Of a stretch of DNA of 64,000 nucleotides, positions 1 through 64,000 are shown in pieces (position 1 is the stretch's first letter; each line of letters opens with the position of its first letter). A program made the translations under genes and the position numbers. The stretch is taken from contig JBOEGD010000004.1 of assembly GCA_050633245.1 (NCBI GenBank), positions 109,866 through 173,865 of the forward strand, in the 5' to 3' direction. The notes beneath the pieces are model-generated. The model worked only from the letters and a program-made list of their open reading frames with translations. It was not told where the DNA came from and did no database searches. This DNA comes from Calditrichia bacterium. Its GTDB lineage: Bacteria > Calditrichota > Calditrichia > RBG-13-44-9 > J075.

Positions 1-1883
1 AACAACAAATCGTTCACAATAATATTTTTAAACGCAACGCTGTCGAATAAAACTGTCGCCAGATTATGCAGCGTGTAAAACCAGCCACGGGTTTGATCGA
101 CACCCTCTGAAATATAGTCCGCAGGAAAGCTCTTGTCGAACAGCTCTTTATTCTCGAAAGGATAATGAAGCTGTGCAAATGGCATTGCACCAGAGTCGAA
201 CCATACGTCGATAATCTCAGGCGTGCGTCGATATTCCTTTCCGTCTTTTATGAAGATAATCTTGTCTACAAAAGGACGATGCAGATCGAGCTCACCTTCC
301 GGTAGCTCACCAACCGGTGTTCGCTTCTCACCATCAAGATAGATGCCCTGATTTAGCTCTTCAATTGAGCCGATGCAGATGAGATCACCATCTTCTGAAA
401 CCCAGATTGGCAGCGGAGTGCCCCAATAGCGATCGCGGGAAAGAGACCATTCTTTGTTGTCTTCCAGCCAGTTGCCGAAGCGGCCTTTGCCGATCTCAGG
501 TGGCTGCCAGTTGATGGTGTTGTTCAGTTCAATCATGCGCTCGCGATAGGCAGGTGAGTTAATAAACCAGGCTTCCCGTGCATAATAGATAACCGGATTG
601 TCCGTACGCCAGCAGTGTGGATAGCTGTGCAGGTAATCGTTCGTAATGCGATAGGCCTTGCCCATCTTTTTCAGAGCAATGATAATATCTTTGTCCGCAC
701 CTTCTTCGGTATGCCCATCGGCATAGGTGAAGGTCTTAACAGTGCGTCCGGAAAACTCACCCATGCCGTCTTTAAATCGGCCACCAGGGGTAACAGTTAT
801 GTTGACCGGGAGATTATGCAGCTTGGACATTTCGTAGTCATCCTGACCGAAAGCGGGAGCCATATGAACAATTCCTGAGCCATCTGCGGTAGTCACAAAA
901 TTCCCGGGAAGAATAGTTAATACATTTGGGTGTTCAGAAGCCTTCAGATCGATGAAGTCAAAGATCTGTTCGTAGCACGTTCCAACAATCTCTTTGCCCT
1001 TTAACTCTTCCAGGATTTCATATTCACCATCCAGTGCGGAAAGTCTCTCCTTAGCCAGAACCAGATTCAACGTCTGCTCCTCTTTTCCCGCATTTGACTT
1101 CAATTCGCGTGTATTCTGCACGCGAACATAGTCGATTTCCTCGCCGACAGCGGCGGCTGTATTGGTAAGCAGCGTCCAGGGAGTCGTTGTCCAGATCAAA
1201 AGCTCACTTCCAACAAGCGACTCTTTTGGCGACGATAAGACCTTGACCTTCACGTAGGTATTCGGATCTTTAACGTCTTTATAACCGAGTGATAGTTCAT
1301 GCGAGCTAAGAGGCGTTTCAATTGTTGGAGACTGTGGCACAATACGAAAGCTCTTGTAGATGTAGCCCTTCTTGTAGATCTCGCTTATTGCCCACCAAAC
1401 GGATTCCACATACTCATTTTTGTAGGTGATATACGGATCATCCAAATCCAGCCAGTAGCCCATTCGGTCGGTCAGGCGACGCCAGCCATGTGACATCTCG
1501 ATATGCTCATCGACCAGTTCGCGACAGGCAGTATTGAATTTCTCAATACCAATTCCTTCAATCTCGTTCTTTTGTGTGAGGCCAAGCTTTTTCTCGACGG
1601 CGATCTCTACCGGAAGGCCGTGAGTATCCCATCCGGCTTTACGTGGCACCTGGAAGCCGGACATGCTTTTATACCGACAAATGACATCTTTTATGGTGCG
1701 ACCAAGCACGTGGTGAATACCCGGTTTTCCATTTGCAGTAGGCGGGCCTTCATAGAAAATATAGAGAGGGGCATCTTTACGCTGTTCAAGGCTCTTTTTA
1801 AATACATCTTCTTTTTGCCACAGTTTCAGCACATCCTCTTCCAATTTCGGGAGAGAAGGCTTACCGTCAAATTCTTTAAACAT
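1..1883 (-). CDS. ileS: Isoleucyl-tRNA synthetase (type 2), N-terminal part; runs off the window's left edge
   Basis: Manual minus-strand translation from ATG at 1883: MFKEFDGKPSLPKLEEDVLKLW...FYEGPPTANGKPGIHHV...GWDTHGLPVE; later WTTTPWTL and WSLSRDRYWGTPLPIW. Absent from the ORF track because it is open-ended. Confidence 0.97.
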   Translation of the reverse strand, partial: MFKEFDGKPSLPKLEEDVLKLWQKEDVFKKSLEQRKDAPLYIFYEGPPTANGKPGIHHVLGRTIKDVICRYKSMSGFQVPRKAGWDTHGLPVEIAVEKKLGLTQKNEIEGIGIEKFNTACRELVDEHIEMSHGWRRLTDRMGYWLDLDDPYITYKNEYVESVWWAISEIYKKGYIYKSFRIVPQSPTIETPLSSHELSLGYKDVKDPNTYVKVKVLSSPKESLVGSELLIWTTTPWTLLTNTAAAVGEEIDYVRVQNTRELKSNAGKEEQTLNLVLAKERLSALDGEYEILEELKGKEIVGTCYEQIFDFIDLKASEHPNVLTILPGNFVTTADGSGIVHMAPAFGQDDYEMSKLHNLPVNITVTPGGRFKDGMGEFSGRTVKTFTYADGHTEEGADKDIIIALKKMGKAYRITNDYLHSYPHCWRTDNPVIYYAREAWFINSPAYRERMIELNNTINWQPPEIGKGRFGNWLEDNKEWSLSRDRYWGTPLPIWVSEDGDLICIGSIEELNQGIYLDGEKRTPVGELPEGELDLHRPFVDKIIFIKDGKEYRRTPEIIDVWFDSGAMPFAQLHYPFENKELFDKSFPADYISEGVDQTRGWFYTLHNLATVLFDSVAFKNIIVNDLL

Positions 1884-1930
1884 ATCTGTTCCTGTAGGTT
1901 ACTGATTTCTCTGTAAGCGTTGGAATATTG

Positions 1931-2752
1931 TTACATCTTCTCAATTAGGCACTTCATCAGTCTGGTTAACTTGGGTTGTGCCGCCATCGCTGTTGCAATT
2001 ATATCGGCCACATCAACGGCTTCGAGCGCATCGGGAAAGCATTCGTCGGTAATTACCGAAATGCCAAAAACCTGCATATTCATATGGCGAGCGGCAATTA
2101 CTTCCGGGACTGTGGACATACCGACGACATCTGCACCGATGTTGCGAAGGAAGCGATATTCGGCTCGTGTTTCAAGACAGGGACCGGCGACTGCGACATA
2201 CACTCCTTTTTGCACCGGAATCTTTTCTTCCAGAGCGAGGCTTTCAGCAAGAGCGATCAGACGCTGGGAATACGGTTCTGACATGTCTGGAAAGCGTGGC
2301 CCAAGTCGTTCATCATTAACCCCGATGAGTGGGTTGTCGCCGAGTAGATTGATGTGATCATTCATGATCATCAAATCGCCTTTGCTGTAGATTGGGTTCA
2401 TACCGCCGCAGGCATTGGAAATAACCAGCGAGTGAACGCCGATATGTTTCATTAGCCGGATGGGGAAGACGATTTGTTGCATAGTGTAGCCTTCGTAATA
2501 GTGAAAGCGCCCCTGCATAGCAACTACATTTCGTCCACCCAGTTTGCCGAAGATGAGTTTTCCTTCGTGCGACTCTACGGTAGAGACTACAAAGTTAGGA
2601 ATTTTATCATACGTAATTTCAATTTCCGCTTCAATTTCTTCAGCAAGTTCACCGAGCCCGGTTCCCAGAACGATACCGATCTCCGGTTGAAAGTTGGTTT
2701 GAGTACGAATGTAGGCGACTGCCTGATCAATTTGCGTCATGATATCGCTCAT
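1931..2752 (-). CDS. punA: Purine nucleoside phosphorylase (trimeric PNP type)
   Basis: GIVLGTGLG, MQGRFHYYEG, GPCLETRAE and VGMSTVPEV motifs; start trimmed to MSDIM. Confidence 0.95.
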   Translation of the reverse strand: MSDIMTQIDQAVAYIRTQTNFQPEIGIVLGTGLGELAEEIEAEIEITYDKIPNFVVSTVESHEGKLIFGKLGGRNVVAMQGRFHYYEGYTMQQIVFPIRLMKHIGVHSLVISNACGGMNPIYSKGDLMIMNDHINLLGDNPLIGVNDERLGPRFPDMSEPYSQRLIALAESLALEEKIPVQKGVYVAVAGPCLETRAEYRFLRNIGADVVGMSTVPEVIAARHMNMQVFGISVITDECFPDALEAVDVADIIATAMAAQPKLTRLMKCLIEKM

Positions 2753-2903
2753 GATAATTCCTCTGTTCGTTAATGCGGTGTAGGGTAAAGGCATTTATAG
2801 CTATGTAAAGACCGCGATAAGACAACAGCGAGTGGCCGATTAATGAGCGCTATTGTTTTATCGCGGTCGCGACAGAATAAGGAAATACAATGTTTTCGTA
2901 TTA

Positions 2904-3566
2904 TTACTGACCGTCGCTGTTTTCCTTCTTGTCCTTCAACTTTTTCATCAAAGACTCTTTTTCCTGCTTAAGTTCTTTCAAGCGTCCTTGTTCTTCAACG
3001 CGTGCAGCTTCGAGTCCATCTTCATGTTGACGAAGAAAACGGACTTTCGCAAGAGCATCATAATTATCGCGCTTTATTCCTCGTGATGCAAAATAAATAC
3101 TGCCAACTACAGCGCCGAGTCCACCGGTGAAAAACGGCGGCGGGTTATCCACTGCATACCAAACGGGAAGTCCTACGGCAATTCCTGCCAGTCCACTGAT
3201 GGCTGCGCCACCGAAGGCATATACCCAGGAGTTTCGACCGGTGCGATACTTTTTAATCTCGGCATCGGTAATCTCATTGGCTTGATAATCGAAATGCTTG
3301 TCAGATTGTTCTATACGAGCAATATCGCTATGATTGAGCTTGTGTTCAAGATGATCCTGTGAAGAAACCATCGTAATTGTCTGCTGTTCGTGGCCAATGA
3401 CGAGACCTTCCATGATATCACCACTCTTCAAAAATACGCGTACCGACTGATCTGCAGCAATTTTTTCAGGTGTAACAATACGTGAGCCGCTGCAATTTGT
3501 TAGCAGTAAGACCACAAAGATGGCTAACATACCTTTTGCCATAATACTTAGAACATCCTTTTTCAT
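2904..3566 (-). CDS. Hypothetical lipoprotein with Gly-rich hydrophobic hairpin and C-terminal coiled coil
   Basis: Signal peptide with lipobox LTNC; overlaps the divIVA stop by 4 bp. Confidence 0.75.
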   Translation of the reverse strand: MKKDVLSIMAKGMLAIFVVLLLTNCSGSRIVTPEKIAADQSVRVFLKSGDIMEGLVIGHEQQTITMVSSQDHLEHKLNHSDIARIEQSDKHFDYQANEITDAEIKKYRTGRNSWVYAFGGAAISGLAGIAVGLPVWYAVDNPPPFFTGGLGAVVGSIYFASRGIKRDNYDALAKVRFLRQHEDGLEAARVEEQGRLKELKQEKESLMKKLKDKKENSDGQ

Positions 3567-4348
3567 TTGTCGGGCTCTTTCTTGTTTAATGTTTTAATCA
3601 AATCGTCGATTTGTATGCCTTTTTTAAAGAATTCATTAATATCGTCTTCGGATAAAGATGCAGTACCAGTAGTTTTTTCTTCTTGTCCTGTGTCGCTTTT
3701 TTCGTCAGTTGATTTGCGATTTCTTGCGGGTGGAGGTGTCTCTTTTTCTCTCTGCACGCCCTCTTCCGGCTCCGGAGCCGGGCGATGGATAATATTTCCG
3801 GAGCCGGATCTACCTGATTCTTCGGTATCTCCGGTATCACTGCTAAGCTTGCGTTTGGCTTTTTGAACCACAAATTCGCGTTGATCATCGCTGACAAGAT
3901 CATCGATCTCCATGACCGACAAGAGCTCAATTTGAGAAGAAAGAATGTGGCGGAGTCGATTAATAAAAGACTCTTTCTGAGTTTTTAACCAGCCAATTTC
4001 TTCTTTAATACTGCGTGCTTCCTTGCGGGTATTTTCAAGAATCTCAAGGGCTTTCAGCTCTGCTTCCTTCACAGTGAGATCTGCCTGGCGCTTGCTGCTT
4101 TCTTCAGACTGCTTTTTTACTTCCTGAAGATTGACGAGTGTTTCCCGCAGCGTTTTTTCGTTCCTTTGATAATCCGACAGCTTGGTTTCAAGCTCGATTA
4201 TCCGATTGCTCTGATTCTTATTCGTCTCGGTAAGCTGTTCGTACTGCTCGGCAACCATTTCTAGAAAGGTTTGAACCTCAACGGGATCAAAACCTCGCAT
4301 GGCCTTGCGAAACTCCTGCTTCCGGATTTCTAATGGCGTTAGTTTCAA
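3563..4348 (-). CDS. divIVA: DivIVA domain protein
   Basis: N-terminus LTPLEIRKQEFRKAMRGFDPVEVQTFL, then coiled coil and a low-complexity tail. Confidence 0.9.
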   Translation of the reverse strand: MKLTPLEIRKQEFRKAMRGFDPVEVQTFLEMVAEQYEQLTETNKNQSNRIIELETKLSDYQRNEKTLRETLVNLQEVKKQSEESSKRQADLTVKEAELKALEILENTRKEARSIKEEIGWLKTQKESFINRLRHILSSQIELLSVMEIDDLVSDDQREFVVQKAKRKLSSDTGDTEESGRSGSGNIIHRPAPEPEEGVQREKETPPPARNRKSTDEKSDTGQEEKTTGTASLSEDDINEFFKKGIQIDDLIKTLNKKEPDK

Positions 4349-4395
4349 AAGAATGCTCCTTTAAAATGCCAGATCGTGTTTCAAATGGACTGTCT

Positions 4396-5082
4396 TTAGC
4401 GTTTGCCAAACAGGGCTGATCCTATTCGAACCATGTTTGCGCCTTCTTCAATAGCTACCTGGAAATCGCCGGACATGCCCATCGACAGAGTCTTAATATC
4501 GGCATGGTTCAGTTCGAACGTCCCGGCTTCATCATATAGTTCTTTTAATAAACGAAAGCAAGGTCGCACTCGTTCCTTATCTTCGGAATAAATGGCGATT
4601 GTCATAAATCCCTGCACATTTAGATTCGGCAGACGGTCAATTGCTTTTAACAGCGTTAGTGCACTTCCGGGATCACAACCGATTTTCTGCGGCTCACCGC
4701 TGGTATTTACTTCAATTAGCACCGGCATCTGGCGGTTCAGCTTGGCGCAACGTGCGTGAATCTCTTCAGCTAAGGCAATATTGTCGACAGATTGAATCAT
4801 GTCAAACAACTTTACCGCATACTTTACTTTATTGCGTTGGAGATGGCCGATAAAGTGCTTTTTCACCGGTCTGTCTATTGCATCGCTTTTATCACGAAAT
4901 TCCTGAATGCGGTTTTCACCAATATGCTCAACACCGGCATCAATTGCGGCGTTGATGACTTCTGCGTCAAAGGTTTTGCTGACGCCAATAAGCGTAACGC
5001 TGTTTTTCGCTAATCCGCTCTTAACTTCGGCTTCGCGAATTTGCTTATTTATTGAGTTTAAATTTTCTGTCAGATACTGCAT
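4396..5082 (-). CDS. yggS: PLP homeostasis protein YggS/PLPBP
   Basis: VSKT, GENRIQE, HFIGHLQRNK, LSMGMSGDF, VRIGSALFG. Confidence 0.97.
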   Translation of the reverse strand: MQYLTENLNSINKQIREAEVKSGLAKNSVTLIGVSKTFDAEVINAAIDAGVEHIGENRIQEFRDKSDAIDRPVKKHFIGHLQRNKVKYAVKLFDMIQSVDNIALAEEIHARCAKLNRQMPVLIEVNTSGEPQKIGCDPGSALTLLKAIDRLPNLNVQGFMTIAIYSEDKERVRPCFRLLKELYDEAGTFELNHADIKTLSMGMSGDFQVAIEEGANMVRIGSALFGKR

Positions 5083-5116
5083 AAAATGGCGTTCTCCCTA
5101 CCCCTGAAAATGCTAT

Positions 5117-5434
5117 TTACTGCTCGTTGGATTGCTGGAAGCCAAATGGCTTTCCCTGCTGTTGATTTGGTAGCTTAATTTCACCATTTTGTTCTTCAAA
5201 TTTTTTAATGTCATTGTCCAAAGTATGTAGCAGAGCCTTGGCATGCTGGGGTGTTAAGATAATTCTCGCATACACTTTTGCCTTTGGCACACCTGGAAGA
5301 AGACGGGTAAAGTCTACTACAAATTCTGCCTGAGAATGGCTGATTATTGCCAGATTGCTATAGATGCCTTCGGCTTGCTCAGGGGGTAATTCGACATTTA
5401 TTTGCTGCTTCGGACCCTGATTGGAATTGCTCAT
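5117..5434 (-). CDS. DUF3467 family protein
   Basis: GIYSNLAIISHSQAEFVVDF...ARIILTPQHAKAL. Confidence 0.85.
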   Translation of the reverse strand: MSNSNQGPKQQINVELPPEQAEGIYSNLAIISHSQAEFVVDFTRLLPGVPKAKVYARIILTPQHAKALLHTLDNDIKKFEEQNGEIKLPNQQQGKPFGFQQSNEQ

Positions 5435-5609
5435 CAATTTTCCTTCTGTTAATCGTATATTGCCTTGCAGCAAGAAGTGCTGTACATTCAGCCTTTAACT
5501 GCGGCAAAATATAGTGTGAAAGCCCGCTGATTGCAAGCGATTGTATTTGCTGTAGAAATGAAATGAAGCAGTTTTTTCCAGTTCTTTGTTCAAACTCAGG
5601 AAGAGAAAT

Positions 5610-7436
5610 TTGGCACCTATACCCGAACATATAATCGACCGGATTCGCGATGCTGTAAACATTGTTGATGTTGTCAGTCGTTATGTGTCCCTCAAGAAAA
5701 GGGGGCGCAATTATACCGGTTTATGTCCATTCCATCAGGAAAAAACACCCTCATTCTCTGTCAATCCCGAAAAACAGATATTTCACTGCTTCGGCTGTGG
5801 CGTCGGTGGAAACGTATTCTCCTTTCTCATGCAGCATGAAAGGCTAAATTTTGTAGACTCTGTAAAGCAGCTTTCTGAGGAAACCGGAATTGAGATCCCT
5901 GTTTCAAAAGAGTTTAAGAAGCAGGAAAGTGAACGAGATCGCTTTTTTCGCTGTAATCTGGCAGCGCAGCGGTTTTATCAACAAAAACTCCCTGAAGCGC
6001 CTGCGTCATTACGCACCTATTTGCAAGGTCGCGGATTGAATGATGAATCGATGCAAAACTTCTTAATTGGTTATGCTCCCGAGGGTTGGGATAATCTGCG
6101 CAAAGCGATAGAAGCTGGCAAAGGCAAACTCGAGGATTACCAGACGCTCGGTCTGCTACTCTTGAGTGAAAAGAAAAATTCCGTTTACGATCGTTTTCGC
6201 AATCGACTGATGTTTCCGATACAGGATGCCGCAGGCAAAATTCTTGGCTTTGGTGGAAGAGCACTGGTCGATGAGCCCGGATCTCCCAAATACATCAACT
6301 CTCCGGAATCCCCGATTTATCAGAAGAGCCGGGTGCTGTATGGCATCAACCGCTCAAAAGATGCGATTCGGGAAGCCGAGCGAGTTCTGGTTGTTGAAGG
6401 ATACATGGATGTGATTCAACTGCATCAGGCTGGAATCCGCAATGTCGTGGCGACGAGTGGAACGGCGCTTACTGAGGATCATGCTGCGATTCTGCGTCGC
6501 TATGCAAAAGACGTAACGCTTTGCTACGACGCCGATAAGGCCGGAATCAAAGCTGCTGTACGCGGTGGTGAAACCATGTTTCAACAGGATTTAAACGTAT
6601 CGGTTCTGATTCTGCCGGAAGGGGAAGATCCCGACAGCTATGTGAAAGAGCATGGCGCGGAATCATTTAAGACCTTACTTGCTGAAGCGCAGGATTACTG
6701 GGATTTTCGTCTTTCCAGTTTGCAGCATAGTTTCGACATGCAGCATGCAGGTGGACGTTCGGAAGCTGTTTCCGAAATTCTGAGCGTGTTGGCTTCACTT
6801 AAAGATCAGGTAAAAGCCGGGTTTTATGTAGAACGGAGCGCAAGCGCTCTTGGAATTGGTGAGGATATTCTGTTTAGCGAACTCAAAAAGAAACGCAGTG
6901 CCGCGGCACGCAGACAAGCCTTCAGAATTGAAGAACCGCCTCCGCCGAGTGAACCCAAGCCATCCGGAAAAGATGCTCCTCTTGCTTTTACCGGTGCATG
7001 GGGAGGAGAAAAAGACGTCATTTTGCTTCTAATCAACTTTTATAAAGATATTCATGAATACGTCTATACACATCTGTCTTCAGAGGACTTCCTAAACGAA
7101 GAATTTCGCATGCTTTTTGAACAGGTTCGTCAGTTAGCGAGTTCAGACAACGTGATGCATCACGTGCTTGAAAATATCACTTCTAAACCTTTGCGAGAAT
7201 TATTTGTGCATGAGATGGAGCATACCAACAGTCAGTTTAACAAGCCGTCGCTTTATTTGCAAGACTGCATCAAACAGCTAAAGATTCAGCGCTATCGGGC
7301 GGAGGGTGAGCGTGCAAAGATGCGCTTGAAGGAAATGGCACCTGAGGATGAACAGTATATGGATATTTTGCAGCAGTTACATGTCTCGAATACCCAGCTC
7401 AAAAAATGGCGGGATGTGGAATCGACCCGGGAGTGA
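5610..7436 (+). CDS. dnaG: DNA primase
   Basis: CHC2 zinc finger (CPFHQEKTPSF, HCFGC), KYINSPES, TOPRIM VVEGYMD and YDADKAG; start approximate (TTG 5610). Confidence 0.97.
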   Translation: MAPIPEHIIDRIRDAVNIVDVVSRYVSLKKRGRNYTGLCPFHQEKTPSFSVNPEKQIFHCFGCGVGGNVFSFLMQHERLNFVDSVKQLSEETGIEIPVSKEFKKQESERDRFFRCNLAAQRFYQQKLPEAPASLRTYLQGRGLNDESMQNFLIGYAPEGWDNLRKAIEAGKGKLEDYQTLGLLLLSEKKNSVYDRFRNRLMFPIQDAAGKILGFGGRALVDEPGSPKYINSPESPIYQKSRVLYGINRSKDAIREAERVLVVEGYMDVIQLHQAGIRNVVATSGTALTEDHAAILRRYAKDVTLCYDADKAGIKAAVRGGETMFQQDLNVSVLILPEGEDPDSYVKEHGAESFKTLLAEAQDYWDFRLSSLQHSFDMQHAGGRSEAVSEILSVLASLKDQVKAGFYVERSASALGIGEDILFSELKKKRSAAARRQAFRIEEPPPPSEPKPSGKDAPLAFTGAWGGEKDVILLLINFYKDIHEYVYTHLSSEDFLNEEFRMLFEQVRQLASSDNVMHHVLENITSKPLRELFVHEMEHTNSQFNKPSLYLQDCIKQLKIQRYRAEGERAKMRLKEMAPEDEQYMDILQQLHVSNTQLKKWRDVESTRE

Positions 7437-7563
7437 GGCAGAAGGCAGACGGGATAAAAGATGCGCAAAGAAACCGTTAAGATGCAATGCTTCGCATCTC
7501 CAGACAACGGCGCAGGCAAGTGAAGAACAGTACGAACAATGGTAAACATTTACAGGACAAAGA

Positions 7564-8031
7564 ATGAACAAGACACAGGTTTTTCAGAGCGCTTGTAAAG
7601 CGGTAGAGAATATAATTGAAGAAAATCGGGAGCGTGATAGTGCGCTACTTAAAATTTGCGAGGTGCTGCACGAGAAAATAGATTATTACGATTGGGTCGG
7701 CTTTTATCTTGTCGATCCCAATGCTGATCGTGAATTGGTGCTGGGCCCCTATGTAGGAGAAGCAACCGATCATACGCGCATTTCATTTGGGCAGGGGATT
7801 TGCGGACAGGCAGCAGAAACTGAGGAAACGTTTGTTATTCAGGACGTTTCCAAGGAAGATAATTATCTGGCTTGTGGTCTGAGTGTAAAGTCGGAAATTG
7901 TGGTGCCTGTGTTTAAAGATGGTCAGGTTGTGGCCGAGCTGGATATCGATTCAAGTGTGCTTGAGCCTTTTTCTGAGGAAGATAGGGTGGCAATGGAGAA
8001 GATCGCGAAGCTGGCCAGTGTACTTTTTTAG
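7564..8031 (+). CDS. msrC: GAF-domain protein, free methionine-R-sulfoxide reductase-like
   Basis: DWVGFY, GQGICG, YLAC, SEIVVP, ELDIDS. Confidence 0.8.
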   Translation: MNKTQVFQSACKAVENIIEENRERDSALLKICEVLHEKIDYYDWVGFYLVDPNADRELVLGPYVGEATDHTRISFGQGICGQAAETEETFVIQDVSKEDNYLACGLSVKSEIVVPVFKDGQVVAELDIDSSVLEPFSEEDRVAMEKIAKLASVLF

Positions 8032-8043
8032 CAGCAAAAAGAA

Positions 8044-8072
8044 AGGCGATTTCACTATGGGTGAAATCGCCT
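8044..8072. terminator. Bidirectional intrinsic terminator
   Basis: Perfect 12-bp stem AGGCGATTTCAC-TATGG-GTGAAATCGCCT between convergent genes, with an A-tract on the left. Confidence 0.8.
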
Positions 8073-8098
8073 GACCAAGTTTTACATGGATGACCTGC

Positions 8099-8698
8099 TT
8101 AGAAACGTTTTGCTACAGCATTCCAATCCACAACATTCCAGAATGCCTCAATGTAGGCCGGACGACGATTCTGGTAGTTCAAATAATATGCGTGCTCCCA
8201 TACATCCAGCCCCAGTAGCGGATAGTCGCCGTCGGTTATCGGATTGTCCTGATTCGGTGTAGATGTAACAGCAACAGATCCGTCTGATTTGCGAACCAGC
8301 CAGGCCCAGCCGCTGCCAAAGCGTGTCGCAGCAGCTGCTGCAAAAGCTTCTTTGAAGGCATCAAAGCTGCCAAACGCATCATTTATGGCGTTTGCGAGAG
8401 AACCGGAAGGCTCACCTCCACCATCGGCACTCATTGTTGCCCAGAAAATAGTGTGGTTATAGTGCCCACCACCATTATTGCGAACACCACCCTTAGCGGA
8501 TTCCGGCAGATCGTTTAGAGACTTCAGTAAATCTTCAATGCTTTTTCCTGCAAGCTCAGTATGGCCTTCAAGTGCAGCATTTAGTTTTTTTACATAGCCA
8601 CCGTGGTGTAAGTCGTGGTGGATGGTCATGGTGCGCTCATCAATATGAGGCTCCAAAGCATTATATGCATATGGCAGATCAGGTAGTTCAAAAGCCAT
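8099..8698 (-). CDS. sodA: Superoxide dismutase, Mn-type
   Basis: [41 protein letters not shown]. Confidence 0.95.
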
Positions 8699-8756
8699 TC
8701 TTTGCTCCTTTGTTTGTAGTGTTAGGCGTGAGTTACTATCACTTTTCAGACAAATA

Positions 8757-8832
8757 AAATACTCCGAGGCTCTAGGGGTTGTCAAGCGCAAAAAGAAAAC
8801 ATCTTGACTGCCTTAATGGCAAAGTGTAATAT
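8757..8832. promoter_or_regulatory. Back-to-back sigma70-type promoters for sodA and tpx
   Basis: + strand TTGACT(8804)-17-TAATAT(8827); - strand TTGACA(8785) with a TATTTT-like -10 at 18-bp spacing. Confidence 0.5.
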
Positions 8833-8904
8833 TGGGCTTGGATAGAATCGAAGAGAATAATTTTAAATATTTAGCCCCTATTTTTACTGCAAAGGAGAAG
8901 TGAA

Positions 8905-9417
8905 ATGAGCATGAACCGTACTGTTACGATGGGTGGAAACCCGATGAATCTAAGTGGTGATGGTCTTGGCGTAGGCAGCAAGGCACCGGACTTTACACTG
9001 GTTGGACTGGATATGAAGCCGAAAACTCTCTCTGACTTTAGCGGAAAGGTCTGTATAATCAGCACTGTTCCGTCACTCGATACTGGTGTTTGTGATACGG
9101 AAACACGCCGTTTTAATGTGTTGGCTGGTGAATTGAGTGATGATATTGAGATTCTTACCGTAAGTGTCGACCTGCCCTTTGCTCAAAAACGATGGTGTGG
9201 GGCCAGCGGCGTAGACAAGGTGACGATGTTGTCTGACCACATGACTGTCGACTTTGGAAAAAACTATGGTGTTCTGGTAACGGATTTGCGCATTCTTGCA
9301 CGCTGTGTGTTTGTTGTAGATAGAGAAGGCGTTATTCGCTATACGCAACTGGTGCCGGAAATCGCTCAGGAACCGGATTATGATCCGATTATCGCAGCAG
9401 CAAAAGAGCTTCTTTAG
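8905..9417 (+). CDS. tpx: Thiol peroxidase (atypical 2-Cys peroxiredoxin)
   Basis: VPSLDTGVCD, SVDLPFAQKRWC, EPDY. Confidence 0.95.
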   Translation: MSMNRTVTMGGNPMNLSGDGLGVGSKAPDFTLVGLDMKPKTLSDFSGKVCIISTVPSLDTGVCDTETRRFNVLAGELSDDIEILTVSVDLPFAQKRWCGASGVDKVTMLSDHMTVDFGKNYGVLVTDLRILARCVFVVDREGVIRYTQLVPEIAQEPDYDPIIAAAKELL

Positions 9418-9506
9418 AATTACGTGCGGAGAACAGAAAGTTTGAAGGTCTCATTCTTTTTGTTCTCTGTCCCTGAAACCTTTCTTCAAAAAATGTGCTG
9501 AATACA

Positions 9507-10739
9507 ATGGAAATAGCAATTGACATTCTTGTGGAGATCTGGAATCTTACCCTCGAGATGGCCCCGTATTTAATATTGGGCTTTCTTGTGGCCGGATTCT
9601 TAAGCCTCGTGCTGCCGCGAGACAAGGTTGCTGCGCATCTGTCCGGCAACTCGGTCGGTTCAGTAGCCAAAGCCGCAGTGCTTGGAATGCCGCTTCCGCT
9701 TTGTTCCTGCGGTGTTATTCCTGTTACAGCCCACTTGGAAAAGCAGGGAGCCAGCCGTGGTTCGGTGCTTTCCTTCCTGATTTCGACACCTACCAGCGGC
9801 GTAGATTCTATTTTGGCCACCTATGCACTTTTGGGACCCTTACTTGCAATAATGCGTCCGATTGCCTCCCTGGTCAGCGGTTTCTTTACCGGAATATTGC
9901 AGATTCGAGTCCATGCTGATAAGCAAGATCATGCAGCGCAGCAAGCAGAGCCTGAGGAAGTAGACAATCGAACGACAACGGAGAAAATTGTGGCAGCCAT
10001 TCGTTATGGTTTAGACGACTTAGTTGCCGACACCGCAAAATGGTTGATTATCGGACTGATTGCCGGTGGAGTTCTTAGCTACGTTTTGCCTGCAACTCTC
10101 GCTGGCAGCTATTTAGCAGATCCGTGGATAAGCTATCCTCTAATGTTGTTGGTTGGCATACCCATGTATGTTTGTGCAACCGGTTCCATTCCAATTGCTG
10201 CTTCAATGATTTTCAACGGAATGTCTCCGGGAGCCGGATTCATATTCCTCTTCGCCGGCCCGGCGAGTAACACTGCTACGCTGTCTTTTGTATGGGGAAA
10301 ACTTGGCAAAAAAACACTTGTGCTCTACCTCGGCTCAATTATCGTATGGTCGCTCTTTTTTGGATTGGTTATAGATGTAATTTGGGAATTGTCTGGTAAG
10401 AGCTTTGCACTGCTCGGACATCAGCACGACCTGCTTCCGGCATGGTTGAAAATCCCGAGTGCGATTTTGCTGATAGCGCTTCTTGTTCGCGTTTATCTCC
10501 CGAAAAAAACGCAGGTTATTAACGATAGCAACAGTGAATTTATGGTGGAAGATATGAATTGCGAGCACTGCCGTAAAACGATTAGTGCAGCACTAACTTC
10601 CGTAGAAGGTATTACTGAATTCGCAGTAGATTTGGATAAGAAATCCGTTTCCATCGCAGGCTCAGTGAAGCCGGAAACGGTTATTGCAGCGATTCGTGGC
10701 GCAGGATACTCTGTTTGCGATGCGGTTGATCCATATTAA
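9507..10739 (+). CDS. DUF318/ArsP-type (SO_0444-like) heavy-metal permease with C-terminal HMA domain
   Basis: PLPLCSCGVIP and PMYVCATGSIP repeats, multiple TM segments, C-terminal MNCEHC. Confidence 0.85.
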   Translation: MEIAIDILVEIWNLTLEMAPYLILGFLVAGFLSLVLPRDKVAAHLSGNSVGSVAKAAVLGMPLPLCSCGVIPVTAHLEKQGASRGSVLSFLISTPTSGVDSILATYALLGPLLAIMRPIASLVSGFFTGILQIRVHADKQDHAAQQAEPEEVDNRTTTEKIVAAIRYGLDDLVADTAKWLIIGLIAGGVLSYVLPATLAGSYLADPWISYPLMLLVGIPMYVCATGSIPIAASMIFNGMSPGAGFIFLFAGPASNTATLSFVWGKLGKKTLVLYLGSIIVWSLFFGLVIDVIWELSGKSFALLGHQHDLLPAWLKIPSAILLIALLVRVYLPKKTQVINDSNSEFMVEDMNCEHCRKTISAALTSVEGITEFAVDLDKKSVSIAGSVKPETVIAAIRGAGYSVCDAVDPY

Positions 10740-10750
10740 AAGGAGTATTC

Positions 10751-11374
10751 ATGTCTCAAAGCCTGCTTCCTGTTTTTCCGCTACAGCTGGTGTTATTCCC
10801 CGGAATGCTTCTTCCATTGCACATCTTTGAAGAACGCTATAGGGAAATGATTGCCCGCTGTTTAGAGAAGAAAGAGCCTTTTGCTATCGTATTGGTTCAA
10901 AATGATGCCGTTATGGAGACAGCAACTCTTGCAGAAATTGTTGCCGTGGTTAAGGAATATCCGGATGGGCGAATGGATATTTTGACTCGTGGAAACAACC
11001 GGGTTGTGCTCAAAAATGTTTCTGAAGCAGCCAGCTATTTGCAGGCTGAATATTCGGTTCTGGAAGATTTGAATCCCGCTGCCGGAACGGAACTTGTTGA
11101 AAAAGGACGTAATCTGCTTAGAGCATTTATTAAACACAGTGGCGACGAGGTCGATGAAGAAAGACTTGGAGCACTACCTGCGGATGAACTCGGTTTTCTT
11201 ATTGCAGCACATGGCGGTTTTAGTCTCCTTGAAAAACAGCGGTTTCTGGAAATGACTGATGCCTCTGAAAGGCTAGACGCTCAGCTCAAACTTGCTGAAA
11301 TACTTGATGCGCGTGCGACAACTGATGCAATTGAGCGAAAACCCATAAGTACGAACGGAAAGTTGCCGCATTAA
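10751..11374 (+). CDS. LON peptidase substrate-binding (N-terminal) domain protein
   Basis: LPVFPL..VLFPG..LPLHIFEERYREMI, YPDGR. Confidence 0.9.
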   Translation: MSQSLLPVFPLQLVLFPGMLLPLHIFEERYREMIARCLEKKEPFAIVLVQNDAVMETATLAEIVAVVKEYPDGRMDILTRGNNRVVLKNVSEAASYLQAEYSVLEDLNPAAGTELVEKGRNLLRAFIKHSGDEVDEERLGALPADELGFLIAAHGGFSLLEKQRFLEMTDASERLDAQLKLAEILDARATTDAIERKPISTNGKLPH

Positions 11375-11462
11375 GCGCTGAGCTTTAGGTATATATTAAC
11401 AATTCATACTATTACTACCCGACATAAACCTCTTGGGCGACTACTCTTGGAAGGAATCTGCT

Positions 11463-12578
11463 ATGCACGACCCACGTCTGCAAAAACTCGCGTCTGTACT
11501 CGTTAACCATTCAACGGCTATTCAATCTGGAGAAAATGTTTTAATCGAAGCATTTGATATTCCTGAAACTCTGGTTGAAATTCTTGTAGACACCGTAGCC
11601 GATAAAGGCGCCAATCCGTTTGTTTGGATAAAGAAAAATCGCGTTATCCGCAATCTTCTGCTGAATGCAACACCATCCCAGTTTGAGACTCTTGGCGAGA
11701 ATGAACTGCAATTAATGAAGCAGATGGATGCCTATATCGGCGTTCGCGGGAGTGAAAATGTAAATGAACTCTCGGATGTGCCGAAGGATAAGATGGATTT
11801 GTATCTAGAGAATGTGCTAAAGCCCGTGCATTTTAAGGAGAGAGTAAATAATACCAAATGGGTTATTCTTAGATATCCAGCGCCTTCTTTTGCACAGCAG
11901 GCCGGGATGAGTACCACGGCATTCGAGGATTTCTTCTTTGATGTTTGCACGCTGGATTATGCCCAAATGGCTGTGGCACAACAGCCGCTAAAAGCCTGGA
12001 TGGAGCGCACCGATCGCGTGGAAATTACTGGTCCCGATACCGATCTCAGTTTTTCGATCAAAGATATCCCGGTAATTACCTGTTCCGGTGGACATAATAT
12101 TCCAGATGGAGAGGTGTTTACTTCACCCGTTCGTGATTCAGTAAATGGTCGAATTGCTTACAATACGCCGACTATCTACCAAGGAATAACGTTTAACGAT
12201 ATTGTTCTGACCTTTAAAGACGGCAAGGTTGTGGAAGCAATTGCCGATAAAACTGAGAAATTAAACGAAATTCTCGATACGGATGAGGGCGCCCGATATA
12301 TTGGTGAATTTGCCATCGCCTTCAATCCGTATATTGTTAATCCAATGCTTGATATTCTGTTTGATGAGAAGATGGCGGGTTCATTTCACTTTACGCCGGG
12401 GAATGCTTATGAGGATGCTGATAACGGTAATCGCTCGAACATTCATTGGGACATGGTGATGCGACAAACGCCGGAGTTTGGTGGTGGTGAAATTCGCTTC
12501 GATGACGAGTTGATACGTAAAGACGGTCTGTTTGTCCCGGCTGATTTACAGGGCTTGAACCCTGAGAACTTGCGATAA
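11463..12578 (+). CDS. Aminopeptidase, M29 family (AmpS/AmpT)
   Basis: NIPDGEVFTSP, IGEFAI, LFDEKM.GSFHF, NRSNIHWDMV. Confidence 0.92.
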   Translation: MHDPRLQKLASVLVNHSTAIQSGENVLIEAFDIPETLVEILVDTVADKGANPFVWIKKNRVIRNLLLNATPSQFETLGENELQLMKQMDAYIGVRGSENVNELSDVPKDKMDLYLENVLKPVHFKERVNNTKWVILRYPAPSFAQQAGMSTTAFEDFFFDVCTLDYAQMAVAQQPLKAWMERTDRVEITGPDTDLSFSIKDIPVITCSGGHNIPDGEVFTSPVRDSVNGRIAYNTPTIYQGITFNDIVLTFKDGKVVEAIADKTEKLNEILDTDEGARYIGEFAIAFNPYIVNPMLDILFDEKMAGSFHFTPGNAYEDADNGNRSNIHWDMVMRQTPEFGGGEIRFDDELIRKDGLFVPADLQGLNPENLR

Positions 12579-12593
12579 GCGCTGAACGGTAGA

Positions 12594-12619
12594 ATTGAAA
12601 ATTGAACATTGAACATTGG
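12594..12619. repeat. Short degenerate 7-bp tandem repeat (ATTGAAM, about 3.5 copies)
   Basis: attgaaa attgaac attgaac attgg just upstream of the SDR start. Confidence 0.5.
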
Positions 12620-12626
12620 AACCAAT

Positions 12627-13337
12627 ATGGCAAACAAACCCATAGCTCTTATAACAGGTGCCTCACGCGGAATTGGTCGCGCTACGGCTGTGAGACTGGC
12701 TGAAGGTGGATACAATACGATTCTTACCGGGCGCAATGTTGTCAGCCTTGAAGAATCGCGAGCCCATGTCGTGGCTGCCGGAGACCTTGATTGTAAGGTT
12801 TTTGCCGCTGATCTTGGTAAGTCTGAGGACATTGCGAGGCTCGCTGAGGAAGCAGGGAAGAGGGTTGACGTTCTGATTAATAATGCCGGGCTTCTTCACG
12901 CGAAACCATTTTTAGAACTTACAGATGAAGAAATTAGTGATATGTTGAACCTTAATTTGGTCGCAATAATGCGGCTTACTCGTCACGTCTTGCCACAGAT
13001 GTTGGAGCGTGAATCCGGGGCTATTGTAAACATTGCTTCACTCGCTGCAAAAAATGGCTTTGCCGGGGGAAGCGGATACTGTGCTTCAAAGTTCGGATTG
13101 CGTGGATTTGCTTCCTCTTTAATGCAGGAAGTGCGTAGCAAAAACGTTCGAGTGATTACTCTATTTCCCGGATCGGTGGATACGGGATTGATTGCCCGCT
13201 ATGATGCCGCACCGCGTCCTGATTCAATGCTACAGCCTGATGATGTCGCAGAAGCTATTCTTACGGCGATCTCTTTGCCGGTAAGAGCAACGATCAGTGA
13301 GTTGGATTTGCGGCCGAGCAATCCGCAAAAGCGCTAA
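12627..13337 (+). CDS. SDR-family oxidoreductase
   Basis: TGASRGIG, NNAG, YCASK. Confidence 0.95.
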   Translation: MANKPIALITGASRGIGRATAVRLAEGGYNTILTGRNVVSLEESRAHVVAAGDLDCKVFAADLGKSEDIARLAEEAGKRVDVLINNAGLLHAKPFLELTDEEISDMLNLNLVAIMRLTRHVLPQMLERESGAIVNIASLAAKNGFAGGSGYCASKFGLRGFASSLMQEVRSKNVRVITLFPGSVDTGLIARYDAAPRPDSMLQPDDVAEAILTAISLPVRATISELDLRPSNPQKR

Positions 13338-13461
13338 ATGCCGCAATAAAGTTTGTATACTAAAGAAGTTTGATTTACGATACATGCACTGATATTTCAT
13401 CGCGCTATCTTTGCAGAGCATTGTTACTGGAATGAATCACTAGATATTTGAGAATTACTGT

Positions 13462-14265
13462 ATGATAGACATCCACAATCATATTATTTTTCGGTTTGAC
13501 GACGGGCCGAAAACGCTGAATGAATCGCTTGATATGCTGCGAATGGCTGCTGATCAGGGGATTACCGACGTATTTGCTACTTCCCACTTCAATGAGATGA
13601 TTCCGCAGGAAACTGAGGAAGACTATTTCAACAAGCTTGCGCTATTACGTGAAGAAGTTGATAAAAAGAATATTGCTATCAAGCTTCACTCGGGCTCGGA
13701 AATGTTTTACCATCACTTCATGGATAAAACGGTTGCCTCCAGTCGCGTTACCACCTTAGCCGATCAAAATCAGTATATCTTAATGGAATTCCCGATGTTT
13801 CTAATGCCTACCGGTGTTGAGGACACGGTTTTCAAGCTGACCATGGATGATTACATTCCAATTATTGCTCACCCGGAGCGCTATTCGGTTATTATTGAAA
13901 AGCCGGAAAAAATCGTTCTGTTTATACGTTATGGCGGTCTGTTGCAGGTAAATGCCGGCAGTATTGTTGGAGATTTTGGTCGTCGGGTACAGAAAATTGC
14001 CTTAAATCTACTCGAGAAGCAGCTGGTGCATTTTGTGGCATCTGATGCCCACAGCACCAAAGGACGTTCCTTCAAGTTAGATAAAGCTATTTCGGTCATG
14101 GAAGAGAACCTTGATAAAGAGTATGTCAAGCAGCTGACGCAAACCAATCCTGCCGCCATCCTAAGTCGCGAGCGTCTAAAAAATGTTGCTCTTCCGCAGC
14201 TTGAACTGGAAGATGAGTCTGGCGGTTTCCTCAGTCGTGTGAAGCGGCGTTTTAAGCTGAGCTAG
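13462..14265 (+). CDS. PHP-family tyrosine-protein phosphatase (CpsB/CapC/YwqE-like)
   Basis: MIDIHNHI, DDGP, ATSH, IIAHPERY, ASDAH. Confidence 0.92.
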   Translation: MIDIHNHIIFRFDDGPKTLNESLDMLRMAADQGITDVFATSHFNEMIPQETEEDYFNKLALLREEVDKKNIAIKLHSGSEMFYHHFMDKTVASSRVTTLADQNQYILMEFPMFLMPTGVEDTVFKLTMDDYIPIIAHPERYSVIIEKPEKIVLFIRYGGLLQVNAGSIVGDFGRRVQKIALNLLEKQLVHFVASDAHSTKGRSFKLDKAISVMEENLDKEYVKQLTQTNPAAILSRERLKNVALPQLELEDESGGFLSRVKRRFKLS

Positions 14266-14377
14266 GCACTTGCCCACATAAAATCCTTGTTTTAAATCTC
14301 CTGTAAATATACATTTATCAGCAGGTAATCTATTTCATGCCTGTCGATTACATGTCCACTTATTTTCAGGAGCATTT

Positions 14378-16411
14378 ATGTCCCCAACGGCTACTCTTCC
14401 TGCAAAGTTCATTTTTACTATCATGCTTGTTGCCGCGGTTGCAGCCTTTATTTACTTCATGTATTTGCGCATCAAAGTTCTGTATGCCGCTCAGCCGGTA
14501 GATAGATTTAATAATTATGGCGAGCGTTTTCGCAGCTTGATCGTTTATTATCTTGCACAAAAACGCATGTTGGATAAGCGCTTTCGTGGTGCCGGTTTTA
14601 TGCACGCCATGGTTTTTTGGGGTTTTGTTGCTGTTTCCCTGAACACAGTGCACCTTATTGTGCGGGCCTACGTTCCCGGTTTCCACATGCCGCTGTTTGG
14701 ACCGGATAGCCCGTTGGGATATTTTTACATCTTTATCCGAGACGTATTCGAAATAATGGTCTTCGTAATGGTGCTATTTTTCGCCTATAGGCGTCTCGTT
14801 ATCAAGCCAGACCGTATTAGCCTGTCTGGCGATGCTGCTTTTATCCTCAGTATGATCGCCACCCTGATGGTAACAGATTTTTTCCTCAATGGCTCTGCTA
14901 AAGCACTGTATGGAGAAACAGGTGAAGCGCCGTCCTTTGTTGCCAATATCATGGCCGGATTCCTTGCGCCTATGAGCAAGGGTTCTTTATCTGTTCTGCA
15001 CGACTCTGCCTGGTGGCTGCACATGGTAACGCTGCTGTTTTTTATGGCATATCTGCCAATATCCAAACACTTTCATGTGGTTACCTCAGCATTCAACGTC
15101 TTTTTCCGCAATCTGGAGCCCAGCCGGCTGCCTCATATGGATCTGGAAGATGAAAATCTCGAAAATTACGGCGTGTCTGCGGTTGAGCAGTTCGACTGGA
15201 AAGACATTCTCGACGTTTATACATGTACTCATTGCGGACGCTGTCAATCCGTATGTCCCGCCTACGCCACCGAAAAACCTCTGTCGCCAAAGAAGGTGAA
15301 CGAAGACATGCGTGAGCACGTTATGGAAAAAACTCCGTGGATTCTTCAAATGGCCGATCAGGTTAACGGCGAAGGTGCTGCCTGGGAGGGTGAAGCATTG
15401 GTTGGTGGGGCAATTAAGGAAGAAACCATCTGGTCTTGCACTACCTGTAAAGCCTGTGAAGATGCCTGTCCGCTATTCATCGACTTTATCGATCGCTTTG
15501 TAGAAATGCGTCGTCACCTGGTTCTTGAGGAGAGTCGCTTTCCTGCAGAGTTGACAAATATATTCAAAAATCTCGAAAACAGTGGAAATCCATGGGGAAT
15601 AGCACCGGACGATCGTGAAAACTGGATGGAAGGGTTATCAATTCCCAAGGCGCGCGATGTAGATACCGAGGTCGAATACCTGTTCTTTGTCGGTTGTGCC
15701 GGGGCATTCGACCAGAAAGCACAGAAGACCGTGCAGTCTCTGTCAGCCATTCTTAATAGCGCTGGTGTTAACTACGCGGTGCTTGGAAAAGAAGAAACCT
15801 GCACGGGAGATCCTGCAAGGCGAGTAGGCAATGAATATTTGTATCAGATGATGGCTGAACAAAACATCGAGATGTTAAATTCGAAAAGTTTTAAGAAGGT
15901 GATTACCAGTTGCCCGCACTGTTACAATACAATCAAAAATGAATATCCGCAGCTTGGCGGCAATTTTAAGGTTGTTCATCATACCGAAGTAATTGCCGAA
16001 CTTATAAAAGAAGGTAAAATTACGCTGACTGAAAAACTTGATAAAACCATTACCTATCACGATTCCTGCTACATTGGTCGTCATAATGATGTCTACGACG
16101 CACCAAGAGAGGCTCTGAAGGCCATTCCCGGCGTAACGCTACAGGAGATGCCTCGTAGTCGCAATAACGGCTTCTGTTGCGGTGCTGGCGGCGGACGTAT
16201 GTGGATGGAAGAAGACAAGCCTCGCGTAAATCAGAATCGCGTTGATGAAGCCGCTACCGAAACGGATGCCGGCCTTGTCAGTACAGCTTGTCCGTTTTGT
16301 TCGATCATGATTCATGATGGAATTAATGAAACGGGGCGAGAAGGGCAGTTGGAAACAATGGATGTTGCTCAGCTGGTAGCCCAGTCGATGAAAAAAAGTG
16401 ACAGCGCTTGA
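14378..16411 (+). CDS. Membrane-bound Fe-S oxidoreductase (NarI-like TM region + 2x[4Fe-4S] + CCG domains; FadF/HdrD-like)
   Basis: N-terminal TM helices, CTHCGRCQSVCP, CTTCKACEDACP, YHDSC, CCGAGG, TACPFC. Confidence 0.9.
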   Translation: MSPTATLPAKFIFTIMLVAAVAAFIYFMYLRIKVLYAAQPVDRFNNYGERFRSLIVYYLAQKRMLDKRFRGAGFMHAMVFWGFVAVSLNTVHLIVRAYVPGFHMPLFGPDSPLGYFYIFIRDVFEIMVFVMVLFFAYRRLVIKPDRISLSGDAAFILSMIATLMVTDFFLNGSAKALYGETGEAPSFVANIMAGFLAPMSKGSLSVLHDSAWWLHMVTLLFFMAYLPISKHFHVVTSAFNVFFRNLEPSRLPHMDLEDENLENYGVSAVEQFDWKDILDVYTCTHCGRCQSVCPAYATEKPLSPKKVNEDMREHVMEKTPWILQMADQVNGEGAAWEGEALVGGAIKEETIWSCTTCKACEDACPLFIDFIDRFVEMRRHLVLEESRFPAELTNIFKNLENSGNPWGIAPDDRENWMEGLSIPKARDVDTEVEYLFFVGCAGAFDQKAQKTVQSLSAILNSAGVNYAVLGKEETCTGDPARRVGNEYLYQMMAEQNIEMLNSKSFKKVITSCPHCYNTIKNEYPQLGGNFKVVHHTEVIAELIKEGKITLTEKLDKTITYHDSCYIGRHNDVYDAPREALKAIPGVTLQEMPRSRNNGFCCGAGGGRMWMEEDKPRVNQNRVDEAATETDAGLVSTACPFCSIMIHDGINETGREGQLETMDVAQLVAQSMKKSDSA

Positions 16412-16457
16412 TATCGGCGCCGTCAGGGAGACAATGCACAAAGTCTGGAGAAATAGA

Positions 16458-16772
16458 ATGAAAGCTTTTGCTGCGATCTGTTTTGCCTGTTTTCTTATCT
16501 CTGTTGTTTCATGTGGCCGTGATGTCGCCGGCCCGGAACCCGTTATCACCAAGGCGATTCCTGAAATTAAGATCGGGAGTACAATCAATGAAGTACGTCA
16601 GGTATATGGCACGCCGGATCTCGAAGGCTATGATTATCACGACCTCGGCCAGTTCGATGACAATGGCATAATCCGTTTTGATTACGCTATGCATTATGAC
16701 GCACAAAACCTCACCTTTTGGCTGGATAAAAGCTGGCCGCGCTTGGTAACACACATAGACGGCTCTCTCTAG
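16458..16772 (+). CDS. Small hypothetical lipoprotein
   Basis: GGAG RBS, lipobox VVSC, SmpA/BLIP-like IKIGSTINEVRQVYGTPD. Confidence 0.65.
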   Translation: MKAFAAICFACFLISVVSCGRDVAGPEPVITKAIPEIKIGSTINEVRQVYGTPDLEGYDYHDLGQFDDNGIIRFDYAMHYDAQNLTFWLDKSWPRLVTHIDGSL

Positions 16773-16812
16773 CAGAATAAATCACGTGATTTAACTATCT
16801 GTATGCCTATTC

Positions 16813-16839
16813 AGTGTCCGGTGACCCTCACCGGACACT
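16813..16839 (+). terminator. Intrinsic terminator hairpin
   Basis: Perfect 12-bp stem AGTGTCCGGTGA-CCC-TCACCGGACACT. Confidence 0.7.
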
Positions 16840-16912
16840 TCTGCTGTGTAATCTTTTTACAGCTATTGCGACGATTAACTGATAAAGTCTCGATTTAAGG
16901 CGATTGTTATAA

Positions 16913-16930
16913 TTGGTATAAGATTTGTAT
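16913..16930 (+). promoter_or_regulatory. Putative sigma54 (-24/-12) promoter
   Basis: TTGGTATAAGATTTGTAT (GG-N10-GT), ending 43 bp before the ATG at 16974. Confidence 0.5.
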
Positions 16931-16973
16931 TTATGCCGGTCGTAACTGAATTAAATCAATCTGAGGAATTATT

Positions 16974-18626
16974 ATGAAGATCTGTGCGCAACTACTTACG
17001 ATACTGCTTTTTCTCTCTATGCAACTTTCTGCGGCGGACTACTATGTCGATGATGTATCTTCAAACGGTAATGGTTCTCAATCCAGCCCCTTTAACGATT
17101 TTGATGATGCAATGAGCGCTGCTCAACCCGGTGATGTAATCTATGTAATGCCGGGAACCTATGATTTGTCTGGCGAGATCGCTTCTGTGCGCGATGGCTC
17201 TGCCAATCAGCGTATTACGATAAAGGCTTTTGACGCCAATAACAGACCACTCATCGAACGAACCGGTCGCGTGATGGAAATCGATCACCGATACATTACA
17301 ATTGACGGGTTAAGAATTAATGGTAAATTCGGCGATAGCGACGTTGTGCGCATGCGTGATGCCGACTATGCGATTATTCGCAACACTGAAATCTTCAATG
17401 GAACGAAAGACGGTATCGACATGCACAAGTCAGACAATGTGCTAATTGAAGACTGTGAAATTCACCACATGCTCGGTGGAACAATCAGTAATCAGGTCGA
17501 TGCCCACGGCATTGTCGCAACTGGTGAGAAGAATCTGACTATTCGCGGCTGTGACATTTACTATGTCTCCGGCGATTGTTTTCAGACCGATCCAAATCGC
17601 GGCTACCCTTTGTGGGACAATGTCCTTGTTGAAAACAGTAAGCTCTGGACAGGTCCTCTTCCGGGAGATGCCGCAGGTTGGGACCAGGGTGAAATTCCTG
17701 GTGAAAATGGAATTGATACCAAGATCAATCCTGATTCAGTCAGCTTTGGCTATCGACCAAAAATTGTAATTCGCAATGTCGTTTCCTATGGATTTGAAGA
17801 AGGCTATATCAACAATCGCTCTGCCATGAATATTAAAGAAAACATCGATTGTACTTTGGAAAACGTGGTGGTCTTCAACAATGAGATCGGATATCGTCTA
17901 CGTGGACCGGGTAGTCGCGGTGGCGCTCAGGTGTTAATGATCAATTGCGTTGGCTTTAATAACGACAAAACGTTTCGCCTGGAAGATGGTATTGAGAATC
18001 TGAAAATTTACAACTCGACGTTCAACAATAATGGCGGAGACTACATTCAGAACGCTGGTGGTGGGCCTGATGAAGGCTCACTCGATGTTCGCAACAATCT
18101 ATTTGTCTCCGAGAAGCCATCCATCGCTGATGATGGAACTAATCTGGTTGCCAACAGTTCGTATTTTATCGACATGGCAAATCATGATTATCACCTGTCG
18201 CAAACTAGCCCTGCCATTGATGCTGGTGATGATATCAGTATGGTTACAATCGACTTTGATGGTAATCCACGCTTCGCCGGCAGCTACGACGCTGGTGCGG
18301 ATGAATTTGACAGTACAACCGGAATTAGTTCGCCAGGTCAGGAAATCGCTGGTTTTGAATTAATGCCGAACTTTCCAAATCCATTTAATCCTGAAACGAC
18401 GATTCCCTTTCGTCTCGATGAATCGTCTAACATCCAGCTTTCGGTATTTAATATTGTCGGTCAAAAGGTCACCACATTGGTTGAAGGCACAGTAGCGGCC
18501 GGAAGCTATGAAATAAAGTGGAATGGACTTGATGATCTTGGAAATAGAGTTGGAACGGGCGTATATATCTATCGCCTGCAGTACGGCAACACAAGCCAAA
18601 CCCTGAAAATGCACTTAATACAGTAA
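16974..18626 (+). CDS. Secreted right-handed beta-helix protein (pectin-lyase fold) with choice-of-anchor-Q-like motif and Por/T9SS-type C-terminal domain
   Basis: Signal peptide; YYVD..GNGS..SPF..AQPGD.IYV.PGTY; beta-helix repeats; SPAIDAG...DFDGNPR...DAGADEF; NFPNPFNPET tail. Confidence 0.85.
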   Translation: MKICAQLLTILLFLSMQLSAADYYVDDVSSNGNGSQSSPFNDFDDAMSAAQPGDVIYVMPGTYDLSGEIASVRDGSANQRITIKAFDANNRPLIERTGRVMEIDHRYITIDGLRINGKFGDSDVVRMRDADYAIIRNTEIFNGTKDGIDMHKSDNVLIEDCEIHHMLGGTISNQVDAHGIVATGEKNLTIRGCDIYYVSGDCFQTDPNRGYPLWDNVLVENSKLWTGPLPGDAAGWDQGEIPGENGIDTKINPDSVSFGYRPKIVIRNVVSYGFEEGYINNRSAMNIKENIDCTLENVVVFNNEIGYRLRGPGSRGGAQVLMINCVGFNNDKTFRLEDGIENLKIYNSTFNNNGGDYIQNAGGGPDEGSLDVRNNLFVSEKPSIADDGTNLVANSSYFIDMANHDYHLSQTSPAIDAGDDISMVTIDFDGNPRFAGSYDAGADEFDSTTGISSPGQEIAGFELMPNFPNPFNPETTIPFRLDESSNIQLSVFNIVGQKVTTLVEGTVAAGSYEIKWNGLDDLGNRVGTGVYIYRLQYGNTSQTLKMHLIQ

Positions 18627-18653
18627 GTAAGAAATTCTCTTCTCTACTAAGGC

Positions 18654-18686
18654 CCGCTGTGGAATTGTTCTGCAGCGGTCTTTTTC
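18654..18686 (+). terminator. Intrinsic terminator
   Basis: CCGCTGTGGAA-TTG-TTCTGCAGCGG followed by a T-tract. Confidence 0.7.
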
Positions 18687-18695
18687 TTATTTTTA

Positions 18696-19448
18696 TTAAA
18701 GTAAAGGAAGTGCCGCAGCCCCGACAACTTTTTTACCGCTCTCTTGCAAGTAGGCAACTAACTCATAGCTCTCACCGCTAAGTTCAGTAAACTCCGGAAT
18801 GTTAACCATCCCGTTGCTGCTGTTGACGCTGGAACTGGAAAACGCCATAACTACATTGTTATGTGATAGTTTTCTTCCGCGATTCTCGCCACGTGGAACA
18901 TCATTGTCTGCCTTTACACGTACCACTGCCAGGTTGAGAGTTCCGCTAAATTTTTGCTGCGCATCCCAATTTATTTTTCCATTGTCCACACTATTACGTG
19001 TTATAGCCAGATTGTATTGAGGAGCTTGAGAAAGGGCTTTTTCAACCTCTGCTTTAGCCTGCCCACTTCTGGAACCAACGAATTCAACATTGCCATTTAT
19101 TATCATCTGAGGCGTGTAGATGCTCCGCAGGCCAAAAGCAGAGCCGTATTCACGCTGGCGTTGTGTTAGAGTTTCGCTGCTGTAGGGGTCTTTCCACCCA
19201 AGGTAATTCCAATAATCTACGTGCATTGAAAGCGCATAAACTTTCTTACCTGAATCTTTTGCCTGCTTGTTGATCTCTTGCAACACTTTGTCTGCGGAAG
19301 GGCAACTGCTACAGCCTTGTGAGGTAAATAATTCGATAACGGCAATGCCGTTTTCTGTTTCGGGAAGGGGAGCTTCTGCTGATCCGGCAGCTACGAATGC
19401 GAGTAAAACCAACGCACCCAATAAAGTAATGACCCATATTGATTTCAT
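18696..19448 (-). CDS. DUF1223 thioredoxin-like secreted protein
   Basis: ELFTSQGCSSCPSAD, HVDYWNYLGWKDPYS, YTPQ, GENRGRKLSH; start MKSIW with RBS. Confidence 0.92.
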   Translation of the reverse strand: MKSIWVITLLGALVLLAFVAAGSAEAPLPETENGIAVIELFTSQGCSSCPSADKVLQEINKQAKDSGKKVYALSMHVDYWNYLGWKDPYSSETLTQRQREYGSAFGLRSIYTPQMIINGNVEFVGSRSGQAKAEVEKALSQAPQYNLAITRNSVDNGKINWDAQQKFSGTLNLAVVRVKADNDVPRGENRGRKLSHNNVVMAFSSSSVNSSNGMVNIPEFTELSGESYELVAYLQESGKKVVGAAALPLL

Positions 19449-19473
19449 GTTATGTCTCCGTTTGATAGGTTCG

Positions 19474-19529
19474 ATAAGGCAATAAGGCAATAAGGCAATA
19501 AGGCAATAAGGCAATAAGGCAATAAGGCA
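19474..19529. repeat. Perfect tandem repeat (ATAAGGCA) x7
   Basis: Seven exact 8-bp copies counted directly. Confidence 0.97.
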
Positions 19530-19607
19530 GAACTTGCTACCGTTCACCGCTTAAATATATAGTAAAGGCTCTTTAAAATCATCCTGAGGTTCTAACGGAA
19601 TTCTAAC

Positions 19608-19853
19608 ATGTCATCTGGTTTTGTCTTGATATTACTTGATAAGGCGCTTCGGATTGTAGATGATACTGTTTTATCTGAAGAATGTTATCAGGAAGCTTTT
19701 GCCCTGGCCGTGCAAGCTAAAACTACTGTCTATGATGCGTTATACCTGGTTGCTGCTCGTAGACAAAATGCCCATCTGGCTTCAGCAGACAACCGTCTGG
19801 TTAATATTGCAAAGAAACGCCATATTCGTGTTATAACAGATATTGACATATAG
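19608..19853 (+). pseudogene. Truncated PIN-domain (VapC-like) toxin remnant
   Basis: C-terminal PIN motifs TVYDALYLVAA...LASADNRL; N-terminal catalytic Asp strand and antitoxin not seen. Confidence 0.65.
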
Positions 19854-19986
19854 ATTTAAACGAATTGACATCCATTAGCGGAACTCTAACTCGTAAAAAT
19901 GAATATACCAAATATCTACCCGCGTTTCCCGTTGATTCGCGAGCGTTGAAGTTGTATATTTTTGCTGTTCATAAACGGAGAAATCC

Positions 19987-20865
19987 ATGCTAAATAAGTT
20001 GATGTTTTCAATCCTTTTGATTGTCGCAATAGTTATTAACCTGCCTCTGTCTGCTCAGACGGTGAAGGCGCGAGTTGCCTTACAGTCAGATCGCCTGCTA
20101 CCTGAAGAGCGCAATATCCTCAGTGACATACCCAATCGGTTGGAAGACTATATAAACTCCTACGATTGGGCCGGGGACAATGAGCAAATAGAAATTGATT
20201 TGCGACTGAATTTCGTAATCGAGGCTGTGAGCGACCGCGGTAGCGAGCAAATCTTTCGCGGTCAGATCGTAACCAATTCATCGTCGGGTGAGAACTTTGT
20301 AGATCGTGCCGTTGAATTTGTTTATCAGCAAGGTCAATCAATGCAGCATGATGAAGCGCTTTTTAACTCGTTAACCTCGATTGTCGATTACTACATCTAC
20401 ATGATTATGGGCGGCGAAATGGATGCGTATCTTATTAAAGGTGGCACCTTTTTTTATGATCGCGCGAGAATTATTGCTGAGCAAGGGCTCATCAGCAACT
20501 ATAAGCTTGGTTGGACAGCCCGTCAGGAAGAGGTTAACTCGGTTACTGATGCCGACCACGCATTTTTAAGAGAAGCAAAGTTCTATTATTATGAGGGGCT
20601 GTTTTTTATCGAGTCACGGCGAGATCGTGAGAAAGGCCCCTTGTATTCCAAGAAGGTCGTCGATCTTCTTGAGAATATTCAGCGTCGAAAGCCCAGCAGC
20701 AAAATTTTGAAGCGTTTTCTTGATGCTCACAATCAGGAATTCTGTAAGCTTTTTTCTTATGATACAACGGAAGAAAATGCCCGGAGAATGATGGGCATCG
20801 ATAACCGCCGTCGGGAAGTATATGAGGCGTGCTTAACGGCAAGAGAACAGGGCGAGTATAATTAA
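19987..20865 (+). CDS. DUF4835 family protein (PorD-like, T9SS-associated in Bacteroidota)
   Basis: Signal peptide; LEDYINSYDW, SLTSIVDYYIYMIMG..D....GGT.FY..A. Confidence 0.7.
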   Translation: MLNKLMFSILLIVAIVINLPLSAQTVKARVALQSDRLLPEERNILSDIPNRLEDYINSYDWAGDNEQIEIDLRLNFVIEAVSDRGSEQIFRGQIVTNSSSGENFVDRAVEFVYQQGQSMQHDEALFNSLTSIVDYYIYMIMGGEMDAYLIKGGTFFYDRARIIAEQGLISNYKLGWTARQEEVNSVTDADHAFLREAKFYYYEGLFFIESRRDREKGPLYSKKVVDLLENIQRRKPSSKILKRFLDAHNQEFCKLFSYDTTEENARRMMGIDNRRREVYEACLTAREQGEYN

Positions 20866-20873
20866 ACGAAGAC

Positions 20874-20905
20874 GGCATCTCAACAGTTGTGTGGAGATGC
20901 CTTTT
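20874..20905. terminator. Terminator between convergent genes
   Basis: GGCATCTC...GAGATGCC followed by TTTT. Confidence 0.65.
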
Positions 20906-20909
20906 GCAT

Positions 20910-21986
20910 TTAGACGTTAAATCTTACATTCATAATATCACCGTCTTTAACGATATAGCTTTTTCCTTCCAGGCGTAGTTTGCCTTCATCACGTGCCTTA
21001 GACAGGCTACCCAACTCCAGAAACTCTTTATAGCCAACGACCTCTGCGCGAATAAAGCCACGTTCAAGATCAGAGTGAATAACGCCGGCTGCTTTCTGAC
21101 AGACCGTATTTTCCTTAATCGTCCAGGAACGACATTCGTCTTCACCAACCGTAAAGAAACAGGCAAGACCGAGCAGCTCATAACATGTGCGTATCAGCTT
21201 GTTAGAAGCCGGCTCTTTAATACCAAGCTCTTCCATAAACATTTCTCGATCGTCATCATCCAGCTGAGATATCTCTTGCTCAACCTTACCGCATAAACCA
21301 ATCATGCTCACATTTTTGCCAGCCTGGAAGCTGTTTAACAACTCAGCGTCTTTTTCAATATCGCTCTCGTTGTAATTGATAACGAAAACCAGTGGCTTTG
21401 CCGTCAGAAACTGATATCCTCGAAGCATGGTTGCCTCATCTTCAGTGAAATCTATTTCTCGAAGCGGGCGTTCTTCTTCCAGAACTGACATGCAGCGCTT
21501 AAGCAATTCCAGCTCACGCTGATTCTTCTCATCTTTTACTTTGGAAAGCTGTTTTTCGAGACGCTCGATGCGGGTTTCCATAATGCTGAGATCGGATAGC
21601 AAAAACTCCGCTTCAACAGTCAAAATATCGCGAGCCGGATCGATGCTTCCGGCAGGATGAGGGTAGAACTCATTCTCGAATGCCCGAATAACAACACAGA
21701 GCGCTGCCGTTCCCTTTAACACCTGCAAAAACTGAGCATCGAAGCCTTTTTGTCCGGAATCGCTATCCATCCCGCCAACTTCAATATATTCGATGGTTGT
21801 ATTAACCTGCTTCTTCGGATTGAAGATTGCAGTCAGTTCATCCAAGCGGTTGTCGGGCACTTTTACAATGCCGCGATGTACTTCGATTTTTCCACCGCCA
21901 AATCCGCCATCGGCGGTCTGTCCGGTCAAGGTAGAGAAAAGGGTCGTTTTTCCGGATACGGGCAGACCAACTATTCCAACTTCCAC
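20910..21986 (-). CDS. ychF: Obg-family ATPase YchF/OLA1
   Basis: GIVGLP..GKTT, VPDNRL, FLTAKP, FFTVG, AAGVIHSD..RGFIRAEV, YIVKDGD. Confidence 0.93.
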   Translation of the reverse strand: MEVGIVGLPVSGKTTLFSTLTGQTADGGFGGGKIEVHRGIVKVPDNRLDELTAIFNPKKQVNTTIEYIEVGGMDSDSGQKGFDAQFLQVLKGTAALCVVIRAFENEFYPHPAGSIDPARDILTVEAEFLLSDLSIMETRIERLEKQLSKVKDEKNQRELELLKRCMSVLEEERPLREIDFTEDEATMLRGYQFLTAKPLVFVINYNESDIEKDAELLNSFQAGKNVSMIGLCGKVEQEISQLDDDDREMFMEELGIKEPASNKLIRTCYELLGLACFFTVGEDECRSWTIKENTVCQKAAGVIHSDLERGFIRAEVVGYKEFLELGSLSKARDEGKLRLEGKSYIVKDGDIMNVRFNV

Positions 21987-22172
21987 GTGAGTTTCCTCCG
22001 GTTATAAAATTTTCGTTTAATCGGCGCGCAATATAGCATTTGCATCTGCGAATTCCAACTGATCAGACAAATCCTTTCTTGACAATTCAACTAGTGCAGA
22101 CCTACATTCAAGAATTGTCTCACTAGTAAAGCGACTACGAGTTGAATGCATACGGCTAAGGTTTTATAGACA

Positions 22173-22808
22173 ATGTCTGATATACCGGAAAATTTACAGT
22201 TCGAACACTTTATTTGGCAAACAGGCATTACGCGAATTGCCGGAATCGATGAGGTCGGACGTGGCCCATTGGCAGGGCCTGTCGTGGCAGCAGCAGTTAT
22301 TTTTGAGCCACATTTGCATCTCGAAGGTGTAACAGATTCCAAGAAGCTCTCGGCGAAGAAACGGGACTTGTATTACGATCAAATTTTGGAAAACTGTAGT
22401 CACTATGCTGTGGGCATTGTAGATAATGAGGAAATTGATCGTATTAATATTCGCCAGGCAACTTTTAAAGCTATGCGAATGGCGTTGGGATCTTTAGGGA
22501 GGGCGCCAGAATATTTATTGGTGGATGGAGAGGAACTACCGAGTAAAATTTATCCACAAGAGGCTTTGATAAAGGGTGACCTCAGGAGTTTTACTATTGC
22601 TGCTGCGTCGATAGTTGCAAAAGTAACCCGCGACAGAATGATGATTGAATTTAATGAAACGTATCCCGGATATGGATTTGATGGTCATAAGGGGTATGGA
22701 ACTGCAGCGCATATTGCTGCAATTAAACGAATGGGCCCAACGCCAATACATCGCCGCTCTTTCCTTACGCGCATTTACCCTCAGGCATCTGACTCACCGT
22801 CCTCGTAA
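22173..22808 (+). CDS. rnhB: Ribonuclease HII
   Basis: GIDEVGRGPLAGPVVAAAV, DSKKL, IAAASIVAKVTRD, HKGYGT, HRRSF. Confidence 0.97.
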   Translation: MSDIPENLQFEHFIWQTGITRIAGIDEVGRGPLAGPVVAAAVIFEPHLHLEGVTDSKKLSAKKRDLYYDQILENCSHYAVGIVDNEEIDRINIRQATFKAMRMALGSLGRAPEYLLVDGEELPSKIYPQEALIKGDLRSFTIAAASIVAKVTRDRMMIEFNETYPGYGFDGHKGYGTAAHIAAIKRMGPTPIHRRSFLTRIYPQASDSPSS

Positions 22809-23215
22809 CGCTTCATGCGCTTCGAGATCTTCTCAATTTCCTTTAAGGGATATACCCGGCCTTCTCCAATTCCAGGACATTCTTTGGCAACCAGGTTCCA
22901 GCGATACTGAGACTTTAAATTCTCGGGCCAGAAGGGGAAGGTGCTGCATTGAACAGGACGTGCTTCATATACCTGACAGCGTTCATTCTCCAGAAATACA
23001 CAGTCGCCATTGTCGTGGGATTTTAAGAAAATATGATTTCGAATAATTTCAGTATACTCCCAGAGAAAGTCAGCTTCATCCATCATTAATACGTCAGCCA
23101 TTGTGGATGCTTCTTTTTCACTCAACATAACAGAGCCGGTTGGGTTTGAACAGCAATGACCACATTCTGTGCAGCCAAACTGCAGGCCCTCGGCGTAGAA
23201 CTTCTTCTTTTTCAT
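22781..23215 (-). CDS. YkgJ-family cysteine-cluster (CxxCxxCC) protein
   Basis: CTECGHCC, CVFL...CQVYEARPVQCSTFPFW, ECPGIG. Confidence 0.9.
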   Translation of the reverse strand: MKKKKFYAEGLQFGCTECGHCCSNPTGSVMLSEKEASTMADVLMMDEADFLWEYTEIIRNHIFLKSHDNGDCVFLENERCQVYEARPVQCSTFPFWPENLKSQYRWNLVAKECPGIGEGRVYPLKEIEKISKRMKRYEDGESDA

Positions 23216-23226
23216 GCTTTGCTCGC

Positions 23227-23640
23227 CTACTCTACTTCTTCTGCAACCACATCGCGTGGCTCTTCCTTATAATCGCGAAAAATGCGGAAAGCATCGAGGT
23301 CATCGCGAAGCGAGTTCACTACGTAGGCAATTACTGCCGCGTCATCCATAAAACCGAAAAAGCCAAGGAAATCCGGGATTAAATCCAGCGGGTTTACAAA
23401 ATATAATACTGCGCCCATTGCCGAAAGCAGGGTTTTCCAGGGGAGTTTGCGATAGTCGCCGTTGCGATAAGCGAGTAGCATTTGAATCATTGTTTGAAGA
23501 TCGCCCCAGACAGATTTGATGCGATCTTTATGTTCATCGGCTTTTTTCCTGGCATCATTGAGTACGGACTCGGCTTGCTCATCATCTCGTAATACGTCTT
23601 CTGCCTCTTTTTTGGACTTCTCGTATACTCTGTTTCTCAT
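23227..23640 (-). CDS. YkvA/DUF1232 membrane protein
   Basis: YFVNPLDLIPDFLGFFGFMDDA. Confidence 0.9.
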   Translation of the reverse strand: MRNRVYEKSKKEAEDVLRDDEQAESVLNDARKKADEHKDRIKSVWGDLQTMIQMLLAYRNGDYRKLPWKTLLSAMGAVLYFVNPLDLIPDFLGFFGFMDDAAVIAYVVNSLRDDLDAFRIFRDYKEEPRDVVAEEVE

Positions 23641-23799
23641 GCTAACATCCTGTTCTACGGTTCATATTTTTCTCATAACAATCTACAAAGAGATTCCTTG
23701 GGTAAAAAGATTTTTATCGTTTGTCGTAGAGAATTAGGCACTATATTAATTGCTTATTCCCACAGTCCTGAAACACACTTTTATTCTGAAGGTTCCGGT

Positions 23800-24486
23800 T
23801 TGTCATTGATTATACGCTCTGTTTTTGCCATTCTTTGTCTGTTTGGAACGTACGGATATGGCCGTGCCTTGGTGGCCTACACTCAGCGGCAGTTGGGCGT
23901 GTTAGATATGCATGGAACAGTGCTGGCATTTGGCGTCGGGGCTTTTTTCTATTTGTCTCTCTGGCTATTCTTCTTTTCGAAACGTGGTAATTTTTGGAGT
24001 GTTTTTGAGCATGAAATGATTCACGCGATTTTCGCGTTACTATTCTTTAAAAAGGTGCATTCGTTTGCCGCAACTCGTAAGAAGGGGGGAATGGTAGAAA
24101 TTGAAGGGGGGAACTTCATGATTGCTCTTGCACCATATTTCTTTCCTTTAGTCACTGTTCTGCTAATCGGTGTAAAACCATTTCTTCCCTATCGCTATCA
24201 GTGGATATTAAATGCTCTTGTGGGCTTTACACTTATGTTTCATCTGGTGCATCTAACAAACGAGTTTCACCCGGAGCAACCCGACATTCAGCGAACCGGA
24301 CGTCTGTTCTCCGTTATCGTTATCTTGTTCTTTAATATTTTCTTTATCGGACTCTCAATCGCGTCGCTCGACGGAACGATTATTCCGATGCGCGGCTTTG
24401 TTGAAATGGGCTTTTGGGATTCCGTTGAATTTGCGGCTGATCTATTTCAACGCGGAGAAAATGAAGTTAGGCAGCGCCTCTTCTAA
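23800..24486 (+). CDS. Membrane metallopeptidase, M50B-like
   Basis: FEHEMIHA (HExxH), IALAPYFFP, multiple TM segments; start uncertain. Confidence 0.7.
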   Translation: MSLIIRSVFAILCLFGTYGYGRALVAYTQRQLGVLDMHGTVLAFGVGAFFYLSLWLFFFSKRGNFWSVFEHEMIHAIFALLFFKKVHSFAATRKKGGMVEIEGGNFMIALAPYFFPLVTVLLIGVKPFLPYRYQWILNALVGFTLMFHLVHLTNEFHPEQPDIQRTGRLFSVIVILFFNIFFIGLSIASLDGTIIPMRGFVEMGFWDSVEFAADLFQRGENEVRQRLF

Positions 24487-24971
24487 ATAGTTGCAGTAGA
24501 ACGTTGCTTTATCTGCGGCCACATTCGGTCAATCTCGGCCTTAATCTCCCAAAACGTATTCCGGTGAATTTCTAAACTACGTCCATGCGGATCTTTGATG
24601 GACAGCTGCTCCGGCGGTTCGGGCCTGCAAAATTCTTTTAAGGTGAAAAGTTTAACATTGTGGTGGGGGAAAATAGCCAAGAGGTCATTCTTGTGTTCTA
24701 ATGTCATGCAGAGAACAAGGTCACATTCATTCATCATGGTGGGATTGACGGGTTTCGAGCGCAGTTCCAATGTCTCAAGGCCATTTTCACTACATACCTG
24801 AATAGAATTTTCTGCAGGAGGAACACCTTGAATTGCCCAGGTTCCGGCAGATTTAACCTCAATTTGCTCTTGCAAATTCTCATCCATAACTAACTTGCGA
24901 AGATAAACTTCAGCCATAGGTGTGCGGCAGATGTTTGCTGTGCAGACAAAAAGAACCGAGAATCTCGACAT
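24483..24971 (-). CDS. Low-molecular-weight protein phosphatase (YwlE-like Arg/Tyr phosphatase)
   Basis: CTANICRTPMAE, SAGT, IKDPHG. Confidence 0.9.
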   Translation of the reverse strand: MSRFSVLFVCTANICRTPMAEVYLRKLVMDENLQEQIEVKSAGTWAIQGVPPAENSIQVCSENGLETLELRSKPVNPTMMNECDLVLCMTLEHKNDLLAIFPHHNVKLFTLKEFCRPEPPEQLSIKDPHGRSLEIHRNTFWEIKAEIDRMWPQIKQRSTATI

Positions 24972-25067
24972 AGCAGCAGGAATCTCTGTTTAATGCATAA
25001 TAAGTGAATTTTGTCATTTCTAGCGCGTATGACTAAAATTTAAGCGAAATCTATCAAAATGCCTAGT

Positions 25068-25676
25068 CTAAATTGGCTTTTTCCGGATTGTTAGGATGCT
25101 GCTCAATAGCTCTGTTGGATATGCCCCTTGTCGAACAATGATACAACTTTTATCCGTCGGGTCAACTTTAATTATTGTTGAAGGGATTGAGTGCCTGCAA
25201 GTGCCATAATCAAGCTTTTCATCTACACCTGCACGAATAGAACTGTTTACCTTCTCAAAAGCTATTGGGGGCGGCTCACCTGTCAGATTAGCGCTAGTGG
25301 TAATTATCGGCACGCCGCAGGAATTTATTAGAAAATTACTCAATTCATGATTCGGATAGCGGATGCCTATTTCCGGGAACTGATTCCAGTAGGCCAGGGG
25401 ATAGTTTTGTTTCGAGGGAATTAGCAGAGTTAACGCCCCGGGAAGGAGCTTTTTGCAGATATCCAGAATCCAGCTGTCGGTGATTAGTAAGTCTGTTTCC
25501 AGGGATTGATAAGAGGAGATCATTATCGACAACGGTTTGTTTACGTCGCGTTGCTTTAAATGGGCTACCTTTTTCAGAGCATCAAAATTATCCCAACGTG
25601 CTGCCAGTCCATATACCGTCTCGGTTGGATGAAGCAGAACGCCACCATCGCGAAGTATTTTCCCGTATTGTTCCAC
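25068..25676 (-). CDS. tsaC: Threonylcarbamoyl-AMP synthase (Sua5/YrdC)
   Basis: PTETVYGL, LKQRDVNKPL, PGALT, TTSANLTG, PSTII. Confidence 0.93.
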   Translation of the reverse strand: MEQYGKILRDGGVLLHPTETVYGLAARWDNFDALKKVAHLKQRDVNKPLSIMISSYQSLETDLLITDSWILDICKKLLPGALTLLIPSKQNYPLAYWNQFPEIGIRYPNHELSNFLINSCGVPIITTSANLTGEPPPIAFEKVNSSIRAGVDEKLDYGTCRHSIPSTIIKVDPTDKSCIIVRQGAYPTELLSSILTIRKKPI

Positions 25677-25678
25677 CT

Positions 25679-26749
25679 CTATGGCTCCTCAGATTTGTTT
25701 TTCGAGTTGAGCATTGATTGTACTTCTGCTAAAACAGGGTCAATCGTTATGCTCTTCATGCAATCGAACGTCTTTATTGGACAAGTATTCCCGCCATGGC
25801 TACCGCAGGGGCGACAAACCAGTCCGTCCGTTTCAACAACGACATCATTGTCTCCATAGGGAAAAAAACCAAAATCAGTGATCGTAGGTCCAAAGACCGC
25901 GGTCACAGGTGTTCCTACGCTCACCGCCAGGTGCATCGGCGCGCTGTCGTTTGTTAGCAAAACACGCGAATGCTTAATTAAAAGTGCAGATTGACGCAGA
26001 CTGCATTTACCAATAGCATTGTGAATCTTGCCATTCACGGCAGCCGCGATTTCAGAGCCAAGCTGTTCGTCTGCTGGCCCGCCGATTAGGATAACCTTAA
26101 CCCCACGCTCAATTAGAGCCGTTGCAACCCCCGCAAATCTCTCGGGCAACCAGCGTTTAGTGTTCCACACTGAACCTGGCGCAATTGTAACCGTAGATTC
26201 TCCGGGAGATATTTCATTCTTGTCCAGCCAGCGATTCACTACCTGTTCATCTTCATCATTGAAATAGAGAAGCGGAAATACCTTGTTGTTGATTTCGATA
26301 TTCAACGGAGACAATAGTTTCAAATTACGATCGATCTCATGTACACTGCTTCGAGGATAGCTAACGGTATCTGTAAAAAGCATACGCCCGGCGCTTCTAT
26401 CGAACGAAATGCTGCGTTTGCATGCAGCCAGGCGCACCAGTACAGCACTTCGCAGCGAGCGATGTGGAACGAGAGCTAAGTTATAGCGCTTCTTGCGTAG
26501 CTTCTTGGCAAGACTCATATAATTACTGATGCCGCGATCGGTATTGCGCTTATCATAAATAATGAGTTCGTTCAGATCGTCATGTGTTTCCAGGAGCGTG
26601 CGTGCTGCCGGAATAGCAATAAAGTCGATCTCGGAATCTGGAAAAGAACGTTTGGCTTCCTGAAGGAGGGGGAGCGTTAAGATAACGTCTCCGATGAAGG
26701 CAGTCTGTACAATTAGAATGCGATGAACAGGTAATGGGGAGTTGCTCAT
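25679..26749 (-). CDS. waaF: LPS heptosyltransferase II (GT9)
   Basis: QTAFIGDVIL, HRSLRS, APGSVWNTKRW, TNDSAPMHLA, FGPT. Confidence 0.88.
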   Translation of the reverse strand: MSNSPLPVHRILIVQTAFIGDVILTLPLLQEAKRSFPDSEIDFIAIPAARTLLETHDDLNELIIYDKRNTDRGISNYMSLAKKLRKKRYNLALVPHRSLRSAVLVRLAACKRSISFDRSAGRMLFTDTVSYPRSSVHEIDRNLKLLSPLNIEINNKVFPLLYFNDEDEQVVNRWLDKNEISPGESTVTIAPGSVWNTKRWLPERFAGVATALIERGVKVILIGGPADEQLGSEIAAAVNGKIHNAIGKCSLRQSALLIKHSRVLLTNDSAPMHLAVSVGTPVTAVFGPTITDFGFFPYGDNDVVVETDGLVCRPCGSHGGNTCPIKTFDCMKSITIDPVLAEVQSMLNSKNKSEEP

Positions 26750-27132
26750 AATTACATCATTTTGTTTCGCGATTTAGCGTTGCGGATACAGGGTGAAATT
26801 TCGTCTTAGGTGGCGAAAAATCAGGCAATTCGTGACAATTGTCAAAATCCGTCACAATGAGCATCGTCTGACAATGAATGAAGTTGCATGCAAAGATATT
26901 CGCAATGTCTTTTTTTGATAAACTTTTAAGTTGTTGTATATATTGAATTTGCTTGCTTTTTTTGATTTGTGCTTCAATGAGGCTTCGATGCAGAAATACC
27001 TCGAAAATTCATTTTATATAAATTCTGAAAAAAATGTCGAAAAATCACCTCTGATGTTACTGCGATCAATACTGCATGGTGAATATTCGCGTATATTTTA
27101 TCAACAATTGAACATGTTACGGAGGAAACACA

Positions 27133-27345
27133 ATGAAAAGTTTATCACAAATTCGTCAAGCATACGAAGACAATTATGCGAAGATGACTGCTCTAATTTC
27201 TCAAATGGGTGGTGACGAGTGTATTAAATTCCATCGCAAGAAGCGATCCTCACTTTATACGAAGCTCAAAGACCTTCAGCGTCATGAGCACTATCTGGAC
27301 GAAATGGAGAACCGACTGCACAGTTCGCAGTATTCGTATCACTAA
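27133..27345 (+). CDS. Small hypothetical helical protein (70 aa)
   Basis: GGAGG RBS 7 nt before ATG, long AT-rich upstream region, downstream terminator. Confidence 0.7.
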   Translation: MKSLSQIRQAYEDNYAKMTALISQMGGDECIKFHRKKRSSLYTKLKDLQRHEHYLDEMENRLHSSQYSYH

Positions 27346-27413
27346 AAAGGGATTTTGCCTTGCTTCCTCCGCAGCAAGCAATGCATAAGACTCCAATCTA
27401 CATCATATAGATC

Positions 27414-27450
27414 GCCCGGTCAGGCTTTTGTCTGACCGGGCATTTTTTTT
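27414..27450. terminator. Intrinsic terminator (likely bidirectional)
   Basis: GCCCGGTCAGGC-TTTT-GTCTGACCGGGC plus T-tract, at the argF stop. Confidence 0.85.
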
Positions 27451-28369
27451 AGCGGCTATCTCTTGCCAGCTTCAGCATAATGGCTTTCTGAACGTGCATT
27501 CTGTTCTCTGCCTCATCAAACACAATAGATTGCTTACTTTCCATAACCTCATCGGTAATCTCATCGCCACGGTGCGCCGGAAGACAGTGCATAACCAGCA
27601 CATTATCTGCAGCATGTGATACCAACTCCGTATTCAATTGATAGGGCGCAAATATCCTCTTTCGAGCAGCAGCTTCTTCTTCCTGTCCCATACTTGCCCA
27701 CACGTCTGTGTATAGCACATCGGCATTGGTAACGGCTTCCACAGGATCTGTAATCAGTTCAATCTTGCTTAATCCCGCAGCGCGTGCATCTTCGAGCGTT
27801 TTAGTATCTGGTTGATAATCGCGCGGTGAACAGATAACCAGATGAATGGGAACGCGGGCAGCAAAATTTATCCAGGAGTGAGCGATATTGTTTCCGTCTC
27901 CGACATAAACGATTTTCAGATTGTCCAGCGTGCCGCGGTGTTCAAGAATCGTAAAGGTGTCTGCCATAATCTGACAGGGGTGATTGTAGTCGGTAAGGCC
28001 GTTTACTACCGGAACACTGGCATATTCGGCAAGCTCTTCGATGTGAGCATGTTCGAACAGGCGAGCCATAATGATATCATTATAGCGTGATATAACGCGT
28101 GAAATGTCTTTCACGGCTTCACGCTTACCGATTCCAATATCCTGTGGTGCCAGATATAGCGCTGTTCCGCCGAGCTGAAAAATTCCCGTTTCGAAGGAAA
28201 TTCGCGTGCGTGCACTTGGCTTCGCGAAAATCATCGCAAGACTATAGCCTGCCAAATGATGATGTGGTTCACGATTATGTGTTTTGGTTTTCATCTCTTT
28301 GGAAAGGTCAAAAACTTCATAGATCTCTTCTTTTGTGAAATCTGTAATCGAAAGAAAATGTCTGGCCAT
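27449..28369 (-). CDS. argF: Ornithine carbamoyltransferase
   Basis: SARTRISFE (variant of STRT), HPCQ, GDGNN, TDVWASMG, HCLP, AENR. Confidence 0.93.
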   Translation of the reverse strand: MARHFLSITDFTKEEIYEVFDLSKEMKTKTHNREPHHHLAGYSLAMIFAKPSARTRISFETGIFQLGGTALYLAPQDIGIGKREAVKDISRVISRYNDIIMARLFEHAHIEELAEYASVPVVNGLTDYNHPCQIMADTFTILEHRGTLDNLKIVYVGDGNNIAHSWINFAARVPIHLVICSPRDYQPDTKTLEDARAAGLSKIELITDPVEAVTNADVLYTDVWASMGQEEEAAARKRIFAPYQLNTELVSHAADNVLVMHCLPAHRGDEITDEVMESKQSIVFDEAENRMHVQKAIMLKLARDSR

Positions 28370-28431
28370 TAGTGTCTCCTTGGCTAAAAGTCCGCTCAAT
28401 AGGGTATTGTGCAGAGATTGTTTTTGTTTTC

Positions 28432-29802
28432 TTAAAGGATAAATTTGCGTAAATCTTCATCTTCTACAATATCACGCAGCTTATCTTCGACAAATTTGCG
28501 CGCAATTGTTACAGTTTGGTCTTTCATTGCCGGCGCTTCGAAAAGTAATTCTTCAAGCAGGGTTGACATGATGGTATGCAGTCTGCGTGCACCGATGTTT
28601 TCTGCTTTGGTGTTCACATAGCTTGCAGTTTCGGCCATGGCCTGGATCCCGTCTTTTTTGAACTTCAGCTTAATGCCTTCTGTTTGGAGCAGCGCTTCAT
28701 ATTGCTTTGTGAGTGCATTTTGCGGCTCAGAAAGAATCTTAACGAAGTCTTCAGTTGTCAGACTTTCCAGCTCGACGCGTATGGGGAAGCGTCCCTGAAG
28801 CTCGGGGATGAGGTCGGATGGTTTAGATACGTGAAACGCACCTGAAGCAATAAAAAGAATATGATCTGTTTTTACAGTACCATACTTGGTAACTACGGTT
28901 GTGCCCTCAACGACCGGGAGAAGATCTCGCTGAACGCCTTGTCTGGATACATCCGGTCCCTGTTTGGATGTGCCCCCGGCAATTTTATCAATCTCATCCA
29001 GAAACACAATTCCGGAGTTTTGCACGCGTTTTAGCGATTCCTGAACCACCTCTTCCATATCAATCAGTTTTTGAGCTTCCTGCTGAGCCAGCAGCGAAAG
29101 TGCTTCCGGTACCGATACGCGGCGCTTTTTCATCTGTTTTGGCATAAAGTTACCAAACAACTCCTGCAGGTTGATGCCCATTTCTTCAAGTCCCCCCGGT
29201 GAAAAAACCTGCATGGTTGGCGTTGAATCACTCGGCGTATCAATTTCCACAGTGCGTTCATCAAGTTCGCCCTTCATCAATTTCTGGCGAAATTTTGTGC
29301 GGCTGCGCTGATATTTGGCTTCAGCGGAATTTTCTTCGTCGACATCATCCGGGGTAAAGCCTGTTTGAGCGGAAGGGGAGGGGATAAGAATATCCAGCAG
29401 TCGTTCAATTGCCAGTTCACTGGCTTTCTCTTCGACAGCAGCTTTTTTTTCTTCTCGTACCATATTCAGTGCAATATCCACAAGGTCGCGAATAATACTT
29501 TCGACGTCTCGACCGACATAACCGACCTCGGTAAATTTTGAGGCTTCAACCTTAATGAATGGCGCGTTAGCCAGCTTGGCCAGTCTTCGCGAGATCTCGG
29601 TTTTTCCAACGCCGGTTGGCCCGATAAGAATAATATTATTCGGCATAATTTCGTCATGAAGCGGACCTTCTACCTGTTGACGACGCCAGCGATTACGCAG
29701 GGCAATTGCAACCGATCGCTTTGCGTTGTGTTGTCCGATAATGTAGCCGTCTAATTCTTCAACAATTTCTTTGGGGGTAAACTCTTTAATCTGTTTACGC
29801 AT
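28432..29802 (-). CDS. hslU: ATP-dependent protease ATPase subunit HslU
   Basis: [47 protein letters not shown]. Confidence 0.98.
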
Positions 29803-29822
29803 ATAGTATTGCTCCTAAGGGG

Positions 29823-30368
29823 CTATAAAGATTCAACTGTAATATGATTATTGCTGTAAATACAAATGTCTGCAGTTATACCCAGGGCACTTTTAACAAT
29901 TGCATCTGCAGAGAGATCGGTATTTAGCTTTAAGGCGCGGGCTGCTGCCAGGGCATAAGGACCGCCGGAACCAATGGCAAGAATTTGATCGTCCGGTTCA
30001 ATAACGTCACCGGTTCCGGATATTATAAGAGCTGTTTCATTGTTTGCAACGGCCAATAAGGCTTCGAGTCGACGGAGATAGCGGTCGGTTCTCCAATCTT
30101 TTGCAAGTTCAACTGCGGCCTTGGTAAGATTGCCGGAGTAAGACTCCAACTTCTCTTCAAATCGTTCGAACAGAGCGAACGCATCGGCGGCGGCACCGGC
30201 GAAACCGGCAAGGATCTCATCGCGATATAAGCGACGTACCTTCTTGCCCTGATGTTTCATTACTGTATTACCGAACGTTACCTGTCCGTCTCCGCCAAGA
30301 GCGACTTTTCCGTCTTTTATGACACCAAGGATTGTCGTTGCGTGAAAGCGAGGAAGTTGAGAATCCAT
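29823..30368 (-). CDS. hslV: ATP-dependent protease peptidase subunit HslV
   Basis: HATTIL (catalytic Thr after a short propeptide), [24 protein letters not shown]. Confidence 0.97.
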
Positions 30369-30468
30369 ATATGCGGAACTCCTGTTAGTAGGTTTTAGCG
30401 AGGCCAATGTACAATAATTGGCCTGCGATATCAAATGAAAAGCAATAAGGGGAAAGGGGAGAGACGTC

Positions 30469-31953
30469 TTAGATATTGCGTCGTAGTCGAGCTACCGGAA
30501 TATCCATTTGCTCGCGATATTTTGCTACGGTCCGACGGGCAATTGGAATACCTTCATCCTTTAACAGCTTGGCTAACTTCTCGTCACTGAGAGGCTTGCG
30601 CGGATTCTCCGCACCGATAATTACCTTTAGTCTGTCCTTGATGCGAAGTGTGCTCATGTCTTCGCCGTCTTCGGTCTCCATTCCTTCATTAAAGAAATAC
30701 TTTAACGGGAAAATACCGTGATCGGTTTCAACATACTTACCTTTACAAACTCTGCTGACCGTAGAGATATCCATTTCTATGTCTTCGGCGATGTCTTTCA
30801 TAATCATCGGGCGAATATGTTCAGCTCCTTTTAGAAAGAAGTCCTTTTGCTTGTCGACAATCGCTTCCATCGTGCGCTGCATGGTTACCTGTCGCTGCTG
30901 GATGGCCTTAATGAACCACTTTGCAGAATCAACCTTTTCCTTAAGGAATTTTTTTACTTCCCTATCGAGCTTCTTAGGTTGCCGAATCATCTTTTTATAG
31001 TGGTTGCTAATTCGGAGCCCGGGTGTTTTGTATTCATTTAATGTTACGACCAGCTCATCATCGACCAGGGCGACGTAGAAATCCGGAACAATATAGTTGA
31101 GCTTTACCTCTGAATAGCCTTCACCGGGCTTGGGGTTTAGCTTCTCGATTTCACTGAGCGCATCTTTTACGTCATCCAAGGTTACGGAAAGCATATCAGC
31201 TACCTTCTCGAAACGTCGATTTACAAAATCTTCATAGCACTCTTTCAATATTTTGATCGGCAAGGAGACTGCGTTCTTATCTTCTTTGGAATACAGCTGT
31301 GCGAGTAGGCACTCACGCATATTTCTCGATCCGATTCCCACGGGATCGAATTGTTGAACAAGTGTTAAAACAGTCTCAACATCTTTTTCTTCAACCTCGA
31401 ACACCTCGGCAATAGACTCGCTGTTTACATCTTTATCCAGATAACCGGTTTCACCGATGTTGTATATAATGTATTCTCCAATACGAAATTCTAGGTCAGA
31501 CAAGTTTAACATGCGCAGCTGCTCTAGAAGATGTTCCGACATGCTTTCTTCATAACGCTCCGGCATGTTCATTTCTTCTTTAGAATTGTCCTTTGGCTGG
31601 CGCGGCTCAGGCGGATCATCTTCATTTGGCAAGAGGTCATCCAGATCTATCTCGTCCTGGCCTTCCTCATTGGCCTTGTCTTCTTCGCTTTTGGTGTTTT
31701 CTTCTATTTTACCAATTTCTTCTTCAATCTCTTCGCGTTCTTCCTTGTTCTCATCCATCTCCAATTCATCATCGCCATCCTGTATATCTTCCCATTCTTC
31801 AGACTCTTCCAGAACCGGGTTAATCTCCAGTTCAGTTTGAATCTTCTGTTCCAGCATAAGCATTGGAAGCTGTAATAAAGTGGACACGAGAATCTGCTGC
31901 GGTTTTAAAACCTGCTGCTGAGTTTGTATGAGTGCTTGTCCTAGCTTGGCCAT
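30469..31953 (-). CDS. rpoN: RNA polymerase sigma-54 factor
   Basis: Gln-rich region I, acidic region II, DPVGIG, LNPKPG, STVSR HTH, RpoN box [10 protein letters not shown]. Confidence 0.98.
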
Positions 31954-32350
31954 TCCCTGTTACCATCGTCCTTGTAAATGATTGAGAGTACGTATTTTTT
32001 TACTTTTGGCATAATTTATGTATACATGTCAATAGTAAGCAATCCCTTGCCACGCTGTCAAGCGAAAAACTTCACATTTTAAACAAATTATCGGTCGTTT
32101 CGGGGTCGAAATGACGTCGAATAAAAACTGTTAAATCTGAATAAAAAAATGGTTAAATGTCACAAGTTTTTCAGATATTACCCTATCTCAATCACATCGT
32201 TTTGATTGGTACGATGTATCCGTATGTAGCGCAAAGTGTGCGCACCGCGGCGCAGCTGATGCGCCATTGCCAAACCGCTCAAAATACAGCCACTTTAATA
32301 TTGCTGCTGCAAATAACTGTTTTAATTAGATATATGAATCCCTGAAAATA

Positions 32351-32368
32351 ATGGCACAGTGGTTGTAT
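32351..32368 (+). promoter_or_regulatory. Putative sigma54 promoter for the VIT-VWA gene
   Basis: ATGGCACAGTGGTTGTAT: canonical TGGCAC -24 element and TTGTA -12 element at correct spacing. Confidence 0.7.
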
Positions 32369-32438
32369 TAGCTGAAGTAATGACAACAACATAACATAGC
32401 ATTTAATTTATTATCAGAAATTCCCAGCGGAGGGCTTT

Positions 32439-34517
32439 ATGAATCGTCTCGTTACATTAACCTTTTTACTTCTTTCGGGCATTGTACTCGGAAACGGTGT
32501 CGGCATTGTTGACGCAACTACCGGCAGTTATCTTCATCTTGCAAAAAGTGATGTAGAAGTTACGGTTGAAAGTCAGATTGCCATAACCAAAACTACACAT
32601 ACTCTGGTAAACACTCAGTTGAATGACGTGCAGATAAAATATGGCTTTCCTCTGAGTGAAAATGCAAGCGCGATCGATTTGCGCTGGAGGGTGAGCGGAC
32701 AGTGGTATCAGGCTAACATTAATGAACAGCCTGCAGATACAACGCTTCCCGGTTCGGGTGGGACAGTCCAGCAGGCACTACTCGATCATCTTGGAGCAAC
32801 ACCTCTATATTTTGATATTCCTAACTCTGTTGCCGCAAACGATACAATTCTGATTGAATTGAGCTATGTTGAATTATTGCCCTACAGTTTTGGTAAGGTG
32901 AACTATGAATATCCTAACGATTATACACTTTTACAAAACAGCAGTGTCGATCGTCAGGAGTTCTTCTTTACGCTTAATTCGCCGCGAACAATTAACGTGA
33001 TTCAGCTTAAGACCAGTCATACGCTTTCACATCTTACCAATAATGGAAATGTCGCAGAAATCGGCACGACTGACCTGGAGCAGCAGGCGGATGAGGATTA
33101 CGCAATTGAGTATGAGCTCGACCTAAATCAGCTGGGCCTCTTTGGTTTTAGTACGCGTATTCCAGATAGCACATTGCCTGACACGCACGGCGGATTTTTT
33201 ACCTTCATTGCCGAGCCGGACCCCACTTCGACGAGCACTATAGATAAAGTCTTTACGTTAATCATTGATCGTTCCGGTAGCATGACTGGTGATAAAATTG
33301 TGCAGGCACGCGATGCAGCTTCTTTTATCGTCAATAATCTCAACGCTGGTGATCGTTTTAACATTGTTGACTTCGCAAGCAATGTAACGGCCTTCAATAG
33401 TGAGCACGTAGATTTCAATGCAACCACGCAGCAGCAGGCCTTGACATATGTAAATCAGATAAACGCGAACGGCGGCACGAATATCTCCGGAGCATTTGAT
33501 GTTGCAATGCCTCAGTTTGGTGCGGCAAATAATTCAACTGCAAACATCATCGTATTCTTCACAGATGGCAGAGCAAATGGTGGAATCAGCAATACTACTG
33601 CGCTGCTGGCACATATTCAACAGCTTCAAAATCAGACCAACGCAAACGTAAGCATCTTTACCTTTGGTATTGGTCCGAATGTAGCTACCCAGTTGTTAAC
33701 GCTTATGGCGTCGCAAAATAACGGACTAGCAGAATTTCTTGGCAATGATGAGTTGTTCGGTCGCATTACCAATTTCTATTTACGCATTCGCAATCCAGTC
33801 CTGTTGGAAACACAAATCAGTTTTACTCCACCGGTCATTAGCGAAGTATATCCAGACCCGCTTCCCAATTTGTATAAGGGACAGCAAATGATTGTTTCGG
33901 GACGCTATCAGTCCGCTCAGCCGGTAACTGTTAGTCTCAGTGGAACGGCCTTTGGGCAGCCGGTGCTTTATGAATATAATCTAAACCTGGCTATTGCCGA
34001 AGAGCCCAACTACCGCTTTCTGACAAAGGTTTGGGCAAAATCCAAAATTGAACATCTGTTGGTCGCATACTTTGGTTTGGATCCAAACGATCCGCAGGCT
34101 CAGATTATCAAAGATGAAATTATCACACTTAGTTTGGCCTATCGGGTTATTAGTCCTTTCACCGGATTTAGCGGCGGTGATCCGGTTGGAATCGAAGACG
34201 AAGAGTTCCTTGGTGAGCAGCCAACACTGAGTGGCGACTTCGAACTCCTGGGTAATTATCCGAATCCGTTTAACCCGACCACCCAGATTCGCGTGAAGAT
34301 AAATGCGGCTTATGCCGGACCGTTGAACATCGCCATCTATAATGCTCTTGGCCAATTGGTTCGCACGCTGACGTTAGACATTAACGGTCCTGGAATATAT
34401 GAAGTGGAATGGGATGGAAGGCTTGCCAGTGGAGAGATTGCCGCGAGTGGCACTTATATCTACGTAGTTGAAGCAAACAATACGGTGCTTGCAGGCAGAA
34501 TGATTCTGCTGAAGTAA
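32439..34517 (+). CDS. Secreted VIT + VWA domain protein (inter-alpha-trypsin-inhibitor-like) with Por/T9SS-type C-terminal domain
   Basis: Signal peptide; VIT-like N-terminus; MIDAS DRSGSM, GGTNI, FFTDG, FTFGIG; NYPNPFNPTT tail. Confidence 0.9.
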   Translation: MNRLVTLTFLLLSGIVLGNGVGIVDATTGSYLHLAKSDVEVTVESQIAITKTTHTLVNTQLNDVQIKYGFPLSENASAIDLRWRVSGQWYQANINEQPADTTLPGSGGTVQQALLDHLGATPLYFDIPNSVAANDTILIELSYVELLPYSFGKVNYEYPNDYTLLQNSSVDRQEFFFTLNSPRTINVIQLKTSHTLSHLTNNGNVAEIGTTDLEQQADEDYAIEYELDLNQLGLFGFSTRIPDSTLPDTHGGFFTFIAEPDPTSTSTIDKVFTLIIDRSGSMTGDKIVQARDAASFIVNNLNAGDRFNIVDFASNVTAFNSEHVDFNATTQQQALTYVNQINANGGTNISGAFDVAMPQFGAANNSTANIIVFFTDGRANGGISNTTALLAHIQQLQNQTNANVSIFTFGIGPNVATQLLTLMASQNNGLAEFLGNDELFGRITNFYLRIRNPVLLETQISFTPPVISEVYPDPLPNLYKGQQMIVSGRYQSAQPVTVSLSGTAFGQPVLYEYNLNLAIAEEPNYRFLTKVWAKSKIEHLLVAYFGLDPNDPQAQIIKDEIITLSLAYRVISPFTGFSGGDPVGIEDEEFLGEQPTLSGDFELLGNYPNPFNPTTQIRVKINAAYAGPLNIAIYNALGQLVRTLTLDINGPGIYEVEWDGRLASGEIAASGTYIYVVEANNTVLAGRMILLK

Positions 34518-34623
34518 GGTTGCCGGGGGAGGCTGCGGACAACTTTTGTTGCCGCAGCCAGCATAATATTCCCCGGATACGAGGTCGGTTTGCCGAACTT
34601 CGTATTCGGGCTGAATGAGGGGT

Positions 34624-34662
34624 GCGGCGGGATTCCAATAGGTCTCCCGCCGCCGTTTTTTT
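34624..34662 (+). terminator. Intrinsic terminator
   Basis: GCGGCGGGA...TCCCGCCGC followed by T7. Confidence 0.8.
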
Positions 34663-34828
34663 GCCATATTCATAGCAAAAAAAAACTTATGAAAATTTTA
34701 AAAAGATGTAGCATAAAGAGCGGTTCTACCCTACATTTGTCGTCTGTATTAAAATTGTATCAAAACTTATGCACGTGTCTAGACCTTTGTCGGCGTGCAA
34801 GCGAATCCACAGAAAGGAATTCATTAGA

Positions 34829-35434
34829 ATGAAGTTTAACGGTTCGAAAGTAAAACTGTCTCGTCAGCTTGGCATTCCGTTGACCCCGAAGGCTGCTCGC
34901 GTGATGGAAAAGAAACCTTACGTACCTGGTCAGCATGGTCCGACCAAGCGCACCGGTGGTAAGATGTCTGATTATAAGCGTCAGCTGCTTGAAAAGCAAA
35001 AGTTGCGCGCTCAATATAATGTTCACGAAAAGCAGTTACTGAATTATTACAAGAAGGCTTCTCGCAAAGCCGGAAACACTTCCGACAATTTGGTTGGTAT
35101 GCTTGAGCGTCGTTTGGATGCCGTTGTATTTCGTGGCGGCCTGGCTAAAACGATTTACGCTTCCCGTCAGTATGTTGGTCATGGTCATATCACGGTAAAC
35201 GGCAAAAGCGTTGATATTCCGTCTTATCAGGTTAAACCGGGTGATGTTGTTTCTGTGAAGCAGAAGAGCCGCAAGCTCGAATGTTTTCAGGATGCTGTAA
35301 AAAATGCAAACCCGCCGGAATATCTGGCTGTTTCCAAACCTGACATGTCGATTACCTTTAGCGAAGTTCCTGTTCGCAACGACGTGCCGGTTGTTTGTGA
35401 AATCTCACTTGTGATCGAATTCTATTCGCGCTAA
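34829..35434 (+). CDS. rpsD: 30S ribosomal protein S4 (no zinc-ribbon motif, monocistronic)
   Basis: PGQHG, SDYKRQLLEKQKLR, LERRLDAVVFR, HGHITVNG..VDIPSY, VIEFYSR. Confidence 0.97.
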   Translation: MKFNGSKVKLSRQLGIPLTPKAARVMEKKPYVPGQHGPTKRTGGKMSDYKRQLLEKQKLRAQYNVHEKQLLNYYKKASRKAGNTSDNLVGMLERRLDAVVFRGGLAKTIYASRQYVGHGHITVNGKSVDIPSYQVKPGDVVSVKQKSRKLECFQDAVKNANPPEYLAVSKPDMSITFSEVPVRNDVPVVCEISLVIEFYSR

Positions 35435-35463
35435 GTAGAACCGCGAATTGTCTATCGCTTTAT

Positions 35464-35497
35464 AAAGCCGCCCCGAATTTCGGGGCGGCTTTTTTTA
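35464..35497 (+). terminator. Intrinsic terminator after rpsD
   Basis: AAAGCCGCCCCGAA-T-TTCGGGGCGGCTTT plus T-tract. Confidence 0.9.
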
Positions 35498-35703
35498 TGT
35501 TGATTTCAGAGGTTCAAGTTTACGATAGGTAGAAAAATAGTATTGATGGAAATGGCGAGTTCCCGAGCCCAAAGCGTTTTTCGTTCTTTTTGCACTGTCA
35601 AAAAGAATCTATGAAACCGCAGAGCCAGAACGAGGAAGAATCTGTAGTCAGCATTACGGTCTGTATTCTGACTGCGGCTGGAAGTAGCGATCTGTTTGAC
35701 AAA

Positions 35704-36597
35704 TTACTTGATCACCTTCACATACGTCGTATCGGTGATAACCGCTCCAAATACACCAATACCATCTCCAGCCAGATTTAGCACCGGCGCGTGAAAGTTG
35801 CCATCGTCTTCCTGCACATCGTCATAGGTCTTGATGTAGTTCTCGTAGTTCTCATCGCAGGCATAGCCAATCACCTGATACCGTCCGTAAAACGGCAGCT
35901 CGATCCAGAACAGTTCAATCTCACTGCGTCCCGGAGTGGTCGGCATATTCAAATACCATTCGTATTCAAAACGCAAACTGCCCAGATCCTCGCGAACGTC
36001 CTCCTCATCCAGGTCATCATAAGGATTACCGTAGACATAAGACTCTACGCTGCCGTCGATAGCCCAGGTAGAGAAAAGATAGAAGTCGATTCCGGGTGAG
36101 CGTTCGAATTCAATGCTGAAACGCGTCAGGTCGCCGTTGGAATTAGTCTGCCGATACTGCATGCTATCCGCGTTTGTACCCGTTATATCCATGCCGAGCT
36201 GAGGAACAGTGGTAACAGCAGATGTTTGCAAATCCTTACCAGCTACGGTTGCTGAAACATTCAGCTCATAACTGCTGCCGGGAAGAATTATTAGGTCACT
36301 TCCGGGATAAAAATAAGTCCCCTCGTTTGGAGCGTAAGCGAGCGCATAATCCTGCTGGGTTGCAACATCTGTTAATGTGACAACCGCATCCTGAATCAGC
36401 AGTTCTTCGAGACTGATGCGCTCGTTCACCCGGAAGTTACGCGAGATAAAAACGTCGCCAACTCCCTCACCGGGAGTAAGTATGGCAAAGACCGAAATCT
36501 TGGGCTCATAGAGTGAATCATCTACCTTCAAAGTGCCTTCACCACATCCGGAATTAGAAAGAACAATAGCAAGCAAAAGCAATAGTATATAACGCAT
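35704..36597 (-). CDS. DUF4249-like lipoprotein (partner of the TonB-dependent receptor)
   Basis: Lipobox NSGC; YELNV..GK...AVTTVP; C-terminal N..GDGIGVFGA. Confidence 0.75.
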   Translation of the reverse strand: MRYILLLLLAIVLSNSGCGEGTLKVDDSLYEPKISVFAILTPGEGVGDVFISRNFRVNERISLEELLIQDAVVTLTDVATQQDYALAYAPNEGTYFYPGSDLIILPGSSYELNVSATVAGKDLQTSAVTTVPQLGMDITGTNADSMQYRQTNSNGDLTRFSIEFERSPGIDFYLFSTWAIDGSVESYVYGNPYDDLDEEDVREDLGSLRFEYEWYLNMPTTPGRSEIELFWIELPFYGRYQVIGYACDENYENYIKTYDDVQEDDGNFHAPVLNLAGDGIGVFGAVITDTTYVKVIK

Positions 36598-36624
36598 TGG
36601 TGTTTCTCCATTCATCATCATTTA

Positions 36625-38964
36625 TTAGAACTGTAGTCGGAATCCGATTGTTGGCAAAATAGGGAACATGTTCACCGTTTCGATCTCGGGAATACCCTGC
36701 GAGTAATCGTATTCAACAAACCAGATGTTTTTGCGATTGCCGACATTAAATACCTGTATATACGAATCGAGTGCCCAGTTGGTGAACTTTTTTTTGTAGG
36801 TTAGACTAACGTCGAGCCGGGCATAGTGGGGGAGACGCACACTATTGATTGCCGCAGGAAAATAAGCCAGGTCAATACTACCTGTTCCCGGCAACTCGCC
36901 GGTTAAATAGGCTGAACCAGGCTGAGTAATTGGTTGTCCCGAGCTATAGACGCCATTCAACCCGAATACCCAGCGTCCCGGCTTGCCATTGCTCGATTTT
37001 CCACGCAGTTTACGTATGGCATTCGGTATATCAATATTGCTTACGATATTCACTGTGGAATGACGGTCGTGTCGCGGGGCAAATTCTTCACCGGCGTTGA
37101 GCGTTCCAAACTCATAGCGTGTGCGCGTATAGCTGTAACCAATCCATCCGTTTATGGCGCCGCTATTTTTGCGAAAGAGTAGTTCTGCACCACTGCTTTG
37201 CCCATCTCCGCCGTTAAAAATACCCTGCGTGTCGCTGAAAATAGGATCGCCGTTTTCATTAAAACCGGAATTCTGCAGCTCTGTAAGAAAGGTTTGATTG
37301 AATTGATAAATGTTGCGATACCGTTTGAAGTAACCCTCAATTTCAAATTCATAGTTACGCGCCACTTCCTGTTGATAGCCGAGAATAAAATGGTCGGCTT
37401 CAGACTTATCCTGATACTGATTGGCTGTGCTCCAGATGTCGGAGGCGACAGTTTGTGGAATGCGATTAAGGAACTGATGATAGCGCCCAACGGCGGCTTT
37501 TAAATTCACGGTATTGGTAAGTCGGTATTTGAGTGAAGCTCTTGGCTCCCAGCTCTGAAAATCCTTATCAGACGTAAAGTAATTATAGCGTATTCCGGCT
37601 TCAATATCCCAGCGAGTTGATGGTCGCCAGCTGTTTTGTAAATACCCGGTATAGTGCTTTGGACGTTGATCGATATCGACTTCACCACCGGGGAATTCTT
37701 CCTTATATATCACGTGTAGATTTTTCTGCTCGAAACCAAATCTCACCAGCCAGGCCGCGCTATGATGATATTCCAAATTCCCTTTCAGTGACACGTCTGA
37801 AATAAAGTTCTTCGCTTTTGCCGGGAGAATACTGGTGACGTCGAAGGTGGAGGAAAAACGACTACCAGTTAGCCAGAAGTTGCCGAATAGACGTGGCGTG
37901 AAAACACTGGTAAGGCGAGCACTTCCGGTTTGATTTCCCCAATTTAAGTCAAAACCTGAGCGCACTGTTGCGTTCGGATTTAACGTCACCTTCAGAACAT
38001 CGCTGCCACCGTACCCACTTAGCGTTAGCTTGTGAGAAGGGGAGAGCTCATAAAATGCCTTGAGGTTTCCGTCATAAAAGTAATACTCCGGAAGATCGTC
38101 ATTTAATTTTGCGACTGTCTTGTCAAAATACGTTCTGCGAATAGAACCTGAAATCGCTCCTTTTTCTCCAAGCGGCATTTGCAAGGTAGTCTTTGCCGAT
38201 AGCAGGCTAACCGAAGCGCTTCCCTGAAATTCATTACGATTACCATCGAGATTGATAACGTCAAGTATAGAAGACAGCCTTCCACCGTAGGATGCGTTAA
38301 ATCCACCTTTTGAAATTTCCACGTGCTTAATGGCATCTGTATTAAATGTCGAAAAGATTCCGAAAGCGTGTTCCGGATTATATACATCTGTGCCGTCGAT
38401 CAGATACAGGTTTTGATCCGGAGTGCCGCCACGAACGTAAAGGGCGGAAGAGAAATCTGACACCGCCTGCACGCCGGGAAGGGTTTGCAGAGAGCGAAGC
38501 AAATCGCCCTCTGCAACCTGGGGGATGGCATTAATCTGCCTGGGGGATAACTCGATATTGGAAATCGGTTTTTCATACAGCCTGATACTGGTTCGCACCG
38601 AGTCGGCAACAACATCTACAGACTGTCCCTCTACCACGTCTAATGGTAAGCGAACGTCAATTACTACGTTTTCACCCGACTTAAGGTTTACTGTCTGCTT
38701 GAACAGTCGGTAACCAATCATCTCGCAAACGACCTCGTAGCTGCCAGCTGAAACCTGTGACACAAAATAGTAGCCACTGAGATTTGTTGAACCGCCTACG
38801 GCGAGTTCCGGGATATACACATTCGCCCCGATAATTGCCTCGCCATTGCTGGCGTCGTATACAAACCCGCTTATGGAAGCAGAGTTATCTTCGTTTGCCG
38901 AAGCATATCCACATATTAATGCAGCTGCAAATATCAAAACAATTAATAGTAGTCGCACATTCAT
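36625..38964 (-). CDS. TonB-dependent outer-membrane receptor with N-terminal carboxypeptidase-regulatory-like domain
   Basis: ISGFVYDASNGEAIIGANV; plug LQTLPGV...LYVRGGTPDQNLYLIDG; YGGRLSSILD; C-terminal Phe. Confidence 0.93.
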   Translation of the reverse strand: MNVRLLLIVLIFAAALICGYASANEDNSASISGFVYDASNGEAIIGANVYIPELAVGGSTNLSGYYFVSQVSAGSYEVVCEMIGYRLFKQTVNLKSGENVVIDVRLPLDVVEGQSVDVVADSVRTSIRLYEKPISNIELSPRQINAIPQVAEGDLLRSLQTLPGVQAVSDFSSALYVRGGTPDQNLYLIDGTDVYNPEHAFGIFSTFNTDAIKHVEISKGGFNASYGGRLSSILDVINLDGNRNEFQGSASVSLLSAKTTLQMPLGEKGAISGSIRRTYFDKTVAKLNDDLPEYYFYDGNLKAFYELSPSHKLTLSGYGGSDVLKVTLNPNATVRSGFDLNWGNQTGSARLTSVFTPRLFGNFWLTGSRFSSTFDVTSILPAKAKNFISDVSLKGNLEYHHSAAWLVRFGFEQKNLHVIYKEEFPGGEVDIDQRPKHYTGYLQNSWRPSTRWDIEAGIRYNYFTSDKDFQSWEPRASLKYRLTNTVNLKAAVGRYHQFLNRIPQTVASDIWSTANQYQDKSEADHFILGYQQEVARNYEFEIEGYFKRYRNIYQFNQTFLTELQNSGFNENGDPIFSDTQGIFNGGDGQSSGAELLFRKNSGAINGWIGYSYTRTRYEFGTLNAGEEFAPRHDRHSTVNIVSNIDIPNAIRKLRGKSSNGKPGRWVFGLNGVYSSGQPITQPGSAYLTGELPGTGSIDLAYFPAAINSVRLPHYARLDVSLTYKKKFTNWALDSYIQVFNVGNRKNIWFVEYDYSQGIPEIETVNMFPILPTIGFRLQF

Positions 38965-38983
38965 CAGAATTCATCCTCTGTTC

Positions 38984-39850
38984 TTATTCACCTTCGATAG
39001 AAATATTGCCGTTTACTGCTTCTAAATTAATCGTTCCGTTTCCCGATCCCAGGCGGCCGCGTAGTGAGGTCGGCGTGCTCTGAGAATCCTGCAGTGGCAG
39101 CCCGATGGAAGAAATACCGCCATTGGTAACCTTTGCATTTAGTTGTGCGGACGTTCCTGTGGGAATCGTTAGAAAAACCTGACCGTTAACTGCCTCAAGG
39201 TCACATATGCCTCCCGGTAATAACGAGAGTTCTGCTACAATGTTACCGTTTACCAGATCGGAGTTGACATTCCCTCGAACGTCGTTTAAATAGATATTTC
39301 CATTGGTCAAATCGGCTGATACGTTTCCATTAATTGCAGCGGCATCAATTTGTCCATTCTCAACATCCACGATGACGGCTTCATTTATTTGAGAAATCGC
39401 AACATTACCGTTAATGTTATCGATGTTAACAAACCAGTCACGCGGCAGGCGCACAAAATAATCAACAATTACGTTTCTGCCATCCGTATCATGTGGTTGA
39501 TCGGTTAGCACGGTCAGGCGCTGATTTTCAATGATAATCTGAACCTGAACCTGATCGAGGAACCATCGCGCATCCCGCAGGCTGTTCGATTCAACGCGCC
39601 TTTCGCCATAGACAATAATTTCCTGTGAGCCGGAAACACCTATTACTTCGACATTTCCATTAATACCATCCACTACAAAGTCGCCCGGTCCGGTTACGTC
39701 AAAAGCATAATCAAAATCTGCGGATGCTACATAGTCATTTCCTCGGTAGTCTGAACCGAAATCTTCTACACAGGAAGAGAATAAAAGTAAAACCAGGCTA
39801 AGATAAAGACCTACTTTCAAAACGCTTTTAGTTGTTCGTTTATTTTTCAT
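38984..39850 (-). CDS. DUF4097-like beta-strand-repeat lipoprotein
   Basis: Lipobox FSSC; repeated (N/V)NGNV/I units. Confidence 0.8.
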   Translation of the reverse strand: MKNKRTTKSVLKVGLYLSLVLLLFSSCVEDFGSDYRGNDYVASADFDYAFDVTGPGDFVVDGINGNVEVIGVSGSQEIIVYGERRVESNSLRDARWFLDQVQVQIIIENQRLTVLTDQPHDTDGRNVIVDYFVRLPRDWFVNIDNINGNVAISQINEAVIVDVENGQIDAAAINGNVSADLTNGNIYLNDVRGNVNSDLVNGNIVAELSLLPGGICDLEAVNGQVFLTIPTGTSAQLNAKVTNGGISSIGLPLQDSQSTPTSLRGRLGSGNGTINLEAVNGNISIEGE

Positions 39851-39958
39851 GATAATCCCCTTTATAAATCGTTGTTTTCTGTTCTTTTTTACTGATTTTT
39901 GGCAAAGCACACCCGTTCGGCGGTTCACCGTTTTTTTTTAACTATATGTGTGTACAGA

Positions 39959-40645
39959 TTAGTCTTTTAGTTTTTTCAGAGCTGCTTTTGCTTCTTCAAT
40001 GGCGTTTTCATCACCACAGGTTTTTGCGTTTTCAAGTGCCCTGCGAAAGTTGGTTTCTGCCTGTTCTTTTTTTTCCAGTGCATCAAATGAACTGGCCAGT
40101 TTAAAATATAGATCGGTGCAGCCATGTTGGTCCGGATATCGTCGCAGGATGCTAATGCTTTTCATTACGACATTGGAATACAATTCGTGAATAAAGAGAG
40201 CATTTACTCCGTTGCTTTCCTTTGTCCATAAATCTTCCGAGGTAGACAGACTGACTTTGTCCTCGCTTTTTGCTCCGTGAACAACGCTTACCTTGCCGAG
40301 TTTAAGCTGTGCCGGAGCACTTCGCTTTTCAAGCTTCTCAATTTTCTGCCGCATCAAAAACAAAAACAGCTCTTTCTGCGTAATATCCCGTAGGTCGGCG
40401 ATGTCGAGAATGCTATTGCTCTCCAGAGTAAACTGCCGCTCGTCATCAAGCGAAAGCACCACGCTGCCATTTTCACCGGTAAGAATCGTATCAATATCCC
40501 TTAATATCATCTGTCTTGCTGCGCCAATCCATTCTTCGTCCATGCCGCGTCGGATTTTGACGCTACCGCTAAGCTCAATGATAGTTGCCTCAAGAGCGAT
40601 GAGTGGAAGGCTGAAAAGAATGATTGCTATAAACAGATGCTTCAT
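39959..40645 (-). CDS. Secreted FecR-like domain + TPR protein
   Basis: Signal peptide; IIELSGSVKIRR...DTILTGENGSVVLSL...LESNS (FecR N-terminal pattern); C-terminal TPR-like helices. Confidence 0.7.
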   Translation of the reverse strand: MKHLFIAIILFSLPLIALEATIIELSGSVKIRRGMDEEWIGAARQMILRDIDTILTGENGSVVLSLDDERQFTLESNSILDIADLRDITQKELFLFLMRQKIEKLEKRSAPAQLKLGKVSVVHGAKSEDKVSLSTSEDLWTKESNGVNALFIHELYSNVVMKSISILRRYPDQHGCTDLYFKLASSFDALEKKEQAETNFRRALENAKTCGDENAIEEAKAALKKLKD

Positions 40646-40667
40646 AATGTCTCCAATAAAAAATCAG

Positions 40668-42260
40668 TTAGTTCACATCAAAAATTGAAACCCAGCCGTT
40701 ATCCACACCTTGCTTGATGATGCCATCCTGCAGATATTGTATGGCGCCGGTTTCCCATGCGCTGTTGAAGCCTTCTCGCAGCAAGGTTGTTTCAATGGGC
40801 AGCCATATCGAGCTGCTTCCGTTCGGGTTTTCGCGGACGATATATCGCTTTTCGTTACTGCTGATTTGCGATGCATTTTGAGGCGTTACTCCGGTATCGA
40901 GAAGCAGGTATATGTGTGCCAATGTTTCATCCGGATCCTGAACTTGTACAAAGGCTATATCTATTCCCAGACTTTGTAATACAGAGCCATAACAAATTAC
41001 CAAATCATCACAATCGCCACTTCGTAACCCAAGCGTCTCGCCCGCATACTGCACGCGATCATCGCTGTAGAACGGCACCTGTGGATCACTCTGATAGCTT
41101 ATTTTCATGGTGCCGAGAGAGTCGAAAGCCGCTTCGGCAAGCTGTAAGTTTGATGGTTGGGATCCAAGCGCCGAATTTAGATTCCTTCCCAACGTGCGAG
41201 CAAAATTAAAAACCGTCTCGTCTTCGGGCGTTAAGAAAAAGACAAGATTACTTACCGTGCCATCCCAACTGTTTCGGGTATGAACGAACAACTGTTCACT
41301 GATATGTTTGGTTGTCGTTCTGCCAGAGCGCCCTTCAATTTGAATATTCAGCATTGCGGGCTCGCGGGAACTCGACTTGCGATTTGCATCGTCAAAAAAC
41401 ACCTTAACCGGTATGTCCTGCGTCTCGCCCTTTTCCAACTTAACAAAACCACTTTCTCGCTGGCGATATGCGTAGGGAGGAAGTGTTGCGGCCACGTTTA
41501 TTTCGATATCATGTCCGGCTGTATTCTGAATTGTAATCAGAGCGAGCGGATAGTTGTTATAGAATCTCTGATAGGCCGGGTATATGTCTTCTACGATCAG
41601 GCGAGTCTGCTTTACCCGAAACATTTCGCGTTTCTTACCCCACATAAAAACCAGTCCCAGTCCAAACTCCGCTCCGCTTATGTCGGTTTTGGTAGTGAAG
41701 TCTACAAAGTGATAACGTGCGTCCAGGTTGAATCCGATCCAGCTGGTGAACGGAATATTTATTCCTGCTCCCAGATAACCCCCGAAATCGAATTGACTTC
41801 CGGCAGTTACAGATTCTATCTCTTCGCCCAGCTGTTCCTGTACCTCCACCTTTTGTCTCCAGTACCCTCCTGTTCCGGCAGAAATATAAGGCTGAATGCG
41901 GGTGCTGAGTGCCGGTGAGAAGAGATCATAACGAACACCTGCGAGAAGTGGAAACACGACGTCCACATCAACTGACGTACTGAGTGAATCTTCTTCAATA
42001 ATCGTCAGTCTGCTAACGGCTCCGGTGTTAAACTCCATAAACAGTTGATCCTGGATGCGGGAGTGGTAATACAACCATGCACCGACACCTTCAATATTCA
42101 CCCGATCGGGATTAATATCGTCTACGACGACTGAAAATGGATCTCCACCCATATTCCAGTAGCTTGCGCGAAAGCCGAGCCCGGAGTCTCGTTGAATGCC
42201 CTGTGCATGTAGTGACGTCGATAGCATGATTAATAGTCCGATTAGAAGCGATTGTTTCAT
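40668..42260 (-). CDS. Outer-membrane beta-barrel fused to a transglutaminase-like cysteine-protease domain
   Basis: Signal peptide; OmpA/OmpW-like strands (aa ~25-208); Ig-like linker; QYAGETL..RSGDCDD...AHIYLL...WLPIETT. Confidence 0.8.
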   Translation of the reverse strand: MKQSLLIGLLIMLSTSLHAQGIQRDSGLGFRASYWNMGGDPFSVVVDDINPDRVNIEGVGAWLYYHSRIQDQLFMEFNTGAVSRLTIIEEDSLSTSVDVDVVFPLLAGVRYDLFSPALSTRIQPYISAGTGGYWRQKVEVQEQLGEEIESVTAGSQFDFGGYLGAGINIPFTSWIGFNLDARYHFVDFTTKTDISGAEFGLGLVFMWGKKREMFRVKQTRLIVEDIYPAYQRFYNNYPLALITIQNTAGHDIEINVAATLPPYAYRQRESGFVKLEKGETQDIPVKVFFDDANRKSSSREPAMLNIQIEGRSGRTTTKHISEQLFVHTRNSWDGTVSNLVFFLTPEDETVFNFARTLGRNLNSALGSQPSNLQLAEAAFDSLGTMKISYQSDPQVPFYSDDRVQYAGETLGLRSGDCDDLVICYGSVLQSLGIDIAFVQVQDPDETLAHIYLLLDTGVTPQNASQISSNEKRYIVRENPNGSSSIWLPIETTLLREGFNSAWETGAIQYLQDGIIKQGVDNGWVSIFDVN

Positions 42261-42377
42261 TTGTTTTTTCCCGTAAGAAAGATTCTGTGTGTTGCAATGA
42301 TCCTTACGGATAAGTTAGCATATGGATACAGGAAAACTCAACACTGTTCGTTTTTCCTGTATCTCTTCCCGTCAATT

Positions 42378-43073
42378 TTAATACCGACCCCACATGAATG
42401 TCAGACCAAGACTGAAATCCAGCCCGTTTTGATAGATGCTGTTATTGCTTGGAAGATCAATCATATGATAGCGCAGGTCTCCGGTCAGTGCTACATGTCT
42501 ACCCAGCTTAAAATCTGCACCTCCGCCAAAATAGAATCCGGAATACGTTTCAGAAACGCTGCTTACTTCTTCTTCATAATAGAAGTAGTCTTCTATCTCA
42601 ACATCGCTGGTTATGTAGAAGCCACCACCAAACGAAATGAATGGTCGGATACCGGCACGTTGGTTAATTGGAACCATATCGTAGCGGAGACCGAATAATA
42701 ATGGTGCAACCGCATTAACCTTAACCAAATCGAAGTCTGCATATTCTTCGCTTATTTGCACTTTGCCAACTGCGCCAATGGAAACGTCAGCAATTAGCTG
42801 TTCGCCAATACGATTAAAAAAGACCAGGGAACCACCATAACCTTCAATGTTCAGATCGTTTCCATAACGACTGTTGCGAATACGGACACTCGGCTCTCCT
42901 ACAAAGGCATCCCAATAGTTGCCGCGGAAGGTGATTCCAGTGCTCGGAGCAGAATACCCACGCTTATAGCGTTTATCGTGGTGACGTTTATGGTGAAAAT
43001 CCTGAGCAAGCAGATGACTAAACCCGGATAAAAGAACTAAGATTGCCAAGGTGAACTTTAATTGCGTTTTCAT
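42378..43073 (-). CDS. Outer-membrane beta-barrel protein (8-stranded OmpA/OmpW-like)
   Basis: Signal peptide; alternating beta strands, RPFISFGGG, GFYFGGGADF, DLRYH, LGLTFMW. Confidence 0.8.
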   Translation of the reverse strand: MKTQLKFTLAILVLLSGFSHLLAQDFHHKRHHDKRYKRGYSAPSTGITFRGNYWDAFVGEPSVRIRNSRYGNDLNIEGYGGSLVFFNRIGEQLIADVSIGAVGKVQISEEYADFDLVKVNAVAPLLFGLRYDMVPINQRAGIRPFISFGGGFYITSDVEIEDYFYYEEEVSSVSETYSGFYFGGGADFKLGRHVALTGDLRYHMIDLPSNNSIYQNGLDFSLGLTFMWGRY

Positions 43074-43142
43074 TGTTTATCCCTCATAGTGTGACTTGTA
43101 GATTTTTTTGTGACTTTCAGATTTGAATTCTGTCTGAGGGTA

Positions 43143-43160
43143 ATACAAGCGCGATGCCAA
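43143..43160 (-). promoter_or_regulatory. Putative sigma54 promoter for the barrel-to-TonB-receptor operon
   Basis: Minus strand TTGGCATCGCGCTTGTAT, about 70 bp before the ATG at 43073 and directly downstream of a bEBP gene. Confidence 0.75.
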
Positions 43161-43286
43161 AAAAGAGAGCTTGTTTGTAAGTTCTTGTTAATATATGGCT
43201 TGTGCGGTGTTTTGTCGAAAGGGAGAGGTGTAAACGAAGTTAACGCCGAGATGCAAGTGCGGAAAAATTCCGCGGAAAAGTGCTTA

Positions 43287-45812
43287 CTAAATTGACGTTT
43301 GTCTTAGATGATCGATCAATTGTTGCAGAAAGGGATGATATGCTTTGGGAAGGCCGCGAAAAGCGGATTGCGCATCCTTGGCAGGATTTTTTAAGAGGTT
43401 GTTTAGATTGCCTAAATAGGCTCGCACTTTATTACCGGCTGCAGTAATTGTTTGTTTATCATTTTCTCCCGCCAGTTTTATGGCTGCCTCATCTATATCG
43501 AAATGGCATTCGGTTAGCGTGCGGAACACGATTCCGCGCAAGTATTCGGTAATGGTTCCCCGGTCGCGGTCTCCCAGTCTGCGGGCTGTTTGCGATATTG
43601 CCGATCGCGAGAACTTTAACTCACGCAGAGACTCAAGGATTTGCTGTTCCAGAGTAAGATATTCGCTTGCAGCAGCTTCTCCTTTGCTAAAGCGGATTTC
43701 TTCAGGTAAATCTTCCTGGCGAATGAGTTTTCTTCCGGCAGAAGCGGCTAACACCAACCCGCGCTGTATAACATTCTCCAGCTCACGAATATTGCCTGGC
43801 CAACTGTAGCGCGTTAATTGATTGAGTGCTTCCTGCGAGATGTTAGAAACTTCCGGGGCTGAAACTCCGGAATGTTTCGCAATAAAATGTGTAACCAACA
43901 GCGGAATATCATCCATACGTTCACGCAGTGGGGGCAATTTGATAGAAACACCGTTGAGGCGATAAAAGAGATCTTTCCGAAAACGCCCAGACTCCACCTC
44001 ATTCTGCGGATTGCGATTTGTAGCAGCAATTACACGCACATCTACCGCCAGAGTTTTTTCACCACCAACCTTCTCGAACGTACCTTCCTGCAATACGCGT
44101 AGTAAACGCGATTGGAATGGTGAATCGGTCTCGGTGATTTCATCGAGAAAAAGGGTTCCCTTATTAGCCAGTTCAAAACGTCCCTTACGCGCAGCGTGTG
44201 CCCCGGTAAAGCTGCCTTTCTCATGACCAAAAAGTTCACTATTCAATAGGTCGGTCGAGAGGGCGCCACAGTTTACCGCAATAAACGCATTGTTCTGCCG
44301 AATGCCTTTGCGATGTAGTTCTTGCGCGATGAGCTCTTTTCCGGTGCCGGTCTCACCAATTATTAATATAGATAAGTCGCTGTCACGAAAGGTATGGATC
44401 ATTTGAAGAACGTCGGCCATTTTTCCGTCAGGGGAGTGGATTATCGATGACGTGTTCTGTGAGGTTTCCGGCATAGAGGCGTTTACTGGCCTACTGGCTG
44501 TTTGTAAATCTCTCAATTCTTTTTCAAGACGTATAATGGTCGCTTTATGCTCCGAAGCTTTTATCTGAAGCTCTTCAGAACGCTCATTGTTTCCTGCCAA
44601 GCTCTCCCGAGCTGTTTGTAATTCAGTTTGCGCAACCTGGAGTTCATATGAACGTTTTACGATAGTTTCTTCTAAAAGACCTGCTTGTTGCAGCGTACTG
44701 CTCAATTTCTGTTTTCGAACCAGAATAAACGCGCCTCCAAAAAGAACAACTGACTGAATAACAGGTATGATAAAAGGAATGATGAGATTGAATTTTACGA
44801 AGGCTGCCACAGATGCAAAAATTACGCAGCATAATGTCGTCAGAAAAAGCAGCAAGGTGCGAAACGGACTGAGATTGAACCTTTGCCAGAAAAATAGACT
44901 GCTGAGTAAAACCAGAAGTATCGCTGATTGCCATAGTGTGTTCATAGAACGAAGTTCATTGTTGTTAATCAAATTCTCGGCGGTAGTAAGGTGAATGAGC
45001 GATGGCGGCAGCTCATTGGCGAGCGGCGTAGCAACGGGACTGATAACGCCGGAGTATACAACGCTTACCAAAACCATCTTATCGGTAAAATTCAGTGAAT
45101 CAGGTTTTTCTTGAAATTGTTTTAACACATCAACAAAGCTGTACTTTTGAACTTGCTCCCACGTACCAAAATGGTTTAGTCTGATTGTCTCGGCGTTAAA
45201 AACGGTCTCGCTGGCTCTTGCCGAGACATCATGACCGGCTTGTTTGAAATAAACTTCTGCGATTGCCTTGCCAAAGGAGGAAAATGTGTTGTTCTGCCAT
45301 GATGTATTGAGTGGTGTTTTAAGTAGTTGAGGTTCGGAGCCAATATTGCTAAAGCCAATTTGTGCAGCACTATTACGAATTTCATCTATTGGGAAAAGAG
45401 GATCGGTAGACTCCTTTGAAGATAAGTCTGCAAAGGCAAATGGTAGCACAGTGGGACCGCCGCTGAAGAAGCGAGATACATCCGAATCAAAAGCATCATT
45501 GGGTGAAGGCCTCTTTAGAAAAAGAATGTCGAATGCGATAACGCGAGCATTGAGTTCGGTTAAGATATGAGCCATGTATCCATAATAGTCTCTCGATACC
45601 GGCCACCCGCCCATATTCTCGATGTCGTCTTTATCAATATAGATGACCACAAAGTTGCTATCGAGCTGCCTCTCTCCGCGCATGTTTAGAAGTAAGCGAG
45701 TTTCGGTATCAAGAGCAGCTTGTTGCAGGTATGTGTTGTTGTTGCTAAATAATATGACTATTAGCATAAACGGAAAAAAGATTACCGGGCCGGAAAATAG
45801 TCGTGCTTTCAA
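43287..45812 (-). CDS. Membrane-anchored sigma54 enhancer-binding protein: CHASE2 + 3 TM + coiled coil + AAA+ + HTH with extension
   Basis: CHASE2 motifs VVIYIDKDDI..GGWPVSRD..ARVIAFDILF; KMVLV..TP..IH..ENL; AAA+ GETGTGKE, SELFGHEKGSFTGA, LFLDEI, FRKDLFYRL, WPGNIREL. Confidence 0.88.
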   Translation of the reverse strand: MKARLFSGPVIFFPFMLIVILFSNNNTYLQQAALDTETRLLLNMRGERQLDSNFVVIYIDKDDIENMGGWPVSRDYYGYMAHILTELNARVIAFDILFLKRPSPNDAFDSDVSRFFSGGPTVLPFAFADLSSKESTDPLFPIDEIRNSAAQIGFSNIGSEPQLLKTPLNTSWQNNTFSSFGKAIAEVYFKQAGHDVSARASETVFNAETIRLNHFGTWEQVQKYSFVDVLKQFQEKPDSLNFTDKMVLVSVVYSGVISPVATPLANELPPSLIHLTTAENLINNNELRSMNTLWQSAILLVLLSSLFFWQRFNLSPFRTLLLFLTTLCCVIFASVAAFVKFNLIIPFIIPVIQSVVLFGGAFILVRKQKLSSTLQQAGLLEETIVKRSYELQVAQTELQTARESLAGNNERSEELQIKASEHKATIIRLEKELRDLQTASRPVNASMPETSQNTSSIIHSPDGKMADVLQMIHTFRDSDLSILIIGETGTGKELIAQELHRKGIRQNNAFIAVNCGALSTDLLNSELFGHEKGSFTGAHAARKGRFELANKGTLFLDEITETDSPFQSRLLRVLQEGTFEKVGGEKTLAVDVRVIAATNRNPQNEVESGRFRKDLFYRLNGVSIKLPPLRERMDDIPLLVTHFIAKHSGVSAPEVSNISQEALNQLTRYSWPGNIRELENVIQRGLVLAASAGRKLIRQEDLPEEIRFSKGEAAASEYLTLEQQILESLRELKFSRSAISQTARRLGDRDRGTITEYLRGIVFRTLTECHFDIDEAAIKLAGENDKQTITAAGNKVRAYLGNLNNLLKNPAKDAQSAFRGLPKAYHPFLQQLIDHLRQTSI

Positions 45813-45897
45813 ACTACAACGCCCCCATAAACGCAGAACGAATACGTTTTGCCTGTGCTTCCGGAGTGATTCTGATTTTCATACATTTCTTGTGCTG

Positions 45898-46314
45898 TCA
45901 TGCAGAAGCCGAAGAGATTTCCCGTGAGTTGTTAATCACCGAAATTTGATCGTTCAGGTTCCAATAGTCGTATAAATACCCAACCAAAAACAAACCGCCG
46001 GTCAGTAGGTATAGTATACCGGTAAACCATTTCTCCATATACATGCGATGCACACCAAATAAGCCCAGAAAGGTTAACAAGACCCAGGCTACGGTGTAGT
46101 CAATTTCTCCATCTTGAAAGCGGGCTGTTGCCTGCTCCTTCAAGGTTGGCATCAGAAACAAATCAACTATCCAACCGATCAGAAAGAGACCAAATGTAAA
46201 GAAATAAATTGTGCCAGAGATGGGGTTCCCATAGTAGAAACGATGCGAACCGGTAAATCCGAATATCCATAAAATGTATCCAATACCCAGACTGTGACTT
46301 TGATTGCCAATCAT
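45898..46314 (-). CDS. TM2/NINE domain membrane protein (two TM2 repeats)
   Basis: FGFTGSHRFYYG and FLGLFGVHRMYM repeats. Confidence 0.88.
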   Translation of the reverse strand: MIGNQSHSLGIGYILWIFGFTGSHRFYYGNPISGTIYFFTFGLFLIGWIVDLFLMPTLKEQATARFQDGEIDYTVAWVLLTFLGLFGVHRMYMEKWFTGILYLLTGGLFLVGYLYDYWNLNDQISVINNSREISSASA

Positions 46315-46366
46315 TATACTGATCTCCTTTTTGCCAGACTACGGTGGGAATCGATTGAAGTTTACT

Positions 46367-47197
46367 TTAACGTAGATTGAACCGAAGTCTAAGGCTGGTT
46401 TGAATATCACCCTGCGTATCGACATTGATGGTTGGCTGTACGTAGGGGCTACGAAATGCATCCAAAACGGTTAACCCCCAGGCTATGCCAGTTGACAGAA
46501 GCAGGGTCTTGCGTTTTTTTTGGCGATCATTATACGTCTTGTAAAGCTGGTCTATTTCAGGAAAGAAAGTTGCAGCTGTATAGACTTTCTTCGCATCACT
46601 TTCTTTTAACCAAACATAAGCGGTTGCGGCAATCAAACCGGAAACTGTGCCAGCAAAGAAAATCGAGCGGGTCTTGTGTCCTTTTTGCCACTGGCCAAGG
46701 CCGGGGAGTAACAGGCTGCGCACTCCGGCAGAAGGTCTGATATCTGGAACAGCCAGCTTTTCTTTAATGGTAATTGGAGACTCTGGCTCTTCTGTCGGTT
46801 GCTGCAGGCGTTTAATGTGAACAAAATCTTTACGGACATCTTCAAAAAAGCGCAGAATCTTAGGCGATGTTCTTATTGGGTCGAGATTGGCATTCTCATT
46901 TAGATTCAGAAGATTGATAAAGTGCTGCTTCGATGAATCCAGCTGAGCTGTATGAAAGAATGATATAGCCAGGGTCTCATGAGCCAGTTCTGCTGTCTGT
47001 TTGAGAAGGTCTGGAAATTGAAGCAATTTGTGTCCATGATGAAGTGCTTCTTCAAAATCTGCGGCCTTCAGTGCCGAATCCATTGCCTCTTTGTATTGCT
47101 CAATTGTCTGCGACTTTGCCGTCGATAGAAATAACAGAAGCAATATTAGAGGCATTATCGTTTTTGTAATCGCACTTGCACGATGCTGAATAGTCAT
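46367..47197 (-). CDS. TPR + DUF5683-like exported/membrane protein
   Basis: Signal peptide; TPR-like helices, LDPIRTSPKI; RSLLLPGLGQW; C-terminal beta strand. Confidence 0.7.
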   Translation of the reverse strand: MTIQHRASAITKTIMPLILLLLFLSTAKSQTIEQYKEAMDSALKAADFEEALHHGHKLLQFPDLLKQTAELAHETLAISFFHTAQLDSSKQHFINLLNLNENANLDPIRTSPKILRFFEDVRKDFVHIKRLQQPTEEPESPITIKEKLAVPDIRPSAGVRSLLLPGLGQWQKGHKTRSIFFAGTVSGLIAATAYVWLKESDAKKVYTAATFFPEIDQLYKTYNDRQKKRKTLLLSTGIAWGLTVLDAFRSPYVQPTINVDTQGDIQTSLRLRFNLR

Positions 47198-47204
47198 AGC
47201 CGCT

Positions 47205-48827
47205 TCAAGGAGTTAACGTTATTTTTTTTCGAGTTACCTGATCTGCTATAATACTGATGCTGTCCGACCACGTCTGGAAGTTCGGATTGCTCAACATTAG
47301 CAAATGTCTGCCCTGCGGAAGCTCGAGTGGTTGAGAAAGAGGCGTTGTCTCGATAAACCGCCCGTTGCAGTGTACGTTTGCCCAGGGAATAACAGTCAGA
47401 TCAAGATAACCGAGAAGAGGCGATAAATCAATAGCAAGTGAGTCCGTTCTGGCTGATTGAATACTTAGGCTGTCGCTATAAGTGCTGAAGTTTGGGTTGC
47501 GAATTTCTATTGAATGTCGTCCTGCCGGCAACTCGATAGGCTCCATCATAGGCGTAGTATCGTATTCAATACCGTTGAGATAGATTACTCCCCATGGATT
47601 ACATAAAACATGCAGAAAACCGTTTTCTGCCTGAGCTAAAATGGGCTCCTTCTTTGCCACCGCCAGCGTATCACGTACTGTTGTCATCGGTTCCCCTCTT
47701 TTTAAAGATGGCTCTTTAGGATTTATTTCAGTCTGAGACGTTTCAATGAGTGTCTCAACGTCAGGTTCCTCAAGTGGGTTCTGATTGGATAGTGTGTCCG
47801 GCATTATCATTTCAGTCTGTTTATCTGCTCTGCTATGCACAGGTGTGCGCCATTGATGTGCCGCAATTGCAATAAACAAGGACGACAGCAGAATTCCGAC
47901 CATCAGAAGTAGCTTTCCGCCACTAAAAGTGTTTTCGAATGAGGAAATATCCCTTCCCTGCCGAGGCATTGAATTGTTGACATGCGGAGCTGCCACAAGC
48001 TTGGCAATGCGCGGGCTGTCGGGGTTCGTCTCGGATGTATCGAATCTCACCAAAAGCTCACTGGCTGTGCCAGGTCGTAGAGTCACATCTTTTTGCAGCA
48101 TGTCCATGACCAAATTGCTAAACCAGTCTGGCAGTTCTGGTCGCAGTTGATTCGGGGCAGGGGGTACGTTATTTAAAATTTGCTGCATGCACTCTCCGGC
48201 GCTTTTTGCAGCGAAGGGAGATTCACCAACGGCCATTTCGTAAAAGGTAATTCCGCAGCTAAACAGATCGCTGGAAGATGATATTGCGCTACCGCTGATT
48301 TGCTCCGGCGACATATATGCAGGTGTTCCCACGGTGCCATACTGAGCTGTTACCTTTGGTAAATCTGCTACTGTTGCAAGACCAAAATCAACTATTTGAG
48401 CTCGTCCCTCCGAGCTAATTAAAATATTGGCTGGCTTTATATCCCGATGAATAACCTTATGATCGTGCGCATAGTGCAATCCGGAAAGAATTCCACGCGA
48501 AATGCTGCAAATAATATCGAAGGGCAGGGGAGAGTGCAGCTGAATAAACTCATCTAACGGATTACCTTCAACAAATTCGATAATCATATAGAGGGCATCT
48601 TTTTCGGTGCCGACATCGAAAATACTGATTATATTGGGATGTTTAAGACGAGCACAAATCAGTGCCTCGCGGCGAAAGCGTTCAACGAGCTCATCATCTT
48701 TTTGCCATTGGGTGTTGAGAACCTTTATAAGAACGGGTCTGTCTAATGCCGACTGTTTTCCGCGATATACCGTGGTTATTGGACCGCGACTGAGTTCATC
48801 AAGTAGTTCGAAACCCTCAATCTTCAT
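47205..48827 (-). CDS. Hanks-type membrane Ser/Thr protein kinase with two extracytoplasmic PEGA-like domains
   Basis: VLIKVL, HPNI, HRDIKPAN, DFG, GTPAYMSPEQ; one TM helix; two PW..(I/V)..NG....TTP....LP.GRH repeats. Confidence 0.92.
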   Translation of the reverse strand: MKIEGFELLDELSRGPITTVYRGKQSALDRPVLIKVLNTQWQKDDELVERFRREALICARLKHPNIISIFDVGTEKDALYMIIEFVEGNPLDEFIQLHSPLPFDIICSISRGILSGLHYAHDHKVIHRDIKPANILISSEGRAQIVDFGLATVADLPKVTAQYGTVGTPAYMSPEQISGSAISSSSDLFSCGITFYEMAVGESPFAAKSAGECMQQILNNVPPAPNQLRPELPDWFSNLVMDMLQKDVTLRPGTASELLVRFDTSETNPDSPRIAKLVAAPHVNNSMPRQGRDISSFENTFSGGKLLLMVGILLSSLFIAIAAHQWRTPVHSRADKQTEMIMPDTLSNQNPLEEPDVETLIETSQTEINPKEPSLKRGEPMTTVRDTLAVAKKEPILAQAENGFLHVLCNPWGVIYLNGIEYDTTPMMEPIELPAGRHSIEIRNPNFSTYSDSLSIQSARTDSLAIDLSPLLGYLDLTVIPWANVHCNGRFIETTPLSQPLELPQGRHLLMLSNPNFQTWSDSISIIADQVTRKKITLTP

Positions 48828-50286
48828 CTACCAGGCCCCATTCTTTCAGCCTGTATTGCAACCATCTTCTGGAAACACCCAACAAATCCGCAGCTTTGGT
48901 CCGATTGTCGTCGGTGATCTCGAGAGTTTTAAGAATAACATGCTTTTCAATTTCTTTCAGCGGTTTACCGATAAGCGTATTCATTTTTTGCGGGCGGTTT
49001 AATTGAAAAGATTCTCCACCTACTTTTTGATTCTTTGTTAAAATAACGGCGCGTTCCATCGCATTCTCCAGCTCACGAATATTGCCCGGCCAGTGATAGC
49101 CCTTCAGGCTTTGTATGGCATCGGCAGTTAATTTTAGCGATTTGTTCGCACGTGCTTGAAACTTCTTCAGGAAATGCTCAGCCAGTAAAGGAATGTCGCT
49201 TGGGCGTTCGCGCAGTGGAGGGATTTTTAAAGAAATAACGTTCAATCGATAGAATAAATCTTCGCGAAACCGACCCGCTTGGGATTCTTCCCAAAGATCC
49301 TTATTCGTCGCAGAAAGAATTCGCACATCAACCTTACGCATTGAGTTTTCGCCAACGCGTTTGATTTCACCTTCTTGCAAAACACGCAAAAGTTTGGTTT
49401 GAACGGTTGGACTGATGTCGGCAATTTCATCAAGAAATAGCGTGCCGCCATCAGCTTCCTCAAATAGACCGGGCTTGTCTTCACTTGCCCCGGTAAAGGA
49501 GCCCTTTTTATGTCCAAAGAGTTCACTTTCTAGCAAGTTTTCGCTCAGGTTTCCGCAAAAGAGCGGTATGAATAGCTTCTCATTTCGCAGCGAGTTGTTG
49601 TGTATCGCTCTGGCAACCAGTTCCTTCCCGGTGCCACTTTCTCCTTCAATTAAGACTGACACATTTGATTCGGCAACATCCTGAATGGTAGACAAAACAG
49701 TCTTAATTCCAGCACTCTTGCCAACGATATCCGGTGCGATAGTGGTGCTGGCAATATCGCGACGTAGTTGCTTGTTTTCTGTCGATAACCGCTCGAACTC
49801 CGCAGCATTGCTTAATGCAATGGCTGCTTGTCTGGCAAAGGCCTGCAGAAACAGAAGATTTTCCTGATTGAACTTTCCGGCTCCGGAGCGCGAGTCCATA
49901 TAAATGGCACCAATAAGCGAAGTATTGCTGACAATGGGAGTGCACATTACGGAGCGAATATTGTGAAGCATGATGCTCGCCGCTCCAGAGAAGCGTTGAT
50001 CTTCCTGCGCATCAACGGCCAGCAGTGGCTCTCCCTCTGCGAGCACTTTATTGACAACACTGCTAGACAGATCGCGAATAGAGGCAATAATGTCGCTGCT
50101 TATATTGCGTGCCGTTACAGCCTTAAACTCGCTTTCGCCTGTCGACTTTAACAGCAGGAATCCACGTTCAGCCTCCACTGCACCCATTGCCATATCCATT
50201 ATCCGATCTAAAAGTAGATCAGAGGCCAGCACAGAATTCAATTCCTCGCCGATTGAAAGTAATGCGTCGTATGTATTTGTTGGCAT
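48817..50286 (-). CDS. GAF-domain sigma54-dependent transcriptional activator (GAF-AAA+-Fis HTH)
   Basis: AERGFLLL, DAQEDQRF, IRSVMCTP (GAF); GESGTGKE, GSFTGA, WPGNIREL; NRTKAADLLGVSRR. Confidence 0.95.
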   Translation of the reverse strand: MPTNTYDALLSIGEELNSVLASDLLLDRIMDMAMGAVEAERGFLLLKSTGESEFKAVTARNISSDIIASIRDLSSSVVNKVLAEGEPLLAVDAQEDQRFSGAASIMLHNIRSVMCTPIVSNTSLIGAIYMDSRSGAGKFNQENLLFLQAFARQAAIALSNAAEFERLSTENKQLRRDIASTTIAPDIVGKSAGIKTVLSTIQDVAESNVSVLIEGESGTGKELVARAIHNNSLRNEKLFIPLFCGNLSENLLESELFGHKKGSFTGASEDKPGLFEEADGGTLFLDEIADISPTVQTKLLRVLQEGEIKRVGENSMRKVDVRILSATNKDLWEESQAGRFREDLFYRLNVISLKIPPLRERPSDIPLLAEHFLKKFQARANKSLKLTADAIQSLKGYHWPGNIRELENAMERAVILTKNQKVGGESFQLNRPQKMNTLIGKPLKEIEKHVILKTLEITDDNRTKAADLLGVSRRWLQYRLKEWGLVDED

Positions 50287-50296
50287 GTAGTATCCG

Positions 50297-51556
50297 CTAT
50301 TTTACGTATATCAGTCTGGTTATTGCCGAGCTGAAATCGCCTTTAAAGACTGCAAAATAGAGCCCGGACGGGTTTTCTGAATTATCTGAACTGGTATTCC
50401 AAAGAACTGTAGACTTACCTGCAGGAAAGACCTCATTTGCAAGGGTGGTCACCAGTCGACCGGCAACATCAAAGATTTTCAGAGTGGCTTTCTGTCGTCG
50501 CTGCAAATTAATTTCGAGTGTGGCCTGACCATTGAATGGATTTGGATAAGCTCGCAGCAGAGAAAAACCTTCGATAATTTCCGTTCTGTCTTCTATACCG
50601 GTTTTAATAGACTGAAATACTTCAACCCGGTTCAACGGTTGGAGCGGGTCGGCGCTATAGCCGCCGATTATATAAGGCCGCCCCATAATGGTCGCTCCAC
50701 TTGCACCAATTCTGCCGGAAGTTAAGGCGGTGCCTTCTTCGATCTCTCCCGAGGTCTTGTTATAAATCTCGACTCTGTCGCTGGGGCCGCTTGTGGTAAC
50801 TCCACCCATCATAAAAATACTATCGCCAACTACCGCCGTCGCCCCATTTCCGCGACTACCGAGCAGCTGCGGTAGCGGAGAGAATAGCAGGCTGTCTGCA
50901 GAAGTGATTGCGCTGAATCCACTTCTTATTGGAAGGACAAAGATGCCTCCCATAACAAAAGTTGTGTTGCCTATCGTTGCACTGAACGGGGCTGCTCTAG
51001 GGGATGCAACAACACCGCTGGATACTTGCCAAAAACCACCACCGGTTTGTAAGTATTCGATGCTATTGAGATAATCTTCATTTGAGCCAATTCCGGCGAA
51101 GATAAAAAGCGACCCGGAAATTACGCTGGCCACATGCCCCTCTCTAATACTTGCCAGCATGTTACTGGTTCGCCAGTTGTCAGAAACAGGATTATATATT
51201 TCAATACTGTTGAGCACATTACCGGTTGAGTCACGTCCACCAATTAAATAGAATTCGTCTTCGAAAAGTGTTGCGCTTGCGTTAACCCGAGGCGTTTTAA
51301 ATGTCGGGATGGCCGTTGTGTCCCAGCTGTTCTCAATAGGGCTATAAACTTCAACAGACTTTAAGGTTTCTCCGCTTTCGGAATTTCCACCGAAAATGTA
51401 GATTTTGTCCTGATATGAAATCGCCGATGCGCCATGTCGCGCCAGGTTCAACGTAGCTACTTCAAACCAGTCGCCCTGCTTATTCGTCTCTTGCGCATGT
51501 GCATGTAGAATGCCCATCAGCACAGCGAACAACAATATGTAGCGGAAACAGGTCAT
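50297..51556 (-). CDS. Secreted Kelch beta-propeller protein with Por/T9SS-type C-terminal domain
   Basis: Signal peptide MTCFRYILLFAV; six Kelch repeats (IYIFGG, FYLIGG, FIFAG, FVMGG, FMMGG, YIIGG); AYPNPFN tail. Confidence 0.9.
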   Translation of the reverse strand: MTCFRYILLFAVLMGILHAHAQETNKQGDWFEVATLNLARHGASAISYQDKIYIFGGNSESGETLKSVEVYSPIENSWDTTAIPTFKTPRVNASATLFEDEFYLIGGRDSTGNVLNSIEIYNPVSDNWRTSNMLASIREGHVASVISGSLFIFAGIGSNEDYLNSIEYLQTGGGFWQVSSGVVASPRAAPFSATIGNTTFVMGGIFVLPIRSGFSAITSADSLLFSPLPQLLGSRGNGATAVVGDSIFMMGGVTTSGPSDRVEIYNKTSGEIEEGTALTSGRIGASGATIMGRPYIIGGYSADPLQPLNRVEVFQSIKTGIEDRTEIIEGFSLLRAYPNPFNGQATLEINLQRRQKATLKIFDVAGRLVTTLANEVFPAGKSTVLWNTSSDNSENPSGLYFAVFKGDFSSAITRLIYVK

Positions 51557-51569
51557 AGTTTCAGGAACC

Positions 51570-52550
51570 TTAGTTTTGTAAAATCGAAAAAGCTGCCGGC
51601 TTTGAGCGACTGCTATTGCCAAATTCATCCACAATATATAGCACCCAAAATAGAGGTTTTTCCTCGGGCAACTGTGGATCGATAGGTGTCGAATATGTAT
51701 AACGGGTTGTGCCGGGACGAAATCCATCGATTTCTACGAGAAGTAGAGTCGTGTCGATCTGGATTTCATAGATTTCAATTTTATAAGTAAAATCTACAAG
51801 TTGCGTTACAAGTTCCCACTCCATGACAAATGGAATAGTCACCACATCGTCTGCTATAGGGCGGCTTGTAACGGGTGTTGTGTCAATTATCCGGCTAATA
51901 AATTTGTCTTCTGATGCGGTTATACTGCCTTCTGAATCTTCTATAAAAAAGGTGAACGGTTTGCCGATCAAGCGCCTGATCGAGCTAATACCAATGTCAG
52001 TCGCCTCGAGCCGACCGAGGTAGAGATTCGACTGCAGAGAATCTTCCGTCAATGTATCAGCAAAAGCGAACGATGGCAGCTCATACCAACCGGTTAGCTG
52101 ACCTCCGGTTTGATCGGGGTCAATGCCCTGAAGTTCTACATCAATATAGAACTCATCTTCGGCAGGAAAAAAGCGTGAAACATGTCTTGTTAAAAGAGAG
52201 GCGCTCGCAAGTTGGGGAAGCGCATTTAGCTCGAACTCTATCGAGATCCCCTTGGTGAGATCGACAGACTGCTCAGTTGGAGCAAAACCTTCTGCCTCAC
52301 AAGAAATCGTATACGAACCGGATTGAATATTTTGTATCGCGAAGAAACCATTGTTATCGGTAATGGTTCCGACATTGGAGGGAGTTAAACTGATAAGCGC
52401 ACCTGACACGGGATTTTTACCGATTGAGGTTAATACTTGACCTGTAATGGAAAATCCATCTTTTGAATCGAAGGGATTCTCACGCGGTGCATCAGAGAAA
52501 CAGCCAGCCATAAGCAGGCAAAATGCAATATTTGCAACGCGTTTAAGCAA
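51570..52550 (-). CDS. Lipoprotein with carboxypeptidase-regulatory-like (Ig) domain
   Basis: Lipobox MAGC, DAPRENPFD, ITGQV...GALI...TDNNGFF.I.NI..GSY; start approximate (TTG 52550). Confidence 0.8.
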   Translation of the reverse strand: MLKRVANIAFCLLMAGCFSDAPRENPFDSKDGFSITGQVLTSIGKNPVSGALISLTPSNVGTITDNNGFFAIQNIQSGSYTISCEAEGFAPTEQSVDLTKGISIEFELNALPQLASASLLTRHVSRFFPAEDEFYIDVELQGIDPDQTGGQLTGWYELPSFAFADTLTEDSLQSNLYLGRLEATDIGISSIRRLIGKPFTFFIEDSEGSITASEDKFISRIIDTTPVTSRPIADDVVTIPFVMEWELVTQLVDFTYKIEIYEIQIDTTLLLVEIDGFRPGTTRYTYSTPIDPQLPEEKPLFWVLYIVDEFGNSSRSKPAAFSILQN

Positions 52551-52661
52551 GCGACATCCCCCAACTCGGCCGACGATAAGAAAAGACAAAGACTACTATG
52601 TTGATACGCGGTAGATAAGTAAAAAAGAATCGATATTTAAAATTCTCATTGTTCCTGAAAT

Positions 52662-52690
52662 AATATAAAGCTGTCTTGGCAATGTTACAA
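52662..52690 (-). promoter_or_regulatory. Putative sigma70 promoter for the sensor/kinase operon
   Basis: Minus strand TTGTAA-17-TATATT. Confidence 0.4.
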
Positions 52691-52731
52691 TAGAAAATGA
52701 GTGCGTGGTTTAACAGAAGAAAGCGCTAAGT

Positions 52732-52773
52732 AAAAGAAAAACAACCCCGCCTCGGAGAATCGGGGAGGGGTTG
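52732..52773 (-). terminator. Terminator downstream of acs
   Basis: CAACCCC...GGGGTTG stem with an A-tract on the + strand (U-tract on the - strand). Confidence 0.7.
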
Positions 52774-52795
52774 CAAGACCAGATAGAAGCGGATG

Positions 52796-54724
52796 TTATT
52801 TTTTACGTTCATCCATAAGTTTTTCTACCACGGTTGGATCGGCAAGAGTGGAAATGTCTCCGACATTATCGAGGTCACCCTCCGCAATTTTTCGCAGAAT
52901 ACGACGCATAATTTTGCCCGAGCGCGTTTTTGGCAGACCCGGTGTAAAATGAATTTTATCGGGCGTCGCGTGTGGTCCAATTACTGCACGGACGGATTTC
53001 TTAATATCTGCTTCAATTTGATCGCTTGAGTCTATACCGGTCATTAATGTAACGTATGCATAGATGCCTTGCCCCTTAATGTCGTGCGGGTAGCCTACCA
53101 CAGCGGCCTCAGCAACGCCGTCTGCCTTTCCAATCGCCCCCTCAACTTCAGCACTGCCAATACGGTGTCCGGAAACATTCATGACATCATCAACGCGACC
53201 GGTAATCCAATAATAGCCGTCTTCATCACGCCGAGCGCCGTCTCCTGCAAAGTAATAGCCGGGAAATCGATCGAAGTAGGTTTGGCGAAACCGCTCATGA
53301 TCGCCGTAGATTGTACGCATTAGTGAGGGCCACGGGGTTTTAATGCAAAGATAACCCGATGTTGCCCCTTCCTTTTCATTTCCATTCTCATCCAGTAATA
53401 CCGGTTCAATTCCGAAGAAGGGAAGCGTGGCGGAACCGGGTTTTGTGGGCGTCGCGCCGGGGAGTGGTGTAAGTAAAACGCCACCGGTCTCAGTTTGCCA
53501 CCAGGTATCTATGATTGGGCAACGATCTTTGCCAACAACGTCTTTATACCACATCCATTCTGGCTCTTTGATTGGCTCGCCAACTGTGCCAAGTAACTTT
53601 AAAGAGGAAAGGTCGTGCTGGTTTGGCCATTTATCGCCCTCCTTCATTAGTGCTCGAATTGCGGTTGGGGCAGTGTAAAACTGGTTCACTTTATGCTTTT
53701 CACAGATTGCCCAAAATCGCCCAAAGTCGGGGTAATTTGGTACGCCTTCGAACATCATCGTTGTGGCGCGGTTTATCATTGGGCCGTAAATAATATAGGA
53801 ATGACCTGTGATCCAGCCGATGTCAGCTGTGCACCAATAGATATCATCTTCCTTATAATCAAAAATCATTTTGTGGGTGAACGAGGTGTAGAGAGCATAG
53901 CCGCCCTGAGTGTGAACCACGCCTTTGGGTTTACCGGTCGAGCCGGATGTATAAAGTACAAAAAGTGGGTCTTCTGCGTCGAGTTCTACTGCCGGACATT
54001 CCGAATTTGCTGAAGCCATTTCCTCATGCCACCAACAGTCGCGTCCACTGTCCATATTTACTTCATTGCCGGTTCGTTGCACAACAACGATCGTTTCAAT
54101 CGAAGGGCAGTCCTTAACTGCGACATCGGCGTTGGCCTTCATCGGAATGTCTTGTTTTGCGCCGCGCACCGCGGTGTCTTGAGTAACGAGCAATTTGCAG
54201 GATGAATCGTTAATGCGGTCGATTAGCGAATCTGCACTAAATGCTCCAAACACAATTGAATGGACTGCCCCAATTCGTGCACAGGCCATCATGGCGAAGG
54301 ACAATTGCGGAATCATCTGCATATAAATGCAAACGCGATCGCCCTTTTGTATGCCTTTGGCCTTCAAAACATTAGCGAATTTTGAAACCTCTTCCAAAAC
54401 TTCAGCATAGGTAAAAGACTTGGAGTCGTTTGGGTCATTGCCTTCCCAGATAATCGCGGTCTTTCCGCCGTGCCCGGATTTTATATGTCGATCTAAACAG
54501 TTGTAGGTAAGATTGATCTTGCCACCCTTAAACCAGGAGATGTTCGCTTTTACGAAGTCATATTCGCGAACCGTATCCCATTTTTTGAACCAGTGAAGCT
54601 CATCGGCTTTTTCGGCCCAGAAAGCTTCCGGATCGGCGATCGATTTTTCGTATATTTTGCGATACTGCGCCAGCGATTTAACATACGCTTTATTGGCAAA
54701 GTCTGGATTGGGCTGATACTTCAT
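52796..54724 (-). CDS. acs: Acetyl-CoA synthetase
   Basis: YTSGSTGKPKG, WCTADIGWITGHSY, DTWWQTETG, PKTRSGKIMRR. Confidence 0.98.
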   Translation of the reverse strand: MKYQPNPDFANKAYVKSLAQYRKIYEKSIADPEAFWAEKADELHWFKKWDTVREYDFVKANISWFKGGKINLTYNCLDRHIKSGHGGKTAIIWEGNDPNDSKSFTYAEVLEEVSKFANVLKAKGIQKGDRVCIYMQMIPQLSFAMMACARIGAVHSIVFGAFSADSLIDRINDSSCKLLVTQDTAVRGAKQDIPMKANADVAVKDCPSIETIVVVQRTGNEVNMDSGRDCWWHEEMASANSECPAVELDAEDPLFVLYTSGSTGKPKGVVHTQGGYALYTSFTHKMIFDYKEDDIYWCTADIGWITGHSYIIYGPMINRATTMMFEGVPNYPDFGRFWAICEKHKVNQFYTAPTAIRALMKEGDKWPNQHDLSSLKLLGTVGEPIKEPEWMWYKDVVGKDRCPIIDTWWQTETGGVLLTPLPGATPTKPGSATLPFFGIEPVLLDENGNEKEGATSGYLCIKTPWPSLMRTIYGDHERFRQTYFDRFPGYYFAGDGARRDEDGYYWITGRVDDVMNVSGHRIGSAEVEGAIGKADGVAEAAVVGYPHDIKGQGIYAYVTLMTGIDSSDQIEADIKKSVRAVIGPHATPDKIHFTPGLPKTRSGKIMRRILRKIAEGDLDNVGDISTLADPTVVEKLMDERKK

Positions 54725-54996
54725 GCAAGTCCTCCTTAATTGGCAAGTGACACTAACGATAGAATTTCAGTAGAAATATTTGTAGAGCTCTCAAGCAGTA
54801 TATGGAGATGAATCGACATCACGAGCATATAAGTGATGGCATAGTTTAAGAGCTATATGGTTTGTGTGAGTATTTTGCTCCACATATTGGGAAATCGTTT
54901 TTTTTATATCCCCGGAGATCAGTTGCAAAGTAGACAACCGTACAGTGTAACAAATACTGTCGCTTAGTGTAAATGAGGAATGAAATAAAGTCAAGA

Positions 54997-55027
54997 GAAA
55001 TTCGGGCAGGATAAGGGCCCGAATTTC
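54997..55027. terminator. Hairpin downstream of the actP-like gene
   Basis: Perfect 11-bp stem GAAATTCGGGC-N9-GCCCGAATTTC. Confidence 0.6.
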
Positions 55028-55042
55028 GATGGCTGTTAAATA

Positions 55043-56827
55043 TTAGTGCAGATCAGCTGCCGAGCCAGCACCCCTCGGAATGCGGATGTTCTCGATCAAC
55101 TCCTGAATTTCTTTTGGTGGTGCCGGAGTAAGACGGGAAACCGTTAGCGTTACAGCCACGTTCAGGAGCATGCCAATTGTACCGATACCCTCGGGTGAAA
55201 TTCGAAACAGCCAGTTATCCGGAGTATTGGCTTCCGGACTAATAAACTTAAAGTAGATGATGTATGCGGCCGTGAAGATGATACCTGTTAGCATGCCGCT
55301 CAATGCGCCTTCTTTATTGACGCGCTTGCTGAATATGCCCAGAATTATAGCTGGAAAAAAAGAGGCTGCTGCCAAACCGAAGGCAAAGGCCACGACTTGC
55401 GCTACAAACCCGAGAGGGTAAATGCCAAACAAACCGGCAATGATTACCGCGCCACCTGCAGCAATTCGTGCATACCGCAACTCCTGTTTGTCTGTAATAT
55501 CTTTTGCGATGGTTTTGCGAATGAGGTCGTGTGCCACGGATGTTGATATTACAAGTAATAGTCCTGCTGCAGTAGATAAGGCTGCCGCCAAACCTCCTGC
55601 CGCCACCAATGCGACCACCCAGTTTGGTAAGCCGGCGATTTCCGGGTTCGCCAAAACCATAATATCCCTATCTATATAGAGCTCATTCGAGTTCGTGGTT
55701 AGTTTATTCTCGACTAATAATTGCCCCATAGTGCCTTTTTTACCGGAATAAACGGGTTTGCCACGCTCAAGTGCATTGCCGGGAGCATAGTCGATTCGTC
55801 CGTCTTCATTCTTGTCTACCCAGGCAATTAATTCGGTGTTTTCCCAATTTTTAAACCAGGTTGGGGCAGATGAATATTCTTCTTCATGGAGTGTTTGTAT
55901 CATATTGGTGCGTGCGAAAGCCGCTACTGCCGGTGCAGTTGTATAGAGCAATGCGATAAAGAGAAGCGCCCAACCTGCTGAGCTACGTGCGTCGCGAACC
56001 CGTGGCACAGTGAAGAAACGAATGATTACGTGCGGTAATCCTGCTGTGCCAACCATCAATGCAATGGTGATCATAAGAATATCGATCATTTCCTTGGCAC
56101 CCCGGCCGGTATAAGCGGTAAAGCCGAGATCTTTATTTAAACCATCCAGCTTATCCAGCAAGTATCCGCCTCCGAATACCTCCTTCAGCTCGCTGCCAAA
56201 ACCGAGTTGAGGAACCGGATTTCCGGTAAGCAGAATCGATATGAATATTGCCGGTATCAGATAGGCTACAATTAGTACGCAATACTGAGCCACCTGCGTG
56301 TAGGTAATTCCCTTCATGCCGCCAAGAGTCGCATAAAAAAAGACGATAACCATCCCAATGGCGACGCCCATATCTACCGGCACTTCCAGGAAACGTGAAA
56401 ATACGATGCCTACACCGCGCATCTGACCTGCCACATAGGTGAAGGAAACGAAAATGGCGCAAACAACGGCAATGATGCGCGCAGTATCAGAATAGTAGCG
56501 TTCAGCGACAAAGTCCGGAACTGTAAATTTACCAAATTTTCTGAGATAGGGCGCCAGAAGCATAGCAAGAAGTACATAACCTCCGGTCCAGCCCATTAGA
56601 TACATTGCGCCATCCCGGCCCATAAATGAAATAATGCCTGCCATAGAAATAAATGATGCTGCTGACATCCAGTCTGCAGCTGTGGCCATGCCGTTGGCAA
56701 TCGGATGTACTGATTTCGCAGCAACGTAGAAGTCGCCTGTGGTCCGGGCGCGCGACCAAATTGCAATTCCAATGTAAAGTGCAAAGGTCAGCCCAACTAA
56801 CAGCCATGTCCATTCCTGAATACTCAT
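55043..56827 (-). CDS. actP: Sodium:solute symporter, ActP/VC_2705 subfamily (acetate permease-like)
   Basis: NGMATAADWMSAASF, GTAGLPHVIIRFFTV; adjacent to acs. Confidence 0.85.
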   Translation of the reverse strand: MSIQEWTWLLVGLTFALYIGIAIWSRARTTGDFYVAAKSVHPIANGMATAADWMSAASFISMAGIISFMGRDGAMYLMGWTGGYVLLAMLLAPYLRKFGKFTVPDFVAERYYSDTARIIAVVCAIFVSFTYVAGQMRGVGIVFSRFLEVPVDMGVAIGMVIVFFYATLGGMKGITYTQVAQYCVLIVAYLIPAIFISILLTGNPVPQLGFGSELKEVFGGGYLLDKLDGLNKDLGFTAYTGRGAKEMIDILMITIALMVGTAGLPHVIIRFFTVPRVRDARSSAGWALLFIALLYTTAPAVAAFARTNMIQTLHEEEYSSAPTWFKNWENTELIAWVDKNEDGRIDYAPGNALERGKPVYSGKKGTMGQLLVENKLTTNSNELYIDRDIMVLANPEIAGLPNWVVALVAAGGLAAALSTAAGLLLVISTSVAHDLIRKTIAKDITDKQELRYARIAAGGAVIIAGLFGIYPLGFVAQVVAFAFGLAAASFFPAIILGIFSKRVNKEGALSGMLTGIIFTAAYIIYFKFISPEANTPDNWLFRISPEGIGTIGMLLNVAVTLTVSRLTPAPPKEIQELIENIRIPRGAGSAADLH

Positions 56828-56875
56828 GTATTATCCTCCGAAAGAATAGTCGTATATCCCGATTCAATTGTCACA

Positions 56876-57133
56876 TTAGTCTTCTGCTACACCGTATTTT
56901 GCGTCAAGATTATTCATAAGGCGGACATAGACGAATATTAAAATAACGAAGACAATTACCGATCCTTGTTGAGCAATCCAGAAACCAAGCTTAAAGCCGA
57001 AGAACTGGAACTTGTCCAGCTCATCAACCAGTAGAATGCCACATACTGCGGACACTAAAAACCAAATTGATAAAAGTATACCCACATAGCCCAGATTTTT
57101 CTTCCAATAGTCATTTAAATTTTTAGATGACAT
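56876..57133 (-). CDS. DUF4212 small membrane subunit of the symporter
   Basis: YWKKNL, GFKLGFWIAQQGS, LDAKYG. Confidence 0.9.
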   Translation of the reverse strand: MSSKNLNDYWKKNLGYVGILLSIWFLVSAVCGILLVDELDKFQFFGFKLGFWIAQQGSVIVFVILIFVYVRLMNNLDAKYGVAED

Positions 57134-57504
57134 GATGCACCTCCAACTCACGCTATGGCGTGATTTATGATATACCGAGAGATGTAAATGATCTTAGTTT
57201 AATACAAATGCAGAAGATATTGCCTGCGAATGATGCTTTATTAAAGCGTTTAGGCAGAATGCAGCAAACGTACGAAAACTCAATGAAACAGGCAATAGCG
57301 CGATCTCGCATGCGCCTTATTGCCGCAATTCAGATGTTTGCAGGACCCGTATTTTTTACTTTTCACTTGATAAATGCGGGTCATATTCCTCATTATACAA
57401 TGCTATATTGAAATCTACCTTTTACACCAGTTGAAACCTGTTTGTTACGATAGTAAAGAGAGAATGGTTTTGTTGGCTGTCAAGAGGCTAATCAGGAGTA
57501 TGAA

Positions 57505-59928
57505 ATGATTGAAGTAATTGAAAACACAAAAAAGAGCGTAGCTCTCCAGTTGGATAAGGAAGAGATCCTGCGCGATTATCGCATTGCTTATCAAAGCAGA
57601 CAAGCGAGTTTAATTGGCCGTAAAGAGGTTATGGGCGGTAAAGCCAAGTTTGGCATTTTTGGAGATGGAAAAGAAATACCACAGTTGGCACTTGCGCGTG
57701 CCTTTAAAGAGGGTGATTTTCGGTCGGGCTATTATCGTGACCAGACGCTGATGATGGCGCTGGGTGATTATCCGCTTGATGAGTTTTTTGCACAACTTTA
57801 TGCCAACCCGGATGTTGAAAAAGAGCCTGCTTCAGCGGGCCGCGCTATGAATGCGCACTTTGGAACACGCTTAATTAACGATGACGGTAGCTGGAAAGAT
57901 CAAACCAGCACGAAAAACACCTCGTCAGATGTTTCGCCAACCGCTTCACAAATGCCGCGTCTTGTTGGTCTTGCCTATGCTTCCAGACTGTATCGCGAGT
58001 TGGAGGAGCTTCAATCGTTTAGCCAATTCTCTAAAGGTGGAAGCGAAGTTGCTTTTGGAACAATTGGAAACGCTTCCAGTGCTGAAGGCATGTTCTGGGA
58101 GGCAATCAATGCTATTGGCGTGTTGCAGGCACCGGTTGTTATGTCTATTTGGGATGATGAGTATGGTATTTCAGTTCCGAATGAATTTCAGCACACACGC
58201 GAGAGCCTTGCAGAAATGCTGAGTGGATTTTCACGTAAGGAAGGTGAGTCTCGTGGCTATGATATTTATGTCGTAAAAGCGTGGGATTATCCGGCGCTTC
58301 TGGAAACCTACGCCAAGGCAACCGAGGTTGCACGCCGTGATCATGTTCCGGCAATTATTCACGTTGTCGAAGTAACCCAGCCACAAGGACACTCCACATC
58401 TGGAAGTCATGAGCGCTATAAATCCAAAGAGCGGCTTGACTGGGAAAAAGAATTTGATGGCTTGCGCAAAATGCGCGAGTGGATGTTGGATAGCGATATT
58501 ATAAAAGAAGCAGAGTTGGTTGCCCTGGAAAAAGAGGATCGCCTTTCCGTCGAGAAAATACGTGATGAATCCTGGGAAGACCTATTGCGTCCGATACGCG
58601 CAAAGATCGCAGAGATGAGTCTGATTCTTACGCCTCTTCTGGGAAAGCTTTCTGATGCTGATGCCGTTTCAAGTCTTATGCAGAAATTACAGAAAAAAGC
58701 TATCCCGGCGCGCAAAGATATTATGACAACGCTTCATAATATTCTTCTTGAAACCCGCGACAACACATCTGATGAACGTACGAAGCTGGTGGAGTGGAAG
58801 CGTAACTTTGACAAAGAAACCGGTGACAATTATTCTTCGCACCTTTATTGTGAAGGCGATGCCTCAGCGCTGAACATTCCGCAAGTGGCACCAGTATTTT
58901 CCGAAAACTCACGCTCCATTAACGGATTTGATATTCTGAATGGCTGTTTTGACGCGGCAATGAAGCGCGATCCGCGGATAATTGCATTTGGTGAAGATGT
59001 CGGTTATCTGGGTGACGTGAATCAGGGCTTCAAAGGTTTACAAGAGAAATTTGGCGAATTGAGGGTCTCGGATACCGGTATTCGCGAGTGCACAATTATG
59101 GGGCAAGCCATTGGAATGGCCCTGCGCGGGTTAAGACCTATAGCAGAGATCCAGTATCTGGATTATGTGCTATACGGTTTGCAGATTCTATCTGATGACC
59201 TGGCTTGTCTACACTGGCGCACCAAAGGCGGCCAGAAAGCACCGGTAATTGTAAGGACGCGCGGGCATCGCCTTGAAGGCATCTGGCATGCCGGTTCTCC
59301 AATGGCGTCGATGATTCATCTGCTTAGAGGCATGCACGTACTTGTGCCTCGTAACATGACTCAGGCTGCCGGCTTTTACAATACCCTACTTCAGGCGGAT
59401 GATCCTGCCATTGTTGTAGAGGTGTTGAACGGGTATCGTCTGAAGGAAACACTACCGGATAATGTCGGTGAATTTACCATTCCGCTCGGCGTGCCTGAAA
59501 CATTGAGATCTGGAAACGACGTTACCGTTGTTACGTACGGTGCCTGCTGCGCAATTGCTATGGAAGCGGCCGATCAACTCGCGAAAGTGAACATTGATCT
59601 GGAGGTGATTGATGTGCAGTCCTTGTTGCCCTTCGACCTACACGGCAAGATTAGTGAGTCGTTAAAAAAGACCAATCGCATTGTCTTTTTAGATGAGGAC
59701 ATTCCGGGTGGAACAACCGCTTATATGCTCCAGGAAGTAATGGAAAAGCAGAGGGGTTACTATCATCTGGACTCCCAGCCGCGCACGCTGACTGCGAAAG
59801 CGCATCGCCCGGCATTTGGTTCGGACGGAGACTATTGGTCGAAGCCAAACAGTGAGCATGTATTCGAAGTCGTTTATGAGATTATGCATGAATCGGACCC
59901 TCAAATGTATCCTTTGTTCCTTCGCTAG
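57505..59928 (+). CDS. 2-oxoacid dehydrogenase E1, fused alpha+beta (Bacteroidota-type)
   Basis: SGYYRDQ, TPP-binding GNASSAEG..WDD, GHSTSG, FGEDVG, DTGIRE, AEIQYLDY. Confidence 0.9.
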   Translation: MIEVIENTKKSVALQLDKEEILRDYRIAYQSRQASLIGRKEVMGGKAKFGIFGDGKEIPQLALARAFKEGDFRSGYYRDQTLMMALGDYPLDEFFAQLYANPDVEKEPASAGRAMNAHFGTRLINDDGSWKDQTSTKNTSSDVSPTASQMPRLVGLAYASRLYRELEELQSFSQFSKGGSEVAFGTIGNASSAEGMFWEAINAIGVLQAPVVMSIWDDEYGISVPNEFQHTRESLAEMLSGFSRKEGESRGYDIYVVKAWDYPALLETYAKATEVARRDHVPAIIHVVEVTQPQGHSTSGSHERYKSKERLDWEKEFDGLRKMREWMLDSDIIKEAELVALEKEDRLSVEKIRDESWEDLLRPIRAKIAEMSLILTPLLGKLSDADAVSSLMQKLQKKAIPARKDIMTTLHNILLETRDNTSDERTKLVEWKRNFDKETGDNYSSHLYCEGDASALNIPQVAPVFSENSRSINGFDILNGCFDAAMKRDPRIIAFGEDVGYLGDVNQGFKGLQEKFGELRVSDTGIRECTIMGQAIGMALRGLRPIAEIQYLDYVLYGLQILSDDLACLHWRTKGGQKAPVIVRTRGHRLEGIWHAGSPMASMIHLLRGMHVLVPRNMTQAAGFYNTLLQADDPAIVVEVLNGYRLKETLPDNVGEFTIPLGVPETLRSGNDVTVVTYGACCAIAMEAADQLAKVNIDLEVIDVQSLLPFDLHGKISESLKKTNRIVFLDEDIPGGTTAYMLQEVMEKQRGYYHLDSQPRTLTAKAHRPAFGSDGDYWSKPNSEHVFEVVYEIMHESDPQMYPLFLR

Positions 59929-59996
59929 TTCATAGAGGGAAACCTCCCTTGTCGGTTGCGGCACCACAAAAAATTTGGTATATTTTGCTTCATTTC

Positions 59997-60021
59997 AAAA
60001 GGCGCAGTTGCTGCGCCTTTT
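59997..60021. terminator. Symmetric terminator-like hairpin
   Basis: AAAAGGCGCAG-TTG-CTGCGCCTTTT. Confidence 0.7.
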
Positions 60022-60046
60022 GTTTAATCACAATTAAGAGATATTT

Positions 60047-61333
60047 ATGCGCGTCGCGTTCTACACATTTGGCTGTCGGCTGAACCAATCTGAAACAGCA
60101 GCTATTGAACAGGGCTTTATTAAAGACGGGCATGATATTGTAGACTATCGCGAATCTCCTGATGTTGTGGTGGTGAATACCTGCACCGTTACCGAAAACG
60201 GTGATGCCGATACCCGTCGATTAACCAATAAAATTTCAAAGAAACATCCCAATGCCCGCATTGCGTTGGTAGGTTGCCAAGCGCAGGTGCAAAAGGAGCA
60301 ATTGCTAAAGCTGCCAAATGTCCAATGGGTTGTCGGTAATGCGCGCAAGATGGATATGCACCAAATTGTTAGCGATTCGAAAAATGCTGAACCACAGCTT
60401 ATTACGCCGACAATACGTAAGCAATCATTTACTATTCCCTTCGTTGGCTACGACAGTCGTCACACCCGTGCCAATTTAAAGGTGCAGGATGGCTGTGACT
60501 TCTTCTGCTCCTTTTGCGAAATTCCCTATGCTCGAGGGCGAGCGCGCAGTCGCGAATTTGATGATATTCTGATAGAAGCAAATGCCCTAACGGCTGCCGG
60601 ACATCATGAACTGATACTCACCGGAATAAACATTGGTACGTATGACTACGAAGGCAAAACTTTGGTTGATGTGTTGGATGCCCTCGAGGTGATTGATGAC
60701 CTTTGGCGAATTCGGATTTCTTCAATCGAGCCGACAACTATTCCAGATGCGATTATTGAACGAATGGTCGGAGACAGCAAGTTATGTCGCTATCTACACG
60801 TTCCGCTTCAAGCCGGAACCGATGAAATCCTTTCTGCTATGCGTCGAATTTACACGGTTGAAGCGTTTTGCCAGTTTATTGATACTGTTTACAGGGCTGT
60901 GCCCGATGTCTGTCTTGGAACGGACGTCATTGTTGGATTTCCCGGTGAAACCGATGAGCTCTTTGAACAGACCTATCAGCTTTTACTGGATCTTCCACTT
61001 GCTTATTTTCATGTCTTCTCTTATTCCGAACGAGATCATGCTCGCAGTAGTAAGATGAATCCGGCGCTGCGAATCGATCGAAAGAAAATTGCCGAGCGTA
61101 GTAAGCGGCTGCGTGAACTCAGTGATCGTAAAAGGCGTGTATATAACCAGCAGTTTATCGGGAAAGAAGCACATGTTCTATTCGAATCTAAAAAGAATGG
61201 CTGGTGGAACGGCGTAACCGATACGTACGTTCGCGTAAAAGTTGAATCTCAAATTGATCTCAAAAATCAATTATTACCTGTATCGTTGGAAATTGAAGAT
61301 AGGCAGAGTCTTACTGGCAGCCTCATCCTTTAA
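60047..61333 (+). CDS. mtaB: tRNA t6A37 methylthiotransferase MtaB
   Basis: TFGCRLNQSE, NTCTVT, KVQDGCDFFCSFC (radical SAM), VGFPGET, HVFSYS. Confidence 0.95.
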   Translation: MRVAFYTFGCRLNQSETAAIEQGFIKDGHDIVDYRESPDVVVVNTCTVTENGDADTRRLTNKISKKHPNARIALVGCQAQVQKEQLLKLPNVQWVVGNARKMDMHQIVSDSKNAEPQLITPTIRKQSFTIPFVGYDSRHTRANLKVQDGCDFFCSFCEIPYARGRARSREFDDILIEANALTAAGHHELILTGINIGTYDYEGKTLVDVLDALEVIDDLWRIRISSIEPTTIPDAIIERMVGDSKLCRYLHVPLQAGTDEILSAMRRIYTVEAFCQFIDTVYRAVPDVCLGTDVIVGFPGETDELFEQTYQLLLDLPLAYFHVFSYSERDHARSSKMNPALRIDRKKIAERSKRLRELSDRKRRVYNQQFIGKEAHVLFESKKNGWWNGVTDTYVRVKVESQIDLKNQLLPVSLEIEDRQSLTGSLIL

Positions 61334-61432
61334 TTCTTGTTTGCATCTTTTATTGCTAGGCCCCTCTGGTGTCCTGACAGATACCAAATCAGAGTGTTGA
61401 GTTGGAGAAATTGACTACCGAAAGGCATACGA

Positions 61433-64000
61433 ATGGCAGTAAGCAAACGTGCTTCCAAAAGTAAAGCTGCATCCTCGAAGACTACCAAGCGCAAGACAAA
61501 ACCCAGCATAGCAGCTACGGAAATAGCAGACGTTCCTTATTTGTCTCAGCCTGCCCTCAGTAGCGATGGTCGTTTGCTTTGCTTCACTTACTCCTCAGAT
61601 ATTTGGCTGGTTGAAACCAACGGTGGCCAGGCTCGGCAGATAACCAGCAATATCCAGCGTGATGCCATGGCATCTTTTTCGCCAGACGATAAACAAATTG
61701 CCTTTATTTCTCAGCGAAGCGGCTCCCAAAATATATACATTGCGGAGATAGGCTCCAGCCAATTGCCGAGACGATTGACTTATCATACTGCATCCGGAGG
61801 ACCACTTTCCTGGAGCCGTAATGGAAAGTGGATTTACTTTGGATCAAATCTTGACCGTCAGTCGCGCGGCATCTATAAAATATCCTCTGCCGGCTCCACA
61901 CCTATTCGGCTTATTGCCGATCCACAAGAAGGCTACAGCGATCAGGCTATTTCTCCGGATGGAAAGAAACTAATTTTTCACAGCGACGGTGATGCCTGGT
62001 GGCGCTGTGGACCTAACCCGGCGATGGCATCACATCTTTGGCTACTGGATGAACCATCCGGGAAGATTGAGAAAAAACTCACCTCTTATGAGGGCGTGAA
62101 TATCCGACCGATGTGGGAGCGAAATGGAAAAGGTCTATATTTTCTCTCAGATCGCAGTGGACGTGAAAATATCTGGTATATGACGGTTAATGGAGATGCC
62201 CGGGCTCGCCAGATTACCCATTTCATTGATGGACGCGTAATACGCCCGTCTATTTCCCGCGACGGCAAGTGGATTGTCTTTGAGCGTGACTTTCAAATTT
62301 GGTTGCTGAATGTCGCTGAAGGCAGTAGCAGACCTATAGACATTATCTTGCAGGCAGATGAAAAAATAAACTCGCGACGCACTCATTTTATTCCCGGCTC
62401 TATCGGTGGCTTGCGACTTTCCGGGGATAATAAAAAAGTAGCTTTTACGGCATTTGGACAAATATTCGCTGATTTAGCGGAAAAAGGTGCGAGTGTAGAT
62501 AAAAAGGGGGAAGCGTTTCGGGTTTCAAAGACAGAAGCACGGCACCGCCAAATATTTTGGCATCCTAATAACAAGCAAATCGTTTATATCTCTGACCACG
62601 ATGGCCATGACGAAGTTTATCGATACGACTTTGAAAAGCGCGAAGAGACGCGCCTGACCAATAGTGTTGAAGATAAGTATACGCCGAAGTATTCACCCGA
62701 TGGTAAATGGCTTGCTTACGGCAGCGGTAAAAAAGACATTTATCTGATGAACACCTCAAGTGGTAAGCACAACCGCTTTGTTAAAAATCAGCGTTTCCTA
62801 AGAGTTGTTATACCGACGGAATTCCACTGGTCTCCCGATAGCAAGTGGCTTGCATTTACAGCCTCAAACGCTGATGCCTTTGAAAATATTTATCTGCAAA
62901 AAATCCGCACTCGGAAATCGCGACAGTTAACCTTTCTGAATAATCTCCACTCACGCTGTGTTCAGTGGGCGCCAAACGGTAAATTCCTGATCTTCGTAAC
63001 CGGGCATTATCGAAGTGAAGGTCAGATCGTGCGTGTCAACCTGAAACCCATCCCTCCGCGTTTTTATGAGGAAGATTTCGATAAGCTGTTTGCCAGTGAA
63101 GAGGCTAAGACTGAAAAGAAGCAAGATGCCGCCAAGAATGAAAAGAAACCCGTTGCAAAAGAAGCTGAGCAGGTTGACATACAGTTCAGCGGAATCAAGC
63201 GTCGCGTGCAGTATCTTTCTAAGCCGTCACATTACGCCATTCCGCTTGCCATTCGGCCGGATAGCAAGATGTTGATCTTTCATGCTCGTCTTTCCTATGA
63301 ACCATATCTGTGGTCGATGTCTTTGGAAGAAGATAAGCGTGGCGATGCACCAAGAGCGATTCTGAAAGCACGTGACTATAGTGGTGGACTGGTTTGGTCT
63401 GCTGATGGCAAAAAGGTCTTCTTCTTGCGAAGAGGCATTATCAATACGTTTGGTCTAAATGATGATGGTTCTCCAAAAGGAACACCTAAAGAGGTCCCCG
63501 TAAAAGGAGAAGTTGAACTTGATTATCAGCGTTTAAAACTTCAGGCGTTTGATGAGGGCTGGCGGATGCTCCGCGATTATTTTTATGATCCCGATTTTCA
63601 TGGATGTGATTGGAATGCCATGTACTCGCGTTTTCTGCCTGCTGTTAAGGGGGCACGAACCCGCAGAGACTTTCACGATATTCTCAATATGATGGTCGGT
63701 GAATTAAATGCGTCCCACCTCGGTGCCAGTGGAAGAGGCTTCGGTCAACGCAATATTGACAGTTTTATTGGTCTCGATTTCGAACGAACGCCTCTTGAGA
63801 AGAAGGGACAGTTTAAGATTAAACATGTTGTCGCAGACTCGCCGGTGACGCATGCAGAAAAACCACCGCAAAAAGGTGAATTCCTGCTGGCCATCGATGG
63901 GCGAAAGGTTGATGGCCGAACCGAAAACCTGATCGAAAACCTTCAGAAACGCGACGGGAAACGAGTCACCCTTTTAGTCAATTCCTCCCCACGTAAGAAA
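61433..64000 (+). CDS. Tricorn-like S41 protease (WD40/PD40 propellers, C1 and PDZ regions), runs off the window's right edge
   Basis: Manual translation from ATG 61433: PALSSDG..FTYSSDIW, FSPDDKQIAF.SQRSG, SDRSGRENIW; near the end FDEGWRMLRDYFYDPDFHGCDW, MVGELNASH. Absent from the ORF track because it is open-ended. Confidence 0.9.
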   Translation, partial: MAVSKRASKSKAASSKTTKRKTKPSIAATEIADVPYLSQPALSSDGRLLCFTYSSDIWLVETNGGQARQITSNIQRDAMASFSPDDKQIAFISQRSGSQNIYIAEIGSSQLPRRLTYHTASGGPLSWSRNGKWIYFGSNLDRQSRGIYKISSAGSTPIRLIADPQEGYSDQAISPDGKKLIFHSDGDAWWRCGPNPAMASHLWLLDEPSGKIEKKLTSYEGVNIRPMWERNGKGLYFLSDRSGRENIWYMTVNGDARARQITHFIDGRVIRPSISRDGKWIVFERDFQIWLLNVAEGSSRPIDIILQADEKINSRRTHFIPGSIGGLRLSGDNKKVAFTAFGQIFADLAEKGASVDKKGEAFRVSKTEARHRQIFWHPNNKQIVYISDHDGHDEVYRYDFEKREETRLTNSVEDKYTPKYSPDGKWLAYGSGKKDIYLMNTSSGKHNRFVKNQRFLRVVIPTEFHWSPDSKWLAFTASNADAFENIYLQKIRTRKSRQLTFLNNLHSRCVQWAPNGKFLIFVTGHYRSEGQIVRVNLKPIPPRFYEEDFDKLFASEEAKTEKKQDAAKNEKKPVAKEAEQVDIQFSGIKRRVQYLSKPSHYAIPLAIRPDSKMLIFHARLSYEPYLWSMSLEEDKRGDAPRAILKARDYSGGLVWSADGKKVFFLRRGIINTFGLNDDGSPKGTPKEVPVKGEVELDYQRLKLQAFDEGWRMLRDYFYDPDFHGCDWNAMYSRFLPAVKGARTRRDFHDILNMMVGELNASHLGASGRGFGQRNIDSFIGLDFERTPLEKKGQFKIKHVVADSPVTHAEKPPQKGEFLLAIDGRKVDGRTENLIENLQKRDGKRVTLLVNSSPRKK

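Follow-up and report, generated by a model that had tools for sequence, protein, structure and literature searches.

A membrane-integral CHASE2 sigma-54 activator with an envelope operon, beside a probably independent kinase cassette, in a Calditrichia genome

Gene Content of the Locus

Thirteen open reading frames, all read in one direction on the minus strand, occupy positions 35704-52589 of the window, the 64,000-nt stretch of Calditrichia DNA analysed here (Table 1). The initial annotation described them as a self-contained signalling system in two blocks, comprising two sigma-54 activators and a Ser/Thr kinase, with no histidine kinase or receiver domain. Its observations are confirmed in part, and its interpretation finds partial support. 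Pfam searches recover both activators (g03 and g07) and the kinase (g04) and detect no histidine kinase or receiver domain in the region, which supports signalling without a two-component phosphorelay. The locus does divide into two blocks, which appear to be independent modules rather than one system. A weak sigma70-like promoter that had been proposed falls at chance level (27 sites found, 27.9 expected). The rpoN gene lies 3.75 kb from these genes, in agreement with the roughly 4 kb claimed; as an rpoN query gave no match in the related loci searched, its closeness in this genome looks incidental.

Table 1. Features of the locus, with positions in the window, strand and supporting evidence.
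Feature	Positions	Strand	Evidence
g01, lipoprotein with CarboxypepD_reg-like domain	51570..52589	-	PF13715 E 4e-15; lipobox LMAGC in translation
g02, secreted Kelch beta-propeller with T9SS C-terminal sorting domain	50297..51727	-	Kelch_1 E 7e-34; Por_Secre_tail E 1.4e-7
g03, GAF / AAA+ sigma-54 activator / Fis-type HTH	48817..50286	-	Sigma54_activat E 2.8e-69; GAF 1.2e-15; HTH_8 9e-11
g04, membrane Ser/Thr kinase with extracytoplasmic PEGA domains	47205..48827	-	Pkinase E 1.7e-54; PEGA 4e-10; one TM 306-324
g05, small envelope protein, TPR-like N-terminal half, weak DUF5683-like C-terminal half	46367..47197	-	DUF5683 E 4e-4, below cut-off
Module A (g01-g05)	46367-52589	-	
g06, TM2-domain membrane protein	45898..46314	-	TM2 E 1.3e-28
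g07, membrane-integral sigma-54 activator of module B	43287..45812	-	CHASE2 2e-29; Sigma54_activat 5.5e-66
Candidate enhancer (UAS), palindrome GCGGAATTTTTCCGC (GCGGAA-N3-TTCCGC)	43259..43273	-	sequence
Sigma-54 type -24/-12 promoter TGGCATCGCGCTTGT (TGGCAT-N5-TTGT)	43145..43159	-	sequence; 72 nt before g08 ATG
g08, small outer-membrane beta-barrel	42378..43073	-	OMP_b-brl E 2.5e-6, just below cut-off
g09, 8-stranded OmpA/OmpW-like barrel, Ig-like domain, transglutaminase-like Cys-His-Glu domain	40668..42260	-	Pfam OMP_b-brl; AF2; Foldseek
g10, secreted beta-sandwich 19-81, conserved helix 90-103, TPR-like domain 136-227	39959..40645	-	AF2 pLDDT 89.7, pTM 0.83
g11, DUF4097 ('toastrack', LiaG-like) lipoprotein	38984..39928	-	DUF4097 E 1.6e-6; NCBIfam LiaG E 3e-14, below cut-off; lipobox LFSSC
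g12, TonB-dependent receptor, accessory to module B	36625..38964	-	Pfam CarboxypepD_reg (N-terminal), Plug, TonB barrel
g13, DUF4249 lipoprotein paired with TonB receptor, accessory to module B	35704..36621	-	DUF4249 E 2.5e-11
Module B (g07-g13)	35704-45812	-	
rpoN	30469-31953		

Distribution and Products of the Envelope Operon

Module B recurs in 52 loci labelled Calditrichia or KSB1, counted at species level and found with g09 as the query; the genomes compared are related MAGs, and nine of the 52 loci share their genomes with the 13 relatives' loci compared first, so counts across genomes are not independent. Among the 52, g10 follows g09 in 50, g11 is present in 40 and g07 in 32. Within the first 13, g08, g09 and g10 adjoin g07 in nine; two of the rest are cut by contig ends and two have the operon elsewhere. 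Where the operon lacks an adjacent g07, a CHASE2 activator is encoded elsewhere in all five genomes tested. Of 86 genomes of the phylum, 20 have matches to both g09 and the CHASE2 half of g07, and the other 66 have neither.

The barrel of g08, the first gene past the promoter in most loci, is paralogous to that of g09. The AF2 model of g09 (pLDDT 87.6) yields Foldseek matches to OmpA (1bxw, 1e-6) and to protein 4.2, TG3 and FXIIIa (4e-4 to 7e-4), and across 50 sequences residues C417, H449 and E490 do not vary. Its description as a barrel-transglutaminase holds with a qualification: Transglut_core has no match in the window copy and matches all six orthologues scanned (six of the seven members of the alignment; best E 9.8e-7). 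Barrel topology would place the C-terminal domains of g09 in the periplasm. For g10, reported as a FecR-TPR protein, the TPR-like domain stands and FecR does not, PF04773 reaching E 0.12 and 13.2 bits, under the cut-off of 24; no solved FecR domain is among its fold matches. Structural look-alikes of g10 in the Atlas include FecR/TPR and FecR/LysM clusters.

The two accessory genes bear on whether module B could be an uptake regulon induced by its substrate, like Fec or polysaccharide-utilisation systems, with nutrient sensing by the TonB receptor and induction of the transporter by the CHASE2 activator. A receptor gene does lie inside the operon in the window and in 15 of the 52 loci, at varying positions, and is the first gene past the palindrome in seven loci; DUF4249 genes, always after g12, are found in six of the 52. 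The receptor is nevertheless missing from 37 of the 52 loci and is therefore not core to module B, whose invariant partners are instead the barrels, the transglutaminase-like protein and g10. By Pfam, g12 has no STN signalling domain, and the region encodes neither an ECF sigma factor nor an anti-sigma domain. An uptake regulon is thus unlikely.

The CHASE2 Activator

The g07 protein consists of a transmembrane segment, a periplasmic CHASE2 domain, a transmembrane block, a linker, an AAA+ domain, a divergent Fis-like HTH and a conserved extension of about 85 aa (Pfam, hydropathy, hhalign), with four membrane spans. This architecture is common to 37 homologous clusters. The AAA+ core carries Walker A (GETGTGKE), Walker B (DE) and the GSFTGA loop. 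The C-terminal domain has no significant match to any Pfam family, HTH_8 included, and aligns to the HTH_8 of g03 by hhalign with low confidence at that end. A literature search found no paper describing a membrane-integral, CHASE2-fused sigma-54 activator. In relative G007, a paralogous CHASE2 activator sits two genes from a PspA gene.

Module A and Its Independence from Module B

The g01-g05 cassette is clustered in loci of 14 related genomes, and a second clustered copy lies in this genome. Across the 15 module A loci, orthologues of g03 are present in all (identity 56-65%), of g02 in 12 and of g01 in 11, and g05 adjoins the kinase or Kelch gene in 14. The coordinates given for g01 are those of the longest ORF, and a start at 52550 is also possible; g02 likely starts at the ATG at 51555, its hydrophobic signal segment beginning at residue 58 (hydropathy). 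The earlier description of g05 as a TPR/DUF5683 protein is borne out for the TPR-like half, the DUF5683 match being weak. The g03 and g04 genes overlap by 11 nt. In six of six loci ordered activator-kinase-Kelch, a sigma-54 motif lies right at the kinase stop codon, ahead of the Kelch gene; in the window the Kelch gene comes before the activator, and no such motif precedes it there or in seven loci with other gene orders. The PEGA kinase and GAF activator, encoded by translationally overlapping genes, probably control the secreted Kelch/T9SS protein through sigma-54. Between the modules, g06 has no tblastn match in the 13 relatives' loci, the 15 module A loci or the 52 g09-found loci and, judged by sequence, is conserved with neither.

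These data bear on the proposal that all 13 genes form one trans-envelope system, with the promoter at 43159-43145 under joint control of the kinase and both the GAF and the CHASE2 activators. Its basis lies in the common orientation, the sigma-54 activators in both blocks and the short gaps around g06 (52 and 85 nt), which make read-through from block 1 into g07 possible in this genome. Conservation argues the other way: g01, g02, g04, g05 and g06 adjoin the CHASE2 module in none of the 13 and none of the 52 loci, and in eight relatives the upstream neighbours of g07 are unrelated housekeeping genes. Module A lies elsewhere in genomes holding both (in G023, 1.30 Mb against 3.01 Mb), its second copy here has no CHASE2 module alongside, and the phyletic patterns differ (CHASE2 module in 20 of 86 genomes, g05 in 32 of 41). 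The check for co-location among relatives thus finds homologues scattered between the blocks and co-located within each, and a single system is very unlikely. The region probably represents two sigma-54 signalling modules, independent of each other and adjacent in this genome alone: module B, a one-component membrane-integral switch with its envelope operon, and module A, a separate cassette.

Promoter and Palindrome

The -24/-12 site claimed between g07 and g08 is present. As a match in the window alone it is at chance level (three matches against 1.47 expected, with 19 of 100 shuffles reaching three), and what supports it is the comparison with related loci. There GGYAY-N5-TTG(C/A/T) is found at the orthologous promoter position, and all 39 palindromes of the form GCGGRA-N3-TYCCGC have GGYAY-N5-TTG downstream, at +80 to +140 nt, the background being 0.006 per 60 nt. 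The -12 element of the window is TTGT, not TTGC, which makes it one of five TTGT sites among the 39. The palindrome of the window starts 13 nt past the g07 stop codon and 114 nt upstream of the -24 element. Across loci the palindrome-promoter spacings cluster at 91, 100-104, 111-114 and 122-125 nt, with a best period of 10.9 bp (resultant 0.85, against a null 99.9th percentile of 0.50). Both motifs remain with the operon where g07 is non-adjacent, and neither is found upstream of g07 in the window or in 25 loci. Nine such palindromes occur in the 6.35-Mb genome, this one alone with a sigma-54 motif downstream. A CHASE2 activator directly upstream of a sigma-54-type promoter for outer-membrane and periplasmic genes, as first reported, is a conserved arrangement in related loci. 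That the palindrome is only a g07 terminator hairpin, the -24/-12 match being served by a different, distant activator, would suit its 6-bp stem, 3-nt loop and place behind the stop codon, but no T-tract follows it, and given its periodic spacing, its phased distance from the promoter even where g07 is non-adjacent and the promoter motif that follows without exception, we give this reading almost no credence.

Predicted Partner and Proposed Mechanism

Pairwise complex prediction, suggested in the initial annotation, places periplasmic g10 on the CHASE2 domain with an ipSAE of 0.79 (runs 0.81, 0.79, 0.79; best control 0.01), a score that is the model's own confidence, obtained with input alignments made for this analysis. 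In calibration, 58 of 80 solved complexes attained that ipSAE mark, as did 2 of 110 mismatched pairs. The runs share at least 95% of contacts, with a partner pLDDT of 80. Conservation at the predicted interface exceeds that of the respective domains only modestly, with equal conservation in 1688 and 725 of 10000 random sets. The model thus makes g10 the predicted partner of the CHASE2 domain.

For module B we infer a scheme in which g07 binds the palindrome just behind its own stop codon and, with both sites on one helical face, remodels RNA polymerase carrying sigma-54 at the -24/-12 element. This would switch on an operon of envelope proteins only, namely the two OmpA-like barrels, g10 and the LiaG-like DUF4097 lipoprotein, together here with the TonB receptor and its DUF4249 lipoprotein. 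As g10 is predicted to dock on CHASE2 by its conserved central helix and is encoded in the operon under the sensor's control, a feedback loop would be closed. CpxP, LiaF and PspA are dampers that are titrated away by an envelope signal. By analogy, g10 may be a regulon-encoded damper of this kind, a role we favour only slightly over that of a positive co-receptor, which would relay a signal from the barrels in the way that NsrA signals to CHASE2 cyclases.

Comparison with Known Systems

In PspF-PspA, CpxA-CpxP and LiaS-LiaF the modulator is encoded in the regulon controlled by its regulator, as g10, the putative modulator, would be in module B. LiaG, the DUF4097 protein that g11 resembles, is encoded in the Lia operon. 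PspA, CpxP and LiaF have no sequence homology to g10, and PspF is a soluble sigma-54 activator whereas g07 is membrane-integral. With the NtrC/NifA/PspF family g07 shares its AAA+ core and a palindromic site about 100-125 bp upstream of a -24/-12 promoter; it differs in its periplasmic CHASE2 input, joined through four membrane spans, which makes the activator membrane-integral. FecA-FecR-FecI likewise relays an envelope signal to an alternative sigma factor, and this copy of module B includes a TonB receptor; unlike that system, g12 has no STN domain, g10 has neither an anti-sigma domain nor a TM anchor, and sigma-54 stands in place of an ECF sigma-70 factor.

In Sinorhizobium meliloti, an outer-membrane beta-barrel, NsrA, is described as signalling to the CHASE2 cyclases CyaD1-CyaD2-CyaK and on through cAMP to the CRP-like Clr (PMC13001267). 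This pathway resembles module B in setting a barrel upstream of inner-membrane receptors with periplasmic CHASE2 domains and in carrying a trans-envelope signal to transcription without a histidine kinase. Its output is adenylate cyclase, cAMP and Clr, whereas g07 joins its CHASE2 domain directly to a sigma-54 AAA+ activator in one protein, and NsrA is likened to g08 and g09 by role, not sequence. Genes for CHASE2 receptors are also described as lying with those for a beta-rich secreted protein and a TPR protein, in the Burkholderia 'BiofilmReg' cluster (RR, LysM-FecR, CHASE2-kinase, DUF4136; PMC5192318) and in a Campylobacterota cluster (CHASE2 cyclase, FecR-domain outer-membrane protein, TPR protein; PMC9239204); g10 joins a beta-sandwich and a TPR-like domain in one protein. 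As described there, the output is a histidine kinase or cyclase; module B differs in its sigma-54 activator, in a g10 below the Pfam FecR threshold and in partners that sit in the target operon. Module B likely serves in surveillance or remodelling of the outer envelope.

Gene Content of the Locus

Thirteen open reading frames, all on the minus strand, fill the interval from g01 to g13. The initial annotation read them as one self-contained sigma-54 trans-envelope signaling island, and its observations were largely right: the co-orientation and most of the domain labels are borne out by ORF calls and Pfam, and, as it had noted, two-component parts are absent, with neither HisKA/HATPase_c nor a receiver domain in the 13 proteins at E ≤ 0.01. 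The weak sigma-70-like promoter claimed for the first block of genes did not hold up, as sigma-70 promoter and terminator scans both ran at chance level (27 vs. 27.9 and 19 vs. 18.1). A strong hairpin between g13 and a convergent S4 gene is likely a bidirectional terminator closing the module B operon. Anti-phage defense can be set aside, since PADLOC matches only a generic kinase domain or AAA+ activator on g03, g04, and g07 and nothing on the other ten proteins, as can Fec-type cell-surface signaling: no STN domain was found on g12, no anti-sigma domain on g10 (which has a cleavable signal peptide), and no ECF sigma (sigma70_r2/r4) gene in 35704-52589.

Features of the locus and of related copies; positions refer to the window unless a contig is named
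Feature	Position	Strand	Content or context	Source
g01-g13	35704-52589	-	Thirteen ORFs	ORF calls
Module A (g01-g05)	46367-52589	-	Kinase and GAF activator cassette	
g01		-	CarboxypepD_reg lipoprotein	Pfam
g02		-	Kelch propeller + T9SS sorting tail	Pfam
g03		-	GAF / Sigma54_activat / HTH_8	Pfam
g04		-	Pkinase + PEGA	Pfam
g05		-	DUF5683, weak match	Pfam
g06		-	TM2; between the modules	Pfam
Module B (g07-g13)	35704-45812	-	CHASE2 activator and envelope operon	
g07		-	CHASE2 + Sigma54_activat	Pfam
g08, g09		-	Outer-membrane barrels	Pfam
g11		-	DUF4097	Pfam
g12		-	TonB-dependent receptor: CarboxypepD_reg + Plug + barrel only	Pfam
g13		-	DUF4249	Pfam
Second palindrome	43521-43537	-	GCGGAACACGATTCCGC, 5-nt spacer; inside 3' part of g07	
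Palindrome (candidate enhancer)	43273-43259	-	13 nt past g07 stop	
Candidate promoter	43159-43145	-	TGGCATCGCGCTTGT, -24/-12 type	
Hairpin	35464-35492	+	13 bp, GC-rich; between S4 gene and g13	
VIT-VWA-FlgD_ig gene	32439-34517		Between rpoN and island	
Second sigma-54-like site	32352-32366	+	TGGCACAGTGGTTGT, 73 nt upstream of VIT-VWA-FlgD_ig gene	
rpoN	30469-31953		Near g13 end of island	
hslV-like (Proteasome family) and hslU-like (AAA_2) genes	28432-30434	-	Directly downstream of rpoN	
Paralogous module A	C36 (own genome), about 54.4-60.7 kb		31-56% identical to window copy	
Paralogous CHASE2 system, L092	G007:C6:152000-166000, 1060-8122		Second CHASE2 sigma-54 activator	

Two Modules Rather Than One Island

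Among 40 relatives, 13 have a full-length orthologue of g07 (39-47% identity), and about 19 kb around each was fetched and searched with all 13 proteins. The genes g08, g09, and g10 lie downstream of g07 in nine of these loci, mostly together with g11; of the other four loci, two break off at contig ends and two have the operon elsewhere in the genome. None of g01, g02, g04, g05, or g06 was found in any of the 13. Upstream of g07, eight relatives carry unrelated genes (fmt/def/yajC/tgt, PEP carboxykinase, DinB, MatE, and others). In three loci (L015, L016, and L019, from genomes G011, G007, and G003), which span two genera (g4 and g8) of the window's family, g07 is preceded by a divergent gene whose beta-helix product bears a TonB C-terminal domain, with PEP carboxykinase intervening in two of the three.

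A scan with the g09 alignment, one genome per species, gave 52 loci, all from metagenome-assembled genomes labeled Calditrichia, Calditrichaeota, KSB1, Zhuqueibacterota, 'Cytophagia', or just 'bacterium'; nine share genomes with the first 13 loci. In this set g10 follows g09 in 50 loci, g11 is present in 40, g07 in 32, the TonB receptor g12 in 15 (at varying positions), and g13 in six, and module A genes or g06 are present in none. Where the operon lacks an adjacent g07, a CHASE2 activator (851-903 aa, one cut at a contig end) is encoded elsewhere in all five genomes tested. Of the 86 genomes examined for the phylum, 20 have g09, and precisely these 20 have the CHASE2 half of g07; in one of them the g09 match comprises the barrel part only, beside g07 on a short contig.

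Module A has a distribution of its own. The kinase gene g04 and g05 adjoin each other in many of the same 40 genomes, including genomes without g07, and g05 is present in 32 of 41 genomes. Fourteen fetched loci contain orthologues of g01-g05 in a cluster, as does a second copy of the module within the organism's own genome; among these 15 loci the activator and kinase are always present, g05 in 14, the Kelch gene in 12, and g01 in 11, several of the absences coinciding with contig ends. The Kelch gene takes three alternative positions within the cluster, and g06 is found in none of the module A loci. In the second copy the order is lipoprotein, GAF activator, Kelch, PEGA kinase, and a g05-like gene, with no CHASE2 module alongside.

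Because of this synteny, the counts over the 52 loci, and the differing genome sets, the 13-gene unit is read as a juxtaposition of two modules, and the proposal of a single self-contained system is not supported. Linkage to rpoN likewise falls away, rpoN occurring in none of the related loci searched with it. For annotation, this means that two widespread Calditrichota/KSB1 sigma-54 cassettes need separate calls, even where they are adjacent by chance.

A CHASE2 Receptor Joined to a Sigma-54 Activator

Sigma-54 activators are usually portrayed as soluble, with receivers, GAF/PAS domains, or partner proteins governing their activity. Both g07 and g03 carry the PF00158 domain (E 5.5e-66 and 2.8e-69, respectively), with GETGTGKE, LFLDEI, and GSFTGA legible in their translations and the AAA+ core of g07 complete; with a Walker A motif, a Walker B motif, and a GAFTGA-type loop, both are predicted from sequence to be bacterial enhancer-binding proteins (bEBPs). 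In addition, g07 contains a CHASE2 domain (PF05226, residues 17-304, E 2e-29, 103 bits vs. a cut-off of 26.3) flanked by hydrophobic segments at 5-23 and about 292-366. This matches the layout of CHASE2 receptors, in which an extracytoplasmic domain is held between an N-terminal transmembrane segment and a C-terminal transmembrane block that precedes the output domain. The earlier description of g07 as a CHASE2-bEBP is upheld for the CHASE2 and AAA+ domains but not by a Pfam match to HTH_8, and the C-terminal 136-137 residues of four orthologues are also without significant Pfam match. Residues 718-751 align by hhalign with the Fis-type helix-turn-helix (HTH_8) of g03, the confidence at that end being low, and the C-terminal 125 residues are highly conserved among 29 sequences.

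The CHASE2 + Sigma54_activat architecture is common to all 37 homologous 90% clusters retrieved with residues 1-440 of g07, whose names are generic ('sigma 54-interacting transcriptional regulator' or similar); the nearest relatives beyond these are CHASE2 adenylate cyclases. The searchable literature, covering main texts outside subscription journals, yielded no mention of CHASE2 with enhancer-binding or sigma-54 and no membrane-bound or transmembrane bEBP, and both 'transmembrane' and 'CHASE' are absent from Francke 2011 (PMC3162934). It is well supported that the CHASE2-activator module combines two known kinds of protein, the bEBP and the CHASE2 receptor, in a form for which no published description was found in that literature.

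Putative Regulatory DNA of the CHASE2 Module

Two conserved elements lie between g07 and the first gene of the operon, a palindrome of consensus GCGGRA-N3-TYCCGC and, downstream of it, a promoter motif of consensus GGYAY-N5-TTG(C/A/T). The sigma-54 site that the initial annotation placed at 43160 is indeed present, but it is not significant within the window alone, where three promoter matches are found vs. 1.47 expected. Across the 52 loci and the window, each of the 39 operon-strand palindromes has the promoter motif downstream of it, between +80 and +140 nt, compared with a background of 0.006 per 60 nt. The -12 element at the 39 sites reads TTGC in 25, TTGA in nine, and TTGT in five, so that the TTGT of the window is a minority form. 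Palindrome-promoter spacings fall at 91 (one site), 100-104 (17), 111-114 (nine, among them the window at 114), and 122-125 (12), with a best period of 10.9 bp and a resultant of 0.85 vs. a 99.9th percentile of 0.50 for random spacings, a test that takes loci as independent and is therefore overstated. The motif pair accompanies the operon even at loci without an adjacent g07, and only one of nine such palindromes in the organism's own 6.35-Mb genome has the promoter downstream.

The invariable pairing, the phased spacing, the retention away from g07, and the single genomic pair argue against the palindrome being a mere terminator hairpin. We favor the reading that palindrome and promoter constitute a putative enhancer-promoter pair, set on a common face of the helix and serving a single local target. 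Autoregulation of g07 through these motifs can be discarded, as neither lies within 350 nt upstream of g07 in any of 25 loci or in the window. The second palindrome, some 250 nt upstream of the candidate enhancer, had no conserved counterpart in the other loci.

Envelope Proteins g09 and g10

The structural model of g09 (pLDDT 87.6) comprises an 8-stranded barrel resembling OmpA, OmpX, Ail, and OmpW, then an Ig-like domain, and then an alpha/beta domain. Because the barrel is even-stranded, the C-terminal domains are probably periplasmic. Foldseek relates the alpha/beta domain to protein 4.2, TG3, and factor XIIIa (E 3.7e-4 to 6.9e-4), and Cys417, His449, and Glu490 are retained without exception across 50 sequences. 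The transglutaminase label originally given to g09 finds no Pfam match in the window copy but is matched by all six orthologues scanned, that is, PF01841 is hit by six of seven alignment members (best E 9.8e-7). Sequence and model together indicate a transglutaminase-like cysteine protease fold with a predicted Cys-His-Glu triad. A profile search of solved structures with g09 returned only a barrel (9nh2, E 0.0075). Structural look-alikes in the Atlas include longer TPR-fused forms (619-1017 aa) from Fidelibacterota and Spirochaetota clusters, which, as a lead only, might represent g09-like parts joined to g10-like ones.

In the g10 model (pLDDT 89.7, pTM 0.83), a beta-sandwich (19-81) is followed by a helix (90-103) and then by a TPR-like domain. 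The earlier FecR-TPR label of g10 stands for the TPR-like part, and for FecR the window copy stays below the Pfam cut-off: PF04773 reaches E 0.12 and 13.2 bits in the window copy (cut-off 24) and matches two of seven alignment members at E ≤ 1 (best 0.015), while Atlas structure rows pairing g10 with FecR clusters have TM values of 0.37-0.46. The FecR label is unproven because Foldseek against the PDB gave nothing at E ≤ 0.001 and a wide VIA search had no FecR chain in its best 50 rows. For the beta-domain, VIA ranks 5ix9 first, a 'cell surface anchoring domain' (Z 11.6; rmsd 2.9 across 74 residues), and the profile search of solved structures gave TPR matches only.

A complex model of the CHASE2 domain (24-292) with g10 (20-228) has an ipSAE of 0.79 vs. 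0.01 for the best control. For comparison, 58 out of 80 solved complexes attain the level of the model, as do two of 110 mismatched pairs. The runs share at least 95% of contacts, with a partner pLDDT of 80, and place F94, L95, and K101 of the g10 helix against the CHASE2 segment around D75, Y76, and Y79. Conservation at the modeled interface exceeds that of the remainder of each domain only modestly, and the test is not significant. The modeling supports predicted binding of g10 to the CHASE2 domain of g07.

Wiring of Module A

The g04 kinase has a single membrane span (306-324) with its PEGA domains outside, and its gene overlaps that of the g03 activator by 11 nt. In all six loci with the order activator-kinase-Kelch, a GGCAY-N5-TTGY motif lies right at the stop codon of the kinase gene, with 40-60 nt separating it from the start of the Kelch gene; no sigma-54 motif precedes the Kelch gene in the seven loci with other gene orders (the window and six others). 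The conserved TTTGGCAA ahead of the Kelch gene in the window is coding sequence, common to the related locus L028. A path from kinase through GAF activator to sigma-54, controlling the T9SS-secreted Kelch protein, is plausible, if weakly supported in the window copy.

A Probable One-Component Transmembrane Switch

Module B is probably a one-component transmembrane sigma-54 switch. The putative action of g07 would be ATP-dependent activation of the -24/-12 promoter from the upstream site, as suggested by the 39 motif pairs and their phased spacings, and the operon under its control would encode both g10, as periplasmic partner, and g08 and g09, as probable outer-membrane contacts. CpxP, LiaF, and PspA are regulon-encoded modulators of envelope-stress sensors, and the design of module B can be likened to theirs in that the sensor's modulator is encoded in its own regulon; g11 resembles LiaG. 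A separate, paralogous system in genome G007 (L092) has the order PspA/IM30 gene, a gene of 342 aa without known function, an 803-aa CHASE2 sigma-54 activator, a 688-aa protein, and a 235-aa protein. The 688-aa protein has an Ig and transglutaminase-like part in common with g09 (hhalign probability 99.9), the 235-aa protein is weakly colinear with g10, and no GGYAY-N5-TTG was found near these genes. The characterized precedent is the outer-membrane barrel NsrA, which signals to the CHASE2 receptors CyaD1/D2/K in S. meliloti (PMC13001267). CHASE2 genes adjoin FecR-domain and TPR genes in Burkholderia (PMC5192318) and Campylobacterota (PMC9239204).

A tentative proposal, held with slightly less than even confidence, is that g07 may serve as an enhancer-binding protein for sigma-54 without leaving the inner membrane, that its CHASE2 domain, gated in the periplasm by the operon-encoded g10, may control AAA+ ring assembly, and that co-translational insertion of the operon's envelope products may keep the promoter close to the membrane. 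If true, a single protein would carry the signal from the periplasm all the way to open-complex formation, and neither a second messenger nor phosphorelay nor proteolytic release would be involved. The arrangement would likewise offer a first approach to signal reception by a CHASE2 domain; to our knowledge, CHASE2 ligands and partners are largely unknown. As an activator fused to a periplasmic sensor via four membrane spans, g07 raises the question of how a membrane-tethered hexameric ATPase gets to its promoter. For the study of CHASE2, module B offers a compact system that combines a single sensor and a single predicted periplasmic partner, whose interface is defined, with a single putative enhancer and promoter, and its spacers form a natural length series differing by whole helical turns.
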